Shown: in pieces, positions 1 to 64,000 of the stretch
Position numbering within the stretch: the stretch's first letter is position 1
Layout: each line of letters begins with the position of its first letter
Assembly (NCBI GenBank): GCA_047178725.1
Contig: JBCQTD010000007.1
Coordinates: 4,903 to 68,902, forward strand
Origin: Rikenellaceae bacterium
Lineage (GTDB): Bacteria > Bacteroidota > Bacteroidia > Bacteroidales > Rikenellaceae
Direction: 5' to 3'
Length of the DNA: 64,000 nt
Position numbers and translations under genes: made by a program
Notes under the pieces: model-generated
The model's input: the letters and a program-made list of their open reading frames with translations, nothing else
Database searches by the model: none
What the model was told of the DNA's origin: nothing

Positions 1-866
1 TCCATAAAGCTAAATCGCTCCTCCGGGCGCGAGGCTCTCTGAGGGTACATCAGCGCTAAAGAGATAGGCATCCTCATATCAGGGGTGCCGAGCTGCGCCT
101 TTATTGCTCCATCCTCAAACTCGACCATCGAGTGGACGATCGACTGCGGATGTTGAATTACATCTATCTTCTCGGCCTCAACGCCAAAGAGCCAGTGCGC
201 CTCAATCACCTCAAAGCCCTTATTAACAAGAGTTGATGAGTCGATAGTGATCTTCGAGCCCATGCTCCATTGTGGATGGCGAAGCGCCTGCTCAACGGTG
301 ACACTCTTTAGCTCCTCGGCCTTTAGATCGCGAAACGAGCCGCCGCTGCATGTTAGGATCATGCGTCTTATGGGGCTAACCTCACCAACCAAACATTGAA
401 ATATAGCCGAGTGCTCGGAGTCGATCGGCAGAATAGGCACCTTAAGATCCATGGCGCTCTTCATCACCAGCTCACCACCAACCACCAACGACTCCTTATT
501 GGCCAACGCCAGCTTCTTCCCCGCCTCAATGGCCGCAAGCGTTGGCTCTAATCCGGCGTAGCCCACAAGGGCATTTACAACAACATCAACATTAGAGCCA
601 GATAGAATCTGCACGATAGCCTCCTCGCCAGCATAGACCTTAATCGGATGCGCAGCGAGAGCCTCCGACAGCGCCTTATAGTGCTGCTCTTGCGCTATAA
701 CCACACTATCAACATCAAAGGCAACAGCCTGCTCGGCGAGCTCTCTCCACGATGAGTTTGCAGTTAAAACACTAACCTCAAAGCGCTCAAGGTTTTCTCG
801 CACAATATCCAACGTCTGAACACCGATCGAGCCTGTTGAGCCTAATATTGCTAATTTTTGTCTCAT
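1..866 (-). CDS. dxr: 1-deoxy-D-xylulose 5-phosphate reductoisomerase (3' end runs off window)
   Basis: Translated by hand from ATG at 866: MRQKLAILGSTGSIG, then LALANKESLV, LPIDSEHSAIFQ, HPQWSMGSKITIDS; all DXR signature motifs. Confidence 0.97.
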   Translation of the reverse strand, partial: MRQKLAILGSTGSIGVQTLDIVRENLERFEVSVLTANSSWRELAEQAVAFDVDSVVIAQEQHYKALSEALAAHPIKVYAGEEAIVQILSGSNVDVVVNALVGYAGLEPTLAAIEAGKKLALANKESLVVGGELVMKSAMDLKVPILPIDSEHSAIFQCLVGEVSPIRRMILTCSGGSFRDLKAEELKSVTVEQALRHPQWSMGSKITIDSSTLVNKGFEVIEAHWLFGVEAEKIDVIQHPQSIVHSMVEFEDGAIKAQLGTPDMRMPISLALMYPQRASRPEERFSFM

Positions 867-871
867 TGATT

Positions 872-1735
872 TTAAAATAAGATATACTCCTCAGGATTAG
901 CAGGACGAGATACACTCCATAGCTCAAAGCCCAGCAGCGATCTTTCATTGCTCAACAAGGGTGTGAAGCCAATCACCTCGCCACTCTTTACTAGCTGCCC
1001 CTTGGTAAGCAGCGACTGAGACATATTTTTATATATTGATATCAAATTACCAGGATGCAATATCTGCGCAATGTAGCCCGAGGATGGTGTCCAAATCGAC
1101 AGTAGCACAATTCCATCCCCCACCGAGAGAACCTTATCATCGGGCTCGGTAAAGATCTCAACACCATAGCGCTCACCCTTAATATCAAACGAGCTGGCAA
1201 TCTCCCCCTCAACCGGTGCGATCAACGCCACCGCTGCGCCACTCATCACCCTCTGCTGATACTCCGAACGCATAGATATATTAACATCACTCTCAATCTG
1301 CCTCCGCAAAGCGCTATCGGCACTATTCGGGGCGATGAGCCTCTTGCTTAGCTTAAGACTATCGCCCTTTACAATATCGCGCACAATAGGGGTTTTACCA
1401 TCCATTATAAGCGATATATTCTCGGCATAGATCATCATATCATCAATAACCCTCTCCAGCGAATCAAGCCTCATAATACCCTCCACGACCCGCTCTCTGG
1501 AGCGCGAAAACTCAGACTTATAGCCAGGGAGCATCTCTAAGACGGGGGTATACGAAACCAATGCCGTCGCCGCAACCATAAAGATTATCAACATAGCCAC
1601 AAAAAGAAAGAGTCCGCTAAGAGGTGAGACATGAGTATACCACAACTCATCGCCGCCACGAGGCTCAAAGATACTCACACGCCTGCGGCGCACTAGATTA
1701 TATAGGAGTTTTAATATTGTCTCTTTCAATTTCAT
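872..1735 (-). CDS. M23/LytM-like membrane protein, Zn ligands apparently lost
   Basis: N-terminal TM helix, coiled coil, C-terminal LytM-like fold (APVEG, GDGIV, VKSGEVIG, FELW); HxxxD and HxH motifs replaced by RYGVE and LLG. Confidence 0.8.
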   Translation of the reverse strand: MKLKETILKLLYNLVRRRRVSIFEPRGGDELWYTHVSPLSGLFLFVAMLIIFMVAATALVSYTPVLEMLPGYKSEFSRSRERVVEGIMRLDSLERVIDDMMIYAENISLIMDGKTPIVRDIVKGDSLKLSKRLIAPNSADSALRRQIESDVNISMRSEYQQRVMSGAAVALIAPVEGEIASSFDIKGERYGVEIFTEPDDKVLSVGDGIVLLSIWTPSSGYIAQILHPGNLISIYKNMSQSLLTKGQLVKSGEVIGFTPLLSNERSLLGFELWSVSRPANPEEYILF

Positions 1736-1761
1736 CTCATATCCATATAATAATATCTCTG

Positions 1762-1831
1762 CAAAGATAACGTTTTATCACTATAAATAACATAATTTTA
1801 TAGAATATATATTTAAATAATATTATCTTTG
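1762..1831. promoter_or_regulatory. Divergent Bacteroidota sigma-70 -7 elements
   Basis: TATCTTTG at 1824-1831 (+) and at 1769-1762 (-) match the TAnnTTTG consensus between divergent genes. Confidence 0.7.
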
Positions 1832-1858
1832 CAGATATAACCAAAAAGAATTAAAACT

Positions 1859-3136
1859 ATGATACACCCTGAATGGAGCTACTCTGCAGTACTTTATGAG
1901 ATGAATATCCGCCAACTCACCCCCGAGGGCAGATTTGACAGCGCAGCTGAGAAGTTGGAATTCCTACGCTCTATAGGCATAGATATACTCTGGCTTATGC
2001 CCATCTACCCTATTGGCAAGCTAAATCGCAAGGGCTCGCTGGGCTCTTACTACTCTATCGCAGACTACTGCGATGTTAACCCCGAATTTGGCTCAATGGC
2101 CGATTTCGATGCCCTCCTCGAGAAAGCACACGCCCTCGGCTTTAAGGTGATCCTAGATTGGGTGGCAAACCACACAGCACGCGATGCAAAATGGGTGAGC
2201 GAGAAACCAGCCGATTGGTATGAGCGCGACGAGAGTGGCTCGCCACTAGTGCCCTGGGATTGGAGCGACACGGCTAAGCTCAACTACGCCAACGGCGATG
2301 TGTGGCAGGGGCAGATTGATGCTATGCGCTTCTGGCTAGAGAGAGGCGTGGATGGATTCCGCTGCGATATGGCTATGCTAGTGCCCATCGAGTTTTGGCA
2401 GGAGGCATCAGCCGCGCTGCACGCCATCAAGCCCGATATGTTTATGCTAGCCGAGGCCGAGCAGGCCAATCTTTTTGATCGCGCCTTCGACACATGCTAC
2501 GCCTGGGAGCTGCATCACAAGATGTGCGATGTGGCACAAGGTCGAGCGCGCGCCAACGATCTTCGCGATCAACTCTTCGCAACAAAGGCTCGCTTCCCCC
2601 GCTGGATGATGAATATGAGCTTTACATCAAACCACGACGAGAACTCATGGCAAGGGACAGAGCAGTCGCGATTTGGCGATGCCCTTGAGATTATGAGCGT
2701 ATTCTCATTTATCGCACCATCTAGCATGCCCCTGATCTACACCGGCCAGGAGATCGGCTATGAGCACTCATTTGAGTTCTTTGATCGTGACCCTATTCCT
2801 GAATATAGCGCAAACGAGGCGACCGAGTTCTACACTAAGCTAGCCAAACTAAAGCACTCTTTCTCCTGCCTTAAGGGTGGCGAATATGGTGGCGAATGGC
2901 ACACAATAAACAACAACGCCGAAGATTGTCTGCTTATTATTGTGCGCGAGAGTAAACACGACCGCGTAATAGCAATTATGAATCTATCACCCTACCACAT
3001 CTATGCAGCATACAACACCGGTATTTATGCAGGCGAGTATCTAAATCCACTAAGTGGTGAATTTGAACACCTTCACACCCAGAACTCTGCACAGATGTCG
3101 CCCTGGGAGTATAAAATATTAACCGTTAAGAAGTGA
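1859..3136 (+). CDS. GH13 alpha-amylase family glycosidase
   Basis: DWVANH, GFRCDMA (nucleophile Asp), MLAE, SNHDE conserved GH13 regions. Confidence 0.93.
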   Translation: MIHPEWSYSAVLYEMNIRQLTPEGRFDSAAEKLEFLRSIGIDILWLMPIYPIGKLNRKGSLGSYYSIADYCDVNPEFGSMADFDALLEKAHALGFKVILDWVANHTARDAKWVSEKPADWYERDESGSPLVPWDWSDTAKLNYANGDVWQGQIDAMRFWLERGVDGFRCDMAMLVPIEFWQEASAALHAIKPDMFMLAEAEQANLFDRAFDTCYAWELHHKMCDVAQGRARANDLRDQLFATKARFPRWMMNMSFTSNHDENSWQGTEQSRFGDALEIMSVFSFIAPSSMPLIYTGQEIGYEHSFEFFDRDPIPEYSANEATEFYTKLAKLKHSFSCLKGGEYGGEWHTINNNAEDCLLIIVRESKHDRVIAIMNLSPYHIYAAYNTGIYAGEYLNPLSGEFEHLHTQNSAQMSPWEYKILTVKK

Positions 3137-4086
3137 GAATAATAACAACTATACTCTTCGCGATCCTCACGGCGCTCAACGTATCGGCAGCAACATATAC
3201 TATCGAACAGATACCAAACGTTCAATTAGAGAGCCGTAATAGATTTGTTTCAAATCCAGATGGAATTCTCTCGCAGCAAGCCGTAGCGCAGATCGACTCG
3301 ATCTGCTACTCGCTGCGTAACAATGGCATCGCACAGGTGGCCATCGTGGCGGTTGATGATATATCACCACGCAGCAGCTTCGACTTTGCCTACAACCTAT
3401 TCTCGAAGTGGGGCGTGGGCGATGCTGGACGCGATAATGGACTAGGTATTCTATTTGTGAAGAAGGCTCGCCAGATACGCATTGTCACAGGACGAGGTGT
3501 CGAGGGGGTGCTGCCTGATGCTCTATGCAAACGTATACAGAGCAACTATATGCTGCCACACTTTAGTCGTGGCGACTACAGCACGGGGCTGCTTGTCGGC
3601 ATGCGATCAATAGAGGCGATACTTATGCACAGCGAGCTAAACACCGGCGCCGATGGCCGATACAAAGGCAATCCAAATGATGGCGTGCCGATATCATTTA
3701 TCTTGCTTGTAATGCTCTTTGTCATGGGGGTGCCGATGATAACATCGCTGATAAGCTACTACCGCACCTATAGATGCAAGCGCTGCGGCAAGATGCCACT
3801 ATCGCTCGTTAGCGAGACACGCATCTCGCGAGGAGATAATTTCGACACGATGGATCAGAGATATCGCTGCCCACATTGCGGAGACACCACAACAAAGAGG
3901 GTCAGAAAGATGCGCGACGATATTGATCTACGCCCACCGGTCGGCGGCGTCATCATCGGCGGTGGGCTAGGCTCGCGAGGCGGCTTCAGAGGCGGTGGAT
4001 TTGGCGGCTTCGGCGGTGGCGGCTTCGGCGGTGGCGGCTTCGGCGGTGGCGGATTCGGTGGCGGCGGTGCTGGTAGTGGATGGTAG
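3133..4086 (+). CDS. TPM-domain membrane protein with CxxC/CxxC zinc ribbon and Gly-rich tail
   Basis: Signal peptide, TPM motifs (WGVG..DNGLGIL, TGRGVEGVLPD), TM helix, CKRC...CPHC, (GGGF)n GGAGSGW tail; adjacent to lemA. Confidence 0.9.
   Translation: MRIITTILFAILTALNVSAATYTIEQIPNVQLESRNRFVSNPDGILSQQAVAQIDSICYSLRNNGIAQVAIVAVDDISPRSSFDFAYNLFSKWGVGDAGRDNGLGILFVKKARQIRIVTGRGVEGVLPDALCKRIQSNYMLPHFSRGDYSTGLLVGMRSIEAILMHSELNTGADGRYKGNPNDGVPISFILLVMLFVMGVPMITSLISYYRTYRCKRCGKMPLSLVSETRISRGDNFDTMDQRYRCPHCGDTTTKRVRKMRDDIDLRPPVGGVIIGGGLGSRGGFRGGGFGGFGGGGFGGGGFGGGGFGGGGAGSGW
3991..4068 (+). repeat. 15-bp tandem coding repeat (GGCGGTGGCGGCTTC-like) encoding GGGGF
   Basis: Several consecutive units visible in the TPM gene 3' end. 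Confidence 0.85.
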
Positions 4087-4111
4087 AAAACTAAAAAACA
4101 GATATAAATTT

Positions 4112-4687
4112 ATGAAAAAATTACTTTTTGCAGCTTTTGCTATTATGATCTCAATGAGCTCATGTTCAAGCTACAACAACATGGTGACAATGGATGAGAA
4201 TGTAAGCCGCGCCTGGGCCAATGTGGAGACACAATATCAGCGCCGAGCAGACCTTATCCCCAACCTAGTATCGACTGTAAAGGGCTATGCCGCCCACGAG
4301 CAGCAGACCTTATCGGCTGTTATTGAGGCTCGCGCTGCGGCCACTAAGATGACCATAAACATAGAGGAGATGACCCCCGAGAAGATCGCAGCATATCAGC
4401 AGGCGCAGGGTGCCGTCAGTTCAGCCCTATCTCGCCTTATCGCCCTATCGGAGAGCTACCCCGACCTTAAAGCCAACCAGAACTTCGTTGAGCTACAGGC
4501 TCAGCTAGAGGGAACCGAGAATAGGATTGCCGTTGCACGCGAGGGCTTCAACAACGCCACCGCCTCATACAACGCCGCCATCCGCCGCTTCCCCTCCAAT
4601 ATAATCGCAGGATGGTTCGACTTTGAATCGAAGCCCTATTACGAGGCAGATGCTGCTGCCTCCACAGCACCCGTCGTATCATTCTAA
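4112..4687 (+). CDS. lemA: LemA family protein
   Basis: ATG at 4112 after AT-rich leader; YQRRADLIPNLV, YPDLKANQNF, LEGTENRI motifs. Confidence 0.95.
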   Translation: MKKLLFAAFAIMISMSSCSSYNNMVTMDENVSRAWANVETQYQRRADLIPNLVSTVKGYAAHEQQTLSAVIEARAAATKMTINIEEMTPEKIAAYQQAQGAVSSALSRLIALSESYPDLKANQNFVELQAQLEGTENRIAVAREGFNNATASYNAAIRRFPSNIIAGWFDFESKPYYEADAAASTAPVVSF

Positions 4688-4705
4688 AACACATCAGTTA
4701 GAAAT

Positions 4706-4735
4706 AAAAATCCGCCCCTTATGGAGCGGATTTTT
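4706..4735. terminator. Bidirectional intrinsic terminator
   Basis: AAAAATCCGCCCC-TTAT-GGAGCGGATTTTT between convergent genes. Confidence 0.85.
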
Positions 4736-4737
4736 GT

Positions 4738-6324
4738 TTATCTAGACATTCTAACTAAAATCACACCATGGCTCGCGACTCGAGCTGTAAAGCTTCCATT
4801 ATAGCGACCAATATCTCGCTGTCTCCAAAGATCACGAACCCTGCGCGAGCGATCAACGCCTAGGCTCTGCCAGTCAATGGTAATCTCCCTCTCGCTGTCG
4901 GTAAGATTGAACAAGCCAACCGCAATATCACCACCATACAATCGCTTGCATATAATCTCAACCTCATAGTTATATATAACAGAGGCTCCCGCCTCGGCCA
5001 GACGATCCTGCTGCAGAGCCAAAACCTCTGAGTTTGTCAGCAGCCCTAGCGTAAACTCATCCAACTGCTCAATAGGACACCCTATCAACAGCGGCGCCGA
5101 CCACAGAGACCAGAGCGAGATATGAGAGTACTGCTCATCGGGGGTGAGATTCGAGGGACTCATCTGCTTGCCATGATCTACATTTCCGACAACAAGCATA
5201 TCAGGATCAGGGAAGTGACCGGCAGAGCCTCTAAAGGCATCATCGAGCCAGCTACGATGTATTGGCCACACATCACATATAGCTTTATGGTTGCCCTCGC
5301 CACTCCAGCGATCCTTCAAATCACCCGTCGTGCGCCACACCTGCGCATACTCCTTACAGACGTTGGCGAGCTCTTGCGGCGCCGAGTTAGAGAGCGAAAA
5401 GACGATGTCTCGCCCACTCTCGCGCAAAGCCTTAGCCATACGAACCACACTAAGCGAGTCGTTGAGATACCAGTCATACTTTAGATAATCCATACCCCAC
5501 TCCGCCCACTGCTTAGCGTCGTTGGCCTCAAAGCGAAATGGTGCTATTGCCTGCCACTTTTTATCAGCACCCTTCACACCTTTTTTATCTATCATTGACC
5601 TATCCCACGCCCCATCGGCCGTGTAGCTACTTCCGCCAATATATTTTGCATAGGTCGTAACCCAAGGCGATGAGTAGATTCCAACCTTCATACCCATGGC
5701 ATGTATCTTATCACACATAGCCTGCATGTCGGGGAATTTAACCTTATCGGGCTGAATGGCGTGGTATTTTCCACCGCGCACATTACCCTGCCAGCCATCA
5801 TCTATGTTTATATATGTCCAGCCATAATTGACCAATCCCTTATCATACATAGCCTGAGCCGAAGCCTCGACATTAGCCTGAGTCACGCGAGCCCCCCAGC
5901 AGTTCCAGCTATTCCATCCCAGAGGAGGAGTTAAGCATATCTGCTCGCCAATAATAATCTCAAGAGGCTTCTCGTCTCTGCCAAATGCATTCTCTGCAAC
6001 TAGAACAATCTCAATATTTGAGCCTTTTTCATCCTTGACAACACCACTTATCACACCGCTCTCACTACAGAGACTCAGCCCCTCGGGGAGGTTTTTAACC
6101 GAATATCTCATCGGCCTCTCGCCTGTAGCAGGGATCGAGTAGAGAAACGGGTGGCCAGGCCTCACGCCGAATAGTGAAGCCCCATGAATCTGCGCACTCG
6201 CGGGGGCGGGCGGTGTTAATATATAATGGCCATCAGGATTTACCGGGGCATAGACCTCGGTTGTAATATCGCAGCAAGATAGCGAACAGAAGGCGACAAT
6301 AAATGCCGTAATTATTACTCTCAT
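4738..6324 (-). CDS. GH27 alpha-galactosidase-like lipoprotein with N-terminal Ig-like domain
   Basis: TPPLGWNSWN, INIDDGWQ, DYLKYDW, WRTTGD, DPDML motifs; lipobox-like SLSC. Confidence 0.9.
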   Translation of the reverse strand: MRVIITAFIVAFCSLSCCDITTEVYAPVNPDGHYILTPPAPASAQIHGASLFGVRPGHPFLYSIPATGERPMRYSVKNLPEGLSLCSESGVISGVVKDEKGSNIEIVLVAENAFGRDEKPLEIIIGEQICLTPPLGWNSWNCWGARVTQANVEASAQAMYDKGLVNYGWTYINIDDGWQGNVRGGKYHAIQPDKVKFPDMQAMCDKIHAMGMKVGIYSSPWVTTYAKYIGGSSYTADGAWDRSMIDKKGVKGADKKWQAIAPFRFEANDAKQWAEWGMDYLKYDWYLNDSLSVVRMAKALRESGRDIVFSLSNSAPQELANVCKEYAQVWRTTGDLKDRWSGEGNHKAICDVWPIHRSWLDDAFRGSAGHFPDPDMLVVGNVDHGKQMSPSNLTPDEQYSHISLWSLWSAPLLIGCPIEQLDEFTLGLLTNSEVLALQQDRLAEAGASVIYNYEVEIICKRLYGGDIAVGLFNLTDSEREITIDWQSLGVDRSRRVRDLWRQRDIGRYNGSFTARVASHGVILVRMSR

Positions 6325-6333
6325 TATTTCAAC

Positions 6334-6500
6334 TAAGTAGGGTAAAATAATTATTGGTGTGTTTTTAAGAGTGCTATTGGAGATGAGATTTTTTGCTATT
6401 GAATTGAAAATATAGTGGTTCTATACTGAAATTTAATAGTGAAAAATATCGCTCCAAGAGTGCTTTTAAAAATATGGCAATAATTGTTTTACACTACTTA
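6334..6500 (+). mobile_element. MITE-like fold-back element, family A copy 1 (167 bp including terminal TA)
   Basis: Ends TAAGTAGGGTAAAATAATTATTG / CAATAATTGTTTTACACTACTTA; reverse complement matches 11697-11863 with 3 differences. Confidence 0.85.
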
Positions 6501-6542
6501 TTAATACTCGGCAAGCTCACCATGAGGATAGACATAAACATC

Positions 6543-6574
6543 AAAGTCTACCCCGAAAGTTCGAGGCAGGCTTT
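6543..6574 (-). terminator. Probable intrinsic terminator of the beta-barrel gene
   Basis: Minus strand AAAGCCTGCCTCGAA-CT-TTCGGGGTAGACTTT imperfect hairpin. Confidence 0.5.
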
Positions 6575-6605
6575 AAATATTAAGACCTCCTTACCAAGAG
6601 GGTTA

Positions 6606-7361
6606 CTATAGTTTAACTACGATGTTAAGCGATGAATTCCAAACATAGCCGATTGGATGCTCATCATAAGGCATGCCATCTACTGAGCCCGCAAAAGCGT
6701 TAAGGCCTGTTTGCAAACGCGCCTGAACACGCTTAGAGAGTCTAAAGCTTAAAGCTACATCCACACCGGCGCCAAATACTACATCTGGATTATCGACCTG
6801 TGTAGCAACAGCTAGGCCGCTATCCTTGTATGAGATCTCGGCATCAATATAGGCTGCATAAAGCGAAGGGATGATCAAGAATCCGACACGAGAAAACTGC
6901 GAACTGCGACCAAAGAAATCAATAGGCAGATGAACGCCCAGCTGATAGATGTCGCTATTTGAGATCAGCTCGCTATACTGAGGTATATCAAGGCCGGCGA
7001 GCGGAGCGAAATATCTCTTTCCGTCCCACAAGTAGTAGCCACTGCAGCACTCGCTTGTTAGCGACTCGGTCATCATATAGCTCAACGATGCCTCAACCGC
7101 AAATGTATAATTAAGCTTGTAGCCAGCCATAACTCTACCATTATAGCCCAGATTGACACCTTCCGAGTTAAACGACTCAAAGGTAGACTGAATGAAGCTA
7201 ACGCCACCTCCAGCGCCAACATACCAGCGCGAGGGCGAAGCAAAAGAGTCGAATCCAGCAGAATTAACTGACGCTGCCCCAGAAGATTCGACACCTTGAG
7301 CCGAGGCGAAGCCGAAAGTAGAGGCCAAAACCACCATCAGTGATAGGATTTGTCTTTTCAT
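6606..7361 (-). CDS. Outer-membrane beta-barrel protein (OmpA-like membrane domain)
   Basis: Signal peptide (MKRQIL...ASA), alternating aromatic/Gly strands (WYVGAGGG, AGYKLNYTFAVEAS, FGAGVDVALSFRL), C-terminal beta strand. Confidence 0.7.
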   Translation of the reverse strand: MKRQILSLMVVLASTFGFASAQGVESSGAASVNSAGFDSFASPSRWYVGAGGGVSFIQSTFESFNSEGVNLGYNGRVMAGYKLNYTFAVEASLSYMMTESLTSECCSGYYLWDGKRYFAPLAGLDIPQYSELISNSDIYQLGVHLPIDFFGRSSQFSRVGFLIIPSLYAAYIDAEISYKDSGLAVATQVDNPDVVFGAGVDVALSFRLSKRVQARLQTGLNAFAGSVDGMPYDEHPIGYVWNSSLNIVVKL

Positions 7362-7684
7362 AAGTTTGAAGTTTATCATTTGTTAGTTATTAGTTTCAAA
7401 AATCATGTTAAAAATAGAGCCTACATTCCTCCGCCGGCCGAGGGAGACCTCGAACCGAGCGCAACAATACACATATCCATCTAAAACACAGAGGATTACC
7501 CCAAAAGGCTCATCCACACATATATTCCTGACCACGAATTTAAACATTTTTTTTTAACTATCACAATAATTTCATCCAAATTTAAGAATTATTTGATCTT
7601 TTTATAAAAACAGCTCCTGCCGAGAGAAGTAATAGAGCCAAAATTTTGATCTTAAGAATAGTATTATTATCTTGCAAAGACTAA

Positions 7685-7845
7685 GAATCTGTTTAAGTTT
7701 TTCTGCTTAAAAATGCTATGCGCTATTTTGCTTTGATTTTGGATTTTGATATCGCAGCTAATAGCGGGCTATTTGCAAGATAGCAAAATCCAAAAGCGAA
7801 GTGAAAGAGCCTTAGCATTTTAGTGAGAAAAACTTAAACAGATCC
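7685..7845 (+). mobile_element. MITE-like fold-back element, family B copy 1 (161 bp, TAA target duplication)
   Basis: TIR GAATCTGTTTAAGTTTTTCT / AGAAAAACTTAAACAGATCC, flanked on both sides by TAA; same ends as 49623-49773. Confidence 0.8.
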
Positions 7846-7860
7846 TAAAACCTTTAAACT

Positions 7861-9354
7861 ATGAAACACCTTCTATTTTGTGCGCTACTTGCGCTATTCA
7901 ATCTTCAGGGTTTTGGAGCTAACCAAATCGACAAATTAGTTGACACCTCGCTTAAATCGGAGAAAATTACCCCATCCGAGATATGCAGCGATGAGGTCTA
8001 TGTCCGTCGACTTTACCTTATCCTTATAGGTAAGCTCCCCACCGCAAATGAGGCTATCGAATTTATTGATTCAGAGAGCAAAACCAAACGAAAAGATCTT
8101 GCCACTAAGTTACTATCAACCACCGACTACGTCGATTTTCAAGTGGTTAAATGGGGCGATCTACTAAAGATTAAATCGGAGTTTCCAAGTAATCTATGGC
8201 CTAATGGCGTCCAAGCGTATAATCGCTGGGTGCGAGAGAAAATTAGCGCCAACACCCCCTACGACCAATTCGTGCGTGACCTATTACTCTGTTCGGGGAG
8301 CAACTTCCGTACTCCACAGGTCAACTTCTATCGCGCCTTCGTGACGCGCACCCCCGAAACTATAGCCGAAAATGTGGAGATGCTATTTCTCGGCTCGCGC
8401 ACTCTATCAAAAGAGGCTCCTATCTTCTTCTCGCAGGTGAAGTATAAGAGCAGCGGCGAGTGGAAAGAGGAGATCGTATATACCGACCTTGATATCGCAC
8501 CTGAGGTATCGCTTGTGACGATGAGCGATGGCAAAAAAATAACCCTCAACGAGCGAGAGGATCTCCGCGAGAGCTATGTAGCGTGGCTTACATCTAAAGA
8601 GAACCGACAATTTGCACGCGCCATGGCCAATCGCATATGGTACTGGATGATGGGACGCGGCGTGGTTCACGAGGCGGATGATTTTAGGGCAGACAACCCA
8701 GCCTCAAATCCCAAATTGCTAGAGCATCTCACCGACGAGTTTATCAAGAGCGGATACGACATTCGCAAGCTTATGGCGATGATCGTCGAGAGCAATACAT
8801 TCCAACGCAGCTCAATAAGTAATGAGAGCAACAAGAGTGATGTAGCGCTCTTCTCGCACTACCCCACAATTCGCCTCACAGCCGAGCAGATTATCGACGG
8901 GCTCTCTGCCTTGACTGGTATTAATGATAGGTATGTGAGCCGAGTGCCTGAGCCCTACTCATACTACCCCTCTGATATGACATCGACAGATATCGGGGAT
9001 GCAACTGTATCATCTCCGCAGCTGGATCTTTTTGGTCGCCCATCACGAGATTTCTCGCTCGAGAATCAGAGGGTTAACGACCTTAATAGCAAGCAGACTC
9101 TATACCTATTAAATGCCACAAGTATAAATACTAAAATCTCAACCAGCAAACTCATCACCCAAATGGTCGAGAAGCAGGAGAGCCGCGAGGATGTGATCCG
9201 CGAGATCTACCTTATGATGCTCTCGCGCCGCCCCTCTGCCGAGGAGACAGCCGCGATACTCTCCTATGTGAAGAGCAACCAGAGCATGCGTGCCATGGCG
9301 AGCGATCTAATTTGGGCGATGCTCAACTCTCCAGAATATCTATTCAACCACTAA
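7861..9354 (+). CDS. DUF1549/DUF1553 (PSCyt2/PSD1) domain exported protein
   Basis: SDEVYVRRLYL..GKLPT, PYDQFVRDLL, FARAMANRIW..MMGRGVV, NPKLLEHL..EF..SGYD, RLTAEQIID, FGRP, WAMLNSPEYLFNH resemble Planctomycete DUF1549/1553 proteins. Confidence 0.85.
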   Translation: MKHLLFCALLALFNLQGFGANQIDKLVDTSLKSEKITPSEICSDEVYVRRLYLILIGKLPTANEAIEFIDSESKTKRKDLATKLLSTTDYVDFQVVKWGDLLKIKSEFPSNLWPNGVQAYNRWVREKISANTPYDQFVRDLLLCSGSNFRTPQVNFYRAFVTRTPETIAENVEMLFLGSRTLSKEAPIFFSQVKYKSSGEWKEEIVYTDLDIAPEVSLVTMSDGKKITLNEREDLRESYVAWLTSKENRQFARAMANRIWYWMMGRGVVHEADDFRADNPASNPKLLEHLTDEFIKSGYDIRKLMAMIVESNTFQRSSISNESNKSDVALFSHYPTIRLTAEQIIDGLSALTGINDRYVSRVPEPYSYYPSDMTSTDIGDATVSSPQLDLFGRPSRDFSLENQRVNDLNSKQTLYLLNATSINTKISTSKLITQMVEKQESREDVIREIYLMMLSRRPSAEETAAILSYVKSNQSMRAMASDLIWAMLNSPEYLFNH

Positions 9355-9365
9355 AAAGAGATACT

Positions 9366-11699
9366 ATGAAACGCATATTATTCACCGCTATGCTCATCGC
9401 TCTCTCAATAGGGGCGGCATTAGCACAGAAGATAAATATAGGGTATATATACCCATCAGGGGCAGCCAGGGGCACAAGCTCCATTATAACTATAGGCGGC
9501 CAGAGCATCAGCACCGCAACCGGTGTGTCGATAAGCGGCAGCGGCGTAACCGCCGAGGTTATACCCCCTTCGGCTGAAGATCTAGCGGCTCAAAACAAAA
9601 ATAAGAGAAAGAAGATCTCCGACGAGGATAATCTTCAAATCGCACAGAAGCTGGTCATAAAGGTGACCGTGGCACCAGATGCCGAGCTTGGCATGCGCGA
9701 TATGAAAGTTATTGGCGCTAAGGGCGACCTATCAAATAGGCTCTTTTTTGAGATTGGCGAATATGTAAATTTTGTTGAGAGCGAGCCAAACAACACATTC
9801 GAGACATCAAACAAGATCCCATCCCTACCAACGACCATCTGCGGCTATGTAGAGAAGAGCTCTGTATCGGGATCAACCGAGACCAAGGGTGGCGGCGTGG
9901 ATATAGAGCTTGGAGGAAAGGATTTCTTCGAGTTTGAGGCTAAAAAGGGGCAGACGATCGTCGCCGAGACTAAGGCCGAGGTTTTTGTCCCATACCTTGC
10001 TGATGCTGTACCTGGATGGTTTCAGGCGGTTATCTCCCTCTATGATGAGAGCGGCAGCGAGGTTGCATTTTGCGACGACTACAACCTGCGTCCCGACCCG
10101 GTTTTAATCTACACAATCCCCAAAAACGGAAAATATACCCTCAAGATTCACGACTCGATCTATCGCGGTCGCGAGGATTTTGTATATCGCATCAACCTTG
10201 GCGCTATCCCATATGTAACCTCTATATTTCCACTCGGCGGATTGCTAGACAGCAAAACTAGTGTCGCCATCAAGGGTGTAAATCTCACGGATGAGTCGAT
10301 GGTAATAGAGCCAACAAACGCTCTGGATTACAAAGATACCTACCGCTACAAAAATGCCAACGGCCACCATAGCAACGAGATAACTTTCGCCGCGCAAAAG
10401 GGCAAAAAGGAGATTATACGCCCAGTTGGCTCGAATGACAAATCAAACCCCACATCACTAGATTTAGGCCATATCATCAACGCACAAATTCTTGAAAAGG
10501 GCGAGTGCCATTGGTATAAAATCCACGCAAATGTTGGAGATGAGCTATTTATTAAGGTTACTGGTCGCCGCCTAGGCTCACCTATTGATGCCCTTATGTG
10601 CATCTACTCGCCCAGCGGAGAACTTGTGGCTAAGATTGACGATGTGCCGGACGATAGCGAGGGTATGATTACCCACCAAGCCGACCCTGAGATCGTTCAT
10701 AAATTCAAGAATAGCGGCGATTTTCTGATTCGCATCACCGAGCAGCAGAACAACTTCGGCCCGGAGTACAGCTATCGACTATCGGCCGATGTAGCTAAGC
10801 CCGACTTCTCGCTTAACATCGAACCATCTAGCATATCTATACCGCAGTCGGGCACAGCGCTATTCACTGTTTTTGTCAACCGCAATGGCGGATTCAACCA
10901 GCCTGTGGCACTTAAATTTGAGGGGCTACCCAAGGGTTATACGGTTAGTGACGAGGTTATCTCTCCGGCGGCTAAATATCGCAAAATAGCGATCACAGCC
11001 CCAAAAGATGCCAAACTAGGCAAACTAAATCTTCAAATATTTGGTGAGTCGGTTGGCAAAGGTGGTGAGGTGCTGCGCCATCTTGCAAAGCCCGTTGAAG
11101 AGCTCAAGCAGGCTTTCTACATCAGCCATCTACTTACGACCGAGGCCTTTGATGTGGATATTGTCCACGCACAGCAGTTCTATATAACATTCGCCCCAGC
11201 GGAGGGCAGTGGCGATAAGATAGTGTTAAATCCCGATGGCATAACCCCAATAAAGGTTATCCTGCACCGCCAAGAGGGGTTCAACGAACCGGTGATGATC
11301 TCGGCAAAATTCAAGGTTAAGAATGTATCCTTCCAAGGAATAACCATTGATGGAGATAAATCTGAGGGGATAATCATGCTTGACACCAAGAGCTGGAAGC
11401 CCAATAGATTATGGCTTCAACTTATGATTCTGGGCACCGTAAAATCAAAAGCGGTGAATGTTGCCGGAATAGCCAAAAACACGGTGATATCATCGGTAAT
11501 GGTTAACAGTCCATTTATTGAGATTGATTTCCCCTCAGAGATGAATATTCCTTTCCCCTACTTTATGCGAGAGGGGTGGTTTGATAAACTTATAAACCAA
11601 GCAAAGGCAAAGGGCAGCAACGCCACCAAACAGTATGATAACAAAAACCAACAATCCAGAATAGAGGCTGCAAAAAAGAGTCAGACTCAAACCAAATAA
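9366..11699 (+). CDS. Exported PPC (pre-peptidase C-terminal)-repeat protein of Planctomycete type
   Basis: Signal peptide from ATG 9366; IGYIYPSGAARG, ESEPNN, DFFEFEAKKGQ, DSIYRGREDFVYR, GRRLGSPID, ADPEI, PDFSL motifs. Stop codon TAA coincides with the end of element A copy 2. Confidence 0.75.
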   Translation: MKRILFTAMLIALSIGAALAQKINIGYIYPSGAARGTSSIITIGGQSISTATGVSISGSGVTAEVIPPSAEDLAAQNKNKRKKISDEDNLQIAQKLVIKVTVAPDAELGMRDMKVIGAKGDLSNRLFFEIGEYVNFVESEPNNTFETSNKIPSLPTTICGYVEKSSVSGSTETKGGGVDIELGGKDFFEFEAKKGQTIVAETKAEVFVPYLADAVPGWFQAVISLYDESGSEVAFCDDYNLRPDPVLIYTIPKNGKYTLKIHDSIYRGREDFVYRINLGAIPYVTSIFPLGGLLDSKTSVAIKGVNLTDESMVIEPTNALDYKDTYRYKNANGHHSNEITFAAQKGKKEIIRPVGSNDKSNPTSLDLGHIINAQILEKGECHWYKIHANVGDELFIKVTGRRLGSPIDALMCIYSPSGELVAKIDDVPDDSEGMITHQADPEIVHKFKNSGDFLIRITEQQNNFGPEYSYRLSADVAKPDFSLNIEPSSISIPQSGTALFTVFVNRNGGFNQPVALKFEGLPKGYTVSDEVISPAAKYRKIAITAPKDAKLGKLNLQIFGESVGKGGEVLRHLAKPVEELKQAFYISHLLTTEAFDVDIVHAQQFYITFAPAEGSGDKIVLNPDGITPIKVILHRQEGFNEPVMISAKFKVKNVSFQGITIDGDKSEGIIMLDTKSWKPNRLWLQLMILGTVKSKAVNVAGIAKNTVISSVMVNSPFIEIDFPSEMNIPFPYFMREGWFDKLINQAKAKGSNATKQYDNKNQQSRIEAAKKSQTQTK

Positions 11700-11863
11700 G
11701 TAGTGTAAAACAATTATTGCCATATTTTTAAAAGCACTCTTAAAGCGATATTTTTCACTATTAAATTTCAGTATAGAACCACTATATTTTCAATTCAATA
11801 GCAAAAAATCTCATCTCCAATAGTACTCTTAAAAACACACCAATAATTATTTTACCCTACTTA
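11697..11863 (-). mobile_element. MITE-like fold-back element, family A copy 2 (inverted relative to copy 1)
   Basis: 164/167 identical to the reverse complement of 6334-6500 by manual alignment. Confidence 0.85.
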
Positions 11864-11910
11864 AGAAGAGAGGTTGCCAAAGATGTTTCGATGGCAACCT
11901 CCCTCTTTTT
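11864..11910. terminator. Bidirectional intrinsic terminator
   Basis: AGAAGAGAGGTTGCCA...TGGCAACCTCCCTCTTTTT between convergent genes. Confidence 0.8.
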
Positions 11911-11927
11911 ATCACATGGTGGCCGCT

Positions 11928-14747
11928 CTACTCGGGCATCATCACAACCTCTAGTCTATTCCCATCTTCGATAATCTTACTCAGCAGAGCGCTCACATCC
12001 TCCGGAGTGATCGACTCAACAGTTGGCCTATAGCTATTTACATAGTCGAAGCCATACTCATACCATCGCGAGATAAAGCGCCCCCATCCCATATTACTTT
12101 GCAGCGAATTGTCATAATTCTTCACCATCGCGCTACGCACTTTATTCATCTGCGAGGCGGCTGGAGGGGTGTTGCTCAAGCTCTTTAGCTCGCTCTCTAT
12201 TGTGGCAACAAGATCATCAACCTGCTCCCTATTTGTGTCGAAACTAAATCGGAGATTGTAGCTCGCAATAGGATAGTCTGTTGTGGAGGCAGATATCCCA
12301 ACTCCATAGGTGCCCCCCTTCTGCTCGCGCACCTTGTCAAAAAATATCTCATCGAGTATATCCTTTAAATATGCCATCGTGATATTTCCTTTAAGCGTAT
12401 AGGCCATCTCGCCCCAATAGTTGATCGTGGCGCTCGCCTTGGGCTGCTGCATAGCAACCGCGAAACTATCGCTATGGCTACCAGAGATCTTTCGCACCAG
12501 ATCATCCTTTCGCGATATCTTCTGCTCTGCTGCCGGCAAAGAGCCTATATACTTCTCGACAAGCGGGCGCAGAGTATCCAAATCTACATTGCCAATAATT
12601 GTAAAGCGAAAATTTGCCCCCGCACCAAATAGCCTCTTATGCAGAACTGGCAGCGACTCAAAATTCAGAGCTTCTATAATCCCCTGCGAGAGTGGCTGTT
12701 TACGCGGATTATTAGCATATAACCTCTGCACGAAGTGCTCGCTCATCTTACTATCTGGATCACTTGCCATATTCGAGACATAGGAACCAAGCTGACGCTT
12801 GAATGTGGCCAAGTCGGCCTCGTCGAATCTAGGCGATGTGAAGTTAAGATATAGCAGCTGCAATAGAGTCTCAATATCCGCCGGCGAACTAGAGCCCGAG
12901 CCACCATTTGCATAGTCGTCAACCCAGAGCGACAGCCCGGCAATCTTGCCCGAGAGCATCTTGCCTAGATCAATAGAGCTAAACTCCGACAAACCAGAGC
13001 TCGCCATTATAGATGGGAGGTATAGTGCACAATGATAGTCGGCATCTGTGGCCAACGAAGCGCCGCCCTCGGAGGAGAACGATAAGAGCACCTCATCACT
13101 CTTAAGTTGTGAAGGTTTCACCACAACAACAGCGCCATTACCAAGCCTCCACTCCACTGTGCCGAGCGTCTGATTCTCCTCACTCTCAGCCACTAGAGAG
13201 CCTTCCAACGCTGAGATATCCTCGATAAGCTCCTGGGCAATATGCTCATCCTGATATGGCTCAAGCTCCTCCACCCTAGCATCTAGAAGTATCTGCAACA
13301 CCTCATCCTCGGTTGGGTTTACTACGCCCTCCTTCTCGGGCGCAGAGATCGCCACCACAACATTTTCATCTACGAGCAAACGCTGCGCCAGCTTATTTAT
13401 ATCGGCAAGGGTTATGCTACTAATTATAGTGCTGTCCAACTGCCACTTAGCCTCGGCGGATGGGATCGACTCATTATATCTGAAGTGGTCGATATAGCCA
13501 TCTATGAAGCTACTATTAAATCGGTCATTTCTATTTAGATACTCCCTCTCGGCTCCTCGCATCAAGCTCTGCTTAGCGCGTTGAAACTCACCCTGGGTGA
13601 AGCCATAGCGTTTAAGTCGCTCTATTTCACAAACAAGGGCTTTGAAGGCGAGCGGCAGGTGGCCATCCTCGCTCTCGGCCGATATAACTGTTGCCTCCAT
13701 GGTGGGGATCACACCTAGCAAGCCACCACCCATCGAGGCATACAAGAATGGCGCATCAGGCTGATTTGATATCTCATCAAAACGGCTGCGCTGCATAACG
13801 CTCATATATCTCATGCTCATATCCAACATCGCACTAAATGTATAACCACGCGAGAGTCTATCCAACGCCCGGCGCTTGATATAGTAGCCGATGGATGAGT
13901 ATTGCATCTCGGGATCAGTATAGATAGATATTATAGGCTCTTTATTATCGGCGACGATAATCTCCTCCTTCTGCGGAGCGTCGGCCATGGAGCGCGGTAT
14001 ATCGGCCAACATTGCCAAAAGTTTCTTCTCAACAAGATCCACATCTACATCTCCCACGATAATTATCGCCTGGTGCTCAGGGCGATACCACTTATGATAA
14101 AATTCATCCAACGACTCAGGCGCAAATGTCCTAAGCCCCTCTAGATAGCCGATAATATTTCTATGCTCATACTTGGTGCCTTTAGCCAACGCCTTAACCA
14201 ACGCCATCATTGAGCGCCAATCGGCATTATCCCTAGTGCGGAGCTCTTCGCTGATAACACCTCGCTCCTGCTCTAGATCCTCAAGGGTGGGTTCGATAAA
14301 ATATGACCAATCATGCAGTATCATAAGTACACTATCCACCACCGACTCCCTTTCGACAGGCACATCGGTGATCATATATTGCGTCACATCCCAGCTAGTC
14401 GAGGCATTGAGATTAGAGCCAAACGAAACCCCAATACTCTGAAGGTAGTCGTCAATAAGCCCATCGGGGAAGTGCTTGGTGTTTTTAAATGCCATATGCT
14501 CCAGAAAATGCGCCAGCCCCTGCTCGCTATCATCCTCCTGGATAGCCCCCACATCAAATACTATATAAAAATCTGCCTGTGCTTTGGGTTTGGCATTATG
14601 GCGAATATAGTAGCTCGTGCCATTTGCTGCCACGCCATATCTCAACTCGGGATCACGCTCAATAGGCGCAATGGGGTTTAGCTGCGCTATGGCGGCCAGA
14701 ACCGAGAGGCTCAGCGCCAAAATAGCTATTAGTGTTCTCTTCTTCAT
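11928..14747 (-). CDS. M16 family zinc protease (PqqL-like), exported
   Basis: GLAHFLEHMAF inverted zincin, NAST, signal peptide, VREQKGGTYG C-terminal motif. Confidence 0.93.
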   Translation of the reverse strand: MKKRTLIAILALSLSVLAAIAQLNPIAPIERDPELRYGVAANGTSYYIRHNAKPKAQADFYIVFDVGAIQEDDSEQGLAHFLEHMAFKNTKHFPDGLIDDYLQSIGVSFGSNLNASTSWDVTQYMITDVPVERESVVDSVLMILHDWSYFIEPTLEDLEQERGVISEELRTRDNADWRSMMALVKALAKGTKYEHRNIIGYLEGLRTFAPESLDEFYHKWYRPEHQAIIIVGDVDVDLVEKKLLAMLADIPRSMADAPQKEEIIVADNKEPIISIYTDPEMQYSSIGYYIKRRALDRLSRGYTFSAMLDMSMRYMSVMQRSRFDEISNQPDAPFLYASMGGGLLGVIPTMEATVISAESEDGHLPLAFKALVCEIERLKRYGFTQGEFQRAKQSLMRGAEREYLNRNDRFNSSFIDGYIDHFRYNESIPSAEAKWQLDSTIISSITLADINKLAQRLLVDENVVVAISAPEKEGVVNPTEDEVLQILLDARVEELEPYQDEHIAQELIEDISALEGSLVAESEENQTLGTVEWRLGNGAVVVVKPSQLKSDEVLLSFSSEGGASLATDADYHCALYLPSIMASSGLSEFSSIDLGKMLSGKIAGLSLWVDDYANGGSGSSSPADIETLLQLLYLNFTSPRFDEADLATFKRQLGSYVSNMASDPDSKMSEHFVQRLYANNPRKQPLSQGIIEALNFESLPVLHKRLFGAGANFRFTIIGNVDLDTLRPLVEKYIGSLPAAEQKISRKDDLVRKISGSHSDSFAVAMQQPKASATINYWGEMAYTLKGNITMAYLKDILDEIFFDKVREQKGGTYGVGISASTTDYPIASYNLRFSFDTNREQVDDLVATIESELKSLSNTPPAASQMNKVRSAMVKNYDNSLQSNMGWGRFISRWYEYGFDYVNSYRPTVESITPEDVSALLSKIIEDGNRLEVVMMPE

Positions 14748-14806
14748 AGTGCAAATATAACTCAATATTTAGACAAATATTATCTGCTTACATGGATAAA
14801 TAAATA

Positions 14807-14830
14807 TGGGGCAACCCAAAAGCTGCCCCA
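14807..14830 (-). terminator. Hairpin downstream of TPR gene
   Basis: TGGGGCA...TGCCCCA stem followed by AT/T-rich tract on the minus strand. Confidence 0.55.
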
Positions 14831-14849
14831 CAATCTTAAGTTGATTAGA

Positions 14850-16229
14850 CTACTTACCGCTAACCTCCTTATAAAGCGTATTGTATTTTGTATATTTATC
14901 CATCATCCCCTCCTCATCACGCAGGCGGAAACATAGCGACTTAAGGTACTCTAGTGTACCCTCGTGCTTAGGCTTAACCTCGATGGCTGCCTCAAAACAC
15001 TTAACAGCCTCCTTGTATTCATTATATACAGTTACCAAATCCTTGTCATACTCGCTTTGGCTTGTGTAGTTCTTACCCTCTAGCTCAGCATTTAGATCAT
15101 CGCCCTTAAGCGTATAGAATAGACCCAAATAGAATTGACCATCAAAAAACTTGGGAGAGAGCTCCGTCACCTTCTTAAACGAGATGATACACTCATCATA
15201 ATCCTTCAAGGCAAAGTAGACACGGCCACGGCCAAACCAGGTTGTCACACTATTAGGATTTGCCTCAAGGTTACGATTGATAACAGCCAATAGCTCATCG
15301 GGGTTACCCAAGCCGCCATCCTTGGTTGTGTAGAGCTGAGTTAGACCCTCAAAGATGCGCTCATTGAGAGGGTAAGTAGAGATACCAGTCAAGAGAGCAT
15401 CCTTAGCCTTCTTTAGCTTAGCCTCATTAGGGTTTCCGGAGCCTGTGCAGCAGTGGTAGATATAGTAGTAGATATTTCCACGATCCTTATCCTCCATCTC
15501 CTTGTTTTCATCCTCGATCTTCTGGTAGCCACCATCTAGTGCCATTGTAAGATACTTCTCACCCATAGCATACGCTGCAGGAGACTTACTGCCCTGGATT
15601 GTATACATATAGCCAGCATAGTAGAGCAAGACAAGATCCTTATCATCATAGGCTGGTGCACTTTGCGCCTCGTATGCCTTTACAAAGGCATCTGCCGCGA
15701 TCTTATACTCGCCGAGCGTAACCGATACATCACCGAGCTGCTTGTAGTAATCTACAACATTCTTAATCTTAGCCTTGACCTTATCCTTGTCCGAAGGAGA
15801 GATCTCATAGGCCTTGTTATAATACTCCATCGCCTTATCCATAGCCCCCTTGCTAATTGGAGCTAGCTCCCTCCAGGCTGCAACCTTGCCACCACTCATA
15901 TATGCCTTAAAGAAGAAGTATGTAAGCTCATTGTAGTTTTCATCACCGATAGTCACCTGCTTAGATGACTTTGCCTTGCCACAAACGGTAGTGAGCATAG
16001 AGCTCTCCATCGAGACATAGAGCGGCTTTACGGGCTCATACTGAGCATTAAAATAGGCATCACCAGCCGCAATCCAAGCCGCAGCCTTAGTGTTCTTCTT
16101 TGGATTGGCAAGGGCAGCCTCCGCCTTGGTGATACTCTCCAAAAGATCTGGCTTACTGATCTTCTGAGCCTCAACAGCCGAGACCATAAACAACATTATG
16201 GCCGATAAAACTAATATTAACTTTTTCAT
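14850..16229 (-). CDS. Exported tetratricopeptide-repeat protein
   Basis: Signal peptide MKKLIL...AEA-like; repeated TPR patterns (AMEYYNKAYEISP, WFGRGRVYFALKDYDECI); follows gyrA. Confidence 0.85.
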   Translation of the reverse strand: MKKLILVLSAIMLFMVSAVEAQKISKPDLLESITKAEAALANPKKNTKAAAWIAAGDAYFNAQYEPVKPLYVSMESSMLTTVCGKAKSSKQVTIGDENYNELTYFFFKAYMSGGKVAAWRELAPISKGAMDKAMEYYNKAYEISPSDKDKVKAKIKNVVDYYKQLGDVSVTLGEYKIAADAFVKAYEAQSAPAYDDKDLVLLYYAGYMYTIQGSKSPAAYAMGEKYLTMALDGGYQKIEDENKEMEDKDRGNIYYYIYHCCTGSGNPNEAKLKKAKDALLTGISTYPLNERIFEGLTQLYTTKDGGLGNPDELLAVINRNLEANPNSVTTWFGRGRVYFALKDYDECIISFKKVTELSPKFFDGQFYLGLFYTLKGDDLNAELEGKNYTSQSEYDKDLVTVYNEYKEAVKCFEAAIEVKPKHEGTLEYLKSLCFRLRDEEGMMDKYTKYNTLYKEVSGK

Positions 16230-16330
16230 GTGTAAATTATTTTTTTTAATATGTTGTGCAAATGTAAACATAAATCGTTAGCTTCAAAATATATGACACC
16301 TCGAGAACATAACAATTCATACAACTTTAA

Positions 16331-18874
16331 CTACTCCTCGGCGACAGCTACTTGAGGCTCGGCTGCGGGCACATCTACTGCTGCAACCTCAGCATCCAAC
16401 TCATCCTCGCTCTTTGGCACAGCCATCACCGAGGCGATAGCATCACCCTCGCGCAGATTGATAATCCTAACACCCTGCGTGGCGCGACCTGCAACACGAA
16501 TTTGATCCACCGAGATGCGGATCGTAAGACCAGAGCGATTGATAATCATCAAATCGTTCTCATCGCTGACGGCCTGAATTGAGATTAGTTTACCCGTTTT
16601 TTCGGTGATATTAATCGTCTTAACACCCTTTCCACCACGATTTGTAATACGATACTCCTCGAGATCAGTACGCTTTCCATAGCCATTTTCGCTGAGTACT
16701 AGAACATCCTGCGTGCTCTCGGGCTCGATGCAGATCATCCCTACAACCTCATCCTCGCACTCGATAGAGATACCCCTAACACCAGCTCCAACACGACCTA
16801 TAGCGCGCGCTGCACTCTCATTAAAGCGAATAGCCTTACCACTCTTGGCAGCGATCATAACCTCCGCCGAGCCGCTTGTGAGTGTTGCCGAGATTAGCTC
16901 ATCGCCCTCGCGGATAACAATGGCATTCACACCATTCTGACGTGGGCGCGAATAGGCCTCAAGCTTGGTCTTTTTGATCGTACCATCCTTGGTGCACATC
17001 ACAATATAGTTGCTGTTGATATACTCCTCGTCGGTCAACCTCTTAACATTGATATAGGCGCGGATCTTATCATTTGGCTCGATCTGGATCACATTCTGTA
17101 TAGCCCTACCCTTTGACGAGCGGCTACCCTCGGGGATCTCATAAACCTTCAACCAGTAACATCTACCCTTCTCGGTAAAGAATAGCATTGTGTTGTGCAT
17201 TGAGGCCACATAGATATGCTCGATAAAGTCCTCATCACGCGTAGCGCTTCCCTTAGCTCCAACGCCGCCACGATTCTGTGTGCGATACTCTGTAAGCGGT
17301 GTGCGCTTGATATATCCTAGGTGCGAGATGGTGATAACCATATCATCATCAGCATAGAAATCCTCGGGGTTGAAATCCTCCGACGAGTAGATAATCTCCG
17401 TGCGACGCTCGTCGCCATACTTTGCACGCATAGCCATCAACTCGTCCTTGATGATCTGCATCTGAAGATCATGGCTTGCAAGAATATCATTGAAATAGGC
17501 GATCTGGCGGGCAAGCTCATCGCGCTCGGCGGCGAGCTTATCATGCTCCAGGCCGGTGAGGGCTCTTAGACGCATCTCAATAATTGCCGAAGCCTGCAAC
17601 TCGCTCAACGCGAAGCGCTCGATAAGTCCACGCTTAGCCTCCTCGGGATTCTTCGCTGCACGTATAACACGGATCACCTCGTCGATATTATCCTGAGCGA
17701 TGAGAAGACCCATCACAATGTGCATTCTCTCCTCAGCCTTGCGAAGATCGTAGCGTGTTCTGCGAACGATCACATCATGGCGGTGCTCAACAAAATTCTG
17801 AACCAAATCTTTAAGGTTCAAAAGCTTAGGGCGGCCACCGACAAGAGCGATATTATTCACCGCAAACGAGCTCTGAAGGGCTGTATTCTTGTATAGAGTA
17901 TTTAGGACAACGCTCGATACTGCATCATTTTTAAGGATAATAACGATGCGCATACCATTTCTATCGCTATCGTCATTGATATATGAGATTCCCTCGATCT
18001 TCTTATCGTTAACCATGTCGGCAATCTTCTTTATCATATCCGCGCGATTGACCATATATGGAATCTCGGTGATAACAATACACTCACGACCGGTCTCGGT
18101 ATACTCGATCTCGGTCTTGGCTCGCATTATAACTCTACCTCGACCAGTTAGAAGGGCCTCTTTTACACCCTCATATCCATAGATCAAGCCTCCGGTTGGA
18201 AAATCTGGCGCCTTGACATAGTTTAAGAGCTCCTCGCACTCAATATCATTGTTCTCAATATAGGCGCAACAAGCATCAATAACCTCCGAGAGGTTATGTG
18301 GCGCCATATTGGTAGCCATACCTACCGCGATACCACTTGCGCCATTGACTAGTAGCAATGGAATCTTCGTTGGCAACACCGTTGGCTCCAGGATTGTGTC
18401 ATCGAAGTTGTATGTCCAGTCGATAGTCTCCTTATCAATATCGGCCATAACCTCATCGGTGATCTTCTTCATTCTGGCCTCGGTATAACGCATCGCCGCA
18501 GCCGAGTCGCCATCCATCGAACCGAAGTTACCCTGACCATCAACTAGCGGATAGCGCAAAGACCAATCCTGCGCCATGCGAACCATAGCCTCATAGACCG
18601 AGCTATCGCCATGAGGGTGGAACTTACCGAGTACATCACCGACAATACGGGCAGATTTACGATGCGGCTTATCTGAAGATAGGTTCAGCTCAGAGCTCAT
18701 ATCGTATAGGATACGGCGGTGCACCGGCTTCAAACCATCACGCACATCTGGCAAGGCGCGCGAGACGATTACCGACATCGAGTAGTCGATGTAGGCAGAC
18801 TTCATCTGCTCCTCAATATTAATTGGGATTATGCGACCCCCACTCCGCTCACTCTGCTGCTCTTCTATTGACAT
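16331..18874 (-). CDS. gyrA: DNA gyrase subunit A
   Basis: [28 protein letters not shown] catalytic Tyr, GyrA box QNRGGVG. Confidence 0.98.
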
Positions 18875-19050
18875 ATTAGTTAAATTCTGATTTATATTTA
18901 ATGAACAAAAATAGCCAAAATTTACCATATAACCAATTTTGCACCTAGAAATATCACTCTATTTTCTGATATAATTTAGTTTTTTGCTTTTAATGGCCAT
19001 TTTTCGGCGATCTGAGCGATTTTAAATCTTTCGCAAGGGGAGGCAGGGAG

Positions 19051-19084
19051 AAGAAAAGCTCCCCAACGCAATGTTGAGGAGCTT
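19051..19084 (-). terminator. Intrinsic terminator
   Basis: Minus strand AAGCTCCTCAAC-ATTGC-GTTGGGGAGCTTTTCTT. Confidence 0.8.
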
Positions 19085-19109
19085 GCAATATAGCTTTAAA
19101 TATATATCG

Positions 19110-20429
19110 TTACTTAGACATATAGCTCTTAATATAGTTGTGGTGTGAACCGTAACGCTCGAAAGCGGCCTTATCAAGCTCCTCCTGAGCTGATGGGTGA
19201 GCAACCGAGATCAAAAGGCGCGCGCGCTCCTGAAGGCTCTTGCCATATAGGTTTACAGCACCAAACTCTGTAACAAACCAGTTGATGTGTGAACGAGTTG
19301 TCACAACACCAGCACCCGAGGTTAGCACATTGGCGATCTTAGATAGACCCTTGTTTGTAACAGATGGCATGGCGATGATAGCCTTACCGCCCTTAGACAG
19401 AGATGCACCACGAACGAAATCAACCTGGCCACCAACACCCGAATAGAACTTAGTTCCAAGTGAGTCGGCACAAACCTGACCCGTAAGGTCGATTTGAAGC
19501 GCTGAGTTGATAGCTGTAACGCGATCGTTCTGAGAGATGATAAATGGATCGTTAGTATAGCCCACATCCATCATCCTAACACCTGGGTTGTCGTCGATAA
19601 AGTCATAGACCTTCTGAGAACCCATAAGGAATGTCGATACCATCATGCCCTTGTCGATATTCTTAGCAGCACCATTAATCACACCGCTCTCAACAAGTGG
19701 AAGAACACCATCGGCGAACATCTCGGTGTGGATACCTAGATTCTTGTGGCCGCCAAGCTGCGAGAGCACAGCATTAGGAATAGCGCCGATACCCATCTGA
19801 AGTGTAGCGCCATCCTCAATAAGTGCAGCACAATGCTTACCAATAGCAACCTCAACCTCGCTTGGCTCAGAGAAGTGAGCCTCCTCAAGCGGCATATCCT
19901 CCTCTACGAAGAAGTTGATACGTGATGAGTGGATCATAGCATCACCAAACGAGCGTGGCACAAACTTATTAACCACAGCGATAACGGTAGAGGCAGTCTC
20001 AACGGCAGCAAGTGTAGCATCTACGGATGTACCTAGAGATACATAACCATGCTTATCTGGACGAGAGACCTGGATCATAGCAACATCACAAGGGACTGCA
20101 CCACAACGATATAGCTTCTGAGTCTCGCTAAGGAATACCGGGATGTAATCCGCAGCGCCACTCTGTGTCTGCTTGCGCACATTAGAACCAACAAAGAATG
20201 AATCTAGCTGGAATATACCCTCAAAACGGTCGTCGGCATAGGGTGCCGGGCCCTCGGTGTGAAGGTGGTGGATGTGAACATCGCGAAGCTCACCCTGCTC
20301 GCCACGCTCACACATAGCTTTGATAAGACACTGGGGCGCTGATGCAACAGAACTAAGGTGAATGTGATCACCCGACTTGATAGACTTTACTGCCTCGGCG
20401 GCTGTAACGAATTTCATTTGTGTACTCAT
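19110..20429 (-). CDS. Acetyl-CoA hydrolase/transferase family (4-hydroxybutyrate CoA-transferase-like)
   Basis: LQMGIGAIP, GIHTEMF, SGVGGQVDFVRGA, VTEFG motifs. Confidence 0.92.
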   Translation of the reverse strand: MSTQMKFVTAAEAVKSIKSGDHIHLSSVASAPQCLIKAMCERGEQGELRDVHIHHLHTEGPAPYADDRFEGIFQLDSFFVGSNVRKQTQSGAADYIPVFLSETQKLYRCGAVPCDVAMIQVSRPDKHGYVSLGTSVDATLAAVETASTVIAVVNKFVPRSFGDAMIHSSRINFFVEEDMPLEEAHFSEPSEVEVAIGKHCAALIEDGATLQMGIGAIPNAVLSQLGGHKNLGIHTEMFADGVLPLVESGVINGAAKNIDKGMMVSTFLMGSQKVYDFIDDNPGVRMMDVGYTNDPFIISQNDRVTAINSALQIDLTGQVCADSLGTKFYSGVGGQVDFVRGASLSKGGKAIIAMPSVTNKGLSKIANVLTSGAGVVTTRSHINWFVTEFGAVNLYGKSLQERARLLISVAHPSAQEELDKAAFERYGSHHNYIKSYMSK

Positions 20430-20465
20430 AAATTACTTAAGTTTATATTTTGTAGAGATTAATAA

Positions 20466-23231
20466 CTATTTTCTTTTCACCTCAACCTGCTCATATCCCT
20501 CGATAATATCGCCGATCTTAATGTCGTTAAATGACTCAATATTAAGACCGCAATCCATACCATGCTGAACCTCCTTCACATCATCTTTGAAGCGCTTTAG
20601 CGAGCCGAGCTTTCCGGTATAGATAACGATACCCTCGCGGATGATACGAATTGGGGTATTGCGAGTAATCTTACCCTCGCGAACCAAACATCCCGCTACG
20701 GTGCCAACCTTAGAGATCTTAAACACCTCCAAAACCTCGATCGAGCAGACAATCTCCTCCTTCATTATAGGCTCTAGCATACCCTCGATTGCATCCTTAA
20801 TGTCGTTAATTGCGTCATAGATGATAGAGTATAGACGAATCTCGATCTCCTCCTTCTCGGCAATCTTACGCGCAGCAGCCGATGGACGCACCTGGAAGCC
20901 GACGATAATTGCATTTGAGGCGGCGGCCAAAAGCACATCCGATTCAGAGATCTGACCTACGGCAGCGTGAATAACATTCACCTGAACCTCCTCCTTCGAG
21001 AGCTTGATGAGCGAACCAGACATAGCCTCGATAGAGCCATCCACATCACCCTTGATAATGATATTAAGCTCCTTGAACGAGCCGATAGCGATACGACGGC
21101 CAATCTCATCGAGGGTAACATGCTTCTGAGTCATAAGACCCTGCATGCGCTGCAACTGCTCGCGCTTATTGGCTATCTCGCGAGCCGAGCGATCATCCTC
21201 CATAACATTGAAGGTATCACCCGCCTGAGGCGCACCATTAAGACCTAAGACCTGAACCGGTGTCGATGGACCAGCCTTCTCCACCTTGATGCCATTTTCG
21301 TTAAACATCGCTTTTACGCGACCAGTATATACTCCCGATAGGATCACATCGCCCACATTCAAAGTTCCATTCTGAACTAGAATAGTAGAGACATAACCGC
21401 GACCCTTATCAAGCGTAGACTCGATCACAGCGCCCTGCGCCTTTCGATTGGGGTTAGCCTTAAGATCCAGCATCTCTGCCTCCAAAAGCACCTTCTCTAG
21501 CAGCTTATCTAGGTTTAGACCCATCTTGGCTGATACATCCTGGCTCTGGAACTTTCCGCCCCAATCCTCAACCAGGTAGTTCATCTGCGCAAGCTGCTCC
21601 TTGATATGCTCGGGGTTGGCCGCTGGCTTATCGCACTTATTGATTGCAAACACCATAGGCACACCAGCCGCCTGGGCATGATTGATAGCCTCGGTGGTCT
21701 GCGGCATCACACTATCATCCGCCGCAACGATGATAATGGCAACGTCCGTTACCTTTGCTCCACGCGCACGCATCGCCGTAAAGGCCTCGTGACCTGGAGT
21801 ATCTAGGAAGGTGATTCGCTGGCCGTTAAGCTCCGTTGAGTAGGCTCCGATATGCTGTGTGATACCTCCAGCCTCGCCCTCGATAACATTCGCTTTGCGG
21901 ATATTATCCAATAGCGATGTTTTACCGTGGTCAACGTGACCCATCACTGTAACAATTGGTGGACGCGATACGAGGCTCTGCTCATCATCAACATCCTCAT
22001 CCGAGATGGCCTCCTGGATCTCGACAGAGACAAACTCGATCTTATAACCAAACTCCTCAGCAACAACCACTAGCGCCTCTGCATCCAAACGCTGGTTGAT
22101 AGATACCATCAAACCAAGATTCATACACGCTGTGATAACCTGCGTTACAGAGACATTCATCATCGTTGCAAGCTCCGACACGGTAACAAACTCGGTCACC
22201 TTAAGAGTCGAGCGCTCCATCTCCTCGCGAACGATCTCCTCGCTCACCTTATCGGCATAGGCATCGCGCTTATCCTTACGGTATTTTGCACCCTTGCCCT
22301 TAGCGCCCTTAGATGTTAGACGTGCTAGAGTATCCTTTACCTGCTTTGAAACCTCCTCGTCGCTAACCACAGCTCTTACTGCGGGCTTTGCACCCTTACT
22401 GTTGTTGCCTCTTGGATTGTGGTTATTGGCGTGAGGTGCTCCCGCCTTCCCGCCACGCCTATTTTGACCTTGAGCTTGACCCGGCTGCCCGGCTGGCTTC
22501 TGGCCATTTCTATTGCCTTGAGATTGAGCCTGCGCAGCCGGCTTAGCGCCTGCTGCACTCTGGCGATTTACATCCACCTTCTCCTTGCTCAAACGCTTGC
22601 GCTTATGCTTTCCACCCGGCGTGAATGCCGAAACATCCATCGTTCCCAAAACCTGGGGGCCAGATAGAGTATGTGTTGTAGCTCTAAAAATACCATCACT
22701 TTTAGGTGGCTCTGCGACAGGCTGTGGCTCAACTTTTGGTTCGCTTACCACCTGCTCAGGTTCAACCTTTGGGGCTGGCACCTTGATCTTCTGCTCGATC
22801 TTCTGCTCGACCACCTTTGGGGATTCCACTTTTGGGGCTTCCACTTTAGGCTCAACCTTTGGCGTCTGTTTCTTCTTTGGCGAAAGATCTATCTTGCCCA
22901 ATATTTTAGGCTGCTGTAGATTAGCTCTACCATCTATAACATTGCTCTTAATGACCAGCTCCTCTGGCTCAGCCTCAGCCTTCTCACTCTCGATGCTCAC
23001 CGAGGCCTGCTTCTGCGATATTCTTTCACGTACCGAGGCACGCTCATTCCTGTTACTGCGGTTTGCACCAAACTCCTTCTCAAGCACAGAGTACACCTCT
23101 GTCTCGACAATAGAATTTGGCGACCCATCACTCTTGATGCCCCTCTTTTGCAGGAAGTCGGTGATGGTATTAATACCAACCTTAAACTCCTTAGCAACCT
23201 GAATGAGCCTTAATTTCCTCTCGTTACTCAT
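20466..23231 (-). CDS. infB: Translation initiation factor IF-2
   Basis: [46 protein letters not shown]. Confidence 0.99.
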
Positions 23232-23255
23232 ATTTTATATCTCTCCTAATTTTAA

Positions 23256-24485
23256 TTACTCAAACTCCGCCTTTAGTATTGAAAGCACGCTCTGAGCCTG
23301 CTCGATCTCTAGATCTGCTCTAGTGGCCAACTCCTCGGCACTAAGCTCTAGAACGCTCTTGGCTGTATCACATCCCACAGCACGAAGAGCCTCGATGATC
23401 CAACCTTCTATCTCATCGGAGAACTCCGTAAGAGCCACATCCTCCTCCTCAACCTCGCGGTAAACATCTATATCATAGCCCGTGAGCATCTTCGATAGGC
23501 GAATATTCAATCCACCCTTACCAATAGCAAGCGACACCTGATCTGGCTTAAGGTATACCGACGCTGTCTGGCGCTCCTCGTCAATGGTTATGCTTGAAAC
23601 CTTTGCTGGATTAAGCGCACGCTGGATCATCAGAGAGGTGTTTGCTGTGTAGTTTACAACATCAATATTTTCGTTGCGCAGCTCCTTGACGATAGTATAG
23701 ATACGCGAACCCTTCATACCAACACAAGCGCCCACCGGGTCGATGCGCTCATCGTATGACTCAACGGCCACCTTAGCCCTCTCACCAGGGATACGCACGA
23801 TGCTCTTGATTGTGATAAGCCCGTCGAAGATCTCAGGAACCTCCTGCTCAAAAAGTCGCTCGAGGAATTGGTTTGCTGTACGCGAAAGTATAATGCGTGG
23901 CTGGTTGTTGTTCATCTCCACAGCCTTAATGATCGCCTTGATATTATCTCCTTTGCGATAGAAATCATTTGGAATCTGCTCGGCCTTAGGCAAGATAAGC
24001 TCATTCTCCTCATCATCGAGGATCAAGACCTCCTTCTTCCACACCTGATAAACCTCGCCGGTGATAACCTCACCTACCCGCTGCGAATACCTCTCGAAGA
24101 GGTTCGCCTTCTCGAGATCCAAAATTCTAGAGGCAAGATTCTGTCGCAACGAAAGCACCGCACGACGGCCAAAATCCTTCATCTTCACCTCATCGGCATA
24201 CTCGTCGCCAACCTCATAGGTTGAGTCGATAAGCTTAATCTCAGATACCGAGATCTGGGTATTGGGATTCTCCACGGCGCCATCCTCAACAACTGTACGA
24301 TTTCTCCAGATCTCTAAATCGCCCTTCTCGGGATTGATAATAACGTCGAAATTCTCATCCGACTCATACTGCTTTTGAAGCGCGTGACGAAAGACGTCCT
24401 CCAGCACGCCGATCATCGTACTCTTGTCGATATTCTTCAGCTCCTTGAACTCCGCAAAATTGCTAATCAAATTAAGATTATCCAT
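23256..24485 (-). CDS. nusA: Transcription factor NusA
   Basis: S1 and KH domains, RIPGERAKVAV, DPVGACVG, SLAIGKGGLN; operon context. Confidence 0.98.
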   Translation of the reverse strand: MDNLNLISNFAEFKELKNIDKSTMIGVLEDVFRHALQKQYESDENFDVIINPEKGDLEIWRNRTVVEDGAVENPNTQISVSEIKLIDSTYEVGDEYADEVKMKDFGRRAVLSLRQNLASRILDLEKANLFERYSQRVGEVITGEVYQVWKKEVLILDDEENELILPKAEQIPNDFYRKGDNIKAIIKAVEMNNNQPRIILSRTANQFLERLFEQEVPEIFDGLITIKSIVRIPGERAKVAVESYDERIDPVGACVGMKGSRIYTIVKELRNENIDVVNYTANTSLMIQRALNPAKVSSITIDEERQTASVYLKPDQVSLAIGKGGLNIRLSKMLTGYDIDVYREVEEEDVALTEFSDEIEGWIIEALRAVGCDTAKSVLELSAEELATRADLEIEQAQSVLSILKAEFE

Positions 24486-24513
24486 TCTATACCTCTATAT
24501 TATTTTATATTAT

Positions 24514-24990
24514 TTATTTAAAATCTAAATACTCTTTGGTGTACTTGATCTGCTCAAAACTATACTCCTCCTCGAGCCCAACCATCTGCTTTTTGCGCTT
24601 CCCGGCGGCAGTCTCGACCACCTGCTGCTTCTGGTAGTAGATCTTTATACCTTGCTCATCGGCCGAGATAAGCTTGGCTATAATCTTCACTCCGCTAAAT
24701 AGTAAAACCTCTACCGAACGATCTATCAACTTATTAAATTGTCGAAGATCTTTAAGCTCTGAGCCGATTCCGGCCGACGCTACAGTGAGTGCAAAATCCT
24801 CCTCCTCGCGATCAAACTCCTCCTCTACGGCTCTGCTAAGGGCTATGCAGTCATCTATCAAAATAGAGCCCGTGCTATCTATAAGCAGCTCCACATCATT
24901 CATGTGAGAGCATGTACACCCCACCACAAACATCTCTGTATCAGCGAGTTTTGCCTCCGCCACAGCTTTAATCTTATCGCAATCTATCAT
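24514..24990 (-). CDS. rimP: Ribosome maturation factor RimP
   Basis: IDDCIALSR, LTVASAG motifs; first gene of rimP-nusA-infB. Confidence 0.93.
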   Translation of the reverse strand: MIDCDKIKAVAEAKLADTEMFVVGCTCSHMNDVELLIDSTGSILIDDCIALSRAVEEEFDREEEDFALTVASAGIGSELKDLRQFNKLIDRSVEVLLFSGVKIIAKLISADEQGIKIYYQKQQVVETAAGKRKKQMVGLEEEYSFEQIKYTKEYLDFK

Positions 24991-25018
24991 CTTTATACAC
25001 AATATTATAAACTACGAA

Positions 25019-25043
25019 ATAAGGGGACTCTCTGTCCCCTTAT
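25019..25043 (-). promoter_or_regulatory. rimP leader hairpin
   Basis: Perfect stem ATAAGGGGAC-N5-GTCCCCTTAT about 30 nt upstream of rimP and downstream of a TATCTTTG -7 box; a rimP leader hairpin is widely conserved. Confidence 0.7.
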
Positions 25044-25115
25044 CCACGTTATTGTAACCACTTTTGCAAAGATATAAATAAAATATCTATTTAGCAAATA
25101 TATAGCCTAAAATTA

Positions 25116-25901
25116 TCACTCCGACACAGCTGCAGGCTTACACACACCGCGCTGAGAGCCACGCACAAAGCCAACCAGCAGATCGCGCGAGGCGCTCTGT
25201 GGAATCTCTGCCTCCACTTTATCACAACCACTCATATAATCTAATCCGCTCTGGAAAAGAATCCTAGAGGCCTCGTGAATCTGGGTTATCTCCTCGGCAG
25301 AGAATCCTCTGCGACTAAGCCCCAGACGATTAACAGCAAAGAAACGTACTGGCTCACCGCCAACCGTGGCAAATGGAGGAATATCCTTAGCGATAAGTGA
25401 TCCTCCACGAATCATTGAGTGCGCGCCAACTTTCACCCATTGGTGAATAGCCACATGGCCGCCAATAACACTCCAGTCGCCAACTTCGACCTCGCCCGCT
25501 AGCGATACTCTATTTGCGATAACACAATGGCTACCAACAACATCATCATGAGCAATATGAACATAGGCCATAAGCAGATTGTGATCGCCAACCACCGTTT
25601 TGCCCTTAGATGCTGTACCGCGCGAAATGGTAACACACTCGCGGATATCGTTATAATCGCCGATTTCAGTTGTGGTATACTCGCCATCGAATTTTAGATC
25701 CTGCGGGAGACATGATACCGATGCTGCTGTATGTATCTTACACCCCTTACCGATGCGAGCACCATCATGAATTACCGCCCCGGGGCCGATCCAACAATCA
25801 TCACCAATCACAACATCTGCTGCAATATAGGCAAATGGTTCTACTGTTACACCCGCACCTAGCTTGGCGTCGGGATGAACAAACGCTCTATCACTTATCA
25901 T
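25116..25901 (-). CDS. lpxA: UDP-N-acetylglucosamine acyltransferase
   Basis: Hexapeptide repeats, PQDLKF, IRECVTISRGT, HIAHD. Confidence 0.96.
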   Translation of the reverse strand: MISDRAFVHPDAKLGAGVTVEPFAYIAADVVIGDDCWIGPGAVIHDGARIGKGCKIHTAASVSCLPQDLKFDGEYTTTEIGDYNDIRECVTISRGTASKGKTVVGDHNLLMAYVHIAHDDVVGSHCVIANRVSLAGEVEVGDWSVIGGHVAIHQWVKVGAHSMIRGGSLIAKDIPPFATVGGEPVRFFAVNRLGLSRRGFSAEEITQIHEASRILFQSGLDYMSGCDKVEAEIPQSASRDLLVGFVRGSQRGVCKPAAVSE

Positions 25902-25911
25902 AACATCAATA

Positions 25912-27300
25912 TTATTTGTTCTTAACAATCTGCGCCATCATAGTGGCCTCACACGCGAGAGTCTTGCCCACGAAAGCTTTGCCCTCCATGGTTGCAATGC
26001 CACGACGAATAGGCTCAACAAGACGCAACTCAAACTGAAGAGTGTCGCCAGGAACCACCTTGCGCTTAAATTTCACGCCATCAATCTTCATGAAATATGT
26101 AGAGTAGGTCTCGGGATCCTTAATGCCAGCAAGAACCATAATGCCGCTGCACTGCGCCATAGCCTCTACGATCAACACCCCCGGCATTACTGGCTCTTCG
26201 GGGAAGTGACCAACGAAGAATGGCTCATTCATCGTTACATTCTTGATGCCTGCGATCGACTTCTCATCAACATGGAAGATCTTATCCACAAGCAAGAATG
26301 GTGGGCGGTGCGGCAAGAGCTTACGAATGGCATTTACATCAAAGACCGGCGGCTGCTCTACATTATAGCGAAAGCGTGGGCGATCGACCTTCTTATTTAG
26401 CGAGCGCGAGATCTGCTTAATAAATTCGGTGTTGGCATAGTGCCCCGGGCGCGTTGCTACTACCCTACCTACGATTCTCTTTCCTAGAAGCGCGAAGTCT
26501 CCTAGTAGATCCAGCAGCTTATGACGTGCTAGCTCATTGGTATAGCGGAGCTCTAGATTATTTAAATATCCACCTGTAATGGTGATATCCTCCTTATTGA
26601 ATAGCGACTTTAGGTGTGTAAGCTGATCCTCACCTACGGGATTCTCTACCACAACGATAGCGTTATCAAGATCTCCGCCCTTGATTAGATCCATCTTCAT
26701 CAGCGGCTCAAGCTCATGCAGGAATACGAAGGTGCGACATGAGGCGATCTTCTCTGCATAGCTATCCTCTGGCGTGTATGTTGCATACTGATTGCCGATA
26801 ACCTTAGAATTATAGTCAACATGAACCGTTGCAGAAAACTCATCATCAGGATATATAGAGATCTCCACCCCCTTGTCGGCGATGGTATAATTGAGCTTTT
26901 CGTTAACCACAAAACAGGCACGCTCTGCGCTCTGCTCAACGATGCCAGCTTCGAGTATCTTGGCTGCATACTCGCGCGCAGAGCCATCCATAATCGGAGT
27001 TTCGGGGGCATCAATCTCGATGATGGCATTATCCACACCGAGTGTCCAAAGTGCCGATACTATGTGCTCGATAGTCGAAACGCGATAACCATTTTGCTCA
27101 ATGGTTGTACCGCGCGAGGTATCTACTACATACTCGCTGAGGGCTGGAATCTCCGGCGCACCCTCGATATCCACTCTCTTAAATACAATTCCACAATCTA
27201 CCTGGGCAGGGATAACTCTCATGGTTACATTTGCGCCAGTATGCAAACCCTTGCCGCTAAATGAGATAGCCGAGTTAAGTGTCTGTTGATTTGATGACAT
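25912..27300 (-). CDS. lpxC-fabZ: Bifunctional LpxC/FabZ
   Basis: [18 protein letters not shown] (LpxC) fused to [29 protein letters not shown] (FabZ). Confidence 0.97.
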
Positions 27301-27392
27301 AATATAATGGTTGTTTTTATTTTAAATGCAAAGATATGATTTTTTGATTAAAATATAGTATTTTCGCAAAGATAAACTGAGATAATGCAATA

Positions 27393-28211
27393 ATGAGTAA
27401 AAATACGTCTGAAATACACACTATTAAAAAGCCGCTAAACCTCCCCTTTTTACCCCGAGAATTTAACCTCGGAGAGTGGGCCTATGACCACAGATTCGGT
27501 CTATTTGTCACCATTATAACATATCTACTAGCATCTATAATGTTTGTCAGCACCAAGATATACACCTCGCTAACTCAGCCCCCTGAGGAGCTATTTATTG
27601 CTCTAGAGGAGGTGCTAGAGATAGAGAAAAAGAGGGATGAGGCCAAAGAGCAGATAATAGAGCTAGAGCAAAGCGAGCAGATTGACTACAGCGAGGTGGC
27701 AAATGCACGATCTAATGAGGCGGCCGAGCACGAGCAGATGATCAAAGAGATTGAGGCACGTAATAGCGACCTTTTAGAGGAGGCCAAGAGAATACAGCAG
27801 CAGATCGAAGCCAATAGAGCTGAGTATAATAGTGGTCTTGCCCAAGCGGCAGCCATACAAGATCAGATTGGCATGAGCGAGAAGAGCCATAGTGAAGCCG
27901 ATACCGATATGGTTGCAGAGGATGGCAAGGCAAAAGGCAATGTCACAGTATCATACTCGCTTATCAACCCCGTGCGCCACGCCAGACGACTCGTCGTGCC
28001 ATCATATAGATGCCAGGGCGGGGGCAAGGTTATCGTCTCTATTGTGGTTGATCGCTATGGCCGTGTAGAGGATGCTAAGATTATGCAGGGTGGCGACGAA
28101 TGCATGCAGCAGAGCGCCCTCTACTCAGCCCTGAAATCAGACTTCAACGCCGACAATGCAGCCCCGATGCGCCATCGCGGAACTATCACCTACATCTTTG
28201 TTGCGCAGTAA
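27393..28211 (+). CDS. TonB-family energy transducer-like protein
   Basis: Single N-terminal TM helix, charged helical linker, TonB C-terminal pattern (GKVIVSIVVDRYGRV...GTITYIF). Confidence 0.75.
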   Translation: MSKNTSEIHTIKKPLNLPFLPREFNLGEWAYDHRFGLFVTIITYLLASIMFVSTKIYTSLTQPPEELFIALEEVLEIEKKRDEAKEQIIELEQSEQIDYSEVANARSNEAAEHEQMIKEIEARNSDLLEEAKRIQQQIEANRAEYNSGLAQAAAIQDQIGMSEKSHSEADTDMVAEDGKAKGNVTVSYSLINPVRHARRLVVPSYRCQGGGKVIVSIVVDRYGRVEDAKIMQGGDECMQQSALYSALKSDFNADNAAPMRHRGTITYIFVAQ

Positions 28212-28218
28212 TCTCAAC

Positions 28219-28297
28219 AAAAAAACGCCCTGAACCACCTCGTTTATCGAATGATGGATCAGGGCAATTATAGGGGAGTTCTAATCTCTCCCCTATA
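28219..28297. terminator. Two adjacent hairpins between convergent genes
   Basis: GCCCTGA...TCAGGGC preceded by an A-run, and TATAGGGGAG...CTCCCCTATA. Confidence 0.6.
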
Positions 28298-28312
28298 GTT
28301 AAATCCCCAGAA

Positions 28313-29956
28313 CTACTTCTTCTTGGCAGCAGCCTTAGCCTTAGCCATCGCTGCGCGACGTGCGGCGAATGCCGCCTGCATGGCATCTAAGGCCTCCTTA
28401 TTGTTTACATAGAAACGTGTTTGACCATAACCCTTGGCGCACTCCGCCTCCAGCTGCGCCTGCAGCTTAGCGGCGATCTCGGGATTTGCATCTATAACAT
28501 TGTTCTGCTCCATAGGATCCTCCTTGGTGTTGAAGAGCTCAAAGCACTTAGCCTTAAAGTAGTAGCGAAGCTTCCACTCCTCATTATTGACAATCATAGG
28601 GCCACCTACCTGCGAGTCGGTAATTACATACTTATCCTTCTTAAGTGGTTTTTGATCCATCAGCTCAGAAAGATATGACGAGCCACTCTTTGCCACCTTT
28701 AGCTTCACACCGAGCATATCGGCCATAGTTGGCAGCAGGTCGTAGTTGGCGATAAGCTGATCCGAAACACGGGGCTCAAGGTGCCCCTTCCAGTAGAATG
28801 CCCATGGCACATTCACTCCACCATCAAGGTTGCTGCGCTTGTAGCCCGAAGTTGAACCATTACCGTTGAAACGGTCGCCACCGGTTACGCTATTAAACTT
28901 ATTTTTGTAGTCGTCAAACGCCTCACCTGTAATAAGGTTGATATCGTTCGATGTGCGTCCCTCGCTATCGTAGTATACGCGGTGGCCATTGTCGGCCGAG
29001 AAGATTACGATGGTATTCTCCAAGATACCAGCGCTCTCTAGCTTATCCAGGATAGCGCCCACATTATCGTCCAACTTCTTAACCATCGAGGCGTACTCCT
29101 TCTCGATCTGCGTTAGCTCATGATTAGCCAAAAGCTCTGGATGAATAGCCGGGATAGATACTGGGCCATGAGGTAGGATAGATGGGTAGTATAGGAAGAA
29201 CTGCTCATCTTTGTTCTCCTCGATATAATTTACGATATGATCCACAAATAGATCCTCGCAGTAGACCTTCTTACCCTCCATATTCCACCTGGCGGCGGTT
29301 GCCTCGGGCGAATCGCCATTTAGGGTTACACCTGCATTGGGGTCTGTATTACCCTCGATTAACTCCATTCTACCATCTGTGAATAGGAACGAGGGATAGA
29401 AACCATGGCAGCGCTGGTGATCGAGATAGCCATAGTAGTGATCCCATCCTCGCGCGGCCATCTGCTTGCGCGTTGAGAGGAATCCCCACTCGAGCTTACC
29501 GACAGCAGCTGTTTTATATCCGGCAGCCTTAAAGACCTTAGCTAGGGTTAGATCATCCTTTGCATAGGTTAGATCGGCATCATTGATCTTCTTCTCGGCG
29601 GCGGCGATAAGCGTTGTGTCGGCCACACAATATGGCCCACCATAGGTCTGCTTATACTTATCGTTTCGACAGTCGTTATAACCCGTCAAGAGCGAGGCGC
29701 GCGCCGGCGCTGAGTAGGCCGAGCTATAGGCGTTATCATACTTAACACCCTGCTCTACGATACGATCTATGTTTGGAGTAGTTAGATGCTTCTGACCATT
29801 GCACGAGAGCATCCCCTTGCCTAGATCGTCGGCATAGATAAATACAACATTCGGGGTTTTGGGCTTTGCAGCAGCTGTTAGGCATGAGCACGCAGCTACA
29901 AGAGTTAGCGCACCAACTGATAGTGTGGTGGCTCGTGGTTTTAGTTTTGAGTCCAT
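28313..29956 (-). CDS. Ser-type S1 sulfatase, exported
   Basis: NVVFIYADDLG, TPNID, SAPARASLLTG (S-x-P-x-R), GK, SADNG motifs. Confidence 0.92.
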   Translation of the reverse strand: MDSKLKPRATTLSVGALTLVAACSCLTAAAKPKTPNVVFIYADDLGKGMLSCNGQKHLTTPNIDRIVEQGVKYDNAYSSAYSAPARASLLTGYNDCRNDKYKQTYGGPYCVADTTLIAAAEKKINDADLTYAKDDLTLAKVFKAAGYKTAAVGKLEWGFLSTRKQMAARGWDHYYGYLDHQRCHGFYPSFLFTDGRMELIEGNTDPNAGVTLNGDSPEATAARWNMEGKKVYCEDLFVDHIVNYIEENKDEQFFLYYPSILPHGPVSIPAIHPELLANHELTQIEKEYASMVKKLDDNVGAILDKLESAGILENTIVIFSADNGHRVYYDSEGRTSNDINLITGEAFDDYKNKFNSVTGGDRFNGNGSTSGYKRSNLDGGVNVPWAFYWKGHLEPRVSDQLIANYDLLPTMADMLGVKLKVAKSGSSYLSELMDQKPLKKDKYVITDSQVGGPMIVNNEEWKLRYYFKAKCFELFNTKEDPMEQNNVIDANPEIAAKLQAQLEAECAKGYGQTRFYVNNKEALDAMQAAFAARRAAMAKAKAAAKKK

Positions 29957-30023
29957 TTTTTAGATTTAGTTTGGTAATGGGCACAAAATTAGCAAAAAAA
30001 TCACCTCTATCAAAGTGAAAGAT

Positions 30024-30055
30024 AAAAAAAGTGAGCAACCGCATGGTTACTCACT
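30024..30055 (-). terminator. nqr operon terminator
   Basis: Minus strand AGTGAGTAACC-ATGC-GGTTGCTCACT followed by a T-run. Confidence 0.85.
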
Positions 30056-30077
30056 CTTATCACCTTCTTAGCTATGA

Positions 30078-31343
30078 TTAGCTACCGAAGTTATCATAGA
30101 GGATGTTCTCAGGTGGAACACCCAAACTATCAAGCATGCTTACCACGGCACCGATCATCATCGGAGGTCCACACATAAGGTATAGACAGCCCTCTGGATC
30201 CTCGTGGTTTTTCAGGTAGTTCTCAAGTAGCACCTGGTGAACAAATCCCGCGGTATAGTTAACGCCAGCGGCATCTGCCTCTGGATCTGGACGGTCAAGA
30301 GCAAGGTTGAACGAGAAGTTTGAGTACTCGTCGATGATCTCCTGGAAGTCATCCATGTATGGAACCTCCTTCAAGGCGCGAGCACCATACCAGAACGAAA
30401 CCGGCATAGTCTTGGTCTTGATGCGCTTGAATAGATCCATGATGTGGCTACGCATTGGAGCCATACCTGCACCACCACCGATGAATACTAGCTCCTGGGT
30501 GTCGCTGATATTATCTGGCAAGAAGAACTCACCGTAAGGGCCCGATACTGTAACCTTATCTCCTGGCTTGCGCGAGTAGATATATGAAGAGCAGATACCT
30601 GGGTTTACATTCTCAAATCCACCTGTTGCACGGTTGAATGGAGGGGTTGCGATACGGATATTAAGCATCACAATATTACCCTCAGATGGGTGGTTGGCCA
30701 TAGAGTAGGCGCGATATGTTGGCTCAGGGTTCTTAGTCGATAGCGACCAAAGATTCATCTTATCCCAATCCTCGCGGAATCTATCCTCAACCTCCATATC
30801 GGTGAACTTGATCTCGTCGTACTTAGGCACGTCGATCTGGATATAACCTCCCGAACGGAAGTTAAGCGACTCTCCCTCTGGAAGCTTAACGACAAACTCC
30901 TTAAGGAAGGTAGAGATGCTGCGGTTAGAGACAACCTCGCACTCCCACTTCTTAACACCAAGAACCTCCTCAGAGACCTGGATCTTCATATCCTCCTTCA
31001 CCTTCACCTGGCAACCTAGGCGCCAGTGATCCTTCTGCATCTTGCGGTTGATAAAGCCAGTCTCAGTTGGGAGGATCTCGCCTCCGCCCTCAAGCACCTG
31101 GCACTTACACATACCACATGAGCCACCACCACCACAAGCCGATGGCAAGAAGATCTGATTCTCAGCAAGGGTGTTGAGAAGCGTAGAACCACTCTCGGTT
31201 GTGATGATCTTCTCGCCACCATTGATGTCGATAGTCACCTCGCCCGAAGATGTTAGTTTTGCCTTTGCAAAGAGAAGTAGACCCACCAAAGCGAGGGTAA
31301 CCACTAGAAAGGCAATAATCGAAACGATAATTGTTAATTGCAT
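30078..31343 (-). CDS. nqrF: Na+-translocating NADH:quinone reductase subunit F
   Basis: [12 protein letters not shown] 2Fe-2S motif, [23 protein letters not shown]. Confidence 0.98.
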
Positions 31344-31363
31344 ATTCTTATTCTCTTTAAAGG

Positions 31364-31972
31364 TTACAATTTAATTCCCGAGAACATCAAAAAGGCCATA
31401 CCCATCAAACCAGTGATGATGAAGGTGATACCTGGGCCCTTAAGTGCTGGTGGAATGTGAGAGTACTGAGTCTTCTCGCGGATAGCGGCCATCATGATGA
31501 TAGCCAGCCACCAACCAATACCAGATCCTAGACCGTAGACTAGAGAGTCTGTGAGTGAAGAGATCTCGCCCGAATCAACCTTCTGCTGCATAAAGAGCGA
31601 ACCACCCATGATGGCGCAGTTTACGGCGATAAGTGGAAGGAAGATACCAAGCTGATTGTAGAGGGTTGGCGAGAACTTCTCGACAATCATCTCAACAAGC
31701 TGCACGAACGAGGCGATAACAGCGATAAAGACGATAAAGGTCAAGAAGCTAAGATCAACACCCTCGACAAGGGCATCGGCCGCAAGGACATACTCATTGA
31801 GCAGATAGTTAAGGGGCACGGTCATAACCATTACGAAGGTAACGGCGGCACCTAGACCCAACGCTGTCTTAACGCTCTTCGATACGGCAATGTATGAACA
31901 CATACCGAAGAAGAAGGCGAAGACCATATTGTCGATAAAGATCGACTTAATAAATAGATTTAAAGTTTCCAT
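31364..31972 (-). CDS. nqrE: Na+-NQR subunit E
   Basis: FFGMCSYIAVSK, GIFLPLIAVNCAI. Confidence 0.97.
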   Translation of the reverse strand: METLNLFIKSIFIDNMVFAFFFGMCSYIAVSKSVKTALGLGAAVTFVMVMTVPLNYLLNEYVLAADALVEGVDLSFLTFIVFIAVIASFVQLVEMIVEKFSPTLYNQLGIFLPLIAVNCAIMGGSLFMQQKVDSGEISSLTDSLVYGLGSGIGWWLAIIMMAAIREKTQYSHIPPALKGPGITFIITGLMGMAFLMFSGIKL

Positions 31973-31985
31973 ATCTTATAGCCTC

Positions 31986-32642
31986 CTATTTTTCCTGTAG
32001 ATCCTTATTACGTGAACGGTGTACCCAGATAATGCAACCGGTGATGATTAGCGCCATCGGTGGGAAGAGCATAAGTCCGTTGTTAGAGTAGAAGCCTCCA
32101 TTTGCAACATACCACGCCTCAGGGATAACCTGATAGCCTAGTAGCTGACCCGAACCGAATAGCTCGCGGAAGAAGGCGATAATCACAAGGATTAGACCAT
32201 AACCTAGACCATTACCGATACCATCCAAAAATGCTGCCCATGGCTTATTGCCGAGGGCGAATGCCTCAACGCGACCCATGATGATACAGTTGGTGATGAT
32301 AAGTCCAACATATACCGATAGCTGTTTTGAGACATCATATACAAATGCCTTAAGAACCTGATCGACCAAGATTACAAGTGCCGCGATAACTACAAGCTGC
32401 ACGATGATACGAATACGCGATGGGATACCATTACGCAGAAGCGACATCACAACATTTGCAAATGCAGTAACCACAATAACCGATAGCGACATTACGATAG
32501 CAGGCTTAAGCTGCACGGTAACCGCCAGGGCGGAACAGATACCCAAGATCTGAACGATAACCGGGTTATTCGCGCTGAATGGGCCTGTGAGGTTCTTGAT
32601 ATTCTTAGCCGAGAACAACGGCTCTTTTTCCGTATTACTCAT
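31986..32642 (-). CDS. nqrD: Na+-NQR subunit D
   Basis: LGICSALAVT, GLIITNCIIMGR. Confidence 0.97.
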   Translation of the reverse strand: MSNTEKEPLFSAKNIKNLTGPFSANNPVIVQILGICSALAVTVQLKPAIVMSLSVIVVTAFANVVMSLLRNGIPSRIRIIVQLVVIAALVILVDQVLKAFVYDVSKQLSVYVGLIITNCIIMGRVEAFALGNKPWAAFLDGIGNGLGYGLILVIIAFFRELFGSGQLLGYQVIPEAWYVANGGFYSNNGLMLFPPMALIITGCIIWVHRSRNKDLQEK

Positions 32643-32646
32643 AGCT

Positions 32647-33462
32647 TTACTTTTTTACTTTATTTGACTTTAAGAATGGAACATACTGCTCAAGCGAGTT
32701 GTAAAGCATTGCTGTCACACCATCGCCAGTCTTTGTTCCTCCTGAAATACCATCCACCTCGTGGTTGAAGTTTGCTCCCGCAGGGTTCGCGCCACCCTTA
32801 ACTAGGGTGATAGAGACGAACTTCGACCCCTCGAAGATGCTCTTGCCTACATACTGAGCCTCGTGCTTAGGGGTGGCGATCTCGGCACCAAGACCTGGGG
32901 TCTCACCTGCGTGATCCATCACAATACCCGAAACGGTCGACATATCGGCCTCAAGAGCGATATAGCCCCAGATTGGCCCCCAAAGACCCTGACCCTCGAC
33001 CGGAAGGACAACCTTGCCATCCTTGGCCTGGAATACAGGAAACGAACCAGCGGCAAAAGTACCCTTAAGATCCGAAAGCATATTGATAACAGCATCACCC
33101 TCAACGCCTGCGATCTTCTTACCCGAAGCATCAACGGCAAAGGCTGTGATATAGCTATCATAATTCTCAGAAGATGCATCAAGAGAGACAAGAATTGAGC
33201 TCTTCTTCTCATTGAGCATATTTGCATTCTGAAGATCCTTAAGCGATAGCGCCACAAAAGAGAGCACTAGAGCCACAAGGACTACCATCACTGTTGAGTA
33301 GGTCACGATATAGATATTACTATTCTTATCGCTGAATGGAGACTTCTTCTTCTCAGGTGCAAACTCTGAAGCGCCAACCTTACATACGGGGCACTCAGCA
33401 GGGGCACAATCTCCAGTGTGGACATATCCACAAACTTTACATGTATATTTATTTGTTGCCAT
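32647..33462 (-). CDS. nqrC: Na+-NQR subunit C with N-terminal rubredoxin-like domain
   Basis: GLWGPIWGY, ETPGLGAEI, VDGISGGT FMN site; extra N-terminal CKVCGY...CPVC before the TM helix. Confidence 0.96.
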   Translation of the reverse strand: MATNKYTCKVCGYVHTGDCAPAECPVCKVGASEFAPEKKKSPFSDKNSNIYIVTYSTVMVVLVALVLSFVALSLKDLQNANMLNEKKSSILVSLDASSENYDSYITAFAVDASGKKIAGVEGDAVINMLSDLKGTFAAGSFPVFQAKDGKVVLPVEGQGLWGPIWGYIALEADMSTVSGIVMDHAGETPGLGAEIATPKHEAQYVGKSIFEGSKFVSITLVKGGANPAGANFNHEVDGISGGTKTGDGVTAMLYNSLEQYVPFLKSNKVKK

Positions 33463-33470
33463 ATCTACTC

Positions 33471-34637
33471 TTATTTAACAGTTTTTGCACGCTTTAGTCG
33501 ACGCGAGATATTTGCCTCAACTACATAGTAGTCAACAAGTGGAGCTAGGGCATTCATAAAGAGGATCGAGAGCATCATTCCCTCAGGGTAGGCTGGATTG
33601 ATAACACGAATCAAGATCGCGATAGCACCAGTCATAAATCCTACGATATACTTACCTACATTTGTCTGAGCAGAGGTCACAGGATCGGTAGCCATAAAGA
33701 CCGCACCGAAGGCAAAACCACCCACTACAAAGTGCTCACATGCGGTAACCATCATGTAATCATTAGCGCCAAAGAGGTTAAAGACGAAAGCCATAAGGCC
33801 ACCACCCACAAATACGCTCAGCATTGTTCTCCATGAGGCGATGCCGGTGAAGATCAAGATAGCGCCACCGATAAGTATGGCCAAGGTAGAGGTCTCACCA
33901 AATGATCCGGGGATAAATCCTAGGAAAGCATCCATCACCGAGTAGCTCATCTCGCCCGAATTGACCAACTGCTCAAGAGCTGTAGCACCCGAGAAGCCAT
34001 CAGCCACCTGAGATGCCTTAACAGCCTCAGACATGCCGTCGACCCAAACCTCAGCACCCGACATAGATGGGGTGTAGGCGAAGAAGGCGAAGGCACGAGC
34101 CAAAAGCGCTGGATTAAAGACATTCATACCAGTTCCACCGAATACCTCCTTACCGAAGATAACAGCGAAGGCGACCGAAAGAGCCACCATCCAGAGCGGA
34201 ATATCAACCGGCATGATCATCGGAATCAAAAGACCAGTAACGAAGAAACCCTCGTTCACCTCATGACCGCGCATCTGGGCAAATAGGATCTCAAGACCTA
34301 GACCAACGCCGTAAGAGACGACAACCATAGGCAGGATCGCAATAAGACCAGAGAGGATATTCTCCATACAGGTTGTCTGGATACCCTGCATAAGGGCGCT
34401 CTGCAAACCTGTGTTATAGAGACCAAAGATAAACGCTGGCATTAGCGAGATAAATACAAAGATCATGGTGCGCTTAGTGTCGATTGCGTCACGGATATGT
34501 GCACCCTTTACAGTCGTTGTATTTGGAACAAAGAGAAGAGTCTCGATCGAATCGAAGAACGACTCGAGAACCTCAAACTTGCCACCCTTAACAAAGTTTG
34601 GCTTAATATTATCTACAAATTTTCTCAATCCCTTCAT
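33471..34637 (-). CDS. nqrB: Na+-NQR subunit B
   Basis: HIRDAIDTKR, KEVFGGTGMN, DGFSGAT FMN site, FMATDPV. Confidence 0.97.
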   Translation of the reverse strand: MKGLRKFVDNIKPNFVKGGKFEVLESFFDSIETLLFVPNTTTVKGAHIRDAIDTKRTMIFVFISLMPAFIFGLYNTGLQSALMQGIQTTCMENILSGLIAILPMVVVSYGVGLGLEILFAQMRGHEVNEGFFVTGLLIPMIMPVDIPLWMVALSVAFAVIFGKEVFGGTGMNVFNPALLARAFAFFAYTPSMSGAEVWVDGMSEAVKASQVADGFSGATALEQLVNSGEMSYSVMDAFLGFIPGSFGETSTLAILIGGAILIFTGIASWRTMLSVFVGGGLMAFVFNLFGANDYMMVTACEHFVVGGFAFGAVFMATDPVTSAQTNVGKYIVGFMTGAIAILIRVINPAYPEGMMLSILFMNALAPLVDYYVVEANISRRLKRAKTVK

Positions 34638-34639
34638 CC

Positions 34640-35995
34640 TTATGCCTCCTTAATCATTATGTTAATACCATCACGGATAAGCTGCTGCATATCGGTTTTT
34701 GAGGGGTCAACGAACTCACAAAGAGCGAAATCCTCCTCCACGACCTCATAGATGCCGAGGTTCTCCATCTTATCAATATCCGCCGCCATAATAGCCTTTA
34801 GAAGGTGCATTGGGTAGATATCCATTGGAAGATACTTCTCGTATAAACCAGTCACAACAAATGCACGACGACCGCCATTAACGTTTGTATCCAAACGATA
34901 CGCCTTCTTAGGGCATAGCCATGAGAAGTAGGCCTTAGAGGTAGAGAATTTGTGGAAACGAGGCGCTGCCCAGCCCATAAACTCATACTTATCGCCCTCT
35001 GGGATAAGTGTAATCATATTCGCATAGAAGCCTACATAGCCATCCTTGCTGCTCTTAGCGCCTGTTAAAACGTTGCCAGAGATATAGCGAACGCTATCGC
35101 CCTCGGCCTGCTCCACAACATTAGCGCCCACAACATCCGACATAGGTGCGCCGGCGATGATCTGAAGATATTTAGGATCCTTCACCTCGCTACCAGCTAC
35201 GGCTACAATCTTTGTCATATCAACCTTGCCGGTAGAGAATAGTCTACCCACGATAGCTAGATCCTGGATGTTAATCGTCCAAGCTGTCTCACCCTTAGAG
35301 ATTGGATCTACGTGGTGGATCTGAACACCAACATTTCCGGCTGGGTGCTTACCCTTGAATGTGGTGCACTCAACGCCGCTTACCGAGCCGAACTGTGCAG
35401 CCGACTTCTCGCTCACGCCGAAGTGAACGCTGCCCGATGTTAGAGCCTTCAAAACCTCTACACCCTTCTCAATATTAGCCATCTCCGAGGCCAAAACAAA
35501 GTTGTAATCTGGCGCTAGAGGCGCTGAATCAAATGTAGATACGAAGATCGCCTTAGGCGACTCATCAGGGTTGGCAATAATGCCATAAGGGCGCTGCTGG
35601 AACATAGGCCATAGACCTGATGCGAGCAGCTGCTCTACAATCTCCTCTCGCGAGGCACTCTTTGGGTCGAGTTTGGCAAACTCCTTGTAGCTCTGCTCAG
35701 CATCTGGCTCAACAACCACAGCAAGAATCTTTCGCTTCTCGCCGCGCTCGATGGCCGCTACTGTTCCGCTCACGGGTGAGGTGAACAACACCCTCTCTTG
35801 ATACTTGCTGTAAAACAGCGGAGTACCTGCTTCAACCTTATCTCCTGCCTTGACAAGCAACTTAGGAGTCACCCCCTCGAAATCGAGTGGCGAAAGAGCA
35901 TACTTAGACGAAAGCGGAAGCTTGGTCAGCTTCGCCTCAGCCTTGCCCTTAAGGTTGATGTCGAGACCCTTACGTAATGAAATGTTTTTCGACAT
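34640..35995 (-). CDS. nqrA: Na+-NQR subunit A
   Basis: KGLDINLKG, HPAGNVG, ISGNVLTG, EEDFALCEFVDPSK. Confidence 0.97.
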   Translation of the reverse strand: MSKNISLRKGLDINLKGKAEAKLTKLPLSSKYALSPLDFEGVTPKLLVKAGDKVEAGTPLFYSKYQERVLFTSPVSGTVAAIERGEKRKILAVVVEPDAEQSYKEFAKLDPKSASREEIVEQLLASGLWPMFQQRPYGIIANPDESPKAIFVSTFDSAPLAPDYNFVLASEMANIEKGVEVLKALTSGSVHFGVSEKSAAQFGSVSGVECTTFKGKHPAGNVGVQIHHVDPISKGETAWTINIQDLAIVGRLFSTGKVDMTKIVAVAGSEVKDPKYLQIIAGAPMSDVVGANVVEQAEGDSVRYISGNVLTGAKSSKDGYVGFYANMITLIPEGDKYEFMGWAAPRFHKFSTSKAYFSWLCPKKAYRLDTNVNGGRRAFVVTGLYEKYLPMDIYPMHLLKAIMAADIDKMENLGIYEVVEEDFALCEFVDPSKTDMQQLIRDGINIMIKEA

Positions 35996-36147
35996 ATTAA
36001 TTATAATAAATTATTTGATATAGTTTCCTTTTATTAGAATACTTTTAGCTCCAAACTGCCAGCGAAGGTACGATTTTTTTTGCATATGAGTAAATTTTAG
36101 TTCTATTATTTTTTTCAAATCCCCCATTTTAAGTTAATTTTGTCTCG

Positions 36148-36720
36148 ATGAGCCCATTCATAGATATCCACACCCACCATGAGGTAAACCCAGATAGCAC
36201 ACTAACAATAAGGTGCGAAGGGGTGCATCCGTGGCTAGCGGATCGGCTGAGTGCACCTATATTATATAGCGATGATATAGATGCCATAGGCGAAATCGGG
36301 CTCGACTACGCCTGCAATGCAGATCGAGCGGCGCAGCGTGCGGCATTTTTGGATGGTCTCAATGAAGCTCAATCTCGATCACTCGCCGTGGTGATCCACT
36401 CGGTGCGCAGCTTTGAAGATGTTATGCTAACCTTAAAAGAGCGCCCAACGCTACCGGCGGTCATATTCCATGGATTTATCGGATCGGCGCAGCAGGCGCG
36501 ACGAGCGATTGATAGCGGCTACTACCTGTCGTTTGGCGAGAGGACATTCTCATCACCAAAAACCATCGCGGCGCTAAAGATAACGCCCACCGACCAGCTC
36601 TTTTTGGAGACCGATAATGGAGCGATGCCGATAGAGGAGATATACCGCCACGCAGAGCAGATCCGCGGCGAAGAGCTGAGAGAGAGATTATTCAACAACT
36701 ATATAAGACTATTTAGATGA
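36148..36720 (+). CDS. TatD family hydrolase (short form)
   Basis: DIHTH, GEIGLD, IHSVR, FHGF, LETD motifs. Confidence 0.88.
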   Translation: MSPFIDIHTHHEVNPDSTLTIRCEGVHPWLADRLSAPILYSDDIDAIGEIGLDYACNADRAAQRAAFLDGLNEAQSRSLAVVIHSVRSFEDVMLTLKERPTLPAVIFHGFIGSAQQARRAIDSGYYLSFGERTFSSPKTIAALKITPTDQLFLETDNGAMPIEEIYRHAEQIRGEELRERLFNNYIRLFR

Positions 36721-37436
36721 GAGAGTGGTTAGAGCGAACGGAGCTCTTTATGGGAGAGGAGAAGCTAGCGCTGCTTCAAGGCGCAAATGTGCTCGTTGTA
36801 GGGCTAGGTGGCGTGGGGGCCTACGCCGCCGAGATGATTGCTCGCGCAGGAGTTGGCAGGATGACCATCGCCGATGCCGACAGAGTTGGCGCAACAAATA
36901 TTAATCGACAGCTGGTGGCTCTGCACTCAACTATTGGGTTAGAGAAGTCGGAGGTACTGGCCGCACGCCTTCGGGATATAAATCCCGAGATCGAGCTGAC
37001 TGTTATATCAAAATATATAAAGGATGAGCTGACCGATGAGCTGCTAGATAGCGCACAGTTTGACTACATAGTGGATTGCATAGATACCCTATCACCCAAA
37101 GTGGCACTCATCAAGGGGGCTCTAGATCGCGAAATTCCGCTCGTAAGCTCGATGGGCGCTGGAGCCAAGAGCGACCCGACGCTTATGGAGATCAAAGATA
37201 TATCAAAATCGCACCACTGCCCGCTAGCGCACATGCTGCGCAAACGTCTCCACAAGGTTGGCATCCGCAAGGGCTTCAAGGCGGTGTTCTCGCCAGAGCC
37301 TATCCGCGAGGGGGCGATGATTCTATGCGAGGAGCAGAACAAAAAGTCCAATGTAGGGACGATATCCTACATCCCCGCCCTCTTTGGCATCGGTTGTGCA
37401 TCGGTTGTAATACGTGATTTAATTGGTGAATTATGA
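36717..37436 (+). CDS. tcdA: tRNA threonylcarbamoyladenosine dehydratase (ThiF family)
   Basis: GLGGVG, TNINRQ, DCID, SSMGAG, CPLA..LRKRL, VFSPE. Confidence 0.88.
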   Translation: MREWLERTELFMGEEKLALLQGANVLVVGLGGVGAYAAEMIARAGVGRMTIADADRVGATNINRQLVALHSTIGLEKSEVLAARLRDINPEIELTVISKYIKDELTDELLDSAQFDYIVDCIDTLSPKVALIKGALDREIPLVSSMGAGAKSDPTLMEIKDISKSHHCPLAHMLRKRLHKVGIRKGFKAVFSPEPIREGAMILCEEQNKKSNVGTISYIPALFGIGCASVVIRDLIGEL

Positions 37437-38365
37437 AGATAGTATTTCTAGATGAGTACTCGGTCTCTGGCGCCGACACAAGCGCAATCCGAGAGATGGG
37501 CGACTACACCGCCTACTATGAGACAACCTCCAAGGCGGATACAATAGCGCGCTGCCAAGGTGCCGATGTTGTGATCTCAAACAAGGTTGTAATTGACCGA
37601 GAGGTAATCGAAGCGTGCGATGCCCTCAAGCTTGTCTGTGTGGCGGCAACCGGAATGAATAACGTAGATCTAGAGGCGGCCGCCGAGCATGGCATTGATG
37701 TGCGCAACGCTGTGGGCTACTCTACCCACTCTGTGGCGGAGGCCACCATCTCAAGTGCGCTGACACTTCTTCGCCAAAGCCTATACTTCGATCGCTTCGT
37801 AAAGAGTGGCAGCTACTCCGCCTCGCCGCGACTATTCAACTTCGATCGGCCAATCCGTCAGCTCAACGGCCGCCGCTGGGGCATTATCGGCATGGGCAAT
37901 ATTGGCCGCAAGGTTGCAGCGCTCGCCTCAGCCTTCGGATGCCCGGTGCGCTACTGCTCCACATCGGGGGCGCAACGCAAGGAGGATTATCCTTCGTCGT
38001 CCCTCAATGAACTGCTCTCATGGGCGGATATTATCTCCATTCACTCGCCCCTGAATGCTCAAACCTCGGGGCTAATCGGAGCCGAAGAGCTAGAGAAGAT
38101 GCGCGATGGTGCGCTGCTAATTAATGTGGCACGCGGCGGAATTGTCGATGAGCAGGCGCTAGCCGCAGCACTAGATAGCGGCAAGCTAGCCGGCGCGGCG
38201 ACAGATGTCTTTGCCCAGGAGCCACTAGAGGGATCATCGCCGCTGCTTAAGATCAAATGTCCCGACCAACTTCTACTATCACCCCACTCGGCATGGGCAG
38301 CCAAAGAGGCAATTGACCAACTAATTTTGGCCATTGCGAAAAATATTACCGACCACTTCGTATAA
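37433..38365 (+). CDS. D-2-hydroxyacid dehydrogenase
   Basis: ATGMNNVD, GMGNIG, INVARG, DVF..EP, PHSAW. Confidence 0.92.
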   Translation: MKIVFLDEYSVSGADTSAIREMGDYTAYYETTSKADTIARCQGADVVISNKVVIDREVIEACDALKLVCVAATGMNNVDLEAAAEHGIDVRNAVGYSTHSVAEATISSALTLLRQSLYFDRFVKSGSYSASPRLFNFDRPIRQLNGRRWGIIGMGNIGRKVAALASAFGCPVRYCSTSGAQRKEDYPSSSLNELLSWADIISIHSPLNAQTSGLIGAEELEKMRDGALLINVARGGIVDEQALAAALDSGKLAGAATDVFAQEPLEGSSPLLKIKCPDQLLLSPHSAWAAKEAIDQLILAIAKNITDHFV

Positions 38366-38396
38366 TTAGCACAGAATTTGCTCTTGCTACAGCATC

Positions 38397-39254
38397 ATGA
38401 ATATAGCAATTAGTGGAGCAACTGGTTTTATAGGGGGCAAACTTTGCAGCTTCCTTACCGAGCGTGGCGATGTGGTGACACCACTTGGTCGCACTCTTTT
38501 TGATGATGAACACAGAGGTGATCTACAGAAGAAAATAGAGCAGGCCGACGTGGTAATTAACCTCTCGGGCGAACCCATACTATGTCATTGGAGCAGAGAG
38601 AATCGCGAGCGCATACTTGCTAGCCGGGTAATAACAACTAGGCTTCTGGTTAATGCCATAAATCGCGCCCCACGCCCCACCCTCTTAATCTCTGCCTCGG
38701 CCATAGATTACTATCCCACAAGGGGACGCCACAGCGAAGATAGCTATGAGTGTGGCAGAGGGTTTCTATACGAGGTTATTCGAGCATGGGAGGAGGAGGC
38801 GCTAAAGCTTCGCTTCTCGTGTCGTCTTGTGATTGCGCGCCTGGGCATTGTCTTTGATCGTGAGCAGGGTGCTTTTCCGGCGATCTCAATGGGGCGATAC
38901 CTGCACATATCGACCACCATAGGCTCGCTAAAACGCCATATATCCTGGATAGATATTGATGACCTATTGCGCGCCACAGCTCTGGTTATAGACAACGAGC
39001 AGCTGCATGGTGTTGTGAATATAGTTGCGCCCCGCCCCACTCCCTACAAAGAGCTTATCGCTGCCCTACGCCTTAGATACTCAATATGGCTTACCATACC
39101 CATCCCAAAGCTAGCTCTTTGGATGATATATGGTGGGGCGGCACAGGTCGTATATAACAACCACTCCATATATCCAAAGCGACTCGCTGAGAATGGATTT
39201 GAGTACCAGTCGCCAGATATAGAGAGCTTCATAAATAGAATAAGCTCGACATAA
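38397..39254 (+). CDS. TIGR01777/YfcH-type NAD-dependent epimerase (DUF1731)
   Basis: SGATGFIG, VINLSGEPI, SRV..T, SWIDIDD, PKRL...GF. Confidence 0.85.
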   Translation: MNIAISGATGFIGGKLCSFLTERGDVVTPLGRTLFDDEHRGDLQKKIEQADVVINLSGEPILCHWSRENRERILASRVITTRLLVNAINRAPRPTLLISASAIDYYPTRGRHSEDSYECGRGFLYEVIRAWEEEALKLRFSCRLVIARLGIVFDREQGAFPAISMGRYLHISTTIGSLKRHISWIDIDDLLRATALVIDNEQLHGVVNIVAPRPTPYKELIAALRLRYSIWLTIPIPKLALWMIYGGAAQVVYNNHSIYPKRLAENGFEYQSPDIESFINRISST

Positions 39255-39286
39255 TTGCCGAGCTTATCACATTTATAGTCTCCTTT

Positions 39287-40813
39287 CTACTTAAGCGTGA
39301 CAAGGTTCTGGCCATCCATCTCGGCTGGCTTATCAAGACCCATCAGTGTTAGCATTGTAGGCGCCACATCGGCAAGGATGCCGCTCTTAACGCTCTCTAC
39401 CTTATCAGAAACTACGATAATCGGCACCGGGTTAAGTGAGTGAGCTGTATTTGGCGAACCATCTGCGTTAACGGCATTATCGGCATTACCATGGTCGGCA
39501 ATGATAACAACCTGATAGTCATTTTTCTTAGCTGTCTCAACCACCTCACCTACACACTCATCAACGGCATTTACTGCGCGCTCGATAGCCTCATAGATTC
39601 CGGTGTGCCCAACCATGTCGCCATTAGCAAAGTTTAGGCAGATGAAGTCAAACTTCTGGCTATCAAGTGCTGCAACGAGCTTATCCTTAACCTCATAGGC
39701 GCTCATCTCGGGCTGCAGGTCATAGGTGGCAACCTTTGGAGATGATACCAAGATGCGCTCCTCACCCTCGAAGGTCTCCTCGCGGCCACCATTTAGGAAG
39801 AATGTAACGTGAGCATACTTCTCGGTCTCGGCGATACGAAGCTGCGATAGACCCTTAGATGATACATACTCACCAATTGTATTTGCAACATTCTGCTTAT
39901 CGAATAGAATATGCAAGCCCTCAAACTTAGCGTCGTAAGGGGTCATGCAGCAGTAGTATAGCGGCAAGGTCTTCATCCCCTCCTCGGGCATATCCTCCTG
40001 AGTTAGAACTACTGTTAACTCCTTAGCACGGTCGTTACGATAGTTAAAGAAGATCACAACATCACCCTCAGCGATACGACCCTCGGCGCTACCATCAGCT
40101 GCGGCGCGGAACACAGGAGCGACAAACTCATCGGTCACACCAGCATCATAAGAGCTCTGCATTGAGGCAACCATATCCGAAGAGGCTGTACCTACACCAT
40201 TTACCAAAAGATCATATGCCTGCTTAACACGATCCCATCTCTTATCGCGATCCATCGCGAAGTAGCGACCGATGATTGAGGCGATCTTACCAGCAGATTT
40301 TGCTGTGTGAGCCTCCAAAGCCTCGATAAAGCCCTTACCGCTGCGTGGATCAGTATCGCGACCATCCATAAAGCTGTGGATAAATGTATTCTCGATGCCA
40401 TAGTGTGCAGAGATATCGCATAGCTTAAAGAGGTGATCTAGCGATGAGTGCACGCCACCATCAGATACAAGACCCATAAAGTGAACATTCACGCCATTGC
40501 TCTTAGCATATTCGAAAGCCTTCACGATCTCCATGTTCTCCATGATAGAGTTGTCGCGGCAAGCACGATTGATCTTAACAAGATCCTGGAACACCACGCG
40601 ACCAGCACCAATATTAAGGTGGCCAACCTCCGAGTTGCCCATCTGACCCTCAGGCAGACCTACATTCTCGCCATCGGTGCGAAGCTCGGCGCTCGGGTTC
40701 TCGGCCTCAATTGCCTCCATATTTTTTGGGTGGATCTGGTAGATCACATCCGCCTTGTCCTTCTTGCCCTTGCCCCATCCGTCAAGGATCATAAGTAATA
40801 CTTTGTTGCTCAT
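39287..40813 (-). CDS. gpmI: 2,3-bisphosphoglycerate-independent phosphoglycerate mutase
   Basis: [47 protein letters not shown]. Confidence 0.98.
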
Positions 40814-40824
40814 ATTTTTGAAAT

Positions 40825-43434
40825 TTATTTTATTTGACCTACAATCATCTCCATCGCTGCATCCATCGCCGCCTGCAATCCATCTGGATTTTTACCACCA
40901 GCCGTAGCAAGGAAAGGCTGACCGCCGCCGCCGCCCTGCATAAGCTTCGCGGCCTCGCGCACAACCTTCGAGGCGTTCACTCCGCGCTCTAGGATATCAT
41001 CACCTAGGGCAATTGTCAGCGCTGGCTTACCGCCAAGAACCGAGCCAGAGATAAAGATCACATTACGAGATTTTGCGCGCAACGCATAGGCTATATTCTT
41101 TACAAAATCTGGATGGCGAGAGAGCTTCGAGACGATGATCTTAGCACCAAAATTCTCCACAGCCTCAGCGAGCGAACGTGTAGACCACTCCTCAACCTGC
41201 TCCTTACGCATCTGCTCAACCTCCTTTGTGAGGCTATCGCTATTCTTCAAAACCTTCTTTAGCGCCTGAAGCACCTGAGGGTTATTTAGATACTCAGCGG
41301 CATCTTTCAGAGTCTCCTCGGCTGAGTAGATAATCTTCTCTGCATTGACTCCGGTTGTCGCCTCAATACGGCGCACACCGGCCGAGATTGCACTCTCAGA
41401 GATGATCTTAAAGAGACCGATATTTCCCGTTGCCGAGGTGTGAGTTCCACCACAAAGCTCCACCGACTCGCCAAAGCGAACCACGCGAACCTTGTCGCCA
41501 TACTTCTCACCAAAGAGCATCATAGCGCCCATCTCGCTAGCCTCCTCCATTGTCGCCTCACGGCGCTCATCCAGATTGAAGTTTGAGCGGATTTTAGCAT
41601 TCACCATCATCTCCACCTGGCGAAGCTCCTCGGCTGAGAGTTTCTGGAAGTGAGCAAAATCGAAACGGAGATGCTCCGAGCTCACAAGCGAGCCCTTCTG
41701 CTCAACATGCGTACCTAGCACCGAGCGCAAAGCCTCATGCAAAAGGTGCGTTGCAGAGTGGTTGTTAGATGATCGCTGACGCCTAGCGCTATCCACCACA
41801 GCGGTGAATGTTGCCGAGATATCCTCTGGCATCTGCGATACGATATGTAGAATAAGACCATTCTCCTTTTCGGTTGAGATGATCTCGATCTTATCGTTAG
41901 CAGTAGAGATATAGCCCACATCACCGAGCTGTCCTCCGGAGTTTCCATAGAATGGAGTCTGGTCAAAGACTAGCTGATAGTGGCTCTTACCCTTAGATGT
42001 AACCTTGCGATAGCGGGCGATCTTAACCTCAGCGGTGAGGTTATCATAACCGACAAACTCGCTCTGATTGATGGCGATAAGCTCCTGCCAATCATCCGTA
42101 TCCACCGCGGCAGCGTTACGCGAGCGCTCCTTCTGGATCTGTAGCTCGCGCTCAAACTCCTCCAAATCAACATCCACGCCCTGCTCCTTAGCGATAAGCT
42201 CGGTGAGGTCTATAGGGAATCCATAAGTGTCGTATAGCAAGAAGGCATCCTTGCCCGAGATCTTGCCATTGCACCCCTTGATAACATTATCCAAGAGGTT
42301 AATACCTGTAGCTAGAGTGCGAAGGAATGATGCCTCCTCCTCCTCGATAACCTTCTCTATAAGTGCACGCTGCGCAACAAGCTCGGGGAACTGAGTACCC
42401 ATCTGGGCAACCAACCCCTCAACAAGACGGCAGATAAATGGCTCGCTAAAACCAAGGTAGGTGTAACCATATCTCACCGCGCGGCGGAGGATACGGCGGA
42501 TAACATAACCCGCCTTAACATTTGATGGAAGCTGACCATCGGCGATCGAAAAGGCGATGGCGCGCAGGTGGTCGGCGATAACCCTCATTGAGATATCACA
42601 CTTTAGATCCTGACCATACACCTTGCCCGAGAGCTCGGCTATGCGACCTATGGTTGGCTGGAATACATCGGTATCATAGTTTGACTTCTTACCCTGCAAG
42701 ATCATACATAGACGCTCGAAGCCCATGCCGGTGTCGACATGCTTAGCGGGAAGTGGCTCAAGCGAACCGTTCGCCTTGCGATTGAACTGCATAAATACAA
42801 GGTTCCAGATCTCGATAACCAGCGAGTGACCCATATTTACCATATCACGTCCTGGCACGGCGGCGATATCAGCCTCGTCACGAAGGTCATAGTGGATCTC
42901 CGAACAGGGGCCGCAGGGGCCAGTCTCGCCCATCTCCCAGAAGTTATCATGCTTATTACCGCGGATAATGTGATCTGCAGGAAGATACTGCAACCAGAAA
43001 TCATACGCCTCCTGATCGAATGGCACCCCATCCTCCTCGCTACCCTCAAATACGGTAGCATAGATGCGGCTCTTATCCATACCATAAACACCCGTCAACA
43101 GCTCCCAGCCCCAGTCGATCGCCTCGCGTTTGAAGTAGTCGCCAAAAGACCAGTTGCCGAGCATCTCAAACATGGTGTGGTGATAGGTGTCGTGACCAAC
43201 CTCCTCCAAGTCGTTATGCTTGCCCGAAACACGCAAACACTTCTGGGTATCCGCCGCACGCGCCCACTTGCGAGGTGCATTACCTAGGAAAATATCCTTA
43301 AATTGGTTCATGCCAGCGTTGGTAAACATCAACGTTGGATCACCCTTTACGACCATAGGTGCAGATGGGACAATCGCGTGATCCTTAAGGGCGAAGAAGT
43401 CCAAAAATGCTTGACGAATTTTAGTTGATTCCAT
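40825..43434 (-). CDS. alaS: Alanine--tRNA ligase
   Basis: [51 protein letters not shown]. Confidence 0.99.
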
Positions 43435-43535
43435 TAATATAATTTTATCGTTTTTAATCGTTTTACTGTAACGGTTGCAAAATTAGACAAATTAAGCTAA
43501 ATTTGCACAATAATGAGTGGAGTTTTTTTAAGTAT

Positions 43536-44546
43536 ATGCTAGAAAAAGAGCAAGAATCAACAGCAAGCACTACTCCGACTAGAGAGTCGGAGTACTACGC
43601 AAGGCCTCGCCAATTTCGTATTGTGCGCAGGTTGCTCGTTGGCTTTATACTTATCTCGATAATAAATCTAATATTCTCATATCTATTTTACACCCCTAAA
43701 ATCTATATGCTTGATCGCGAAAACCACGCTGTGATAGACAAATACAATATCTTAAGAGAGAAGGTTCGAGTGCACGAGGCGAAGCTAGATGAGATAGCCC
43801 ACCGCGACAACCATGTATACCGCTCGCTTTTTGGCGTGGACACCTTGCCGCTTTGGCATGGAGAGGGAGAGGTTGTGATAAACAAAGCGCAACGCGAAGC
43901 TCTGCCCAACGAGCCATACGCTGCGATAATGGATAGAACATGGATAAACTTAGATCGTCTAGCGATGAATATCTACCGATTGTCCACCTCGCTAGATGAG
44001 CTTCAGGTGCTAGCCAAAAACAAAGAGGCTCTCTCGACCGCAATTCCAGCTCTTTGGCCTATCGACAAGACTCTGCTAAGGTATGGTATCGGAGCATATG
44101 GCATGCGTTTCCACCCAATATATAAGCGAAATATCATGCACCACGGCATTGACCTTGCATGCCCGACGGGCAGCCCAATCTACGCCACGGGCGATGGCAT
44201 AGTTGAAAAGAGTGTACAGGGATACAAATATCGCGGCTATGGACAGGAGGTGCTAATTGATCACCAATTTGGATATAAGACCCGATATGGCCATATGAGT
44301 AAGCGTCTGGTGGAGAAGGGCGACAAAGTAAAGCGCGGCGATATAATAGGCCTCATAGGTAGCACCGGAGGCTCTACAGGACCTCACCTGCACTATGAGG
44401 TGATAATCAACGGCAAAAGCGTAAATCCGATCAACTACTTCAACCGCAACATGAGCAACGAGGAGTATATCCAAATCATGGAGCAGATGCAGGATACCGA
44501 GTATGAGATTGTGGATCAAGCGATAAATGAAGATAACGAAAATTAG
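43536..44546 (+). CDS. M23 family peptidoglycan endopeptidase
   Basis: TM helix, coiled coil, HHGID, YGHM, STGPHLHYEV. ATG 43536 preferred because the ORF-track TTG lies inside the TAAATTTG -7 box. Confidence 0.92.
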   Translation: MLEKEQESTASTTPTRESEYYARPRQFRIVRRLLVGFILISIINLIFSYLFYTPKIYMLDRENHAVIDKYNILREKVRVHEAKLDEIAHRDNHVYRSLFGVDTLPLWHGEGEVVINKAQREALPNEPYAAIMDRTWINLDRLAMNIYRLSTSLDELQVLAKNKEALSTAIPALWPIDKTLLRYGIGAYGMRFHPIYKRNIMHHGIDLACPTGSPIYATGDGIVEKSVQGYKYRGYGQEVLIDHQFGYKTRYGHMSKRLVEKGDKVKRGDIIGLIGSTGGSTGPHLHYEVIINGKSVNPINYFNRNMSNEEYIQIMEQMQDTEYEIVDQAINEDNEN

Positions 44547-44549
44547 AGT

Positions 44550-45482
44550 ATGAGAAGAGGCAGAGAGAACCATTCGCAACCCGCAAATTTAATGCGCTCG
44601 CTACTCCATATACTAGTATGGATTGGCGCTGCCTCGCTCTATTACATAATCTTCTCACTACTATTTGACACTCCGGCCGAGCATGCGGTTCGCAAAAGCA
44701 CATATCGCCTAAAAGATGAATATGAGGTACTCTCGGCACGCTACGACTCGTTGACGATGGCAATGGAGAGCCTCACCGCTCGCGATAGGAATATCTTTCA
44801 GATCATGTTTGACTCAAACCCATACGATCTAAGCTCGCAGCGCACCAGCGAACGCCTTGCCGAGTATGAATATCTACTATCGCTCCCCTCGAAGGCTCTA
44901 GGCATGGAGTTTGACTCGCGCCTGGCATCGCTAGAGAAGAGCACCGGCGAGCTCTATAAAAGAAGCCTCTCGATGGTAGAAAAAATAGAGGCAAAGGGGA
45001 GTGCAAGCAGGAAGATACCTGCCATTCAGCCAATCATTAACGACAAGCTCACCCTTCTGACTGCATCATATGGAATGCGCATCCACCCATTCTACAAAAC
45101 CCTCGTCTCGCACCAAGGGGTAGACTACACCGTGCCCGAGGGAACTCGTATCTTCGCCACGGCCGACGGCGTGGTGAAGAGCGTTGTCCTCTCGCACTCA
45201 ACCCTAGGCAAAAATATGGTCATCGACCACGGCAACGGCTATCAGACCGCCTTTACAAATATGGGGCGAATAAACATACCCGCAGGCAGGAGCGTTAAGC
45301 GAGGCGATATTATAGGACTGACGGGAAACACCGGCTTCTCGATCACCCCCCACCTGCACTACGAGGTGCGATATAACGAGGCGCGAGTAGACCCCATTCA
45401 CTACTTCTTCATGGAGCTTACCCCGGGCGATTATCAGAGAATGATAAGGATAGCACAATCAGGAATGCAATCATTTGACTAA
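44550..45482 (+). CDS. M23 family peptidase paralog
   Basis: HQGVD, PHLHYEV, same architecture as the upstream gene. Confidence 0.9.
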   Translation: MRRGRENHSQPANLMRSLLHILVWIGAASLYYIIFSLLFDTPAEHAVRKSTYRLKDEYEVLSARYDSLTMAMESLTARDRNIFQIMFDSNPYDLSSQRTSERLAEYEYLLSLPSKALGMEFDSRLASLEKSTGELYKRSLSMVEKIEAKGSASRKIPAIQPIINDKLTLLTASYGMRIHPFYKTLVSHQGVDYTVPEGTRIFATADGVVKSVVLSHSTLGKNMVIDHGNGYQTAFTNMGRINIPAGRSVKRGDIIGLTGNTGFSITPHLHYEVRYNEARVDPIHYFFMELTPGDYQRMIRIAQSGMQSFD

Positions 45483-45498
45483 ACAATTTACAATATAT

Positions 45499-46056
45499 AT
45501 GCAGACAAAACTACTACTTTTAGATTTCGATGGAACACTAGTCGACACACGCCAGGCAAACTACCGCGCCTATCGCGATGTGCTCGCGGAGATCCGTTTT
45601 GAGTTAGACGAGGCGGAGTATCTTCGCGACTTCTTTGGCATGAGATGTGGTGAATTTCTACGCCGTCTAGGTTTCACCGACTCATACGAGATTGACCGCA
45701 TGCGCCGCCGCAAGATAGAGATCTATCCCGAGCATTTCAACACCGTGGTGCTCAACGAGTGGCTTTGGGGGTTTGCTCAAGATTTCCGCCGCAATGGCGG
45801 TAAGGTGTGGATAGTATCCACCGGGCAAACCGTCAATATCAAGAATGTTATGCATCACTTAGGGCTCGAAAGCGAGATTGATGGTCTGATTACGGGCGCT
45901 GATGTCAAAGATAGCAAACCCTCACCCGAGTGCTTCCTAAAAGCTATGGCGGCCGAGATGGTTAAACCCGAAGAGGCTATTATATTTGAGGACTCGGTCG
46001 TTGGCCTTGAGGCTGCACTCAAGAGCGGCGCTCCATTTGTTAAAGTAAAATTCTAA
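45499..46056 (+). CDS. HAD-superfamily phosphatase (beta-PGM-like)
   Basis: DFDGTLVDT, ST, KPSP, FEDS motifs. Confidence 0.9.
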   Translation: MQTKLLLLDFDGTLVDTRQANYRAYRDVLAEIRFELDEAEYLRDFFGMRCGEFLRRLGFTDSYEIDRMRRRKIEIYPEHFNTVVLNEWLWGFAQDFRRNGGKVWIVSTGQTVNIKNVMHHLGLESEIDGLITGADVKDSKPSPECFLKAMAAEMVKPEEAIIFEDSVVGLEAALKSGAPFVKVKF

Positions 46057-46060
46057 AGAG

Positions 46061-46723
46061 ATGAAAGTAGCAATTATCCTAGCAGGCTGTGGAGCACAAG
46101 ATGGCTCCGAGATCCACGAGTCGACACTTCTACTCTATGCACTTAGCTCGGCGGGTGTAGAGTATGATATCTTCGCTCCAAATCGCGAGCAGGCCGATGT
46201 TATGAACTTCATTGAGGGCAACACTATGGCCGAGAAGCGCAATGTTTTAGTTGAATCGGCGCGTATTGCTCGTGGTGCCATACGCCAGATCACAGCTCTT
46301 GATGTTAACCTATATGATGGATTGATGCTACCCGGAGGCTTTGGCGCGGCAAAGAACCTTTTTACATTCGCCTTTGATGGGATAGAATTCTCAATCAAAG
46401 AGGATATACTAAAGATTGTTAACGACTTTCACTCTCAGGGCAAGGTGATAGGCGCCATGTGCATCGCGCCGCTTATGATCGCCAAGGCTTTAGGTCGCTA
46501 TGGCGTAGAGGTGACACTAGGCGCCGAGAGCGATCTCTGCGCTGCCGCACGCGAGGCGTTTGGAGCCAAGATAAGCACTTGCGCCCCTGATGGAGTGGTA
46601 GTTGACATAGAGAATAAGATCATCACCACCCCAGCATACATGTATGGTGATAACAGCGTGGCAGGAGTTGGAGCTGGTGCCCAGGCGCTAGTTGCGGAGG
46701 CTATAAAGTTAATGGCTCTCTAA
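46061..46723 (+). CDS. elbB: ElbB/ES1 glyoxalase (DJ-1/PfpI superfamily)
   Basis: GCGAQDGSEIHE, ESARIARG, PGGFGAAKNL, CIAP, TTPAYM. Confidence 0.93.
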   Translation: MKVAIILAGCGAQDGSEIHESTLLLYALSSAGVEYDIFAPNREQADVMNFIEGNTMAEKRNVLVESARIARGAIRQITALDVNLYDGLMLPGGFGAAKNLFTFAFDGIEFSIKEDILKIVNDFHSQGKVIGAMCIAPLMIAKALGRYGVEVTLGAESDLCAAAREAFGAKISTCAPDGVVVDIENKIITTPAYMYGDNSVAGVGAGAQALVAEAIKLMAL

Positions 46724-49546
46724 TCCGCAGATAGCTTTATAATCACAATAGGCGCATGTGTGGCTCTTGTCCTCGCACTGCACAAAAGGAGTTGATCGAT
46801 CAAACAGTTCGGTCAACTTCTCTTTTATATACCCCTCAAACTCCTCAGCATAGAGGCTATAGGCCTCAACGTTAGCCTTTCGACTGCGATCAACAAGCAG
46901 AGGTGAATAGTCATCACGATGCATAGCCCTCACATAGTAGAGCGATGGCAAAACCTCTCTATCTCGCCGCTTGTTGAGGATCATCGAGTAGAGCATGGTT
47001 TGTATGATATTCGACTGGCGCGCCTTGCCGTCGCCATTAAATAGATCCTCGATGCTGCTGAAGTCGGTATGCATAGCGCCACTCTTATAATCCACAACTC
47101 GCAGCTTACCGCCATCAAGAGTATCTAATCTATCCACAACACCACCCACGACAACCCTCTCTCCACTTGCGAGCTCAATAGGCAGATCTACACTGCTCTC
47201 TAGCGCTTCAACCACAAAGCCCCCGTTTTTGCTATCATAATTTAGCACTCCATTTTTGATGTATTTACAAACAATCTCCTTGATAAGCAGCAAATTACCA
47301 GAGTAGTCGTCCACTGCCGTGTCTCGCCCCTTAAGATAGTGTTCGCCGATGGCTGCCTCAACCGCACCCTCGACCTTGATCTTTAGAGCTGCAAAATCTG
47401 GATTAACAACCCCCACCACAGAATCATAGATACTCTGCAGAGCTGAGTGCAAAATATTACCAAACATCGAAGCATCTAGCTCATCATTAAGCTCATCGCC
47501 ACTTTTAATCTTAGCCAATGAGTAGAAGTAGAATCTCAGCGGGCAGGCGATATATCGAAAGAGTGCCGTGGGCGAGATCGCTTGGGGCGAGTCGAGATCA
47601 GTAAAGCGCGCTAGCTGCTTGGCAACCTCGCCCCGCTTCTGCACAACAATCTCTCGCCGCTCGGCGAGCGAGACATCTACACCCACCGAGGATCTTAAAA
47701 TCTTAAAATCGGTCTCATAATCTAGCTGATATATATATCTGCTAGCCTCGCCCGTGCTCTTTTCGTCGGCATGCGAGCTATAGATCATCCACACCCTCTC
47801 GGCTCGCTGAATAAGTCGATAGAAGTAGTAGCCAAAGACACCCTCATGGTGCTCGGGTGTTGGCAGAGAGTATGCCGCACGCAACCCCTGAGGGATATAG
47901 GAGTGCTGCCAGGTGCGATTGCCAGGGAAGTTGTCGTCGTTCATCGAGAGCAGAATTACATTTTTAAAGTCGAGATTTCTAGTCTCTAGAATACCCATAA
48001 CCTGCACACCCTCCAGCGGCTCACCCTCGTATGGTATACGCAGCGACTGTAGATATCGCCTAAGGAGCGAGTAGTAGATCTCATCGCTGAGCTCAATCTC
48101 ACAACTAAGAAGCGACTCCCGCAGCGAGGCGATCTCGTCGGCCATGTAGACCAAAAATTCAACAATCTCGTCACCCGTGGAGATATCCCTAGGCAGCTTT
48201 AAAACAGAGTCTATAACCGAGATAAGATAATCGGTTATTGATTGCCACCCGGCTCTCGCAACAAAAATCTCGCTATAGATCTCGCTTCGACCAAGAAGTG
48301 AGCCATCCACATATATCATCCTCTGGCCTACGATCTCATCTACAAGCTGAGTGGATAATCCTGCCGCTGCGCTATGTAGATAGGGGTGCGAGATAAGCCC
48401 CACAACATCCTCATGATAGAACTGCACACTCCCCGAACGCGACAGCCTACGGTGCTTTTGCAGCTCGACGAGCCGCTCAAGAAACGAATAGGCAAGCGAC
48501 AAGCGCAGAGGGTAGCCCATCGTAACATTCACCCCACCTATACTCTTAGGCAGAGCATATAATAGGGGAGTGAGCAAATTCTCGTCGGTGAGTACTATCG
48601 CCGTCTGCTTATCTATCTTCTCGCTTTGAGCTAGCTCCGAGATTATCGTCTCTACATATCTGCACTGTAGAGCATTCGATGCTGTAGCGATGGAGTATAT
48701 CGTTTTATCGCGTAGAAAATTATCGCAACTGATCTTGCCGCTAGGCGGAAATCTAAAGATATTATCACGAATAAACATGCCAGCCTCCTGCTCGCGATTC
48801 TCAACATAGTAGTTATCGTAATCCCAATAAAACTCCGCCCTGGCCTCAGATTTAAGGTGGTCGAAAAGCTTTGTCTCGCACTTAGATAGGGCATTAAACC
48901 CTGCCGCCACATAACCATAGGTAGCATCAATAGAGGCCTCGTCAGAGGCCAAGCGCTCCACCGCCAGGCGATGCACCATGCCGGCATAGCCAAAGCCCAA
49001 ATCGAGTAACCTCGCGCGATATTCATGATAGATATCCGCTAGCGATGACCATATAGAGATAAATTTCGACTGCTCGCCAGAGAGCGTTTTGCCGGTATGA
49101 AAAGTACCCCAAAATTTATTTATGATCTCTATCTGCTCGGTGGTTAAATATGACAGATCTGCCTCCAGCTCCTTAATATCAGCAACATTTGCAAACAGCA
49201 TCTTAGCATCGACCATATATTTATCTATCATATCAAAGTCGGCCAGCAGTACCTCTCCCCAGAAGTAGAAGCGATCAAAGCTCTCAGCATGATATTTTGA
49301 GTAGACTTTATACAACTCGGCGATAAGCCTAACTCTCTCGCCTACATATATGCCAGCCCCCTCCTGCATCATCTCATCAATAGTGCGATAACGAGGCTGC
49401 CATAGAGGGCGCGAGAGAAGACCCGCTAGAGCATCCTGAAAAAAGAGGCGCGCACGCCTAGATGGAAAGATGATATTTAGATTAGAGACGCCATCTCCAT
49501 GACGCTCATATAGCTCCGCGGCGAGCTCGGAAAGAAAACTACTCAT
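46709..49546 (-). CDS. AddB-like PD-(D/E)XK nuclease subunit
   Basis: FPSRRARLF, QVMGILETR.LDF, SPT...YIACP, GVVDRLD..VVDYKSG, C-terminal CAYCDYKAIC Fe-S ligands. Confidence 0.88.
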   Translation of the reverse strand: MSSFLSELAAELYERHGDGVSNLNIIFPSRRARLFFQDALAGLLSRPLWQPRYRTIDEMMQEGAGIYVGERVRLIAELYKVYSKYHAESFDRFYFWGEVLLADFDMIDKYMVDAKMLFANVADIKELEADLSYLTTEQIEIINKFWGTFHTGKTLSGEQSKFISIWSSLADIYHEYRARLLDLGFGYAGMVHRLAVERLASDEASIDATYGYVAAGFNALSKCETKLFDHLKSEARAEFYWDYDNYYVENREQEAGMFIRDNIFRFPPSGKISCDNFLRDKTIYSIATASNALQCRYVETIISELAQSEKIDKQTAIVLTDENLLTPLLYALPKSIGGVNVTMGYPLRLSLAYSFLERLVELQKHRRLSRSGSVQFYHEDVVGLISHPYLHSAAAGLSTQLVDEIVGQRMIYVDGSLLGRSEIYSEIFVARAGWQSITDYLISVIDSVLKLPRDISTGDEIVEFLVYMADEIASLRESLLSCEIELSDEIYYSLLRRYLQSLRIPYEGEPLEGVQVMGILETRNLDFKNVILLSMNDDNFPGNRTWQHSYIPQGLRAAYSLPTPEHHEGVFGYYFYRLIQRAERVWMIYSSHADEKSTGEASRYIYQLDYETDFKILRSSVGVDVSLAERREIVVQKRGEVAKQLARFTDLDSPQAISPTALFRYIACPLRFYFYSLAKIKSGDELNDELDASMFGNILHSALQSIYDSVVGVVNPDFAALKIKVEGAVEAAIGEHYLKGRDTAVDDYSGNLLLIKEIVCKYIKNGVLNYDSKNGGFVVEALESSVDLPIELASGERVVVGGVVDRLDTLDGGKLRVVDYKSGAMHTDFSSIEDLFNGDGKARQSNIIQTMLYSMILNKRRDREVLPSLYYVRAMHRDDYSPLLVDRSRKANVEAYSLYAEEFEGYIKEKLTELFDRSTPFVQCEDKSHTCAYCDYKAICGLESH

Positions 49547-49622
49547 ATAGATCACTATTTAAGAGGACAAGATAGCGAAAAAGAGCGAGCTATCAAAAGA
49601 GATTAATAATTTTTATTGTTGA

Positions 49623-49773
49623 GAATCTGTTTAAATTTTATTCATCTTTTTTGTTAAGGATCTTTCACTTATACAATCCGTTACATAGTCCCGCTATGCG
49701 CCTCTTGTAAAAAAAAGAAAATATAAGCAAAATCTCTCTTAACAAAATTAGCGAACAAAACTTAAACAGATTC
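49623..49773 (-). mobile_element. MITE-like fold-back element, family B copy 2 (151 bp, TGA target duplication)
   Basis: TIR GAATCTGTTTAA / TTAAACAGATTC flanked on both sides by TGA; ends match 7685-7845, interior diverged. Confidence 0.8.
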
Positions 49774-49798
49774 TGAAAATTTTATCTATTTTTGCTCT

Positions 49799-52700
49799 AT
49801 GAGAGCAACCATATATAACGCCAGCGCCGGCTCTGGCAAAACCTACCGCCTGGCATATAGATATGTAAAGGAGATAATATCCTCTCCTCGCTCTTATCGC
49901 CACATCCTCGCTGTGACCTTCACAAACAAGGCAACAGAGCAGATGCGCACGCGCATCCTCAGCGAGATACACACCCTAGCCTCGGGCGCCGAGAGCGGCT
50001 ACACTAAGGATCTCATGGCCGAGCTAGAGCTAGATGAGCCGACAATACGAGAGAGAGCCCGCGAGGCTCGCGCGCTGATTCTGCACAACTATTCGCGATT
50101 TACAGTACTCACAATCGACACCTTTTTTCAGCGCATCCTACGCGCCTTTATCCAGGAGCTGGGCATAGAGCTGGGCTATAATATTGAGCTAGAGAGTAGC
50201 ACTATATTAGAGAAGAGCGCCGACGAGCTGATAGAGGAGATTACAACCGACGATGAGCTTAGAGGGTGGCTAATGGGATTTATCGAGGAGAGAATAGAGG
50301 ATGGCAAAAAGTGGGATATTCGCGAGGGAGTATTGACCCTTTCGGGGGAGCTATTTAAGGAGTCGAACCGCGAGAGCCTCAAAAATTCACACACCAAAGA
50401 GGAGCTCAGCGCCATACTTAGACGAATAGAGAGCCAGAGAGCCGCGGAGATATCGGCATACAGATCGCTTGCGACAAAAGCGATAGAAATCATGGCAAAT
50501 GCAGGAGTTTCGCCGACAGATTTCAGCGGCAAGAGCAACTCCTTTGCCAGGATATTCTCCGATGGCGCTAAGGGCGAGATCAAAGAGCCCACAAAAAGCT
50601 GCCGGGCAAAGAGAGAGAGCAGCGACAAATGGGCTGCAAAAGGCTCTGCCGCCGCCTCGATTGCCGAGCCGCTGCGGGGGATATTATCAGAGATGATAGA
50701 GATATATGATAGCTGCCACAGAAGCTGGAACACCACTCAACTGCTAAAGGAGAATTATCGTGGGTTTGCGCTCCTCTCGGATCTAAACACGAAGCTGCAA
50801 CAGATGTGCAGCCAGGAGAATATGATGCTCATATCGGAGACCAAGCTTATCCTCTCGGAGTTTATCAAGGGCAACGATGCCCCTTTTATATATGAAAAGG
50901 TGGGCAACCGTTACGACAAATTTATGATCGACGAGTTTCAAGATACATCACTCAAGGAGTGGGACAATTTTCTACCGCTGCTCGAAAACTCCGTGGCTCA
51001 AAGTCAGAAGGATGCCGTTTTGCTCGTGGGCGATGTCAAACAATCTATATACAGATGGCGTGGCGGCGATTGGCGAATACTCCACTCTAAGGCGCCAGAG
51101 GCGCTGGGCAAGGGGTGGACAGAGGTGATAAACATGGATAACAACTATCGCAGTCTGCCGCTAATAGTTGAGTTTAACAATGCTATTATAGAAGGCGTTG
51201 TTGAGATTGAAAATCAGGTACTTAACGACGACGTAAACAGGGCTCGCGAGGAGGGGAAAATAGATCTCGAAGGAGCTTCCGAACTACACGACATGTTAAA
51301 AAAAGCATACCTAGGCCATCGGCAGCATCCGCAGAAAAGAGCTGAGGCTCAGGGTTATGTTGAGCTGCGCACGACGGATGATGAGCCGCCTGTAGTGGAG
51401 TGCATAAAAGAGGTTCTAGATCGCGGCTTCAGCCCCAGCGATATAATGATCTTAACTCGTTCAAAAGCCGAAGGCGTCAAGGTGGCCTCGATGCTTCTCG
51501 AATTTAAGGCCTCAAATAACGATGAGCAATATCAATTCGATGTGATGACCCAAGAGGCTCTGATTATTGGCAATGCCCCTGTGAGTGGCTTTATAATGGC
51601 CGTAATGCGTCTCTCGCTCTCCAACAGAGATGCCATTCAACGTGCCATATACAACAACTTCCTACCACACAAAAACTTTGACAGCCAGCTAGATATTGAG
51701 GAGATAGCCTTCCTTTCGACACTTAGATTACAATCACCCGAAGAGGCCTTTGAGCAGATAGTGATGCGGTATGAGCTGGGCTCTAAGAGCGAGGATATCG
51801 CCTATCTGCAGGCTATACATGAACAGATCATAGCCTACACCACATCGCGAATTGGCGATATATCGCTATTTCTAAAGTGGTGGGACGAAAAGGGAGCCCA
51901 GCGCTCGCTCGCGCTTGAGGCCAGCGGTAGATCTATAGAGATAACCACCATACACAAAGCAAAAGGGCTAGAGAAGAGCGTGGTTATCATACCCTATTGC
52001 AGCTGGTCGATGGAGCCAAAATCAAACAGCAACATCGTGTGGTCGGATGGCTGGGAGGAGCTGGGACGATTCCCCGTAAAATATAAAAAGATCATGGGCG
52101 AGAGTAGCTTTTCGGCCGACTATCTACGCGAGAGGATCTACACGCATATCGACAATGTGAATCTTCTATATGTAGCACTCACCCGAGCCGTTGAGTCGCT
52201 GCATATATTTGTGCCATCCAAGCCACGAAATATCGACAAACTTCTGCTTGAAGCATCACAAAGGGTTGAGGCCATGCGCCAGGAGGATGGCAGGCTATGC
52301 CTAGGCCAGGCGGCACCACCTATAGCAAAACAGAAAAAGAGCCGAAGCGGGGCACAAATCACATTAGAGCACTATCCCAGCTCGCCGTGTGAAATGCGAT
52401 TGCGCCTACCCGCAGCTCGATATAGAGAGGATGCAAAGGGGGAGCTAACCCCTCGCGATATGGGCATTATGATGCACCACGCCTTTGAACAGGCCACAAG
52501 CGAAGAGATGATCTTCGAGCGCCTGGAGCAGATGAGGCAGAGCTCGCTGATATCCCAAACGGAGCACACAGCAATACTCTCCAACCTAAAACGCGCACTC
52601 GAGAACCCCACCATCAAGAGCTGGTTTAGCGATGAGTGGGAGGAGCTCTGCTGCGAGCGGGAGATAATCATGCCATCGCACTACTCTACCAGGCGCCCCG

Positions 52701-52879
52701 ACAGAGTTATGATATCAGGCGAGCGGGCTGTGGTTGTCGATTACAAATTTGGCGAGCTCAACCACAGCAGACATCTTAAGCAGATTAGAGAGTATATGCA
52801 TCTTTTAAAAGAGATGGGCTACCGCGAGGTCTATGCATATCTATGGTATATCAAAACTGGAGAGATAATATCGGTCTAA
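49799..52879 (+). CDS. AddA-like UvrD helicase/nuclease
   Basis: ASAGSGKT, VTFTNKA, IDEFQDT, VGDVKQSIYRWRG, NYRS, TIHKAKGLE, YVALTRA, C-terminal RPDR..VDYK nuclease. Confidence 0.92.
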   Translation: MRATIYNASAGSGKTYRLAYRYVKEIISSPRSYRHILAVTFTNKATEQMRTRILSEIHTLASGAESGYTKDLMAELELDEPTIRERAREARALILHNYSRFTVLTIDTFFQRILRAFIQELGIELGYNIELESSTILEKSADELIEEITTDDELRGWLMGFIEERIEDGKKWDIREGVLTLSGELFKESNRESLKNSHTKEELSAILRRIESQRAAEISAYRSLATKAIEIMANAGVSPTDFSGKSNSFARIFSDGAKGEIKEPTKSCRAKRESSDKWAAKGSAAASIAEPLRGILSEMIEIYDSCHRSWNTTQLLKENYRGFALLSDLNTKLQQMCSQENMMLISETKLILSEFIKGNDAPFIYEKVGNRYDKFMIDEFQDTSLKEWDNFLPLLENSVAQSQKDAVLLVGDVKQSIYRWRGGDWRILHSKAPEALGKGWTEVINMDNNYRSLPLIVEFNNAIIEGVVEIENQVLNDDVNRAREEGKIDLEGASELHDMLKKAYLGHRQHPQKRAEAQGYVELRTTDDEPPVVECIKEVLDRGFSPSDIMILTRSKAEGVKVASMLLEFKASNNDEQYQFDVMTQEALIIGNAPVSGFIMAVMRLSLSNRDAIQRAIYNNFLPHKNFDSQLDIEEIAFLSTLRLQSPEEAFEQIVMRYELGSKSEDIAYLQAIHEQIIAYTTSRIGDISLFLKWWDEKGAQRSLALEASGRSIEITTIHKAKGLEKSVVIIPYCSWSMEPKSNSNIVWSDGWEELGRFPVKYKKIMGESSFSADYLRERIYTHIDNVNLLYVALTRAVESLHIFVPSKPRNIDKLLLEASQRVEAMRQEDGRLCLGQAAPPIAKQKKSRSGAQITLEHYPSSPCEMRLRLPAARYREDAKGELTPRDMGIMMHHAFEQATSEEMIFERLEQMRQSSLISQTEHTAILSNLKRALENPTIKSWFSDEWEELCCEREIIMPSHYSTRRPDRVMISGERAVVVDYKFGELNHSRHLKQIREYMHLLKEMGYREVYAYLWYIKTGEIISV

Positions 52880-52948
52880 ATGGGTATTTTAACCTATTGA
52901 CCAAAGGGGATTATATAACTAACTTTGCACGAAATTTAAATAGAATAT

Positions 52949-54187
52949 ATGAGAAACTTTTTTGACCAATTCAAAAGCGAAGATTGGGTTATTGTATTTG
53001 CCGGTGCCATCATCCTGGCACTAGCCTACCTCTTTCCGGACTCAATGCCGGCCATGCCAAAGAGCATATCATCCGAGGATGCTCTGAAAGCGGCCACGGG
53101 AATGTATATTTTTCTACTTGTTATTGTTGCTGGATGTAATATCCTCCTCAAAAGGTCTGTCAAGGGTCTTGTCGGCGGGTTGCTCTTTATATATCTGATC
53201 GCCTTAGCAGGTCAGGTGACAGCAAATATCCCAGCCATCAAGGAGTTCGGCCTCGAGTCAGTTTTCTTCTCGGTGATCTTCGGACTTATAATTAGCAACC
53301 TGCTCACCGTGCCAGCGTGGCTGCGACCCGCCATACAGAGCGAGTTCTACATCAAGATAGGCATCGTATGCCTAGGCTCAACGATACTCTTTGGCGAGGT
53401 TCTCAAGTCGGGCGCTTATGGCCTTGCGCAGGCATTGATCGTGGTATTTGTGGTGTGGAATTTCACCTACTATCTAGCAAAAAAGATGGGCATCGACCAG
53501 GAGATGTCAACCATGCTCTCTAGCGCGGTGAGTATCTGCGGCGTTTCGGCCGCCATCGCAACTTGTGGCGTTATTAAGGGCGATAATAAGAAGCTCTCGT
53601 ATGTAATATCGCTGGTTTTGGTCTGCGCCATACCAATGATGTACATCATGCCATGGCTCTCGGAGCTTATGGGGCTCAGCGAAGAGGTAGCCGGAGCGTG
53701 GCTTGGAGGATCAATCGACACTACGGGCGCTGTGGCTGCCTCGGGTACTATGCTTGGCGAGAGAGCTGCGCAGACGGCCATCATCGTAAAATCATCACAA
53801 AACGTTCTGCTTGGAGTGGCAGCCTTTGCCATATCGCTAATATGGACATACAAAGGCAAGGCTCAGGAGGAGAAGCCAACGCTAGGCGTTATCTGGGATC
53901 GTTTTCCAAAATTTGTTGTAGGATTTATCGCCGCCTCGCTTCTATTCAGCTTCTGCATGGATATTGAGAGCGCAAAGGCGGTGGGCAAGATCAGCAAGGG
54001 GATGACCAATTCGCTATTCGGCATCGCCTTTGTCTGCATCGGCCTTGAGACCAGATTCAAAGATCTACTATCAAAGGAGAACCGCAAGCCGCTCTATGCA
54101 TTCCTTACGGCGCAGGGCTTCAACGTTATCGTTACGCTAGTTGTAGCATATATAATGTTTGGAGTGGTTAAACCTCTTCTATCATAA
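52949..54187 (+). CDS. YeiH/PSE family putative sulfate exporter
   Basis: Multi-TM; EFYIKIGIV.LG, SICGVSAAIA, GGSIDTTGAV, RFPKFVVGF. Confidence 0.88.
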   Translation: MRNFFDQFKSEDWVIVFAGAIILALAYLFPDSMPAMPKSISSEDALKAATGMYIFLLVIVAGCNILLKRSVKGLVGGLLFIYLIALAGQVTANIPAIKEFGLESVFFSVIFGLIISNLLTVPAWLRPAIQSEFYIKIGIVCLGSTILFGEVLKSGAYGLAQALIVVFVVWNFTYYLAKKMGIDQEMSTMLSSAVSICGVSAAIATCGVIKGDNKKLSYVISLVLVCAIPMMYIMPWLSELMGLSEEVAGAWLGGSIDTTGAVAASGTMLGERAAQTAIIVKSSQNVLLGVAAFAISLIWTYKGKAQEEKPTLGVIWDRFPKFVVGFIAASLLFSFCMDIESAKAVGKISKGMTNSLFGIAFVCIGLETRFKDLLSKENRKPLYAFLTAQGFNVIVTLVVAYIMFGVVKPLLS

Positions 54188-55349
54188 CCCTCGCGCGCTG
54201 CTTGAGATAGTCTCTGCGCGAGTAGAGATTATAGACAAGTAGCGCCAACAAAACCAAACCGAGCGATATGATATAGATCATCCGATAACCATACGCCGCA
54301 GCTATAACTCCACCCAAAAGCATCCCTATACCCGATCCAAAGTCTAGGGCGATGAGAAAGGTGGAGTTTGCTGTGCCCCTTCTATTGTGGCCTACAAGCT
54401 CGACGATCATGGTCTGAATTACCGGTGCCGCGAAGCCAAAGCCTAAACCTAGGGCGACAGATGCTACCAGTAGTGTAAACTCGGTAAGATAGAATATAAA
54501 TAGAACAGAGGCCGCAACAAGGATCGCAAGCGAGAGCTGCAGCAGCTCATTGTATAGCCCACGCTTCATAATACGACCCGATAGCAGTCGCGAGATAACA
54601 ACGCCCAGGGCAAAAAGCATGAAGAAGTTGCCAGCATTTAAACTAAGGCCAGCCTCGCGAACATATAGAGAGACATAGGCCATAAGTGAGCCATAATAAA
54701 AATATAGCAGCGCCATAATGATAGCCAACGAGAGTCCACTCTTCAAAAAGAAACGATCCAGCGATAGGGGTGCGGGCTCACGTTGCACGCGTGGTTTTGT
54801 GCGCACAAAGAGCGATAGCAGAACCGATACGGCAGCCGCTGAAAAGGCGCAATAGAAGATAAGCTTATATGAGGCAATTTCAAGAAGATAGAGCCCCAAC
54901 ATGGGGCCAATAGCCATAGAGAGCACATTAAAAGCACCATAATAGCCGATACCCTCTGCGCGACGCGAGGCTGGCATAATATCTATGGCTAGAGTACTAG
55001 AGGCGGTAGTTACCATTGCAAAGCTCGCCCCCAGCATAATGCGAGTTAGCACTAGCTGGCCGATCGAGCGCGAGAGGATATAGCCAATAAATAGTGAGGC
55101 GAAGATTGTCACGACCAACAGATAGAACCTTCTACGATCGAAGCGGTCGACGAAATAGCCTGAAAATGGGCGCACCAAGAGAGAGGTGATGATATACGAG
55201 GCGACAACCATACCAGCCACCGATGGGCTAGCGTGGAACTCATCAATGACATACATCGCCACGATAGGCACCACAAGATAGAACCCCAAAAAGAACATAA
55301 AGCTAGCTGTGGCCATCAGGATAAAATTTCGATTGAATAGCTTCTCCAT
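54168..55349 (-). CDS. MFS transporter
   Basis: About 12 TM helices, GYFVDRFDRR motif A, RRAEGIGYYG, RRGTANSTF. Confidence 0.92.
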   Translation of the reverse strand: MEKLFNRNFILMATASFMFFLGFYLVVPIVAMYVIDEFHASPSVAGMVVASYIITSLLVRPFSGYFVDRFDRRRFYLLVVTIFASLFIGYILSRSIGQLVLTRIMLGASFAMVTTASSTLAIDIMPASRRAEGIGYYGAFNVLSMAIGPMLGLYLLEIASYKLIFYCAFSAAAVSVLLSLFVRTKPRVQREPAPLSLDRFFLKSGLSLAIIMALLYFYYGSLMAYVSLYVREAGLSLNAGNFFMLFALGVVISRLLSGRIMKRGLYNELLQLSLAILVAASVLFIFYLTEFTLLVASVALGLGFGFAAPVIQTMIVELVGHNRRGTANSTFLIALDFGSGIGMLLGGVIAAAYGYRMIYIISLGLVLLALLVYNLYSRRDYLKQRARVMIEEV

Positions 55350-55371
55350 ATATAAAATTAAATGTCTCTAT

Positions 55372-55407
55372 AAAAAGAGATCGGAGTGCAAAAAGCGCTC
55401 CGACCTC
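55372..55407 (-). terminator. pyk terminator
   Basis: Minus strand GAGGTCGGAGCGC-TTTTT-GCACTCCGATCTC-TTTTT. Confidence 0.8.
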
Positions 55408-55428
55408 CACTATTTATTGTAGTTTATA

Positions 55429-56886
55429 CTACATGTTGGCCTCATTACGCTCGACAACATCAGCTACTGTGGCGATCTCAACATAAGATCCACCCTTGCC
55501 TGGACCGAAGCTACCACCTACGATAGCTAGAAGATCCTTATCCTCAAGTTTGTTGTGCTCGTTGATGTAATCCATAGCATCCACTAGGAAGTGGTATTTG
55601 TCGCTGAGCTGATGGCGCAAGATTGGAATCACACCATAAGATAGAGCTAGAATACGCTGTGCAGGCTGAGTGTAACATACAGCAACTACGCTCTTCTGGC
55701 CGCGGAAAGCAGCTAGGTAGCGACCGGTGCGGCCTGTGTGTGTATCTAGGATAACATATTTGATAGCTGGAAGGTTGTTGCAAGAGCGAACTGCCGAACG
55801 AGCAAGCTGAGCTGTAATCTCGTGGTTAACAGATACCATATTGATATCAACCATTGGAGGGAACTGACGAACGTCGCTCTCGATCTCGCGAGAGATGCGA
55901 GTCATAGTCTTTACTGCCTCAACTGGATAGTCGCCAGTTGCAGTCTCATCGCTAAGCATGATAGCATCTACACGCTCGTAGATAGCGCTTGCAACGTCAC
56001 TAACCTCGGCACGCGTTGGGCGTGGAGACTTAGTCATAGAGTAAAGCATCTGTGTAGCGATAATAACTGGACGCTTAGCAGCGATACACTTCTCAACAAT
56101 CATACGCTGAGCCCCTGGGATCTTCTCAGATGAAAGCTCAACACCCATATCACCACGAGCTACCATGATGGCATAAGAGGCCTCGATGATCTCGTCGATA
56201 TTGTCGATACCCTCCTGATTCTCGATCTTAGAGATGATCTTAATTGTGCTATTGTGCTCGTCAAGGATATCCTGAACAGCCTTAACATCGGCTGCGCTGC
56301 GAACGAATGAGTGAGCGATGAAATCTACATCATTCTTGATTGCCCACTCAATAAAGCGGCGATCCTTTGGAGTGATAGATGGAAGATCGACATGTACTCC
56401 AGGAACATTAACACTCTTACGAGACTTTAGCTTACCTCCGATAAGGAAGCGGCAAACTAGATGATCGGCATTCTTCTCCAAAACCTCTAGCTCAAGCTCA
56501 CCATCAGCGATATGAAGGTGGTTGCCTACGCTCATGTCGCTCACTAGACTAGGCACATTCATATAGATCATCTCAGAGGTTGTGGTCTCATTTTTTGCAG
56601 TACCCTTAACCTTAACTACATCACCTGTATTGAATGCGATAGAACCCTCACCATCGCCAACGCTTGTTAGGCGGATTTCAGGACCCTTAGTGTCGATCAT
56701 AACTGGAATAGAGGCGCTCACCGCACGTGCATTCTGCACCACCTGGGTAGCACCATCCTCTGTGGCGTGAGCCGAGTTGATACGGACTACATCCATACCT
56801 GCCTCATAAAGCTTTGTTAGAAGCTCTACACTACAACGAATGTCCGACACTGTCGCAACAATCTTGGTTTTTTTCATTTTTTGCAT
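55429..56886 (-). CDS. pyk: Pyruvate kinase
   Basis: KTKIVAT, DTKGPEIR, ISKIENQEG, MVARGDMG, ATQML.SM..SPRPTRAEVSDV; start could also be 56877. Confidence 0.97.
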   Translation of the reverse strand: MQKMKKTKIVATVSDIRCSVELLTKLYEAGMDVVRINSAHATEDGATQVVQNARAVSASIPVMIDTKGPEIRLTSVGDGEGSIAFNTGDVVKVKGTAKNETTTSEMIYMNVPSLVSDMSVGNHLHIADGELELEVLEKNADHLVCRFLIGGKLKSRKSVNVPGVHVDLPSITPKDRRFIEWAIKNDVDFIAHSFVRSAADVKAVQDILDEHNSTIKIISKIENQEGIDNIDEIIEASYAIMVARGDMGVELSSEKIPGAQRMIVEKCIAAKRPVIIATQMLYSMTKSPRPTRAEVSDVASAIYERVDAIMLSDETATGDYPVEAVKTMTRISREIESDVRQFPPMVDINMVSVNHEITAQLARSAVRSCNNLPAIKYVILDTHTGRTGRYLAAFRGQKSVVAVCYTQPAQRILALSYGVIPILRHQLSDKYHFLVDAMDYINEHNKLEDKDLLAIVGGSFGPGKGGSYVEIATVADVVERNEANM

Positions 56887-56904
56887 ATCGATCAAATTTG
56901 ATAG

Positions 56905-57327
56905 TTATTTATTCGACTTAAACGCCTCGATACCTAAACGATAGGAGTCAAGACCAAAACCCATAATAGAGCCCATCGCCACTGGCGCGAGCATTGATAT
57001 GTGACGAAACTCCTCGCGCGCCAATATAGAGGAGATGTGCACCTCGACAACGGGGGTCTTTACGCCCGAGATTGCATCGCGCAGAGCCACCGAGGTGTGG
57101 GTATAACCGCCGGCATTAAAGACTATGCCATCATACCTTCCCACCGAAGAGTGGATCTGATCTATAAGCTCGCCCTCAATGTTTGATTGGAAATACTCCA
57201 GCTCGCGATCGGGAAACTCCGCTCTGAGCTCTTCTAGATACTCCTCAAAGGTGGTTGATCCATAGATCTCCACATCACGTTTGCCTTGAAGATTAAGGTT
57301 TGGGCCGTTAAGGATTAGTAGTTTCAT
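56905..57327 (-). CDS. aroQ: Type II 3-dehydroquinate dehydratase
   Basis: LNGPNLNL.G.R...YG, QSN.EG, NAGGYTHTS, EVHIS...REEFRH. Confidence 0.97.
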   Translation of the reverse strand: MKLLILNGPNLNLQGKRDVEIYGSTTFEEYLEELRAEFPDRELEYFQSNIEGELIDQIHSSVGRYDGIVFNAGGYTHTSVALRDAISGVKTPVVEVHISSILAREEFRHISMLAPVAMGSIMGFGLDSYRLGIEAFKSNK

Positions 57328-57438
57328 CAATTATTTCTATTATTTCTTTGGGCAAAGGTAACAAAATATGTTCAAACTAGAAAATTTTTCTATCTTTGTA
57401 AGTGATATTTTTATATTATTTTATAAATATTCCTCATC

Positions 57439-58371
57439 ATGACTGAATTTGGACTTATCGAATCTATTGCGCAGCTATTTGACTCAATTCCCCGAAATGG
57501 CATTGACGGCATCGGTGACGACTGCGCCACGATCCCCATGGGAGGCGAGGAGTCGCTGGTTATAACGAGCGATATGCTCATAGAGGATGTACACTTTCTA
57601 CGCGGGGCGATCTCGCCATCCTCTCTCGGCGCCAAATCGCTGAGTGTCAACCTAAGTGATATTGCCGCAATGGGGGCAAGGCCGGCAGCCACCCTACTCT
57701 CGATCTCAATCCCCGAGCAGCTTATGGGCAGCTGGATAGAGGAGTTTATGCAGGGATATCATGCGTTATCCTCGCTCCACTCCGTTGCACTAATTGGCGG
57801 AGACACCACCGCCTCAAGGGGGGGTGTTGCGATCAACGTCACAGCGATAGGCATAGCCAAAAATAAAAATATAAAAAAACGATCTACAGCCCGGGCTGGA
57901 GACTTAATTTTAGTAAGCGGCGAGCTGGGAGGATCTGGCGCAGGATTAAAAGATATATTAAACGGCAACTACAACACCCCGCTAGCCAAGCTACACAACA
58001 GCCCCACAGCTCGCATAGAGGAGGGCGTATGGCTCGGAGCGAGAGATGAGGTGCACGCCATGATGGATATATCAGATGGTGTTGCATCCGACATTACACA
58101 TATATTAAACAGATCGAAGGTGGGCGCCGAGATTGAGCTAAGAGCCATACCTGCCGCAACAGATATTAAAACTGCCCTCAGCGCCGGCGAGGATTATGAA
58201 TTGCTGTTCACGGCCGAGGCTTCAAAAGTTGAAGATCTCTGCCGCGATTATACAATAAAATTTAAAAAACCGCTATATATTATCGGCAAGATTATTGACT
58301 CACAAGAGCTTATATGGCTCGAGGATGGTCAAAAACTAGATATTAACTTCAACGGATTTCGTCACTTTTAA
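57439..58371 (+). CDS. thiL: Thiamine-monophosphate kinase
   Basis: EFGLI, GIGDDCA, NLSDIAAMG, GGDT, DISDG, GEDYELLFT. Confidence 0.96.
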   Translation: MTEFGLIESIAQLFDSIPRNGIDGIGDDCATIPMGGEESLVITSDMLIEDVHFLRGAISPSSLGAKSLSVNLSDIAAMGARPAATLLSISIPEQLMGSWIEEFMQGYHALSSLHSVALIGGDTTASRGGVAINVTAIGIAKNKNIKKRSTARAGDLILVSGELGGSGAGLKDILNGNYNTPLAKLHNSPTARIEEGVWLGARDEVHAMMDISDGVASDITHILNRSKVGAEIELRAIPAATDIKTALSAGEDYELLFTAEASKVEDLCRDYTIKFKKPLYIIGKIIDSQELIWLEDGQKLDINFNGFRHF

Positions 58372-58384
58372 ATAGCAAAAAACT

Positions 58385-58666
58385 ATGCCTATATTTCTCT
58401 TAAGCTTCGGCCTTATATCGGGCTGTGCACTATCAATTCTAGTCGGCATTTTGGGCTCACGCCGCTCGATCGGCTTTGGCTGGGCATTTATCGCCAGCCT
58501 GCTGCTCACCCCTTTCATTGGGCTAATCATAACACTACTAAGCGACCCCCTGCCCTACCCAGAGCAGAGTCGTTGGGGGTGCATGGGGGTCGCTTTCTCT
58601 ATCGTCGGGGCTCTACTTTTAATCCCCTTTATTATGATGATCGTAACGCTGCTAATGCTTATCTAG
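58385..58666 (+). CDS. Small membrane protein of unknown function
   Basis: Three hydrophobic segments, GSRRSIGFGWAF..SLLLTP pattern, AT-rich start context. Confidence 0.7.
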   Translation: MPIFLLSFGLISGCALSILVGILGSRRSIGFGWAFIASLLLTPFIGLIITLLSDPLPYPEQSRWGCMGVAFSIVGALLLIPFIMMIVTLLMLI

Positions 58667-61600
58667 GATCTTATCTATCAGAGCCTGCGTCTGGGGGGCA
58701 TGCGAGCGGTATCGTACATATAGATCCATCGGATGTCCCTGGCCGCCGCGCTCAAGGATGTTGCGCCTAAAGCTAGTGGCGACCTCACGATTGAAGATGC
58801 CCCTCTCTTTAAACAGCGCAAAGGCATCAGCCTCCAAAACCTCAGCCCACTTATAGCTGTAGTATCCGGCCGAGTAGCCACCATTAAAGATGTGCGAGAA
58901 GGTTGGACTCATAGCCATGCCATCAACCAGAGGTAGGATCTGTGTCTCGGCCGTAGCCTTGCGCTCAAAGCTCTCAACACTCTCTTTGATCTGACCCATA
59001 TGTGTGTGCCACGCCATATCCAAAAGCCCAAATTGTAGCTGGCGCACATTAGCATAGGCGGCATTATAGTTCTTCGCTTTAACAATCTTCTCGATCAGAT
59101 CCGCTGGTATCTTCTCGCCAGATTGATAGTGCTCGGCCCACATCTCCAAAAACTCACCCTCGCTCGCCCAGTTCTCCATCAGCTGCGATGGCAGCTCTAC
59201 AAAGTCGCGATATACATTCGTACCATTAAGCGACGAGTAGCGCCCCTTGGCTAGCATTCCATGAAGGGCGTGGCCAAACTCATGGAGCAGAGTCTCAACC
59301 TCCGAGAATGTGAGCAGCGAAGGGGTCGACTCGGTTGGCTTTGTGAAGTTCATCACCAGCGATACCAATGGTCGAATCTCCTCCTCGCCATCCACCCACG
59401 AATTTCTAAACTCAGTCATCCAAGCACCGCCGCGCTTTGAATCGCGCGGGAAGAAGTCTAGATACAAGAGCGAAAGGAGACTCTCGTCCTCATCTCGAAC
59501 CTCAAAAACCTGTACATCGGGATGATAGCGATCTACACTCTCCAACTCAATGAATTTGAGTCCATAGAGCTTTGTAGCCAGAGAAAAGACACCTTCACGC
59601 ACTCGCGAAAGCTCAAAATATGGCTTGGTAATCTCATCGCTTATCGAATAGCTGTCATCCTTAAGCTTCTCGGCATAGTAGGCAAAATCCCACGGCATAA
59701 ACTCACCCTCGAAACCACTCTTTACGGCAAATGCAACCACCGCCTGGTAATCCTTAACGGCATACTCTTTAGTTGCCGAAAGAAGCTCATGCAGGAACTT
59801 CTCGACACTCTCTGCACTAATGGCCATTCGGTTCTCTAGAGCATACTCGGCATAGCTACCATAGCCCAGTAGCAGGGCGATATATGTGCGCAGCTCGACC
59901 ATGCGCTTAATCACTGCGCTATTATCCCACTTGCCACCCAAGGCGCGCGAGGAGTATGCTCTCCATAGCCTCTCCTTAATCTCTCGATTTGTTGAGTAGG
60001 TCAAAAATGGAATATAGCTTGGCGCCTTAAGGGTTACCGTCCACCCCTGCTCCGAACGAGAGGCAGCCTCCTCGGCGAGAGCCTCGCGCACCATCTCGGG
60101 AAGTTCGGCCACCTGCAATGAGTCGGTGATATTTATTGAGAAATCATTAGTCGCCGCTAGCGCATTTTGGCCAAACTCTATTGATAGCTTGCCCAGCTCC
60201 TCGGTATATGATCTGTAGAGCTCCTTATCCTCATCGGAGAGATTGGCGCCACTACGCGTGAAACCCTTATAGCACTCCTCCAAGAGCATCTTGTCCTCCG
60301 ACGAGAGACCAGCCGGCGGATTGTCATACACTCTCTTTACCCTCGCAAAAAGCTTCTCGTTAAGCGAAATATCATTAGAGAGCGCCGTAAGCTTGGGTTG
60401 CACCCTGAGCGAGATCTGCTCCATCTCATCCGAGGTGAGTGCGCTATGCAATGGGTAGAAAACGCCGGCCACACGCTCCAGAAGTGCCCCCTGGCGCTCC
60501 AGCGCAACTATTGTATTCTCGAAAGTTGCCTTCTCGCGGCTCTCGGCTATTGCCTCCACCTCGCTGCGCGATTCGGCGATGGCCACCTCAAAGGCGGGCT
60601 CATAATGCTTTAGCTCAATCTTCTCAAATGGAGGCTCACTATACCCTCCTGCCCAGCTCTGCAAAAGCGGGTTGTTCTTTTTATCCATATATGTTGTATC
60701 TATTTTATTCTCTCTCCTATCTTTTTGCGACGACTCTTTCGCCTCGAAACCCCTTGAACTATACATATATTTTCGATCTGCATCTTCGCCGCTAAAGCTG
60801 CGATATAGCTCCACTCCAGATTTTGTGCCACCGCGCTCGAGAATCTCACTTCTCAGACGTGAGGCCAGATCACGGTTAAATATATCACCCGAAGCAGTAA
60901 ATTTAGCATAAGTATCCTTGTCGAAAACCGCCGCCCAGATATAGAAGTAGTAGCCAGCCGAGTAATCGTAATCGAACAGGTGGCGGAAATATGTATAGCG
61001 GTACCTTGGCTCAATCGCCGCTGGGAGAGCTCGCTCATCTCGCAGGCGCTTGGATTCAAAGGCCAACACATCAACACTATCAAGCTCCTCGGGCGAGCTG
61101 ATTGAGTGAAGATCCAGATCAGAGAGAGCCGCCGATAGATACTCCACGCTCTCGATAGAGCTCTTGACGCGCTCGGCACGGGATATATCTGCAGCCAGCC
61201 TAGTTGGTATTATAGAGCCTGTTCGATTATGGATTGCATAGCGCCCCATAAACGCCGGCTCAAATGCCCAATTCTCCATCAGCTGCGATGGAAACTCTAC
61301 AAAATCGCCCTCAACATCGGCGAGTCCACGATAGGGGACATCCTGCAACAAAAAATGAAGAGCGTGGCCAAACTCATGAAACAGCGTCCTAACCTCCGCT
61401 GCACTAAGCAGCTGCGAGGCAGAACCCTGCGCGGCAGCAATATTGGCTGTAATAGAGACTATAGGCGCCAGTCGCTCACCATCCTCATAGCGCTGCTCGC
61501 GCAAGAAACCGCACCAAGCACCCTGCCCCTTGCCTGGGCGGACGAAGAGATCAAAATAGAGCAGGCCTAGATGCTTCTCATCTATATCAAAGACCTCATA

Positions 61601-62860
61601 AGCCACGCCTCCCTCGGCATATTGAGGCATAACGACAGGCCTAAAGGTCAAGCCATAGAGCCTATTGGCCAGCATAAACATGCCTCCTCGCACACTCTCC
61701 AATGGGAAATATGACTTTACAAGCTCGGAGTCTATATTATACTCACGCCGGCGGTATTTATCCATATAATAGTACCAATCCCACGCCTCGAATTTAGCTC
61801 CACTATGATCCTTATCCAGCATCTTTTCTAGCTCGGCCATCTCTCGCTCGGCACCATCTAGCGCCATAGGATAGAGCTCCTCAAGAAGCGAGTAGACCGC
61901 CTCGGGCGAAGAGGCCATTTGGTTAGAGATAACATATTCGGCATGGCTCTTATAGCCCAATATCTGCGCTCGCTCAAGGCGCAAAAGTGCTATTTGGCGA
62001 ACCACCTCGCGATTATCCCACTCACCGCCAGAGGCACGATTGAGATACAATTTATATAGCTGCTCGCGAAGATCTCGCCGCTTAGAGTGCGTTAAAAATG
62101 GAAGCCAACTAGAGGTTTGAGTTGTAAATACCCATTTATTGCTAAGACCACGACTGCGAGCCTCGGCGCGTGCTGCATTTCTTACCGTGGCGGGTAGAGA
62201 CTCTACATCATTGGCACTCATGGCGATATAAAGATCACGCTCCTCGGAGGCCAGATTCGTAGAGAAGCGCGCCATAAGGGCTGCAATCTCGCCATTGATC
62301 GCCTCGAAGCGGACAGAATCCTCGCCCACAAGAGATGCACCTCCTCGCCTAAATTCGTCGTAGTATCTCTCAACCAGACGCCTCTGCTCATCATCCAACC
62401 CTAGCCTCTTGCGCAGATCATAGACCTGGCGAATCTTCTCAAAGAGTGGCTTATTGTGAAGCAGCGAATCTCTATGCGCGGCCATCAATGTCAACACCTC
62501 GCCACTGATATCCGCCATCCCCTCCACGCCAGCGGCCTGGCACATCGTGTAGAGATTATAGATATCCGCCAGCTTCGCTCCAGATTGGTCATAAGGCAAG
62601 ATAACGCTCTCGAATCCAGCCCTAAGAGAGGAGCTGTTTATGAGCGCGATCGACTCAAGCTGCTCACCCATAGCGCGACGCAGCGCAGGCAGATAATCCG
62701 CCGAGGTGATCTTGTCGAATGGGGGGGCGCCAAATGGAGTATCCCAGCTCCTATAAAAAATATTCTCCTCCACGATGGTGGCGGATTTTTGGCATGAGCT
62801 TGGTGCAAACATAACTGCTATAACTAATATTAGGGCGAAAAGCCCCCTTATATTTATCAT
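58652..62860 (-). CDS. Tandem double M3 (Dcp/oligopeptidase A-like) metallopeptidase, predicted lipoprotein
   Basis: Two full M3 domains, each with HEFGHALH, DFVE.PSQLMENW and YSAGYY; internal in-frame ATG at 60688. Confidence 0.85.
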   Translation of the reverse strand: MINIRGLFALILVIAVMFAPSSCQKSATIVEENIFYRSWDTPFGAPPFDKITSADYLPALRRAMGEQLESIALINSSSLRAGFESVILPYDQSGAKLADIYNLYTMCQAAGVEGMADISGEVLTLMAAHRDSLLHNKPLFEKIRQVYDLRKRLGLDDEQRRLVERYYDEFRRGGASLVGEDSVRFEAINGEIAALMARFSTNLASEERDLYIAMSANDVESLPATVRNAARAEARSRGLSNKWVFTTQTSSWLPFLTHSKRRDLREQLYKLYLNRASGGEWDNREVVRQIALLRLERAQILGYKSHAEYVISNQMASSPEAVYSLLEELYPMALDGAEREMAELEKMLDKDHSGAKFEAWDWYYYMDKYRRREYNIDSELVKSYFPLESVRGGMFMLANRLYGLTFRPVVMPQYAEGGVAYEVFDIDEKHLGLLYFDLFVRPGKGQGAWCGFLREQRYEDGERLAPIVSITANIAAAQGSASQLLSAAEVRTLFHEFGHALHFLLQDVPYRGLADVEGDFVEFPSQLMENWAFEPAFMGRYAIHNRTGSIIPTRLAADISRAERVKSSIESVEYLSAALSDLDLHSISSPEELDSVDVLAFESKRLRDERALPAAIEPRYRYTYFRHLFDYDYSAGYYFYIWAAVFDKDTYAKFTASGDIFNRDLASRLRSEILERGGTKSGVELYRSFSGEDADRKYMYSSRGFEAKESSQKDRRENKIDTTYMDKKNNPLLQSWAGGYSEPPFEKIELKHYEPAFEVAIAESRSEVEAIAESREKATFENTIVALERQGALLERVAGVFYPLHSALTSDEMEQISLRVQPKLTALSNDISLNEKLFARVKRVYDNPPAGLSSEDKMLLEECYKGFTRSGANLSDEDKELYRSYTEELGKLSIEFGQNALAATNDFSINITDSLQVAELPEMVREALAEEAASRSEQGWTVTLKAPSYIPFLTYSTNREIKERLWRAYSSRALGGKWDNSAVIKRMVELRTYIALLLGYGSYAEYALENRMAISAESVEKFLHELLSATKEYAVKDYQAVVAFAVKSGFEGEFMPWDFAYYAEKLKDDSYSISDEITKPYFELSRVREGVFSLATKLYGLKFIELESVDRYHPDVQVFEVRDEDESLLSLLYLDFFPRDSKRGGAWMTEFRNSWVDGEEEIRPLVSLVMNFTKPTESTPSLLTFSEVETLLHEFGHALHGMLAKGRYSSLNGTNVYRDFVELPSQLMENWASEGEFLEMWAEHYQSGEKIPADLIEKIVKAKNYNAAYANVRQLQFGLLDMAWHTHMGQIKESVESFERKATAETQILPLVDGMAMSPTFSHIFNGGYSAGYYSYKWAEVLEADAFALFKERGIFNREVATSFRRNILERGGQGHPMDLYVRYRSHAPQTQALIDKILDKH

Positions 62861-62877
62861 TATATATAAATTTTATA

Positions 62878-62893
62878 TACCTTTGCAAAGGTA
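62878..62893. promoter_or_regulatory. Palindromic pair of -7 promoter boxes for divergent genes
   Basis: TACCTTTGCAAAGGTA reads TAnnTTTG on both strands between the M3 gene and rsmE. Confidence 0.7.
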
Positions 62894-62921
62894 ATAAATT
62901 TTTAAAAAAATCTCACTTTTC

Positions 62922-63635
62922 ATGCAACTATTCTACGCCCCCGAGATTACAACGCCAGAATACACACTAAGCGAGGAGGAGTCCAAACACGCCATCCGCG
63001 TGCTTCGGCTTACGAAAGGAGATATCATCCATATAACGGATGGTAGAGGTTCTATATTCTCTTGTCGCATAATTGATGAAAACGTTAAGCGCTGCCGCGT
63101 TGAGACGGAGAGCATTCAAAGCGAATACGAGAGGATGCCTTACAGTCTTGTTATGGGGGTTGCCCCGACGAAAAGTATTGAGCGATTTGAGTGGTTTTTA
63201 GAGAAGGCTACCGAGGTTGGAATCAGCGAAATATACCCTCTTCTAACAACCCACAGCGAGCGCAAAGCGATAAAGCATGAGCGCCAGCAGAGGGTGATAA
63301 CCTCCGCCTGCAAGCAGTCGCTCAAGGCCTATCACCCTATACTACACGAGATGACCGCTCTCTCAGAGCTAGTGCACTCTGATTTTGACGGAGAGAAGCT
63401 CATCGCACATTGCAACGAGCCACGCAGCAGCGAGGGCAAGAGGCTGATAAAAGATCTTATCAAGCCAGAGTCAAACACCTTGGTGCTGATTGGCCCCGAA
63501 GGCGACTTCTCGCCCGAGGAGGTGGATCTAGCTCTCTGCAATGGATTCAAAGAGATATCACTAGGCACACAACGCCTGCGTAGCGAAACGGCCGCCGTGG
63601 TGGTTGCGATAGTTGCATCAACTATAAATCAATAA
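62922..63635 (+). CDS. rsmE: 16S rRNA m3U1498 methyltransferase
   Basis: HAIRVLRL, EKATEVG, ACKQS, IGPEGDFS, LG..RLRSETA. Confidence 0.96.
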   Translation: MQLFYAPEITTPEYTLSEEESKHAIRVLRLTKGDIIHITDGRGSIFSCRIIDENVKRCRVETESIQSEYERMPYSLVMGVAPTKSIERFEWFLEKATEVGISEIYPLLTTHSERKAIKHERQQRVITSACKQSLKAYHPILHEMTALSELVHSDFDGEKLIAHCNEPRSSEGKRLIKDLIKPESNTLVLIGPEGDFSPEEVDLALCNGFKEISLGTQRLRSETAAVVVAIVASTINQ

Positions 63636-63637
63636 TC

Positions 63638-64000
63638 ATGGCATCAGGCAGAGTCAGGCTTTTATCGCTCCTATTTTCGTTTATGAAGATAGGGGTATTC
63701 ACCTTTGGCGGTGGCTACGCTATGATCCCTCTCATACGTGGCGAGGTGATCGAGAGGCGCGGATGGATCGAGAACAAAGAGTTTATGGATCTGCTCACCC
63801 TGGCGCAGAGCATTCCGGGGCCTATTGCCTTAAACTCATCGGCATTTGTGGGCTATAAAATGCGTGGTTATATTGGCGCAATAACCTCAGTCATGGGGGT
63901 TATTCTGCCCTCATTTACAATATTGCTAATCATCGCGATCTTCTTCTCGGCGATCCGCTACAACCCCATCGTAGATGCCGCCTTTAAGGGGATGCGCCCG
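63638..64000 (+). CDS. Chromate transporter (short-chain CHR), runs off window
   Basis: Translated by hand from ATG 63638: FMKIGVFTFGGGYAMIP, AQSIPGPIALN, VGYK, LPSF. Confidence 0.9.
   Translation, partial: MASGRVRLLSLLFSFMKIGVFTFGGGYAMIPLIRGEVIERRGWIENKEFMDLLTLAQSIPGPIALNSSAFVGYKMRGYIGAITSVMGVILPSFTILLIIAIFFSAIRYNPIVDAAFKGMRP

Follow-up and report, generated by a model that had tools for sequence, protein, structure and literature searches.

Four fold-back elements with two kinds of ends

This locus raises the question of why short intergenic repeats bounded by the ends of different transposases should carry one and the same hairpin core. We analysed a stretch of 64,000 nucleotides (the window) from a Rikenellaceae bacterium, in which a first-pass annotation had described four such elements, two each of families A and B. 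Re-reading of the sequence recovered all four in place, with their ends, target duplications and apices. A1 (6336..6498, + strand) has IS630-type ends and lies between TA duplications at 6334-6335 and 6499-6500; the limits given earlier for A took in both TA copies. A2 (11699..11861, - strand; TA at 11697-11698 and 11862-11863) is an inverted copy, 98% identical to A1, and its TA overlaps the stop codon of the ORF at 9312-11699. B1 (7685..7845, + strand) and B2 (49623..49773, - strand) have IS5-type ends, and are flanked on both sides by TAA (7682-7684 and 7846-7848) and TGA (49620-49622 and 49774-49776), respectively. Two divergent helicase/nuclease genes flank B2, which at 151 nt is a deletion copy from a subfamily of 165-nt elements. 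A 21-nt collapsed remnant of a third family, C, with GGGGAG ends and TATA on either side (28273..28293), had been overlooked.

Each of the four elements folds back along nearly its whole length, as had been claimed, and the strand said to fold better (+ for A1 and B1, - for A2 and B2) did so in every case: -73.9 versus -41.3 kcal/mol for A1, -69.9 versus -33.2 for A2, -70.9 versus -62.0 for B1 and -55.4 versus -35.3 for B2. Folding z-scores were -15 for A1 (as RNA) and -5.9 for B2 (as DNA). On these strands, the apical stem-loops lie at 6411..6425 in A1 (ATAG/CTAT stem, loop TGGTT), 7760..7773 in B1 (loop CGGG), 11772..11786 in A2 (loop TGGTT) and 49684-49698 in B2, where an internal loop, AGGCG/TAACG, surrounds a CATAG/CTATG apical stem to give the class signature at 49679..49703.

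A covariance model (R1), built from 59 cores of the metagenome fold-back class described below, placed exactly A1, A2, B1 and B2 at the top for the window, each on the strand predicted for it. A1 scored 34.2 bits (E 4e-7) and A2 27.6 bits; the score of B1 (22.3 bits) is marginal, since unrelated hairpins reach 19-21 bits, and that of B2 (38.7 bits) is high partly by construction. A filtered genome-wide search with R1 returned 19 matches, only two of them A copies and none B1 or C, and of 120 further genomes from the phylum only one had a match (30 candidates scored per genome). An HMM built on the sequences of these cores alone failed to detect A, B1, C or the enterobacterial repeat ERIC. Rfam 15 gave no match at the gathering threshold in the window, and only sub-threshold matches to generic hairpins over 3 and 20 loci; E-value cut-offs likewise yielded no specific family.

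A and B are miniature transposons

Family A is present in 79 full copies in the genome, with the TA duplication of an IS630 derivative in 76 of the 78 scored, and family B in 26 full copies, 22 of them with a 3-bp duplication. Copies of both are mostly 161-168 nt long, and not one of the 79 or the 26 lies within a called ORF. Being short, non-coding, multicopy and intergenic, with terminal inverted repeats and target duplications, A and B are two abundant families of miniature transposons (MITEs). Family C is similar in design, with 4-bp duplications. In practice these repeats break assemblies: of the 128 contig ends of the source genome, 38 lie in an A, B or C element.

The window contains no cognate transposase, as first reported, but this view was too narrow, and elsewhere the genome contains an IS5 whose ends are nearly identical and IS630 remnants whose ends are related. 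An IS5 transposase (NF033580), split over contigs C58 and C41, has ends identical to those of B2 at 15/17 and 16/17 positions, and the left end of an IS5 in genome G228 equals B1 over its first 16 bases (19/24 overall); with autonomous IS5 ends and a 3-bp duplication, B has the features of an IS5 derivative. For A, the right end of an IS630 3' remnant (NF033545) in the source genome is identical at 17/25 positions, and a full IS630 in genome G437 has its first 10 bases in common with the A end (15/25). IS630 ends thus appear related to those of A; an exact IS630 partner was looked for and not found, and a search of viral contigs for a full IS630 gave one weak match. Judged solely by ends and duplications, A and B are almost certainly mobilised in trans by DDE transposases.

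Copies of A are 95-99% identical in genomes G017, G228, G091 and G078, the last from another genus, against 57% for an orthologous enzyme compared between G017 and the source genome. A close relative was sought among 150 genus members and none was found, nor was a base-level empty site. Relatives of the gene flanking B1 were mostly 64-79% identical over short stretches, and all seven loci fetched were without A or B ends and not alignable base by base.

The same core lies between other ends

The apex pattern matches about 4,900 metagenome stretches. The expectation that the motif would lie inside long fold-backs was borne out in 83 of 94 scorable matches, many of about 160 nt, and in 82 of these 83 the motif strand gives the better fold. 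Their commonest end is the left end of IS1182; automatic end calling was noisy here (false 2-4 bp palindromic duplications), and only CTAG and TNA cases were used. The hairpin core of A and B also sits between a third end type, that of IS1182, in other bacteria, and the proposed class of one-stranded fold-backs of about 160 nt, in which elements with the ends of different transposases have one apex in common, was supported for the three types tested (IS630, IS5 and IS1182).

A search of GTDB genomes for B-ended elements, with lengths of 149-176 nt allowed, yielded 109 elements of 156-173 nt, 98 of them at 162-165. The 3-bp duplication was present in 88, and a central ATAG/CTAT in 93, the others having ATGG/CCAT or ATAC/GTAT. 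B1-like copies in this set also carry the two loops of A, TGGTT and TTATT. Among 300 genomes of the order searched with the A-end pattern, true families occurred only in G437 and G308; matches elsewhere are mostly due to chance, a reversed control being equally frequent. These IS630-type-ended families, found through their ends alone, contain the internal loop of the class. When viral contigs were searched for a partner gene, there were two apex matches, and the five ORFs flanking one of them had no NCBIfam match.

The conserved part of the apex is the ATAG/CTAT stem and not the loop. The loop consensus proposed at first, YGG(N)1-2, fails: the A loop is TTATT in about half of the 79 copies (40 exactly) and TGGTT in about 33, B has CGGG, CGGGA, CGGTGC and CAATAG, and the 124 metagenome apex matches contain 64 different loops in a spacer of 4-6 nt, with YGG at the start of the loop in only 39 of the 124. 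The free base pair of the apex covaries without exception in these 124 (109 A-T, 15 C-G, none mixed), and double changes are found in 36 of 42 base pairs of the class cores. ATAG/CTAT is by itself strand-symmetric. The best-conserved feature of the class is the sub-apical internal loop, which is degenerate in A and B1; in A, AGGCG/TAACG is not recognisable. We consider it very probable that the core is one ancestral module, selected for its fold. Readings of the apex as a dif-like site, sso CS-6, a CsrA loop or a kink-turn were dropped, as loop length and sequence vary freely.

Comparison with known repeats

That bacterial MITEs form long stem-loops has been described (available text of PMC2229807 and PMC3184786). 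RUP/IS630-Spn1, Correia/NEMIS, Nezha and Chunjie resemble A and B in being 100-200 bp long, intergenic and present in many copies, with IS-like terminal inverted repeats, target duplications and a long predicted stem-loop. In the accessible portions of these sources (PMC2229807, PMC3184786, PMC10969869) each is treated singly, and its core is read as decayed IS sequence or as a motif peculiar to that family, unlike the common core found here, and in the partial texts searched no paper was found describing a one-stranded core common to IS630, IS5 and IS1182 ends.

ERIC/IRU/RU-1 (127 bp) and YPAL/RU-2 (168 bp; compared by description only) also fold back over their whole length. In E. coli K-12, one strand of ERIC folds better, with AAGG on the 5' arm in 11/11 and [TG]AACG on the 3' arm in 8/11 copies with a located apex, and its mismatch skew is like that of the class (G.A 21:1, G.T 11:0). 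The combination of whole-length fold, one better strand and AAGG/AACG loop is present in ERIC copies, in B2-B4 and in the class, and degenerate in A and B1. ERIC differs in length, ends and apex (CTTAC/GTAAG), its loop motif lies about 24 nt farther from the apex, and a copy scored 8 bits under R1; A and B have neither its 127-bp consensus nor its apex.

Integron attC sites resemble the core of A and B as imperfect palindromes that work as folded single strands, with a similar G:T and purine skew (available part of PMC5027507), but they end in RYYYAAC/GTTRRRY, use a tyrosine recombinase and make no target duplication, whereas the DDE-type ends and duplications of A and B, read directly, set them outside attC. 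REP/REPIN repeats with RAYT are likewise intergenic hairpins, and REPs are read as single-stranded DNA (ssDNA) by a separate enzyme (PMC3733652). REPs are, unlike A and B, 20-40 bp long and tagged by GTAG/CGTC at their foot; A and B differ from REP/REPIN in size and ends, and no HUH/Y1 transposase (PF01797) was found in the source genome, which is 81% complete. This genome has CGTC-type repeats in large numbers.

Folding strand and gene context

The predicted excess of G.T over A.C mismatches on the motif strand was observed. In 38 motif-oriented representatives, which are phylogenetically non-independent, isolated mismatches were G.T 60 to A.C 20 and G.A 26 to C.T 6, with no significant difference between the two skews (Fisher p=0.18), and the skew extended to the outer 25 nt. 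Excess of G.T over A.C in 106/109 GTDB elements was excluded as evidence, because strands there were picked by folding energy. The energy advantage of G.A is -0.01 kcal with RNA parameters and -1.35 kcal with DNA parameters, a comparison with energy parameters and not with natural RNAs; on this basis the skew leans towards ssDNA energies over RNA energies. We slightly favour ssDNA as the folded form. Two RNA runs (contigs only) cover A and B, with depth that is summed over repeats, strandless and possibly due to DNA carry-over, and hence uninformative.

The folding strand shows no preference for the sense strand. That it does not track gene direction, as first suggested, holds only loosely. 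In tandem contexts B has 10 sense and 8 antisense copies, but A leans antisense, with 18 sense to 31 antisense (p=0.085), and with 13 to 29 among the 42 placements no farther than 60 nt from a stop codon (p=0.02). The A folding strand was on the G-rich strand, likely the lagging-strand template, in only 25/67 cases, the opposite of what a benefit from folding at the fork would predict.

What the core may do

Cut-and-paste transposases read ends only, so a core of fixed length, fold and strand across three families points to an unknown spreading step. We tentatively propose, at somewhat less than even confidence, that IS630-type and IS5-type transposases move the ~160-bp A and B, and that the common core folds on one strand as ssDNA and is recognised by a putative common factor, which would help copies survive or spread. 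No binding factor for the core was found. At its weakest step, the proposal has the fold act in ssDNA phases, either on conjugative transfer to a new host or at the replication fork, where it might serve as protection or as a second-strand priming signal, with transposase action on the duplex ends coming afterwards. Ends are likely exchanged when one element inserts into the apex of another and symmetric deletion or template switching ensues; the A apex region is a hot spot of nested insertions in other A copies, and nested A, B and C insertions within A cluster at A positions 78-96.

Selection of the same core as RNA, a rod in read-through transcripts that a nuclease or RNA-binding protein cuts or binds, with an effect on mRNA stability, is possible, if rather doubtful. 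G.T is the commonest mismatch, U.U slightly exceeds A.A (9:4), a stop codon is no more than 60 nt away in 42 A placements, and an RNA-level role has been proposed for ERIC, NEMIS and YPAL (available portions of PMC2229807 and PMC10969869). The antisense lean of A (29/42 near stops, 31/49 in tandem) and the G.A skew, which RNA energies do not predict, argue against it, and host benefit hardly explains one length and one motif over three transposase families. Descent through nested insertion, with no common factor and with arms kept complementary by template-switch correction of quasi-palindromes, appears improbable. In its favour, compensatory Watson-Crick changes arise from template switching even when there is no selection, the copies include nested composites as well as internal deletions that are symmetric, and within A the apex stem (0.96-1.0) is hardly better conserved than the arms (0.97). 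Yet such descent predicts neither that G.T and G.A skews follow the direction in which an invariant unpaired motif points, nor the constant length of ~160 nt, nor the motif in ERIC.

We give very little credence to copying via RNA by an apex-reading reverse transcriptase, with integration of the cDNA by a resident transposase. The single folding strand and the transposase-independent motif would suit it, but no RVT_1 match was found in the source genome (81% complete), and duplication lengths track the transposase family, making the extra step unneeded. It is equally hard to credit the centre as a double-stranded site for a bending protein or tyrosine recombinase that brings the two ends together. 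The apex has dyad symmetry and keeps a constant distance to either end, with what we take to be a loose similarity to a dif site, and the 155-bp Correia element contains an IHF site (available text of PMC2229807). Against this, the spacer varies in length and loop sequence, the internal-loop halves are non-complementary and displaced outwards by a paired stem in the G437 and G308 elements and in ERIC, and the mismatch skew is strand-specific.

Our preferred reading, folded ssDNA bound by a common factor, could be extended to a cross-phylum superfamily of ssDNA rods, ERIC included, that hijacks unrelated DDE transposase ends (IS630, IS5, IS1182 and more) and whose internal-loop/apex motif recruits a universal host protein during ssDNA transfer. 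We regard this extension as unlikely; if true, it would add a second, transposase-independent layer to the MITE life cycle. The core motif offers a concrete target for mutation and protein fishing. It bears on the question of why ERIC-type repeats fold, and would make that old puzzle testable.

The fold-back elements and their copies in the genome

Direct reading of the window confirmed the positions, ends, duplications and apices that the first-pass annotation had given for four elements, two of family A with IS630-type ends (A1, 6334-6500; A2, 11697-11863) and two of family B with IS5-type ends (B1, 7685-7845; B2, 49623-49773). Folding, compared with shuffles for A1 and B2, also upheld pairing along nearly the whole length in all four, far better on the predicted strand (the folding strand; + for A1 and B1, - for A2 and B2). 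The four elements are MITEs, an already known kind, and a long stem-loop is a stated property of bacterial MITEs (PMC2229807, PMC3184786).

The genome (G000; 1.89 Mb, 64 contigs, 81% complete), in which the window is C7:4903-68902, contained full-length copies (coverage ≥90%, identity ≥80%) of A (79), of four subfamilies of B (B1, 11; B2, 6; B3, 3; B4, 6) and of a third family, C (4, with further partial copies), most copies being 161-168 nt long. Sequencing runs containing the region are labelled fish gut, and the taxonomic labels of GTDB records with B-ended elements suggest a Bacteroidales host, probably of the Rikenellaceae. Family C consists of ~160-nt fold-backs with GGGGAG ends, 4-bp duplications and a GTAG/CTAC or ATAG/CTAT apex (G000:C3:101349-101512, C4:50703-50864 and C21:3661-3822, among others); a collapsed 21-nt remnant with a TATA duplication lies in the window at 28273-28293. 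A TA duplication flanked 76 of the 78 A copies scored; 22 of 26 B copies had one of 3 bp and 3 of 4 C copies one of 4 bp. Simple ORF calls placed no copy in this genome inside a gene.

The apical stem ATAG/CTAT closes every family (mostly as GTAG/CTAC in C), but the YGG loop consensus proposed for it failed, since loops differ. Conservation within A was only slightly higher in the stem (0.96-1.0) than in the arms (0.97), with two loop positions near 0.5. The predicted inequality of G.T and A.C mismatches was observed as a G.T excess on the folding strand in every family, although copies are non-independent (G.T:A.C of 832:46 in A; 56:18, 47:7, 20:5 and 62:17 in B1 to B4; 30:4 in C). Independence of the folding strand from gene direction held for B (sense:antisense 10:8 in tandem contexts), whereas A leans antisense (18:31 in tandem contexts; 13:29 just past a stop codon). 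Relative to GC skew, the folding strand divided 25:42 in A and 13:10 in B.

A core shared beyond this genome

A GTDB search by B ends alone, with permitted lengths of 149-176 nt, gave 109 elements in 108 listed loci, from ~160 estimated stretches. Of those listed, 98 were 162-165 nt long and 93 carried a central ATAG/CTAT; at least two matches (loci L079 and L091) did not fit. In diverged B-ended families, with the labels Bacteroidaceae, Cytophagales, Fluviicola, Flavobacteriaceae and Oscillospiraceae, the arms were unrelated but the rod persisted, and in some the apex was compensated (ATGG/CCAT, ATAC/GTAT). Both A loops also occurred in B1-like copies of other genomes. Searching by A-type ends alone retrieved families in two genomes (G437, G308) whose AAGGC and TAACG arms are separated from a CATA/TATG apex above them by one short stem.

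The apex and internal-loop pattern of B2-B4 was present in ~4,900 metagenome stretches, from which 124 matches in 123 listed loci were analysed. Among the matches listed, 83 of the 94 with enough flank scored as fold-backs, the motif strand folded better in 82 of these 83, G.T exceeded A.C in 61 as against 13 with the opposite, and the sole free base pair in the pattern covaried perfectly. Ends among these matches were of many kinds; the commonest, with a CTAG duplication, was the IS1182 left end, which occurred together with an IS1182 ORF at 2 viral loci. Elements with CTAG or TNA duplications were 157-161 nt long. Double changes affected 36 of 42 pairs across 59 cores, exceeding all shuffles and slid controls, although relatedness inflates the figure. 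On these tests the shared, strand-specific, length-fixed core is real across IS630, IS5 and IS1182 ends, bearing out the proposal of a common apex between ends of different transposases.

The covariance model R1, a check proposed earlier and built from the 59 cores, ranked the four window elements first and on the predicted strands (B2-, 38.7 bits; A1+, 34.2; A2-, 27.6; B1+, 22.3), followed by the other strand of B1 (14.5 bits); the B2 score is high partly by construction. Unrelated hairpins scored up to 19-21 bits, so that membership is well supported for A and marginal for B1. A sequence-only HMM missed A, B1 and C, a filtered R1 search of the genome recovered 2 A copies and neither B1 nor C, and among 120 other genomes of the phylum R1, scoring 30 candidates per genome, matched in 1. 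The class is therefore patchy or the model narrow.

Comparison with known repeats and neighbouring features

An Escherichia coli aceF-lpd element contains a stretch that closely matches the ERIC2 primer, whose text was confirmed in the literature, and has 13 matches in K-12; on both grounds we treated it as ERIC. ERIC copies have in common with our elements a strand bias, a G.A/G.T skew and AAGG/AACG arms, but differ in length and apex and do not fit R1. ERIC is thus likely a relative and a separate family. No core common to several IS families was described in the literature searched, which was mostly non-subscription and whose supplements may list such repeats (compared: PMC2229807, PMC2759123, PMC10969869, PMC3184786, PMC3733652, PMC5027507, PMC2267715).

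Closer to the ERIC apex are D-type hairpin repeats, whose own apex, CATAC/GTATG or CGTAC/GTACG, precedes a TGA (G000:C3:4255-4552, C12:46142-46362, C40:12-215, C1:95006-95246, C9:10121-10234, C14:5-119), several of them in tandem arrays of ~115-120-nt units. CGTC-type REP hairpins recur in mosaic clusters alongside three or four further repeat units, families F, G and H (G000:C17:4357-4933, C23:9397-9594 and many other loci); a Y1 transposase to accompany these hairpins was not found in this genome. Between B1 and A2 lie a DUF1549/DUF1553 gene and, downstream of it, a gene of 795 aa (7861-11699, + strand). Genes of this type are more familiar from Planctomycetota, but relatives occur throughout the genus. 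The window also holds a 1402-aa ORF with two tandem peptidase M3 domains (58652-62860, - strand; repeats ~2,091 bp apart) and, between divergent genes, an AT-rich inverted repeat with 42-nt arms (1754-1839) that resembles back-to-back Bacteroidota promoters.

Transposases, probable spread and proposed end swapping

The first-pass annotation saw no cognate transposase in the window; outside it, the genome holds a matching IS5 for B and related IS630 remnants for A. An IS5-family element lies in two pieces on contigs C58 and C41, flanked by TAA at either end; its ends are identical to those of B2 at 15/17 and 16/17 positions, and the first 16 bases of an IS5 copy in another species (G228) are those of B1. 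IS630 3' remnants lie on contigs C17 and C6; a remnant right end matches the A end at 17/25, and a full-length IS630 in G437 has its first 10 bases in common with A. By these comparisons B has a partner whose ends match and A one whose ends are related; none was identified for C in this genome. At L001:1341-1772 (G000:C17:33052-33483), an A copy adjoins an IS630 3' remnant without its 5' part, and an integrase-like reading frame comes next.

Family A was 95-99% identical in four more genomes of the family, one of them from a different genus; 35 of 36 genus members in a first draw lacked it. A housekeeping enzyme of one of the four (G017) was 57% identical, and near-identity of A beside such divergence suggests recent horizontal spread. 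In G078 (another genus) and G228, A occurs in dozens of copies of 95-99% identity, some of which form A-in-A composites at the apex.

Nested insertions into A fell at positions 78-96, plus one junction at 40 (A-in-A at TA sites 78, 80 and 89; B-in-A at 84-86 and 94-96; C-in-A at 83-86), although some may be duplicates of a single composite. Where the target was B or C, insertions lay in the arms close to the ends, making the hot spot peculiar to A. Symmetric deletions were also seen among elements; a composite that joins outer ends to an inner apex, trimmed in this way, would leave the core with new ends.

Single-stranded DNA or RNA

Isolated mismatches, with two Watson-Crick pairs on either side, in 38 motif-oriented representatives numbered G.T 60, A.C 20, G.A 26, C.T 6, G.G 8, C.C 2, A.A 4 and T.T 9. 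Adding 14 B-ended families and 6 from this genome, with strand chosen by energy or seed, gave G.T:A.C 94:26, G.A:C.T 51:6, G.G:C.C 13:2 and A.A:T.T 7:11; counting distinct contexts once gave 38:6 for G.A:C.T and 67:22 for G.T:A.C. The skew extends into the outer 25 nt and resembles that of attC (PMC5027507). Deamination bias by itself would not yield G.A mismatches. Under Turner RNA parameters the advantage of G.U over A.C is 4.1 kcal and that of G.A over C.U 0.0, whereas with DNA parameters the same advantages are 1.6 and 1.35 kcal. Judged by energy parameters rather than by natural RNA hairpins, the skew leans towards a single-stranded DNA fold. RNA contigs cover A and B, but with repeat depth pooled, strand lost and DNA carry-over possible they did not shift this balance.

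That the core acts as an RNA fold, for which G.T as the commonest mismatch speaks and the G.A skew does not, is somewhat less likely. Neutral descent of the core, with nested composites and symmetric deletions on one side and the mismatch skews and constant length on the other, appears improbable. A reverse transcriptase route is very improbable, and neither a Y1 transposase nor a reverse transcriptase was matched in this 81% complete genome; a role as a duplex site, set beside the strand-specific skew, seems equally remote. The best mechanism, which we favour tentatively, would be transposase-driven mobility combined with a single-stranded DNA fold read by a putative common factor.

Follow-up and report, generated by a model that had tools for sequence, protein, structure and literature searches.

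The window analysed here, a stretch of 64,000 nucleotides from a Rikenellaceae bacterium, encodes a complete Na+-NQR in which the NqrC subunit opens with a short rubredoxin-like domain. This N-terminal domain is confirmed, from the sequence, to be in frame and real at the level of the gene, and a single iron, held on the side of the membrane that faces the cytoplasm, is predicted for it. We suggest, with a little less than an even chance of being right, that it acts as an iron electron outlet, passing electrons from NqrF to rubrerythrin, rubredoxin or flavodiiron reductases of O2 and H2O2. The original prediction had offered three functions for such a domain, namely diversion of electrons to oxygen and peroxide defence, an additional electron entry and the sensing of redox state, and the first of these now appears the most likely. 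The features concerned are listed below by their positions in the window.

34640..35995, minus strand: nqrA (TIGR01936, 478.8 bits, cut-off 321)
33471..34637, minus strand: nqrB (TIGR01937, 473.7 bits, cut-off 349.9), with SGAT and Thr219
32647..33462, minus strand: nqrC, 271 amino acids (TIGR01938, 164.4 bits, cut-off 144)
33340..33462, minus strand: short rubredoxin-like domain, NqrC N-terminus, residues 1-41 (PF21349; Cys8, 11, 24 and 27)
33361-33447, minus strand: PF21349 core of NqrC, residues 6-34, by profile match
33325..33357, minus strand: Lys-rich tether between domain and helix, residues 36-46
33229..33318, minus strand: single transmembrane helix of NqrC, residues ~49-78 (hydropathy, and a predicted helix at 49-93)
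31986..32642, minus strand: nqrD (TIGR01939, 310.2 bits, cut-off 244.85), with Cys36 and Cys119
31364..31972, minus strand: nqrE (TIGR01940, 283.1 bits, cut-off 247.55), with Cys25 and Cys119
30078..31343, minus strand: nqrF (TIGR01941, 577.1 bits, cut-off 295), with FAD and NAD domains
28313-29956, minus strand: sulfatase (PF00884), an ordinary gene 3' of nqrF
25912-27300, minus strand: LpxC-FabZ-type fused gene, assigned by motifs, also ordinary and 3' of nqrF (fused LpxC-FabZ is usual in the Bacteroidota)

The nqrC reading frame begins with an ATG 8 nt 3' of the nqrB stop, and the domain is in frame. The second ATG is Met59, within the membrane helix (Kyte-Doolittle windows above 1.6 begin at residues 48-60, and the hydrophobic span covers residues ~48-78), and a check for alternative starts found GTG only at codons 53 and 58 and ATC at codons 50 and 52. 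This agrees with the original prediction of an in-frame domain that starts 8 bp past the nqrB stop, with no Met between that start and the helix. Residues 6-34 match the profile PF21349 (RUBY_RBDX) with 43.4 bits against a cut-off of 26.5 (E 2.3e-11), so that the profile check suggested earlier for residues 1-40 came out above cut-off, while residues 159-257, the periplasmic FMN domain, match PF04205 (FMN_bind); these were the sole Pfam matches to NqrC at E<=0.1. The cysteines are arranged as C8-x2-C11-x12-C24-P-x-C27, and a fifth, C19, occurs in the query NqrC alone among 19 and 37 aligned rows. Classical rubredoxins (PF00301), in contrast, have ~30 residues between the Cys pairs where the NqrC domain has 12, and there was no PF00301 match at E<=0.1. 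Assignment to the short rubredoxin-like Fe(Cys)4 type, as proposed from the motif, is upheld both by the PF21349 match and by the closest solved relatives, which are rubrerythrin-type Fe(Cys)4 domains.

The nqrABCDEF operon (30078-35995, minus strand) is complete, and all six subunits exceed their TIGRFAM cut-offs. Flavinylation threonines are present in NqrB (Thr219, SGAT) and NqrC (Thr243, SGGT), the latter invariant in 84 aligned proteins; the NqrF 2Fe-2S ligands Cys70, 76, 79 and 111 are present and invariant in 37 rows; and Cys36 and Cys119 of NqrD with Cys25 and Cys119 of NqrE are, by homology, the putative ligands of the membrane 2Fe-2S cluster. Na+ pumping coupled to NADH:quinone oxidoreduction is predicted for the window's enzyme. 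That the FMN threonines and the cysteines of NqrD/E and NqrF are all kept argues that the rubredoxin-like domain is an addition and not the repair of a lost cofactor.

The same six-gene order and cofactor residues are found in the Vibrio cholerae Na+-NQR (7XK3, 8A1T) and in the Segatella/Prevotella bryantii model (PMC10739449; papers are cited here for those portions of their text that were available). The V. cholerae and P. bryantii complexes are described there as having six cofactors, and their NqrC as lacking a metal domain at its N-terminus; the window's NqrC adds a Cys4 domain on a tether. The earlier statement that the characterised Vibrio enzyme is without a rubredoxin domain therefore stands, six cofactors only being given in the available descriptions. 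The fusion itself is undescribed in the open full-text literature that was searched, as far as its text was available, although supplementary alignments may show the extension; nor did those sources yield a functional study, in keeping with the remark that none was known. The word "rubredoxin" is absent from the available main text of PMC12174285, PMC10739449, PMC4014512, PMC6560451 and PMC12682751. The architecture is nevertheless on record, because databases label these proteins with both Pfam domains, but apparently it has not been discussed.

One solved structure comes close to the fused protein. NqrC of Parabacteroides distasonis (3LWX) is the best fold match to our NqrC model (E 2.5e-17, 43% identity), but its construct aligns from residue 73, and the structure therefore includes neither the rubredoxin domain nor the helix; the available main text of PMC4348036, which uses 3LWX, leaves rubredoxin unmentioned. 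A fused protein from a metagenome (P0145) differs hardly at all from 3LWX across residues 73-204, and therefore P. distasonis or a very close relative carries the fusion.

Neither chance nor mis-assembly explains the fusion, because 120 of 120 homologs, the best of 7996 that pass E<=1e-3 (query included), contain both PF21349 and PF04205 with the identical C-x2-C-x12-CP-x-C spacing and all four Cys. Whether these cysteines are conserved had been posed as a question with the original prediction, and in this set they are retained throughout. An alignment of 37 domains, drawn from several families, shows no variation in the four Cys, Gly12 or Pro25. In comparisons of Rikenellaceae with other families (110 pairs, every second sequence), identity is 58% in the domain, 59% in NqrF, 67% in NqrD and 40% in the NqrC body. 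The nearest named sequences among the best homologs listed are from Rikenellaceae and Alistipes.

Within the window's genus, a match spanning domain and helix was found in 62 of 154 genomes, including all 15 of at least 3.0 Mb and all 9 consisting of a single contig; the other 92, counted by the match search alone, gave no fused match and may include assemblies lacking nqrC. A sample of the Rikenellaceae (151 genomes, 31 genera) held a domain-containing match in at least 15 genomes, counted over the best 150 matches, and 40 loci from this sample, when inspected, proved to be 14 fused and 26 unfused. In the order Bacteroidales, 6 of 400 genomes, from four other families, were fused, and a scan of 3 of the 64 parts of the collection returned 79 loci, of which 25 were inspected and 22 were fused. 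Named records with the fusion include Alistipes (A. timonensis among them), Tidjanibacter, Prevotella, Paraprevotella, Bacteroidaceae and Paludibacteraceae. A phylum sample of 301 genomes gave fused matches in this order alone, so that the proposed survey places the fusion in several Bacteroidales families and, within that sample, nowhere beyond them. The suggestion that it is common in Rikenellaceae is thus right in part: it is frequent in the window's genus, but it is neither universal in the family nor confined to it.

The history of the domain was followed on a FastTree phylogeny of concatenated NqrA, B, D, E and F, with 85 rows, 43 of them fused, from taxa that were chosen and not random (one locus lacking nqrB was dropped). 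At least 15 changes between the fused and unfused states are needed on this tree; when the labels were shuffled, the mean was 28.5 changes and the lowest count 22. The fusion is patchy, and since it is, the pump plainly works without the domain, which is dispensable across relatives. Among the 42 unfused NqrC proteins, 32 have a plain short N-terminus, 9 a Lys-rich remnant of the tether and one two extra residues; the nine remnants point to loss by deletion. Two fused loci (L028 and L029), nested among unfused sisters, retain an old Met inside the tether and may represent regain of the domain.

As to its source, the original prediction pointed to rubrerythrin. The better candidate is the N-terminal domain of reverse rubrerythrin and not the C-terminal domain of the classical protein: NqrC domains share 41-68% identity with the N-terminal domain of the reverse rubrerythrin encoded by the same genome (18 genomes), which makes it the likely source. 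Over 34 residues, the reverse rubrerythrin of the genome itself was outscored by the best NqrC domain from another group in 17 of the 18, with one tie; this comparison, which bears on one versus several origins, favours kinship among the NqrC domains, although it sets the best of many against one, uses some group labels that fall within one genus and yields means that differ little. (Reverse) rubrerythrins (D. vulgaris 1RYT/1B71; C. difficile 9FJ2) share PF21349 and C-x2-C-x12-CP-x-C with NqrC, the domain being N-terminal in the reverse form. NqrC differs in having no diiron four-helix domain (PF02915), and in carrying its domain tethered to a membrane pump; it also has no counterpart of the Asn/His pair found in classical rubrerythrin.

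In an AlphaFold2 model of NqrC (84 sequences, pLDDT 90), a small beta-knuckle is followed by a loose tether, a single long helix and then the FMN domain, with confidence lowest in the tether (mean pLDDT 65 for block 41-50); the best fold matches to its body are 3LWX and then the Vibrio NqrC chains (E about 1e-15). Modelled alone with AlphaFold2 (pLDDT 84.8), the domain adopts the rubredoxin knuckle fold and fits onto 4TPU, 1B71 and 1RYT with an rmsd of 0.6 A across 34 columns, with E-values of 0.007-0.03 for what is a very short query. TM-scores are ~0.8 to 4TPU, 9FJ2, 1B71 and 1RYT, and a comparison with the C. difficile rubrerythrin 9FJ2 gives Z 6.5 and an rmsd of 2.8 A over 41 residues. The closest solved relatives are rubrerythrins and the ferredoxin-dependent disulfide reductase of M. 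acetivorans (4TPU). In the Foldseek comparison, rubrerythrins, rubredoxins and rubredoxin fusions fill the leading rows, and of the rows shown the first that are not rubredoxins stand at ranks 49-50.

In 40 fused proteins the tether measures 8-21 residues, with 2-5 Lys/Arg in the ten residues preceding the helix. By the positive-inside rule, such a Lys-rich tether fits a cytoplasmic N-terminus. In the V. cholerae enzyme, TMH3 of NqrD and TMH1 of NqrF both closely contact the NqrC helix (PMC9325719), the NqrC body is periplasmic, and NqrF carries a cytoplasmic, flexibly linked ferredoxin-like domain (PMC10643135). Because the NqrC helix touches that of NqrF in the Vibrio structures, the domain likely dangles into the cytoplasm next to NqrF's mobile 2Fe-2S domain. 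The cytoplasmic placement claimed for the NqrC N-terminus accords with the available text of both papers, which would further set it next to NqrF. Prediction of a complex between NqrF residues 31-421 and domain residues 1-41, both entered as alignments and with 2Fe-2S and Fe included, scored 0.00 in two runs in which the controls did not fold, a score that speaks neither for nor against binding.

The potential of the predicted iron site can be bracketed from its relatives. Short rubredoxin sites range from -130 to +280 mV overall, with ~-110 mV for the short domain of the C. difficile FDP_F and +185 to +280 mV for rubrerythrins, whose high potential is ascribed to one Asn and one His close to the Cys pairs (all from PMC6033852). 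When these positions, an Asn inside the first Cys pair and a His two residues past the last Cys, were mapped through the alignment to 1RYT, the pair was present in none of 43 NqrC domains and none of 37 reverse-rubrerythrin domains; the C-terminal rubrerythrin domains had Asn/His in 5/6 and 6/6. An iron site in NqrC would then have a moderate potential, roughly -100 to +50 mV. For NADH we used -320 to -340 mV. The clusters of NqrF and NqrD/E lie near -270 to -300 mV. Any potential in the known range is downhill from NADH, and the site would therefore suit an exit and not an entry.

In the outlet that we propose, electrons would run from NADH through FAD and the NqrF 2Fe-2S cluster to the tethered Fe(Cys)4 site, a path that would be downhill, and onward to rubrerythrin, rubredoxin or flavodiiron protein. 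Without oxygen the tethered site would stay reduced, at no cost; in the presence of O2 or H2O2, its electrons would be drawn off by rubrerythrins, by free rubredoxin or by the flavodiiron protein. Na+ uptake starts at the NqrD/E step (pathway from the available text of PMC12901251); electrons leaving by the outlet would bypass that step and hence pump no Na+. NqrF and the domain together would then have the proposed function of an NADH:rubredoxin oxidoreductase. The working model is the class F flavodiiron protein CD1623 of C. difficile, in which a short Fe(Cys)4 domain at ~-110 mV, fused beside a flavin module that oxidises NADH, hands electrons on to a diiron site that reduces O2 (PMC6033852). 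CD1623 differs in being one soluble chain, whereas here the proposed donor, the FNR-type NqrF, would be another subunit and the acceptor a separate protein. The same module recurs elsewhere: of 11 multi-domain matches scanned, 6 have it fused to NADH:rubredoxin-reductase domains, to a class F flavodiiron protein, or to flavin reductase with rubrerythrin.

Possible acceptors are present. In the window's genome free rubredoxin is encoded twice, once adjoining a flavodiiron gene, alongside a rubrerythrin and a reverse rubrerythrin. All 47 genomes compared have PF21349 matches over the cut-off, at least one of them in a protein other than NqrC, which also led us to reject the idea that the domain compensates for a rubrerythrin without its own. 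A candidate NROR is absent in 33 of 41 Rikenellaceae genomes, which keep rubrerythrins and mostly rubredoxin and flavodiiron protein, and the four PF07992 genes in the window's genome (81% complete) are a thioredoxin reductase, two GltD-like genes and one HdrA-like gene; PF18267 was found in none of 5 genomes. In B. thetaiotaomicron, NROR is one electron source for rubredoxin but not the sole one (PMC5210497), and in P. melaninogenica the nqr genes rise together with rubredoxin and rubrerythrin at 2% O2 (PMC13492135).

Gene content does not follow the fusion. Cytochrome bd occurs in 14/21 fused and 18/26 unfused genomes, flavodiiron protein in 19/21 and 33/40, Rnf in 47/47 and fumarate reductase in 60/61, and none of these tracks it, independent-pairs tests having given no significant link; desulfoferrodoxin was seen in 1 of 5 fused genomes. 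The CoA-disulfide-reductase-like NROR candidate (L196), whose family we take to be that of the B. thetaiotaomicron NROR, is present in 7/21 fused and 11/40 unfused genomes, and on these counts we reject replacement of a soluble NROR by the domain. Replacement of free rubredoxin fares no better: outside Rikenellaceae, PF00301 went unmatched in 6/6 fused and 6/14 unfused genomes but was present in 8 of the 16 fused records that carry names. Genomes with at least two free rubredoxins number 12/43 among the fused and 2/42 among the unfused, an excess that fails an independent-pairs test (median p 0.375) and is confounded with genome size. By the same test there was no co-variation at the eight NqrA/B/D/E/F columns of largest raw difference (of 1643). 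An acidic loop at NqrF residues ~353-358, in the NAD-binding domain, is found in 87% of fused and 38% of unfused lineages (three columns), a difference that is not significant in independent pairs. Two fused genomes (G263 and G322) gave no flavodiiron or free rubredoxin match, and unfused relatives possess the same defence enzymes without the domain. Since the PF21349 family is promiscuous, fusion need not mean a dedicated pathway. Reduced rubredoxin can itself react with O2, and therefore an outlet of this kind would be a liability. Deletion of rubredoxin lowered H2O2 formation by 25% (PMC5210497).

Several other rubredoxin-type genes were encountered during these comparisons. Within the window's genus, L174:3003-3734 (minus strand) encodes an Fe/Mn superoxide dismutase with a C-terminal classical rubredoxin in frame (PF00081, PF02777 and PF00301), L176:2966-3244 (minus strand) encodes the same fusion by motif only, and separate superoxide dismutase and rubredoxin genes are adjacent in L172, L180, L183 and L187; the fusion is odd, because superoxide dismutase needs no electron donor. 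A free rubredoxin lies directly upstream of an FprA/Roo-type flavodiiron gene in G000 (C1:49244-50628, minus strand), L184 and L186, and directly upstream of a bacterioferritin-like gene in L185 (2363-3195, minus strand), ~9 kb from nqrC in an unfused genome. Proteins such as P0121, P0122, P0125, P0154 and P0168, among others, carry 2-5 tandem short rubredoxin domains; in many of them a DUF2231-type membrane domain comes next, P0122 being the case in which this was shown, and in others NROR, cupin or flavin-reductase domains. A stand-alone short rubredoxin ORF of 44 amino acids (L048:940-1074, plus strand) was set aside as it is not in an nqr operon; it lies between sugar-phosphate-isomerase-like and radical-SAM-like genes, labelled by eye from motifs. 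Short rubredoxin-like matches in frames of 41-43 amino acids were also seen in the genus (G979 C1:196337-196453, G925 C14:108139-108252 and G1000 C1:9939-10073), and would be either stand-alone domains or split reverse rubrerythrins. G000 further encodes a 333-amino-acid HdrA-like flavoprotein (C1:179701-180699, minus strand) with a partial match to HdrA models. No RnfG fusion was seen among the matches listed for the best 150 representatives, in searches for which RnfG was not itself the query.

Four other readings of the domain deserve consideration. An unlikely one is that it serves as a redox or oxygen sensor, or as a one-electron buffer, exchanging electrons with NqrF only; it could absorb the second electron of NADH and so limit autoxidation of a flavin semiquinone, or its redox state could govern motion of the NqrC/NqrF helix bundle. 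The domain does sit on a helix that moves in turnover and contacts the NqrF helix (PMC9325719, PMC10643135, PMC10739449), and a function of this sort needs no outside partner, which fits the absence of gene co-occurrence. Force would, however, reach the helix poorly along a tether that is 8-21 residues long and little conserved in sequence, and a centre so far above NADH would stay reduced and, if nothing drained it, could buffer a single time. A similar role has been proposed for N1a, an off-path cluster in complex I, but a non-reducible N1a did not give the expected effect (PMC5210497).

We regard it as quite unlikely that the domain is redox-inert, whether holding Zn or purely structural, and acts as an interaction or stabilising knob or persists as a near-neutral passenger from reverse rubrerythrin. 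Such a reading would be at ease with the 15 or more changes of state among 85 taxa and the 92 of 154 genus genomes without a fused match. Fe and Zn sites are, moreover, indistinguishable by sequence, and MCM zinc ribbons share the fold of the domain model at Z 4.3. It sits poorly with conservation of the domain across families as strong as that of NqrF, and with nearest relatives that are rubrerythrin domains by sequence and rubredoxin-type proteins in the top Foldseek rows.

It is improbable that the domain is an in-line relay from NqrF to the NqrD/E 2Fe-2S cluster, or an extra entry from another donor. The closest structural match, 4TPU, is a ferredoxin-dependent reductase whose rubredoxin domain presumably acts as a relay. 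The gap between NqrF and NqrD/E is too long in static structures (PMC9325719), but movement of NqrF shortens it to 15 A (PMC10643135), and unfused enzymes function, for example that of P. bryantii with its NqrC of 210 amino acids (PMC6560451). Against entry, which the original prediction had also entertained, the measured short-rubredoxin potentials of -130 to +280 mV (PMC6033852) are far above NADH, and return of electrons to the NqrF or NqrD/E clusters would be uphill.

Very improbable, finally, is a role in place of NqrM (DUF539, PF04400), in which the domain would supply iron to build or mend the NqrD/E cluster: rubredoxin sites bind iron tightly and are, to our knowledge, not known as donors, and the domain, though near the cytoplasmic face of NqrD/E, does not complement an absence of NqrM, because PF04400 is unmatched over cut-off in 8 fused genomes but likewise missing in two unfused ones (G031 and G122), in a control panel that had no NqrM-positive genome. 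We do not support a stand-in for NqrM on this evidence; PF04400 has no match on NqrC and none over cut-off in 10 genomes. Like the domain, NqrM presumably contains cysteines. NqrM itself is a small membrane-linked factor encoded by a separate maturation gene and needed for insertion of the membrane 2Fe-2S cluster in V. cholerae (PMC12174285).

Were the domain inert, the fusion would be an annotation detail only. If the outlet is real, the pump has a side exit, and energy conservation at the membrane would be tied directly to oxygen defence. The Na+-NQRs described in the cited papers share six cofactors, and the tethered metal site is predicted to be a seventh. A broader and distinctly more tentative proposal, one that we would not expect to hold in full, is that the Na+-NQR of Alistipes, Parabacteroides and other gut Bacteroidales, with this seventh redox cofactor, doubles as a membrane-bound NADH:rubredoxin oxidoreductase, its tethered iron switching NADH electrons from Na+ pumping to the removal of O2 and H2O2 and, in species that have no soluble NROR, acting as the donor otherwise lacking for their rubredoxin, flavodiiron and rubrerythrin system. 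The fused and unfused sister species provide natural controls for this proposed link between the sodium pump and oxygen defence.
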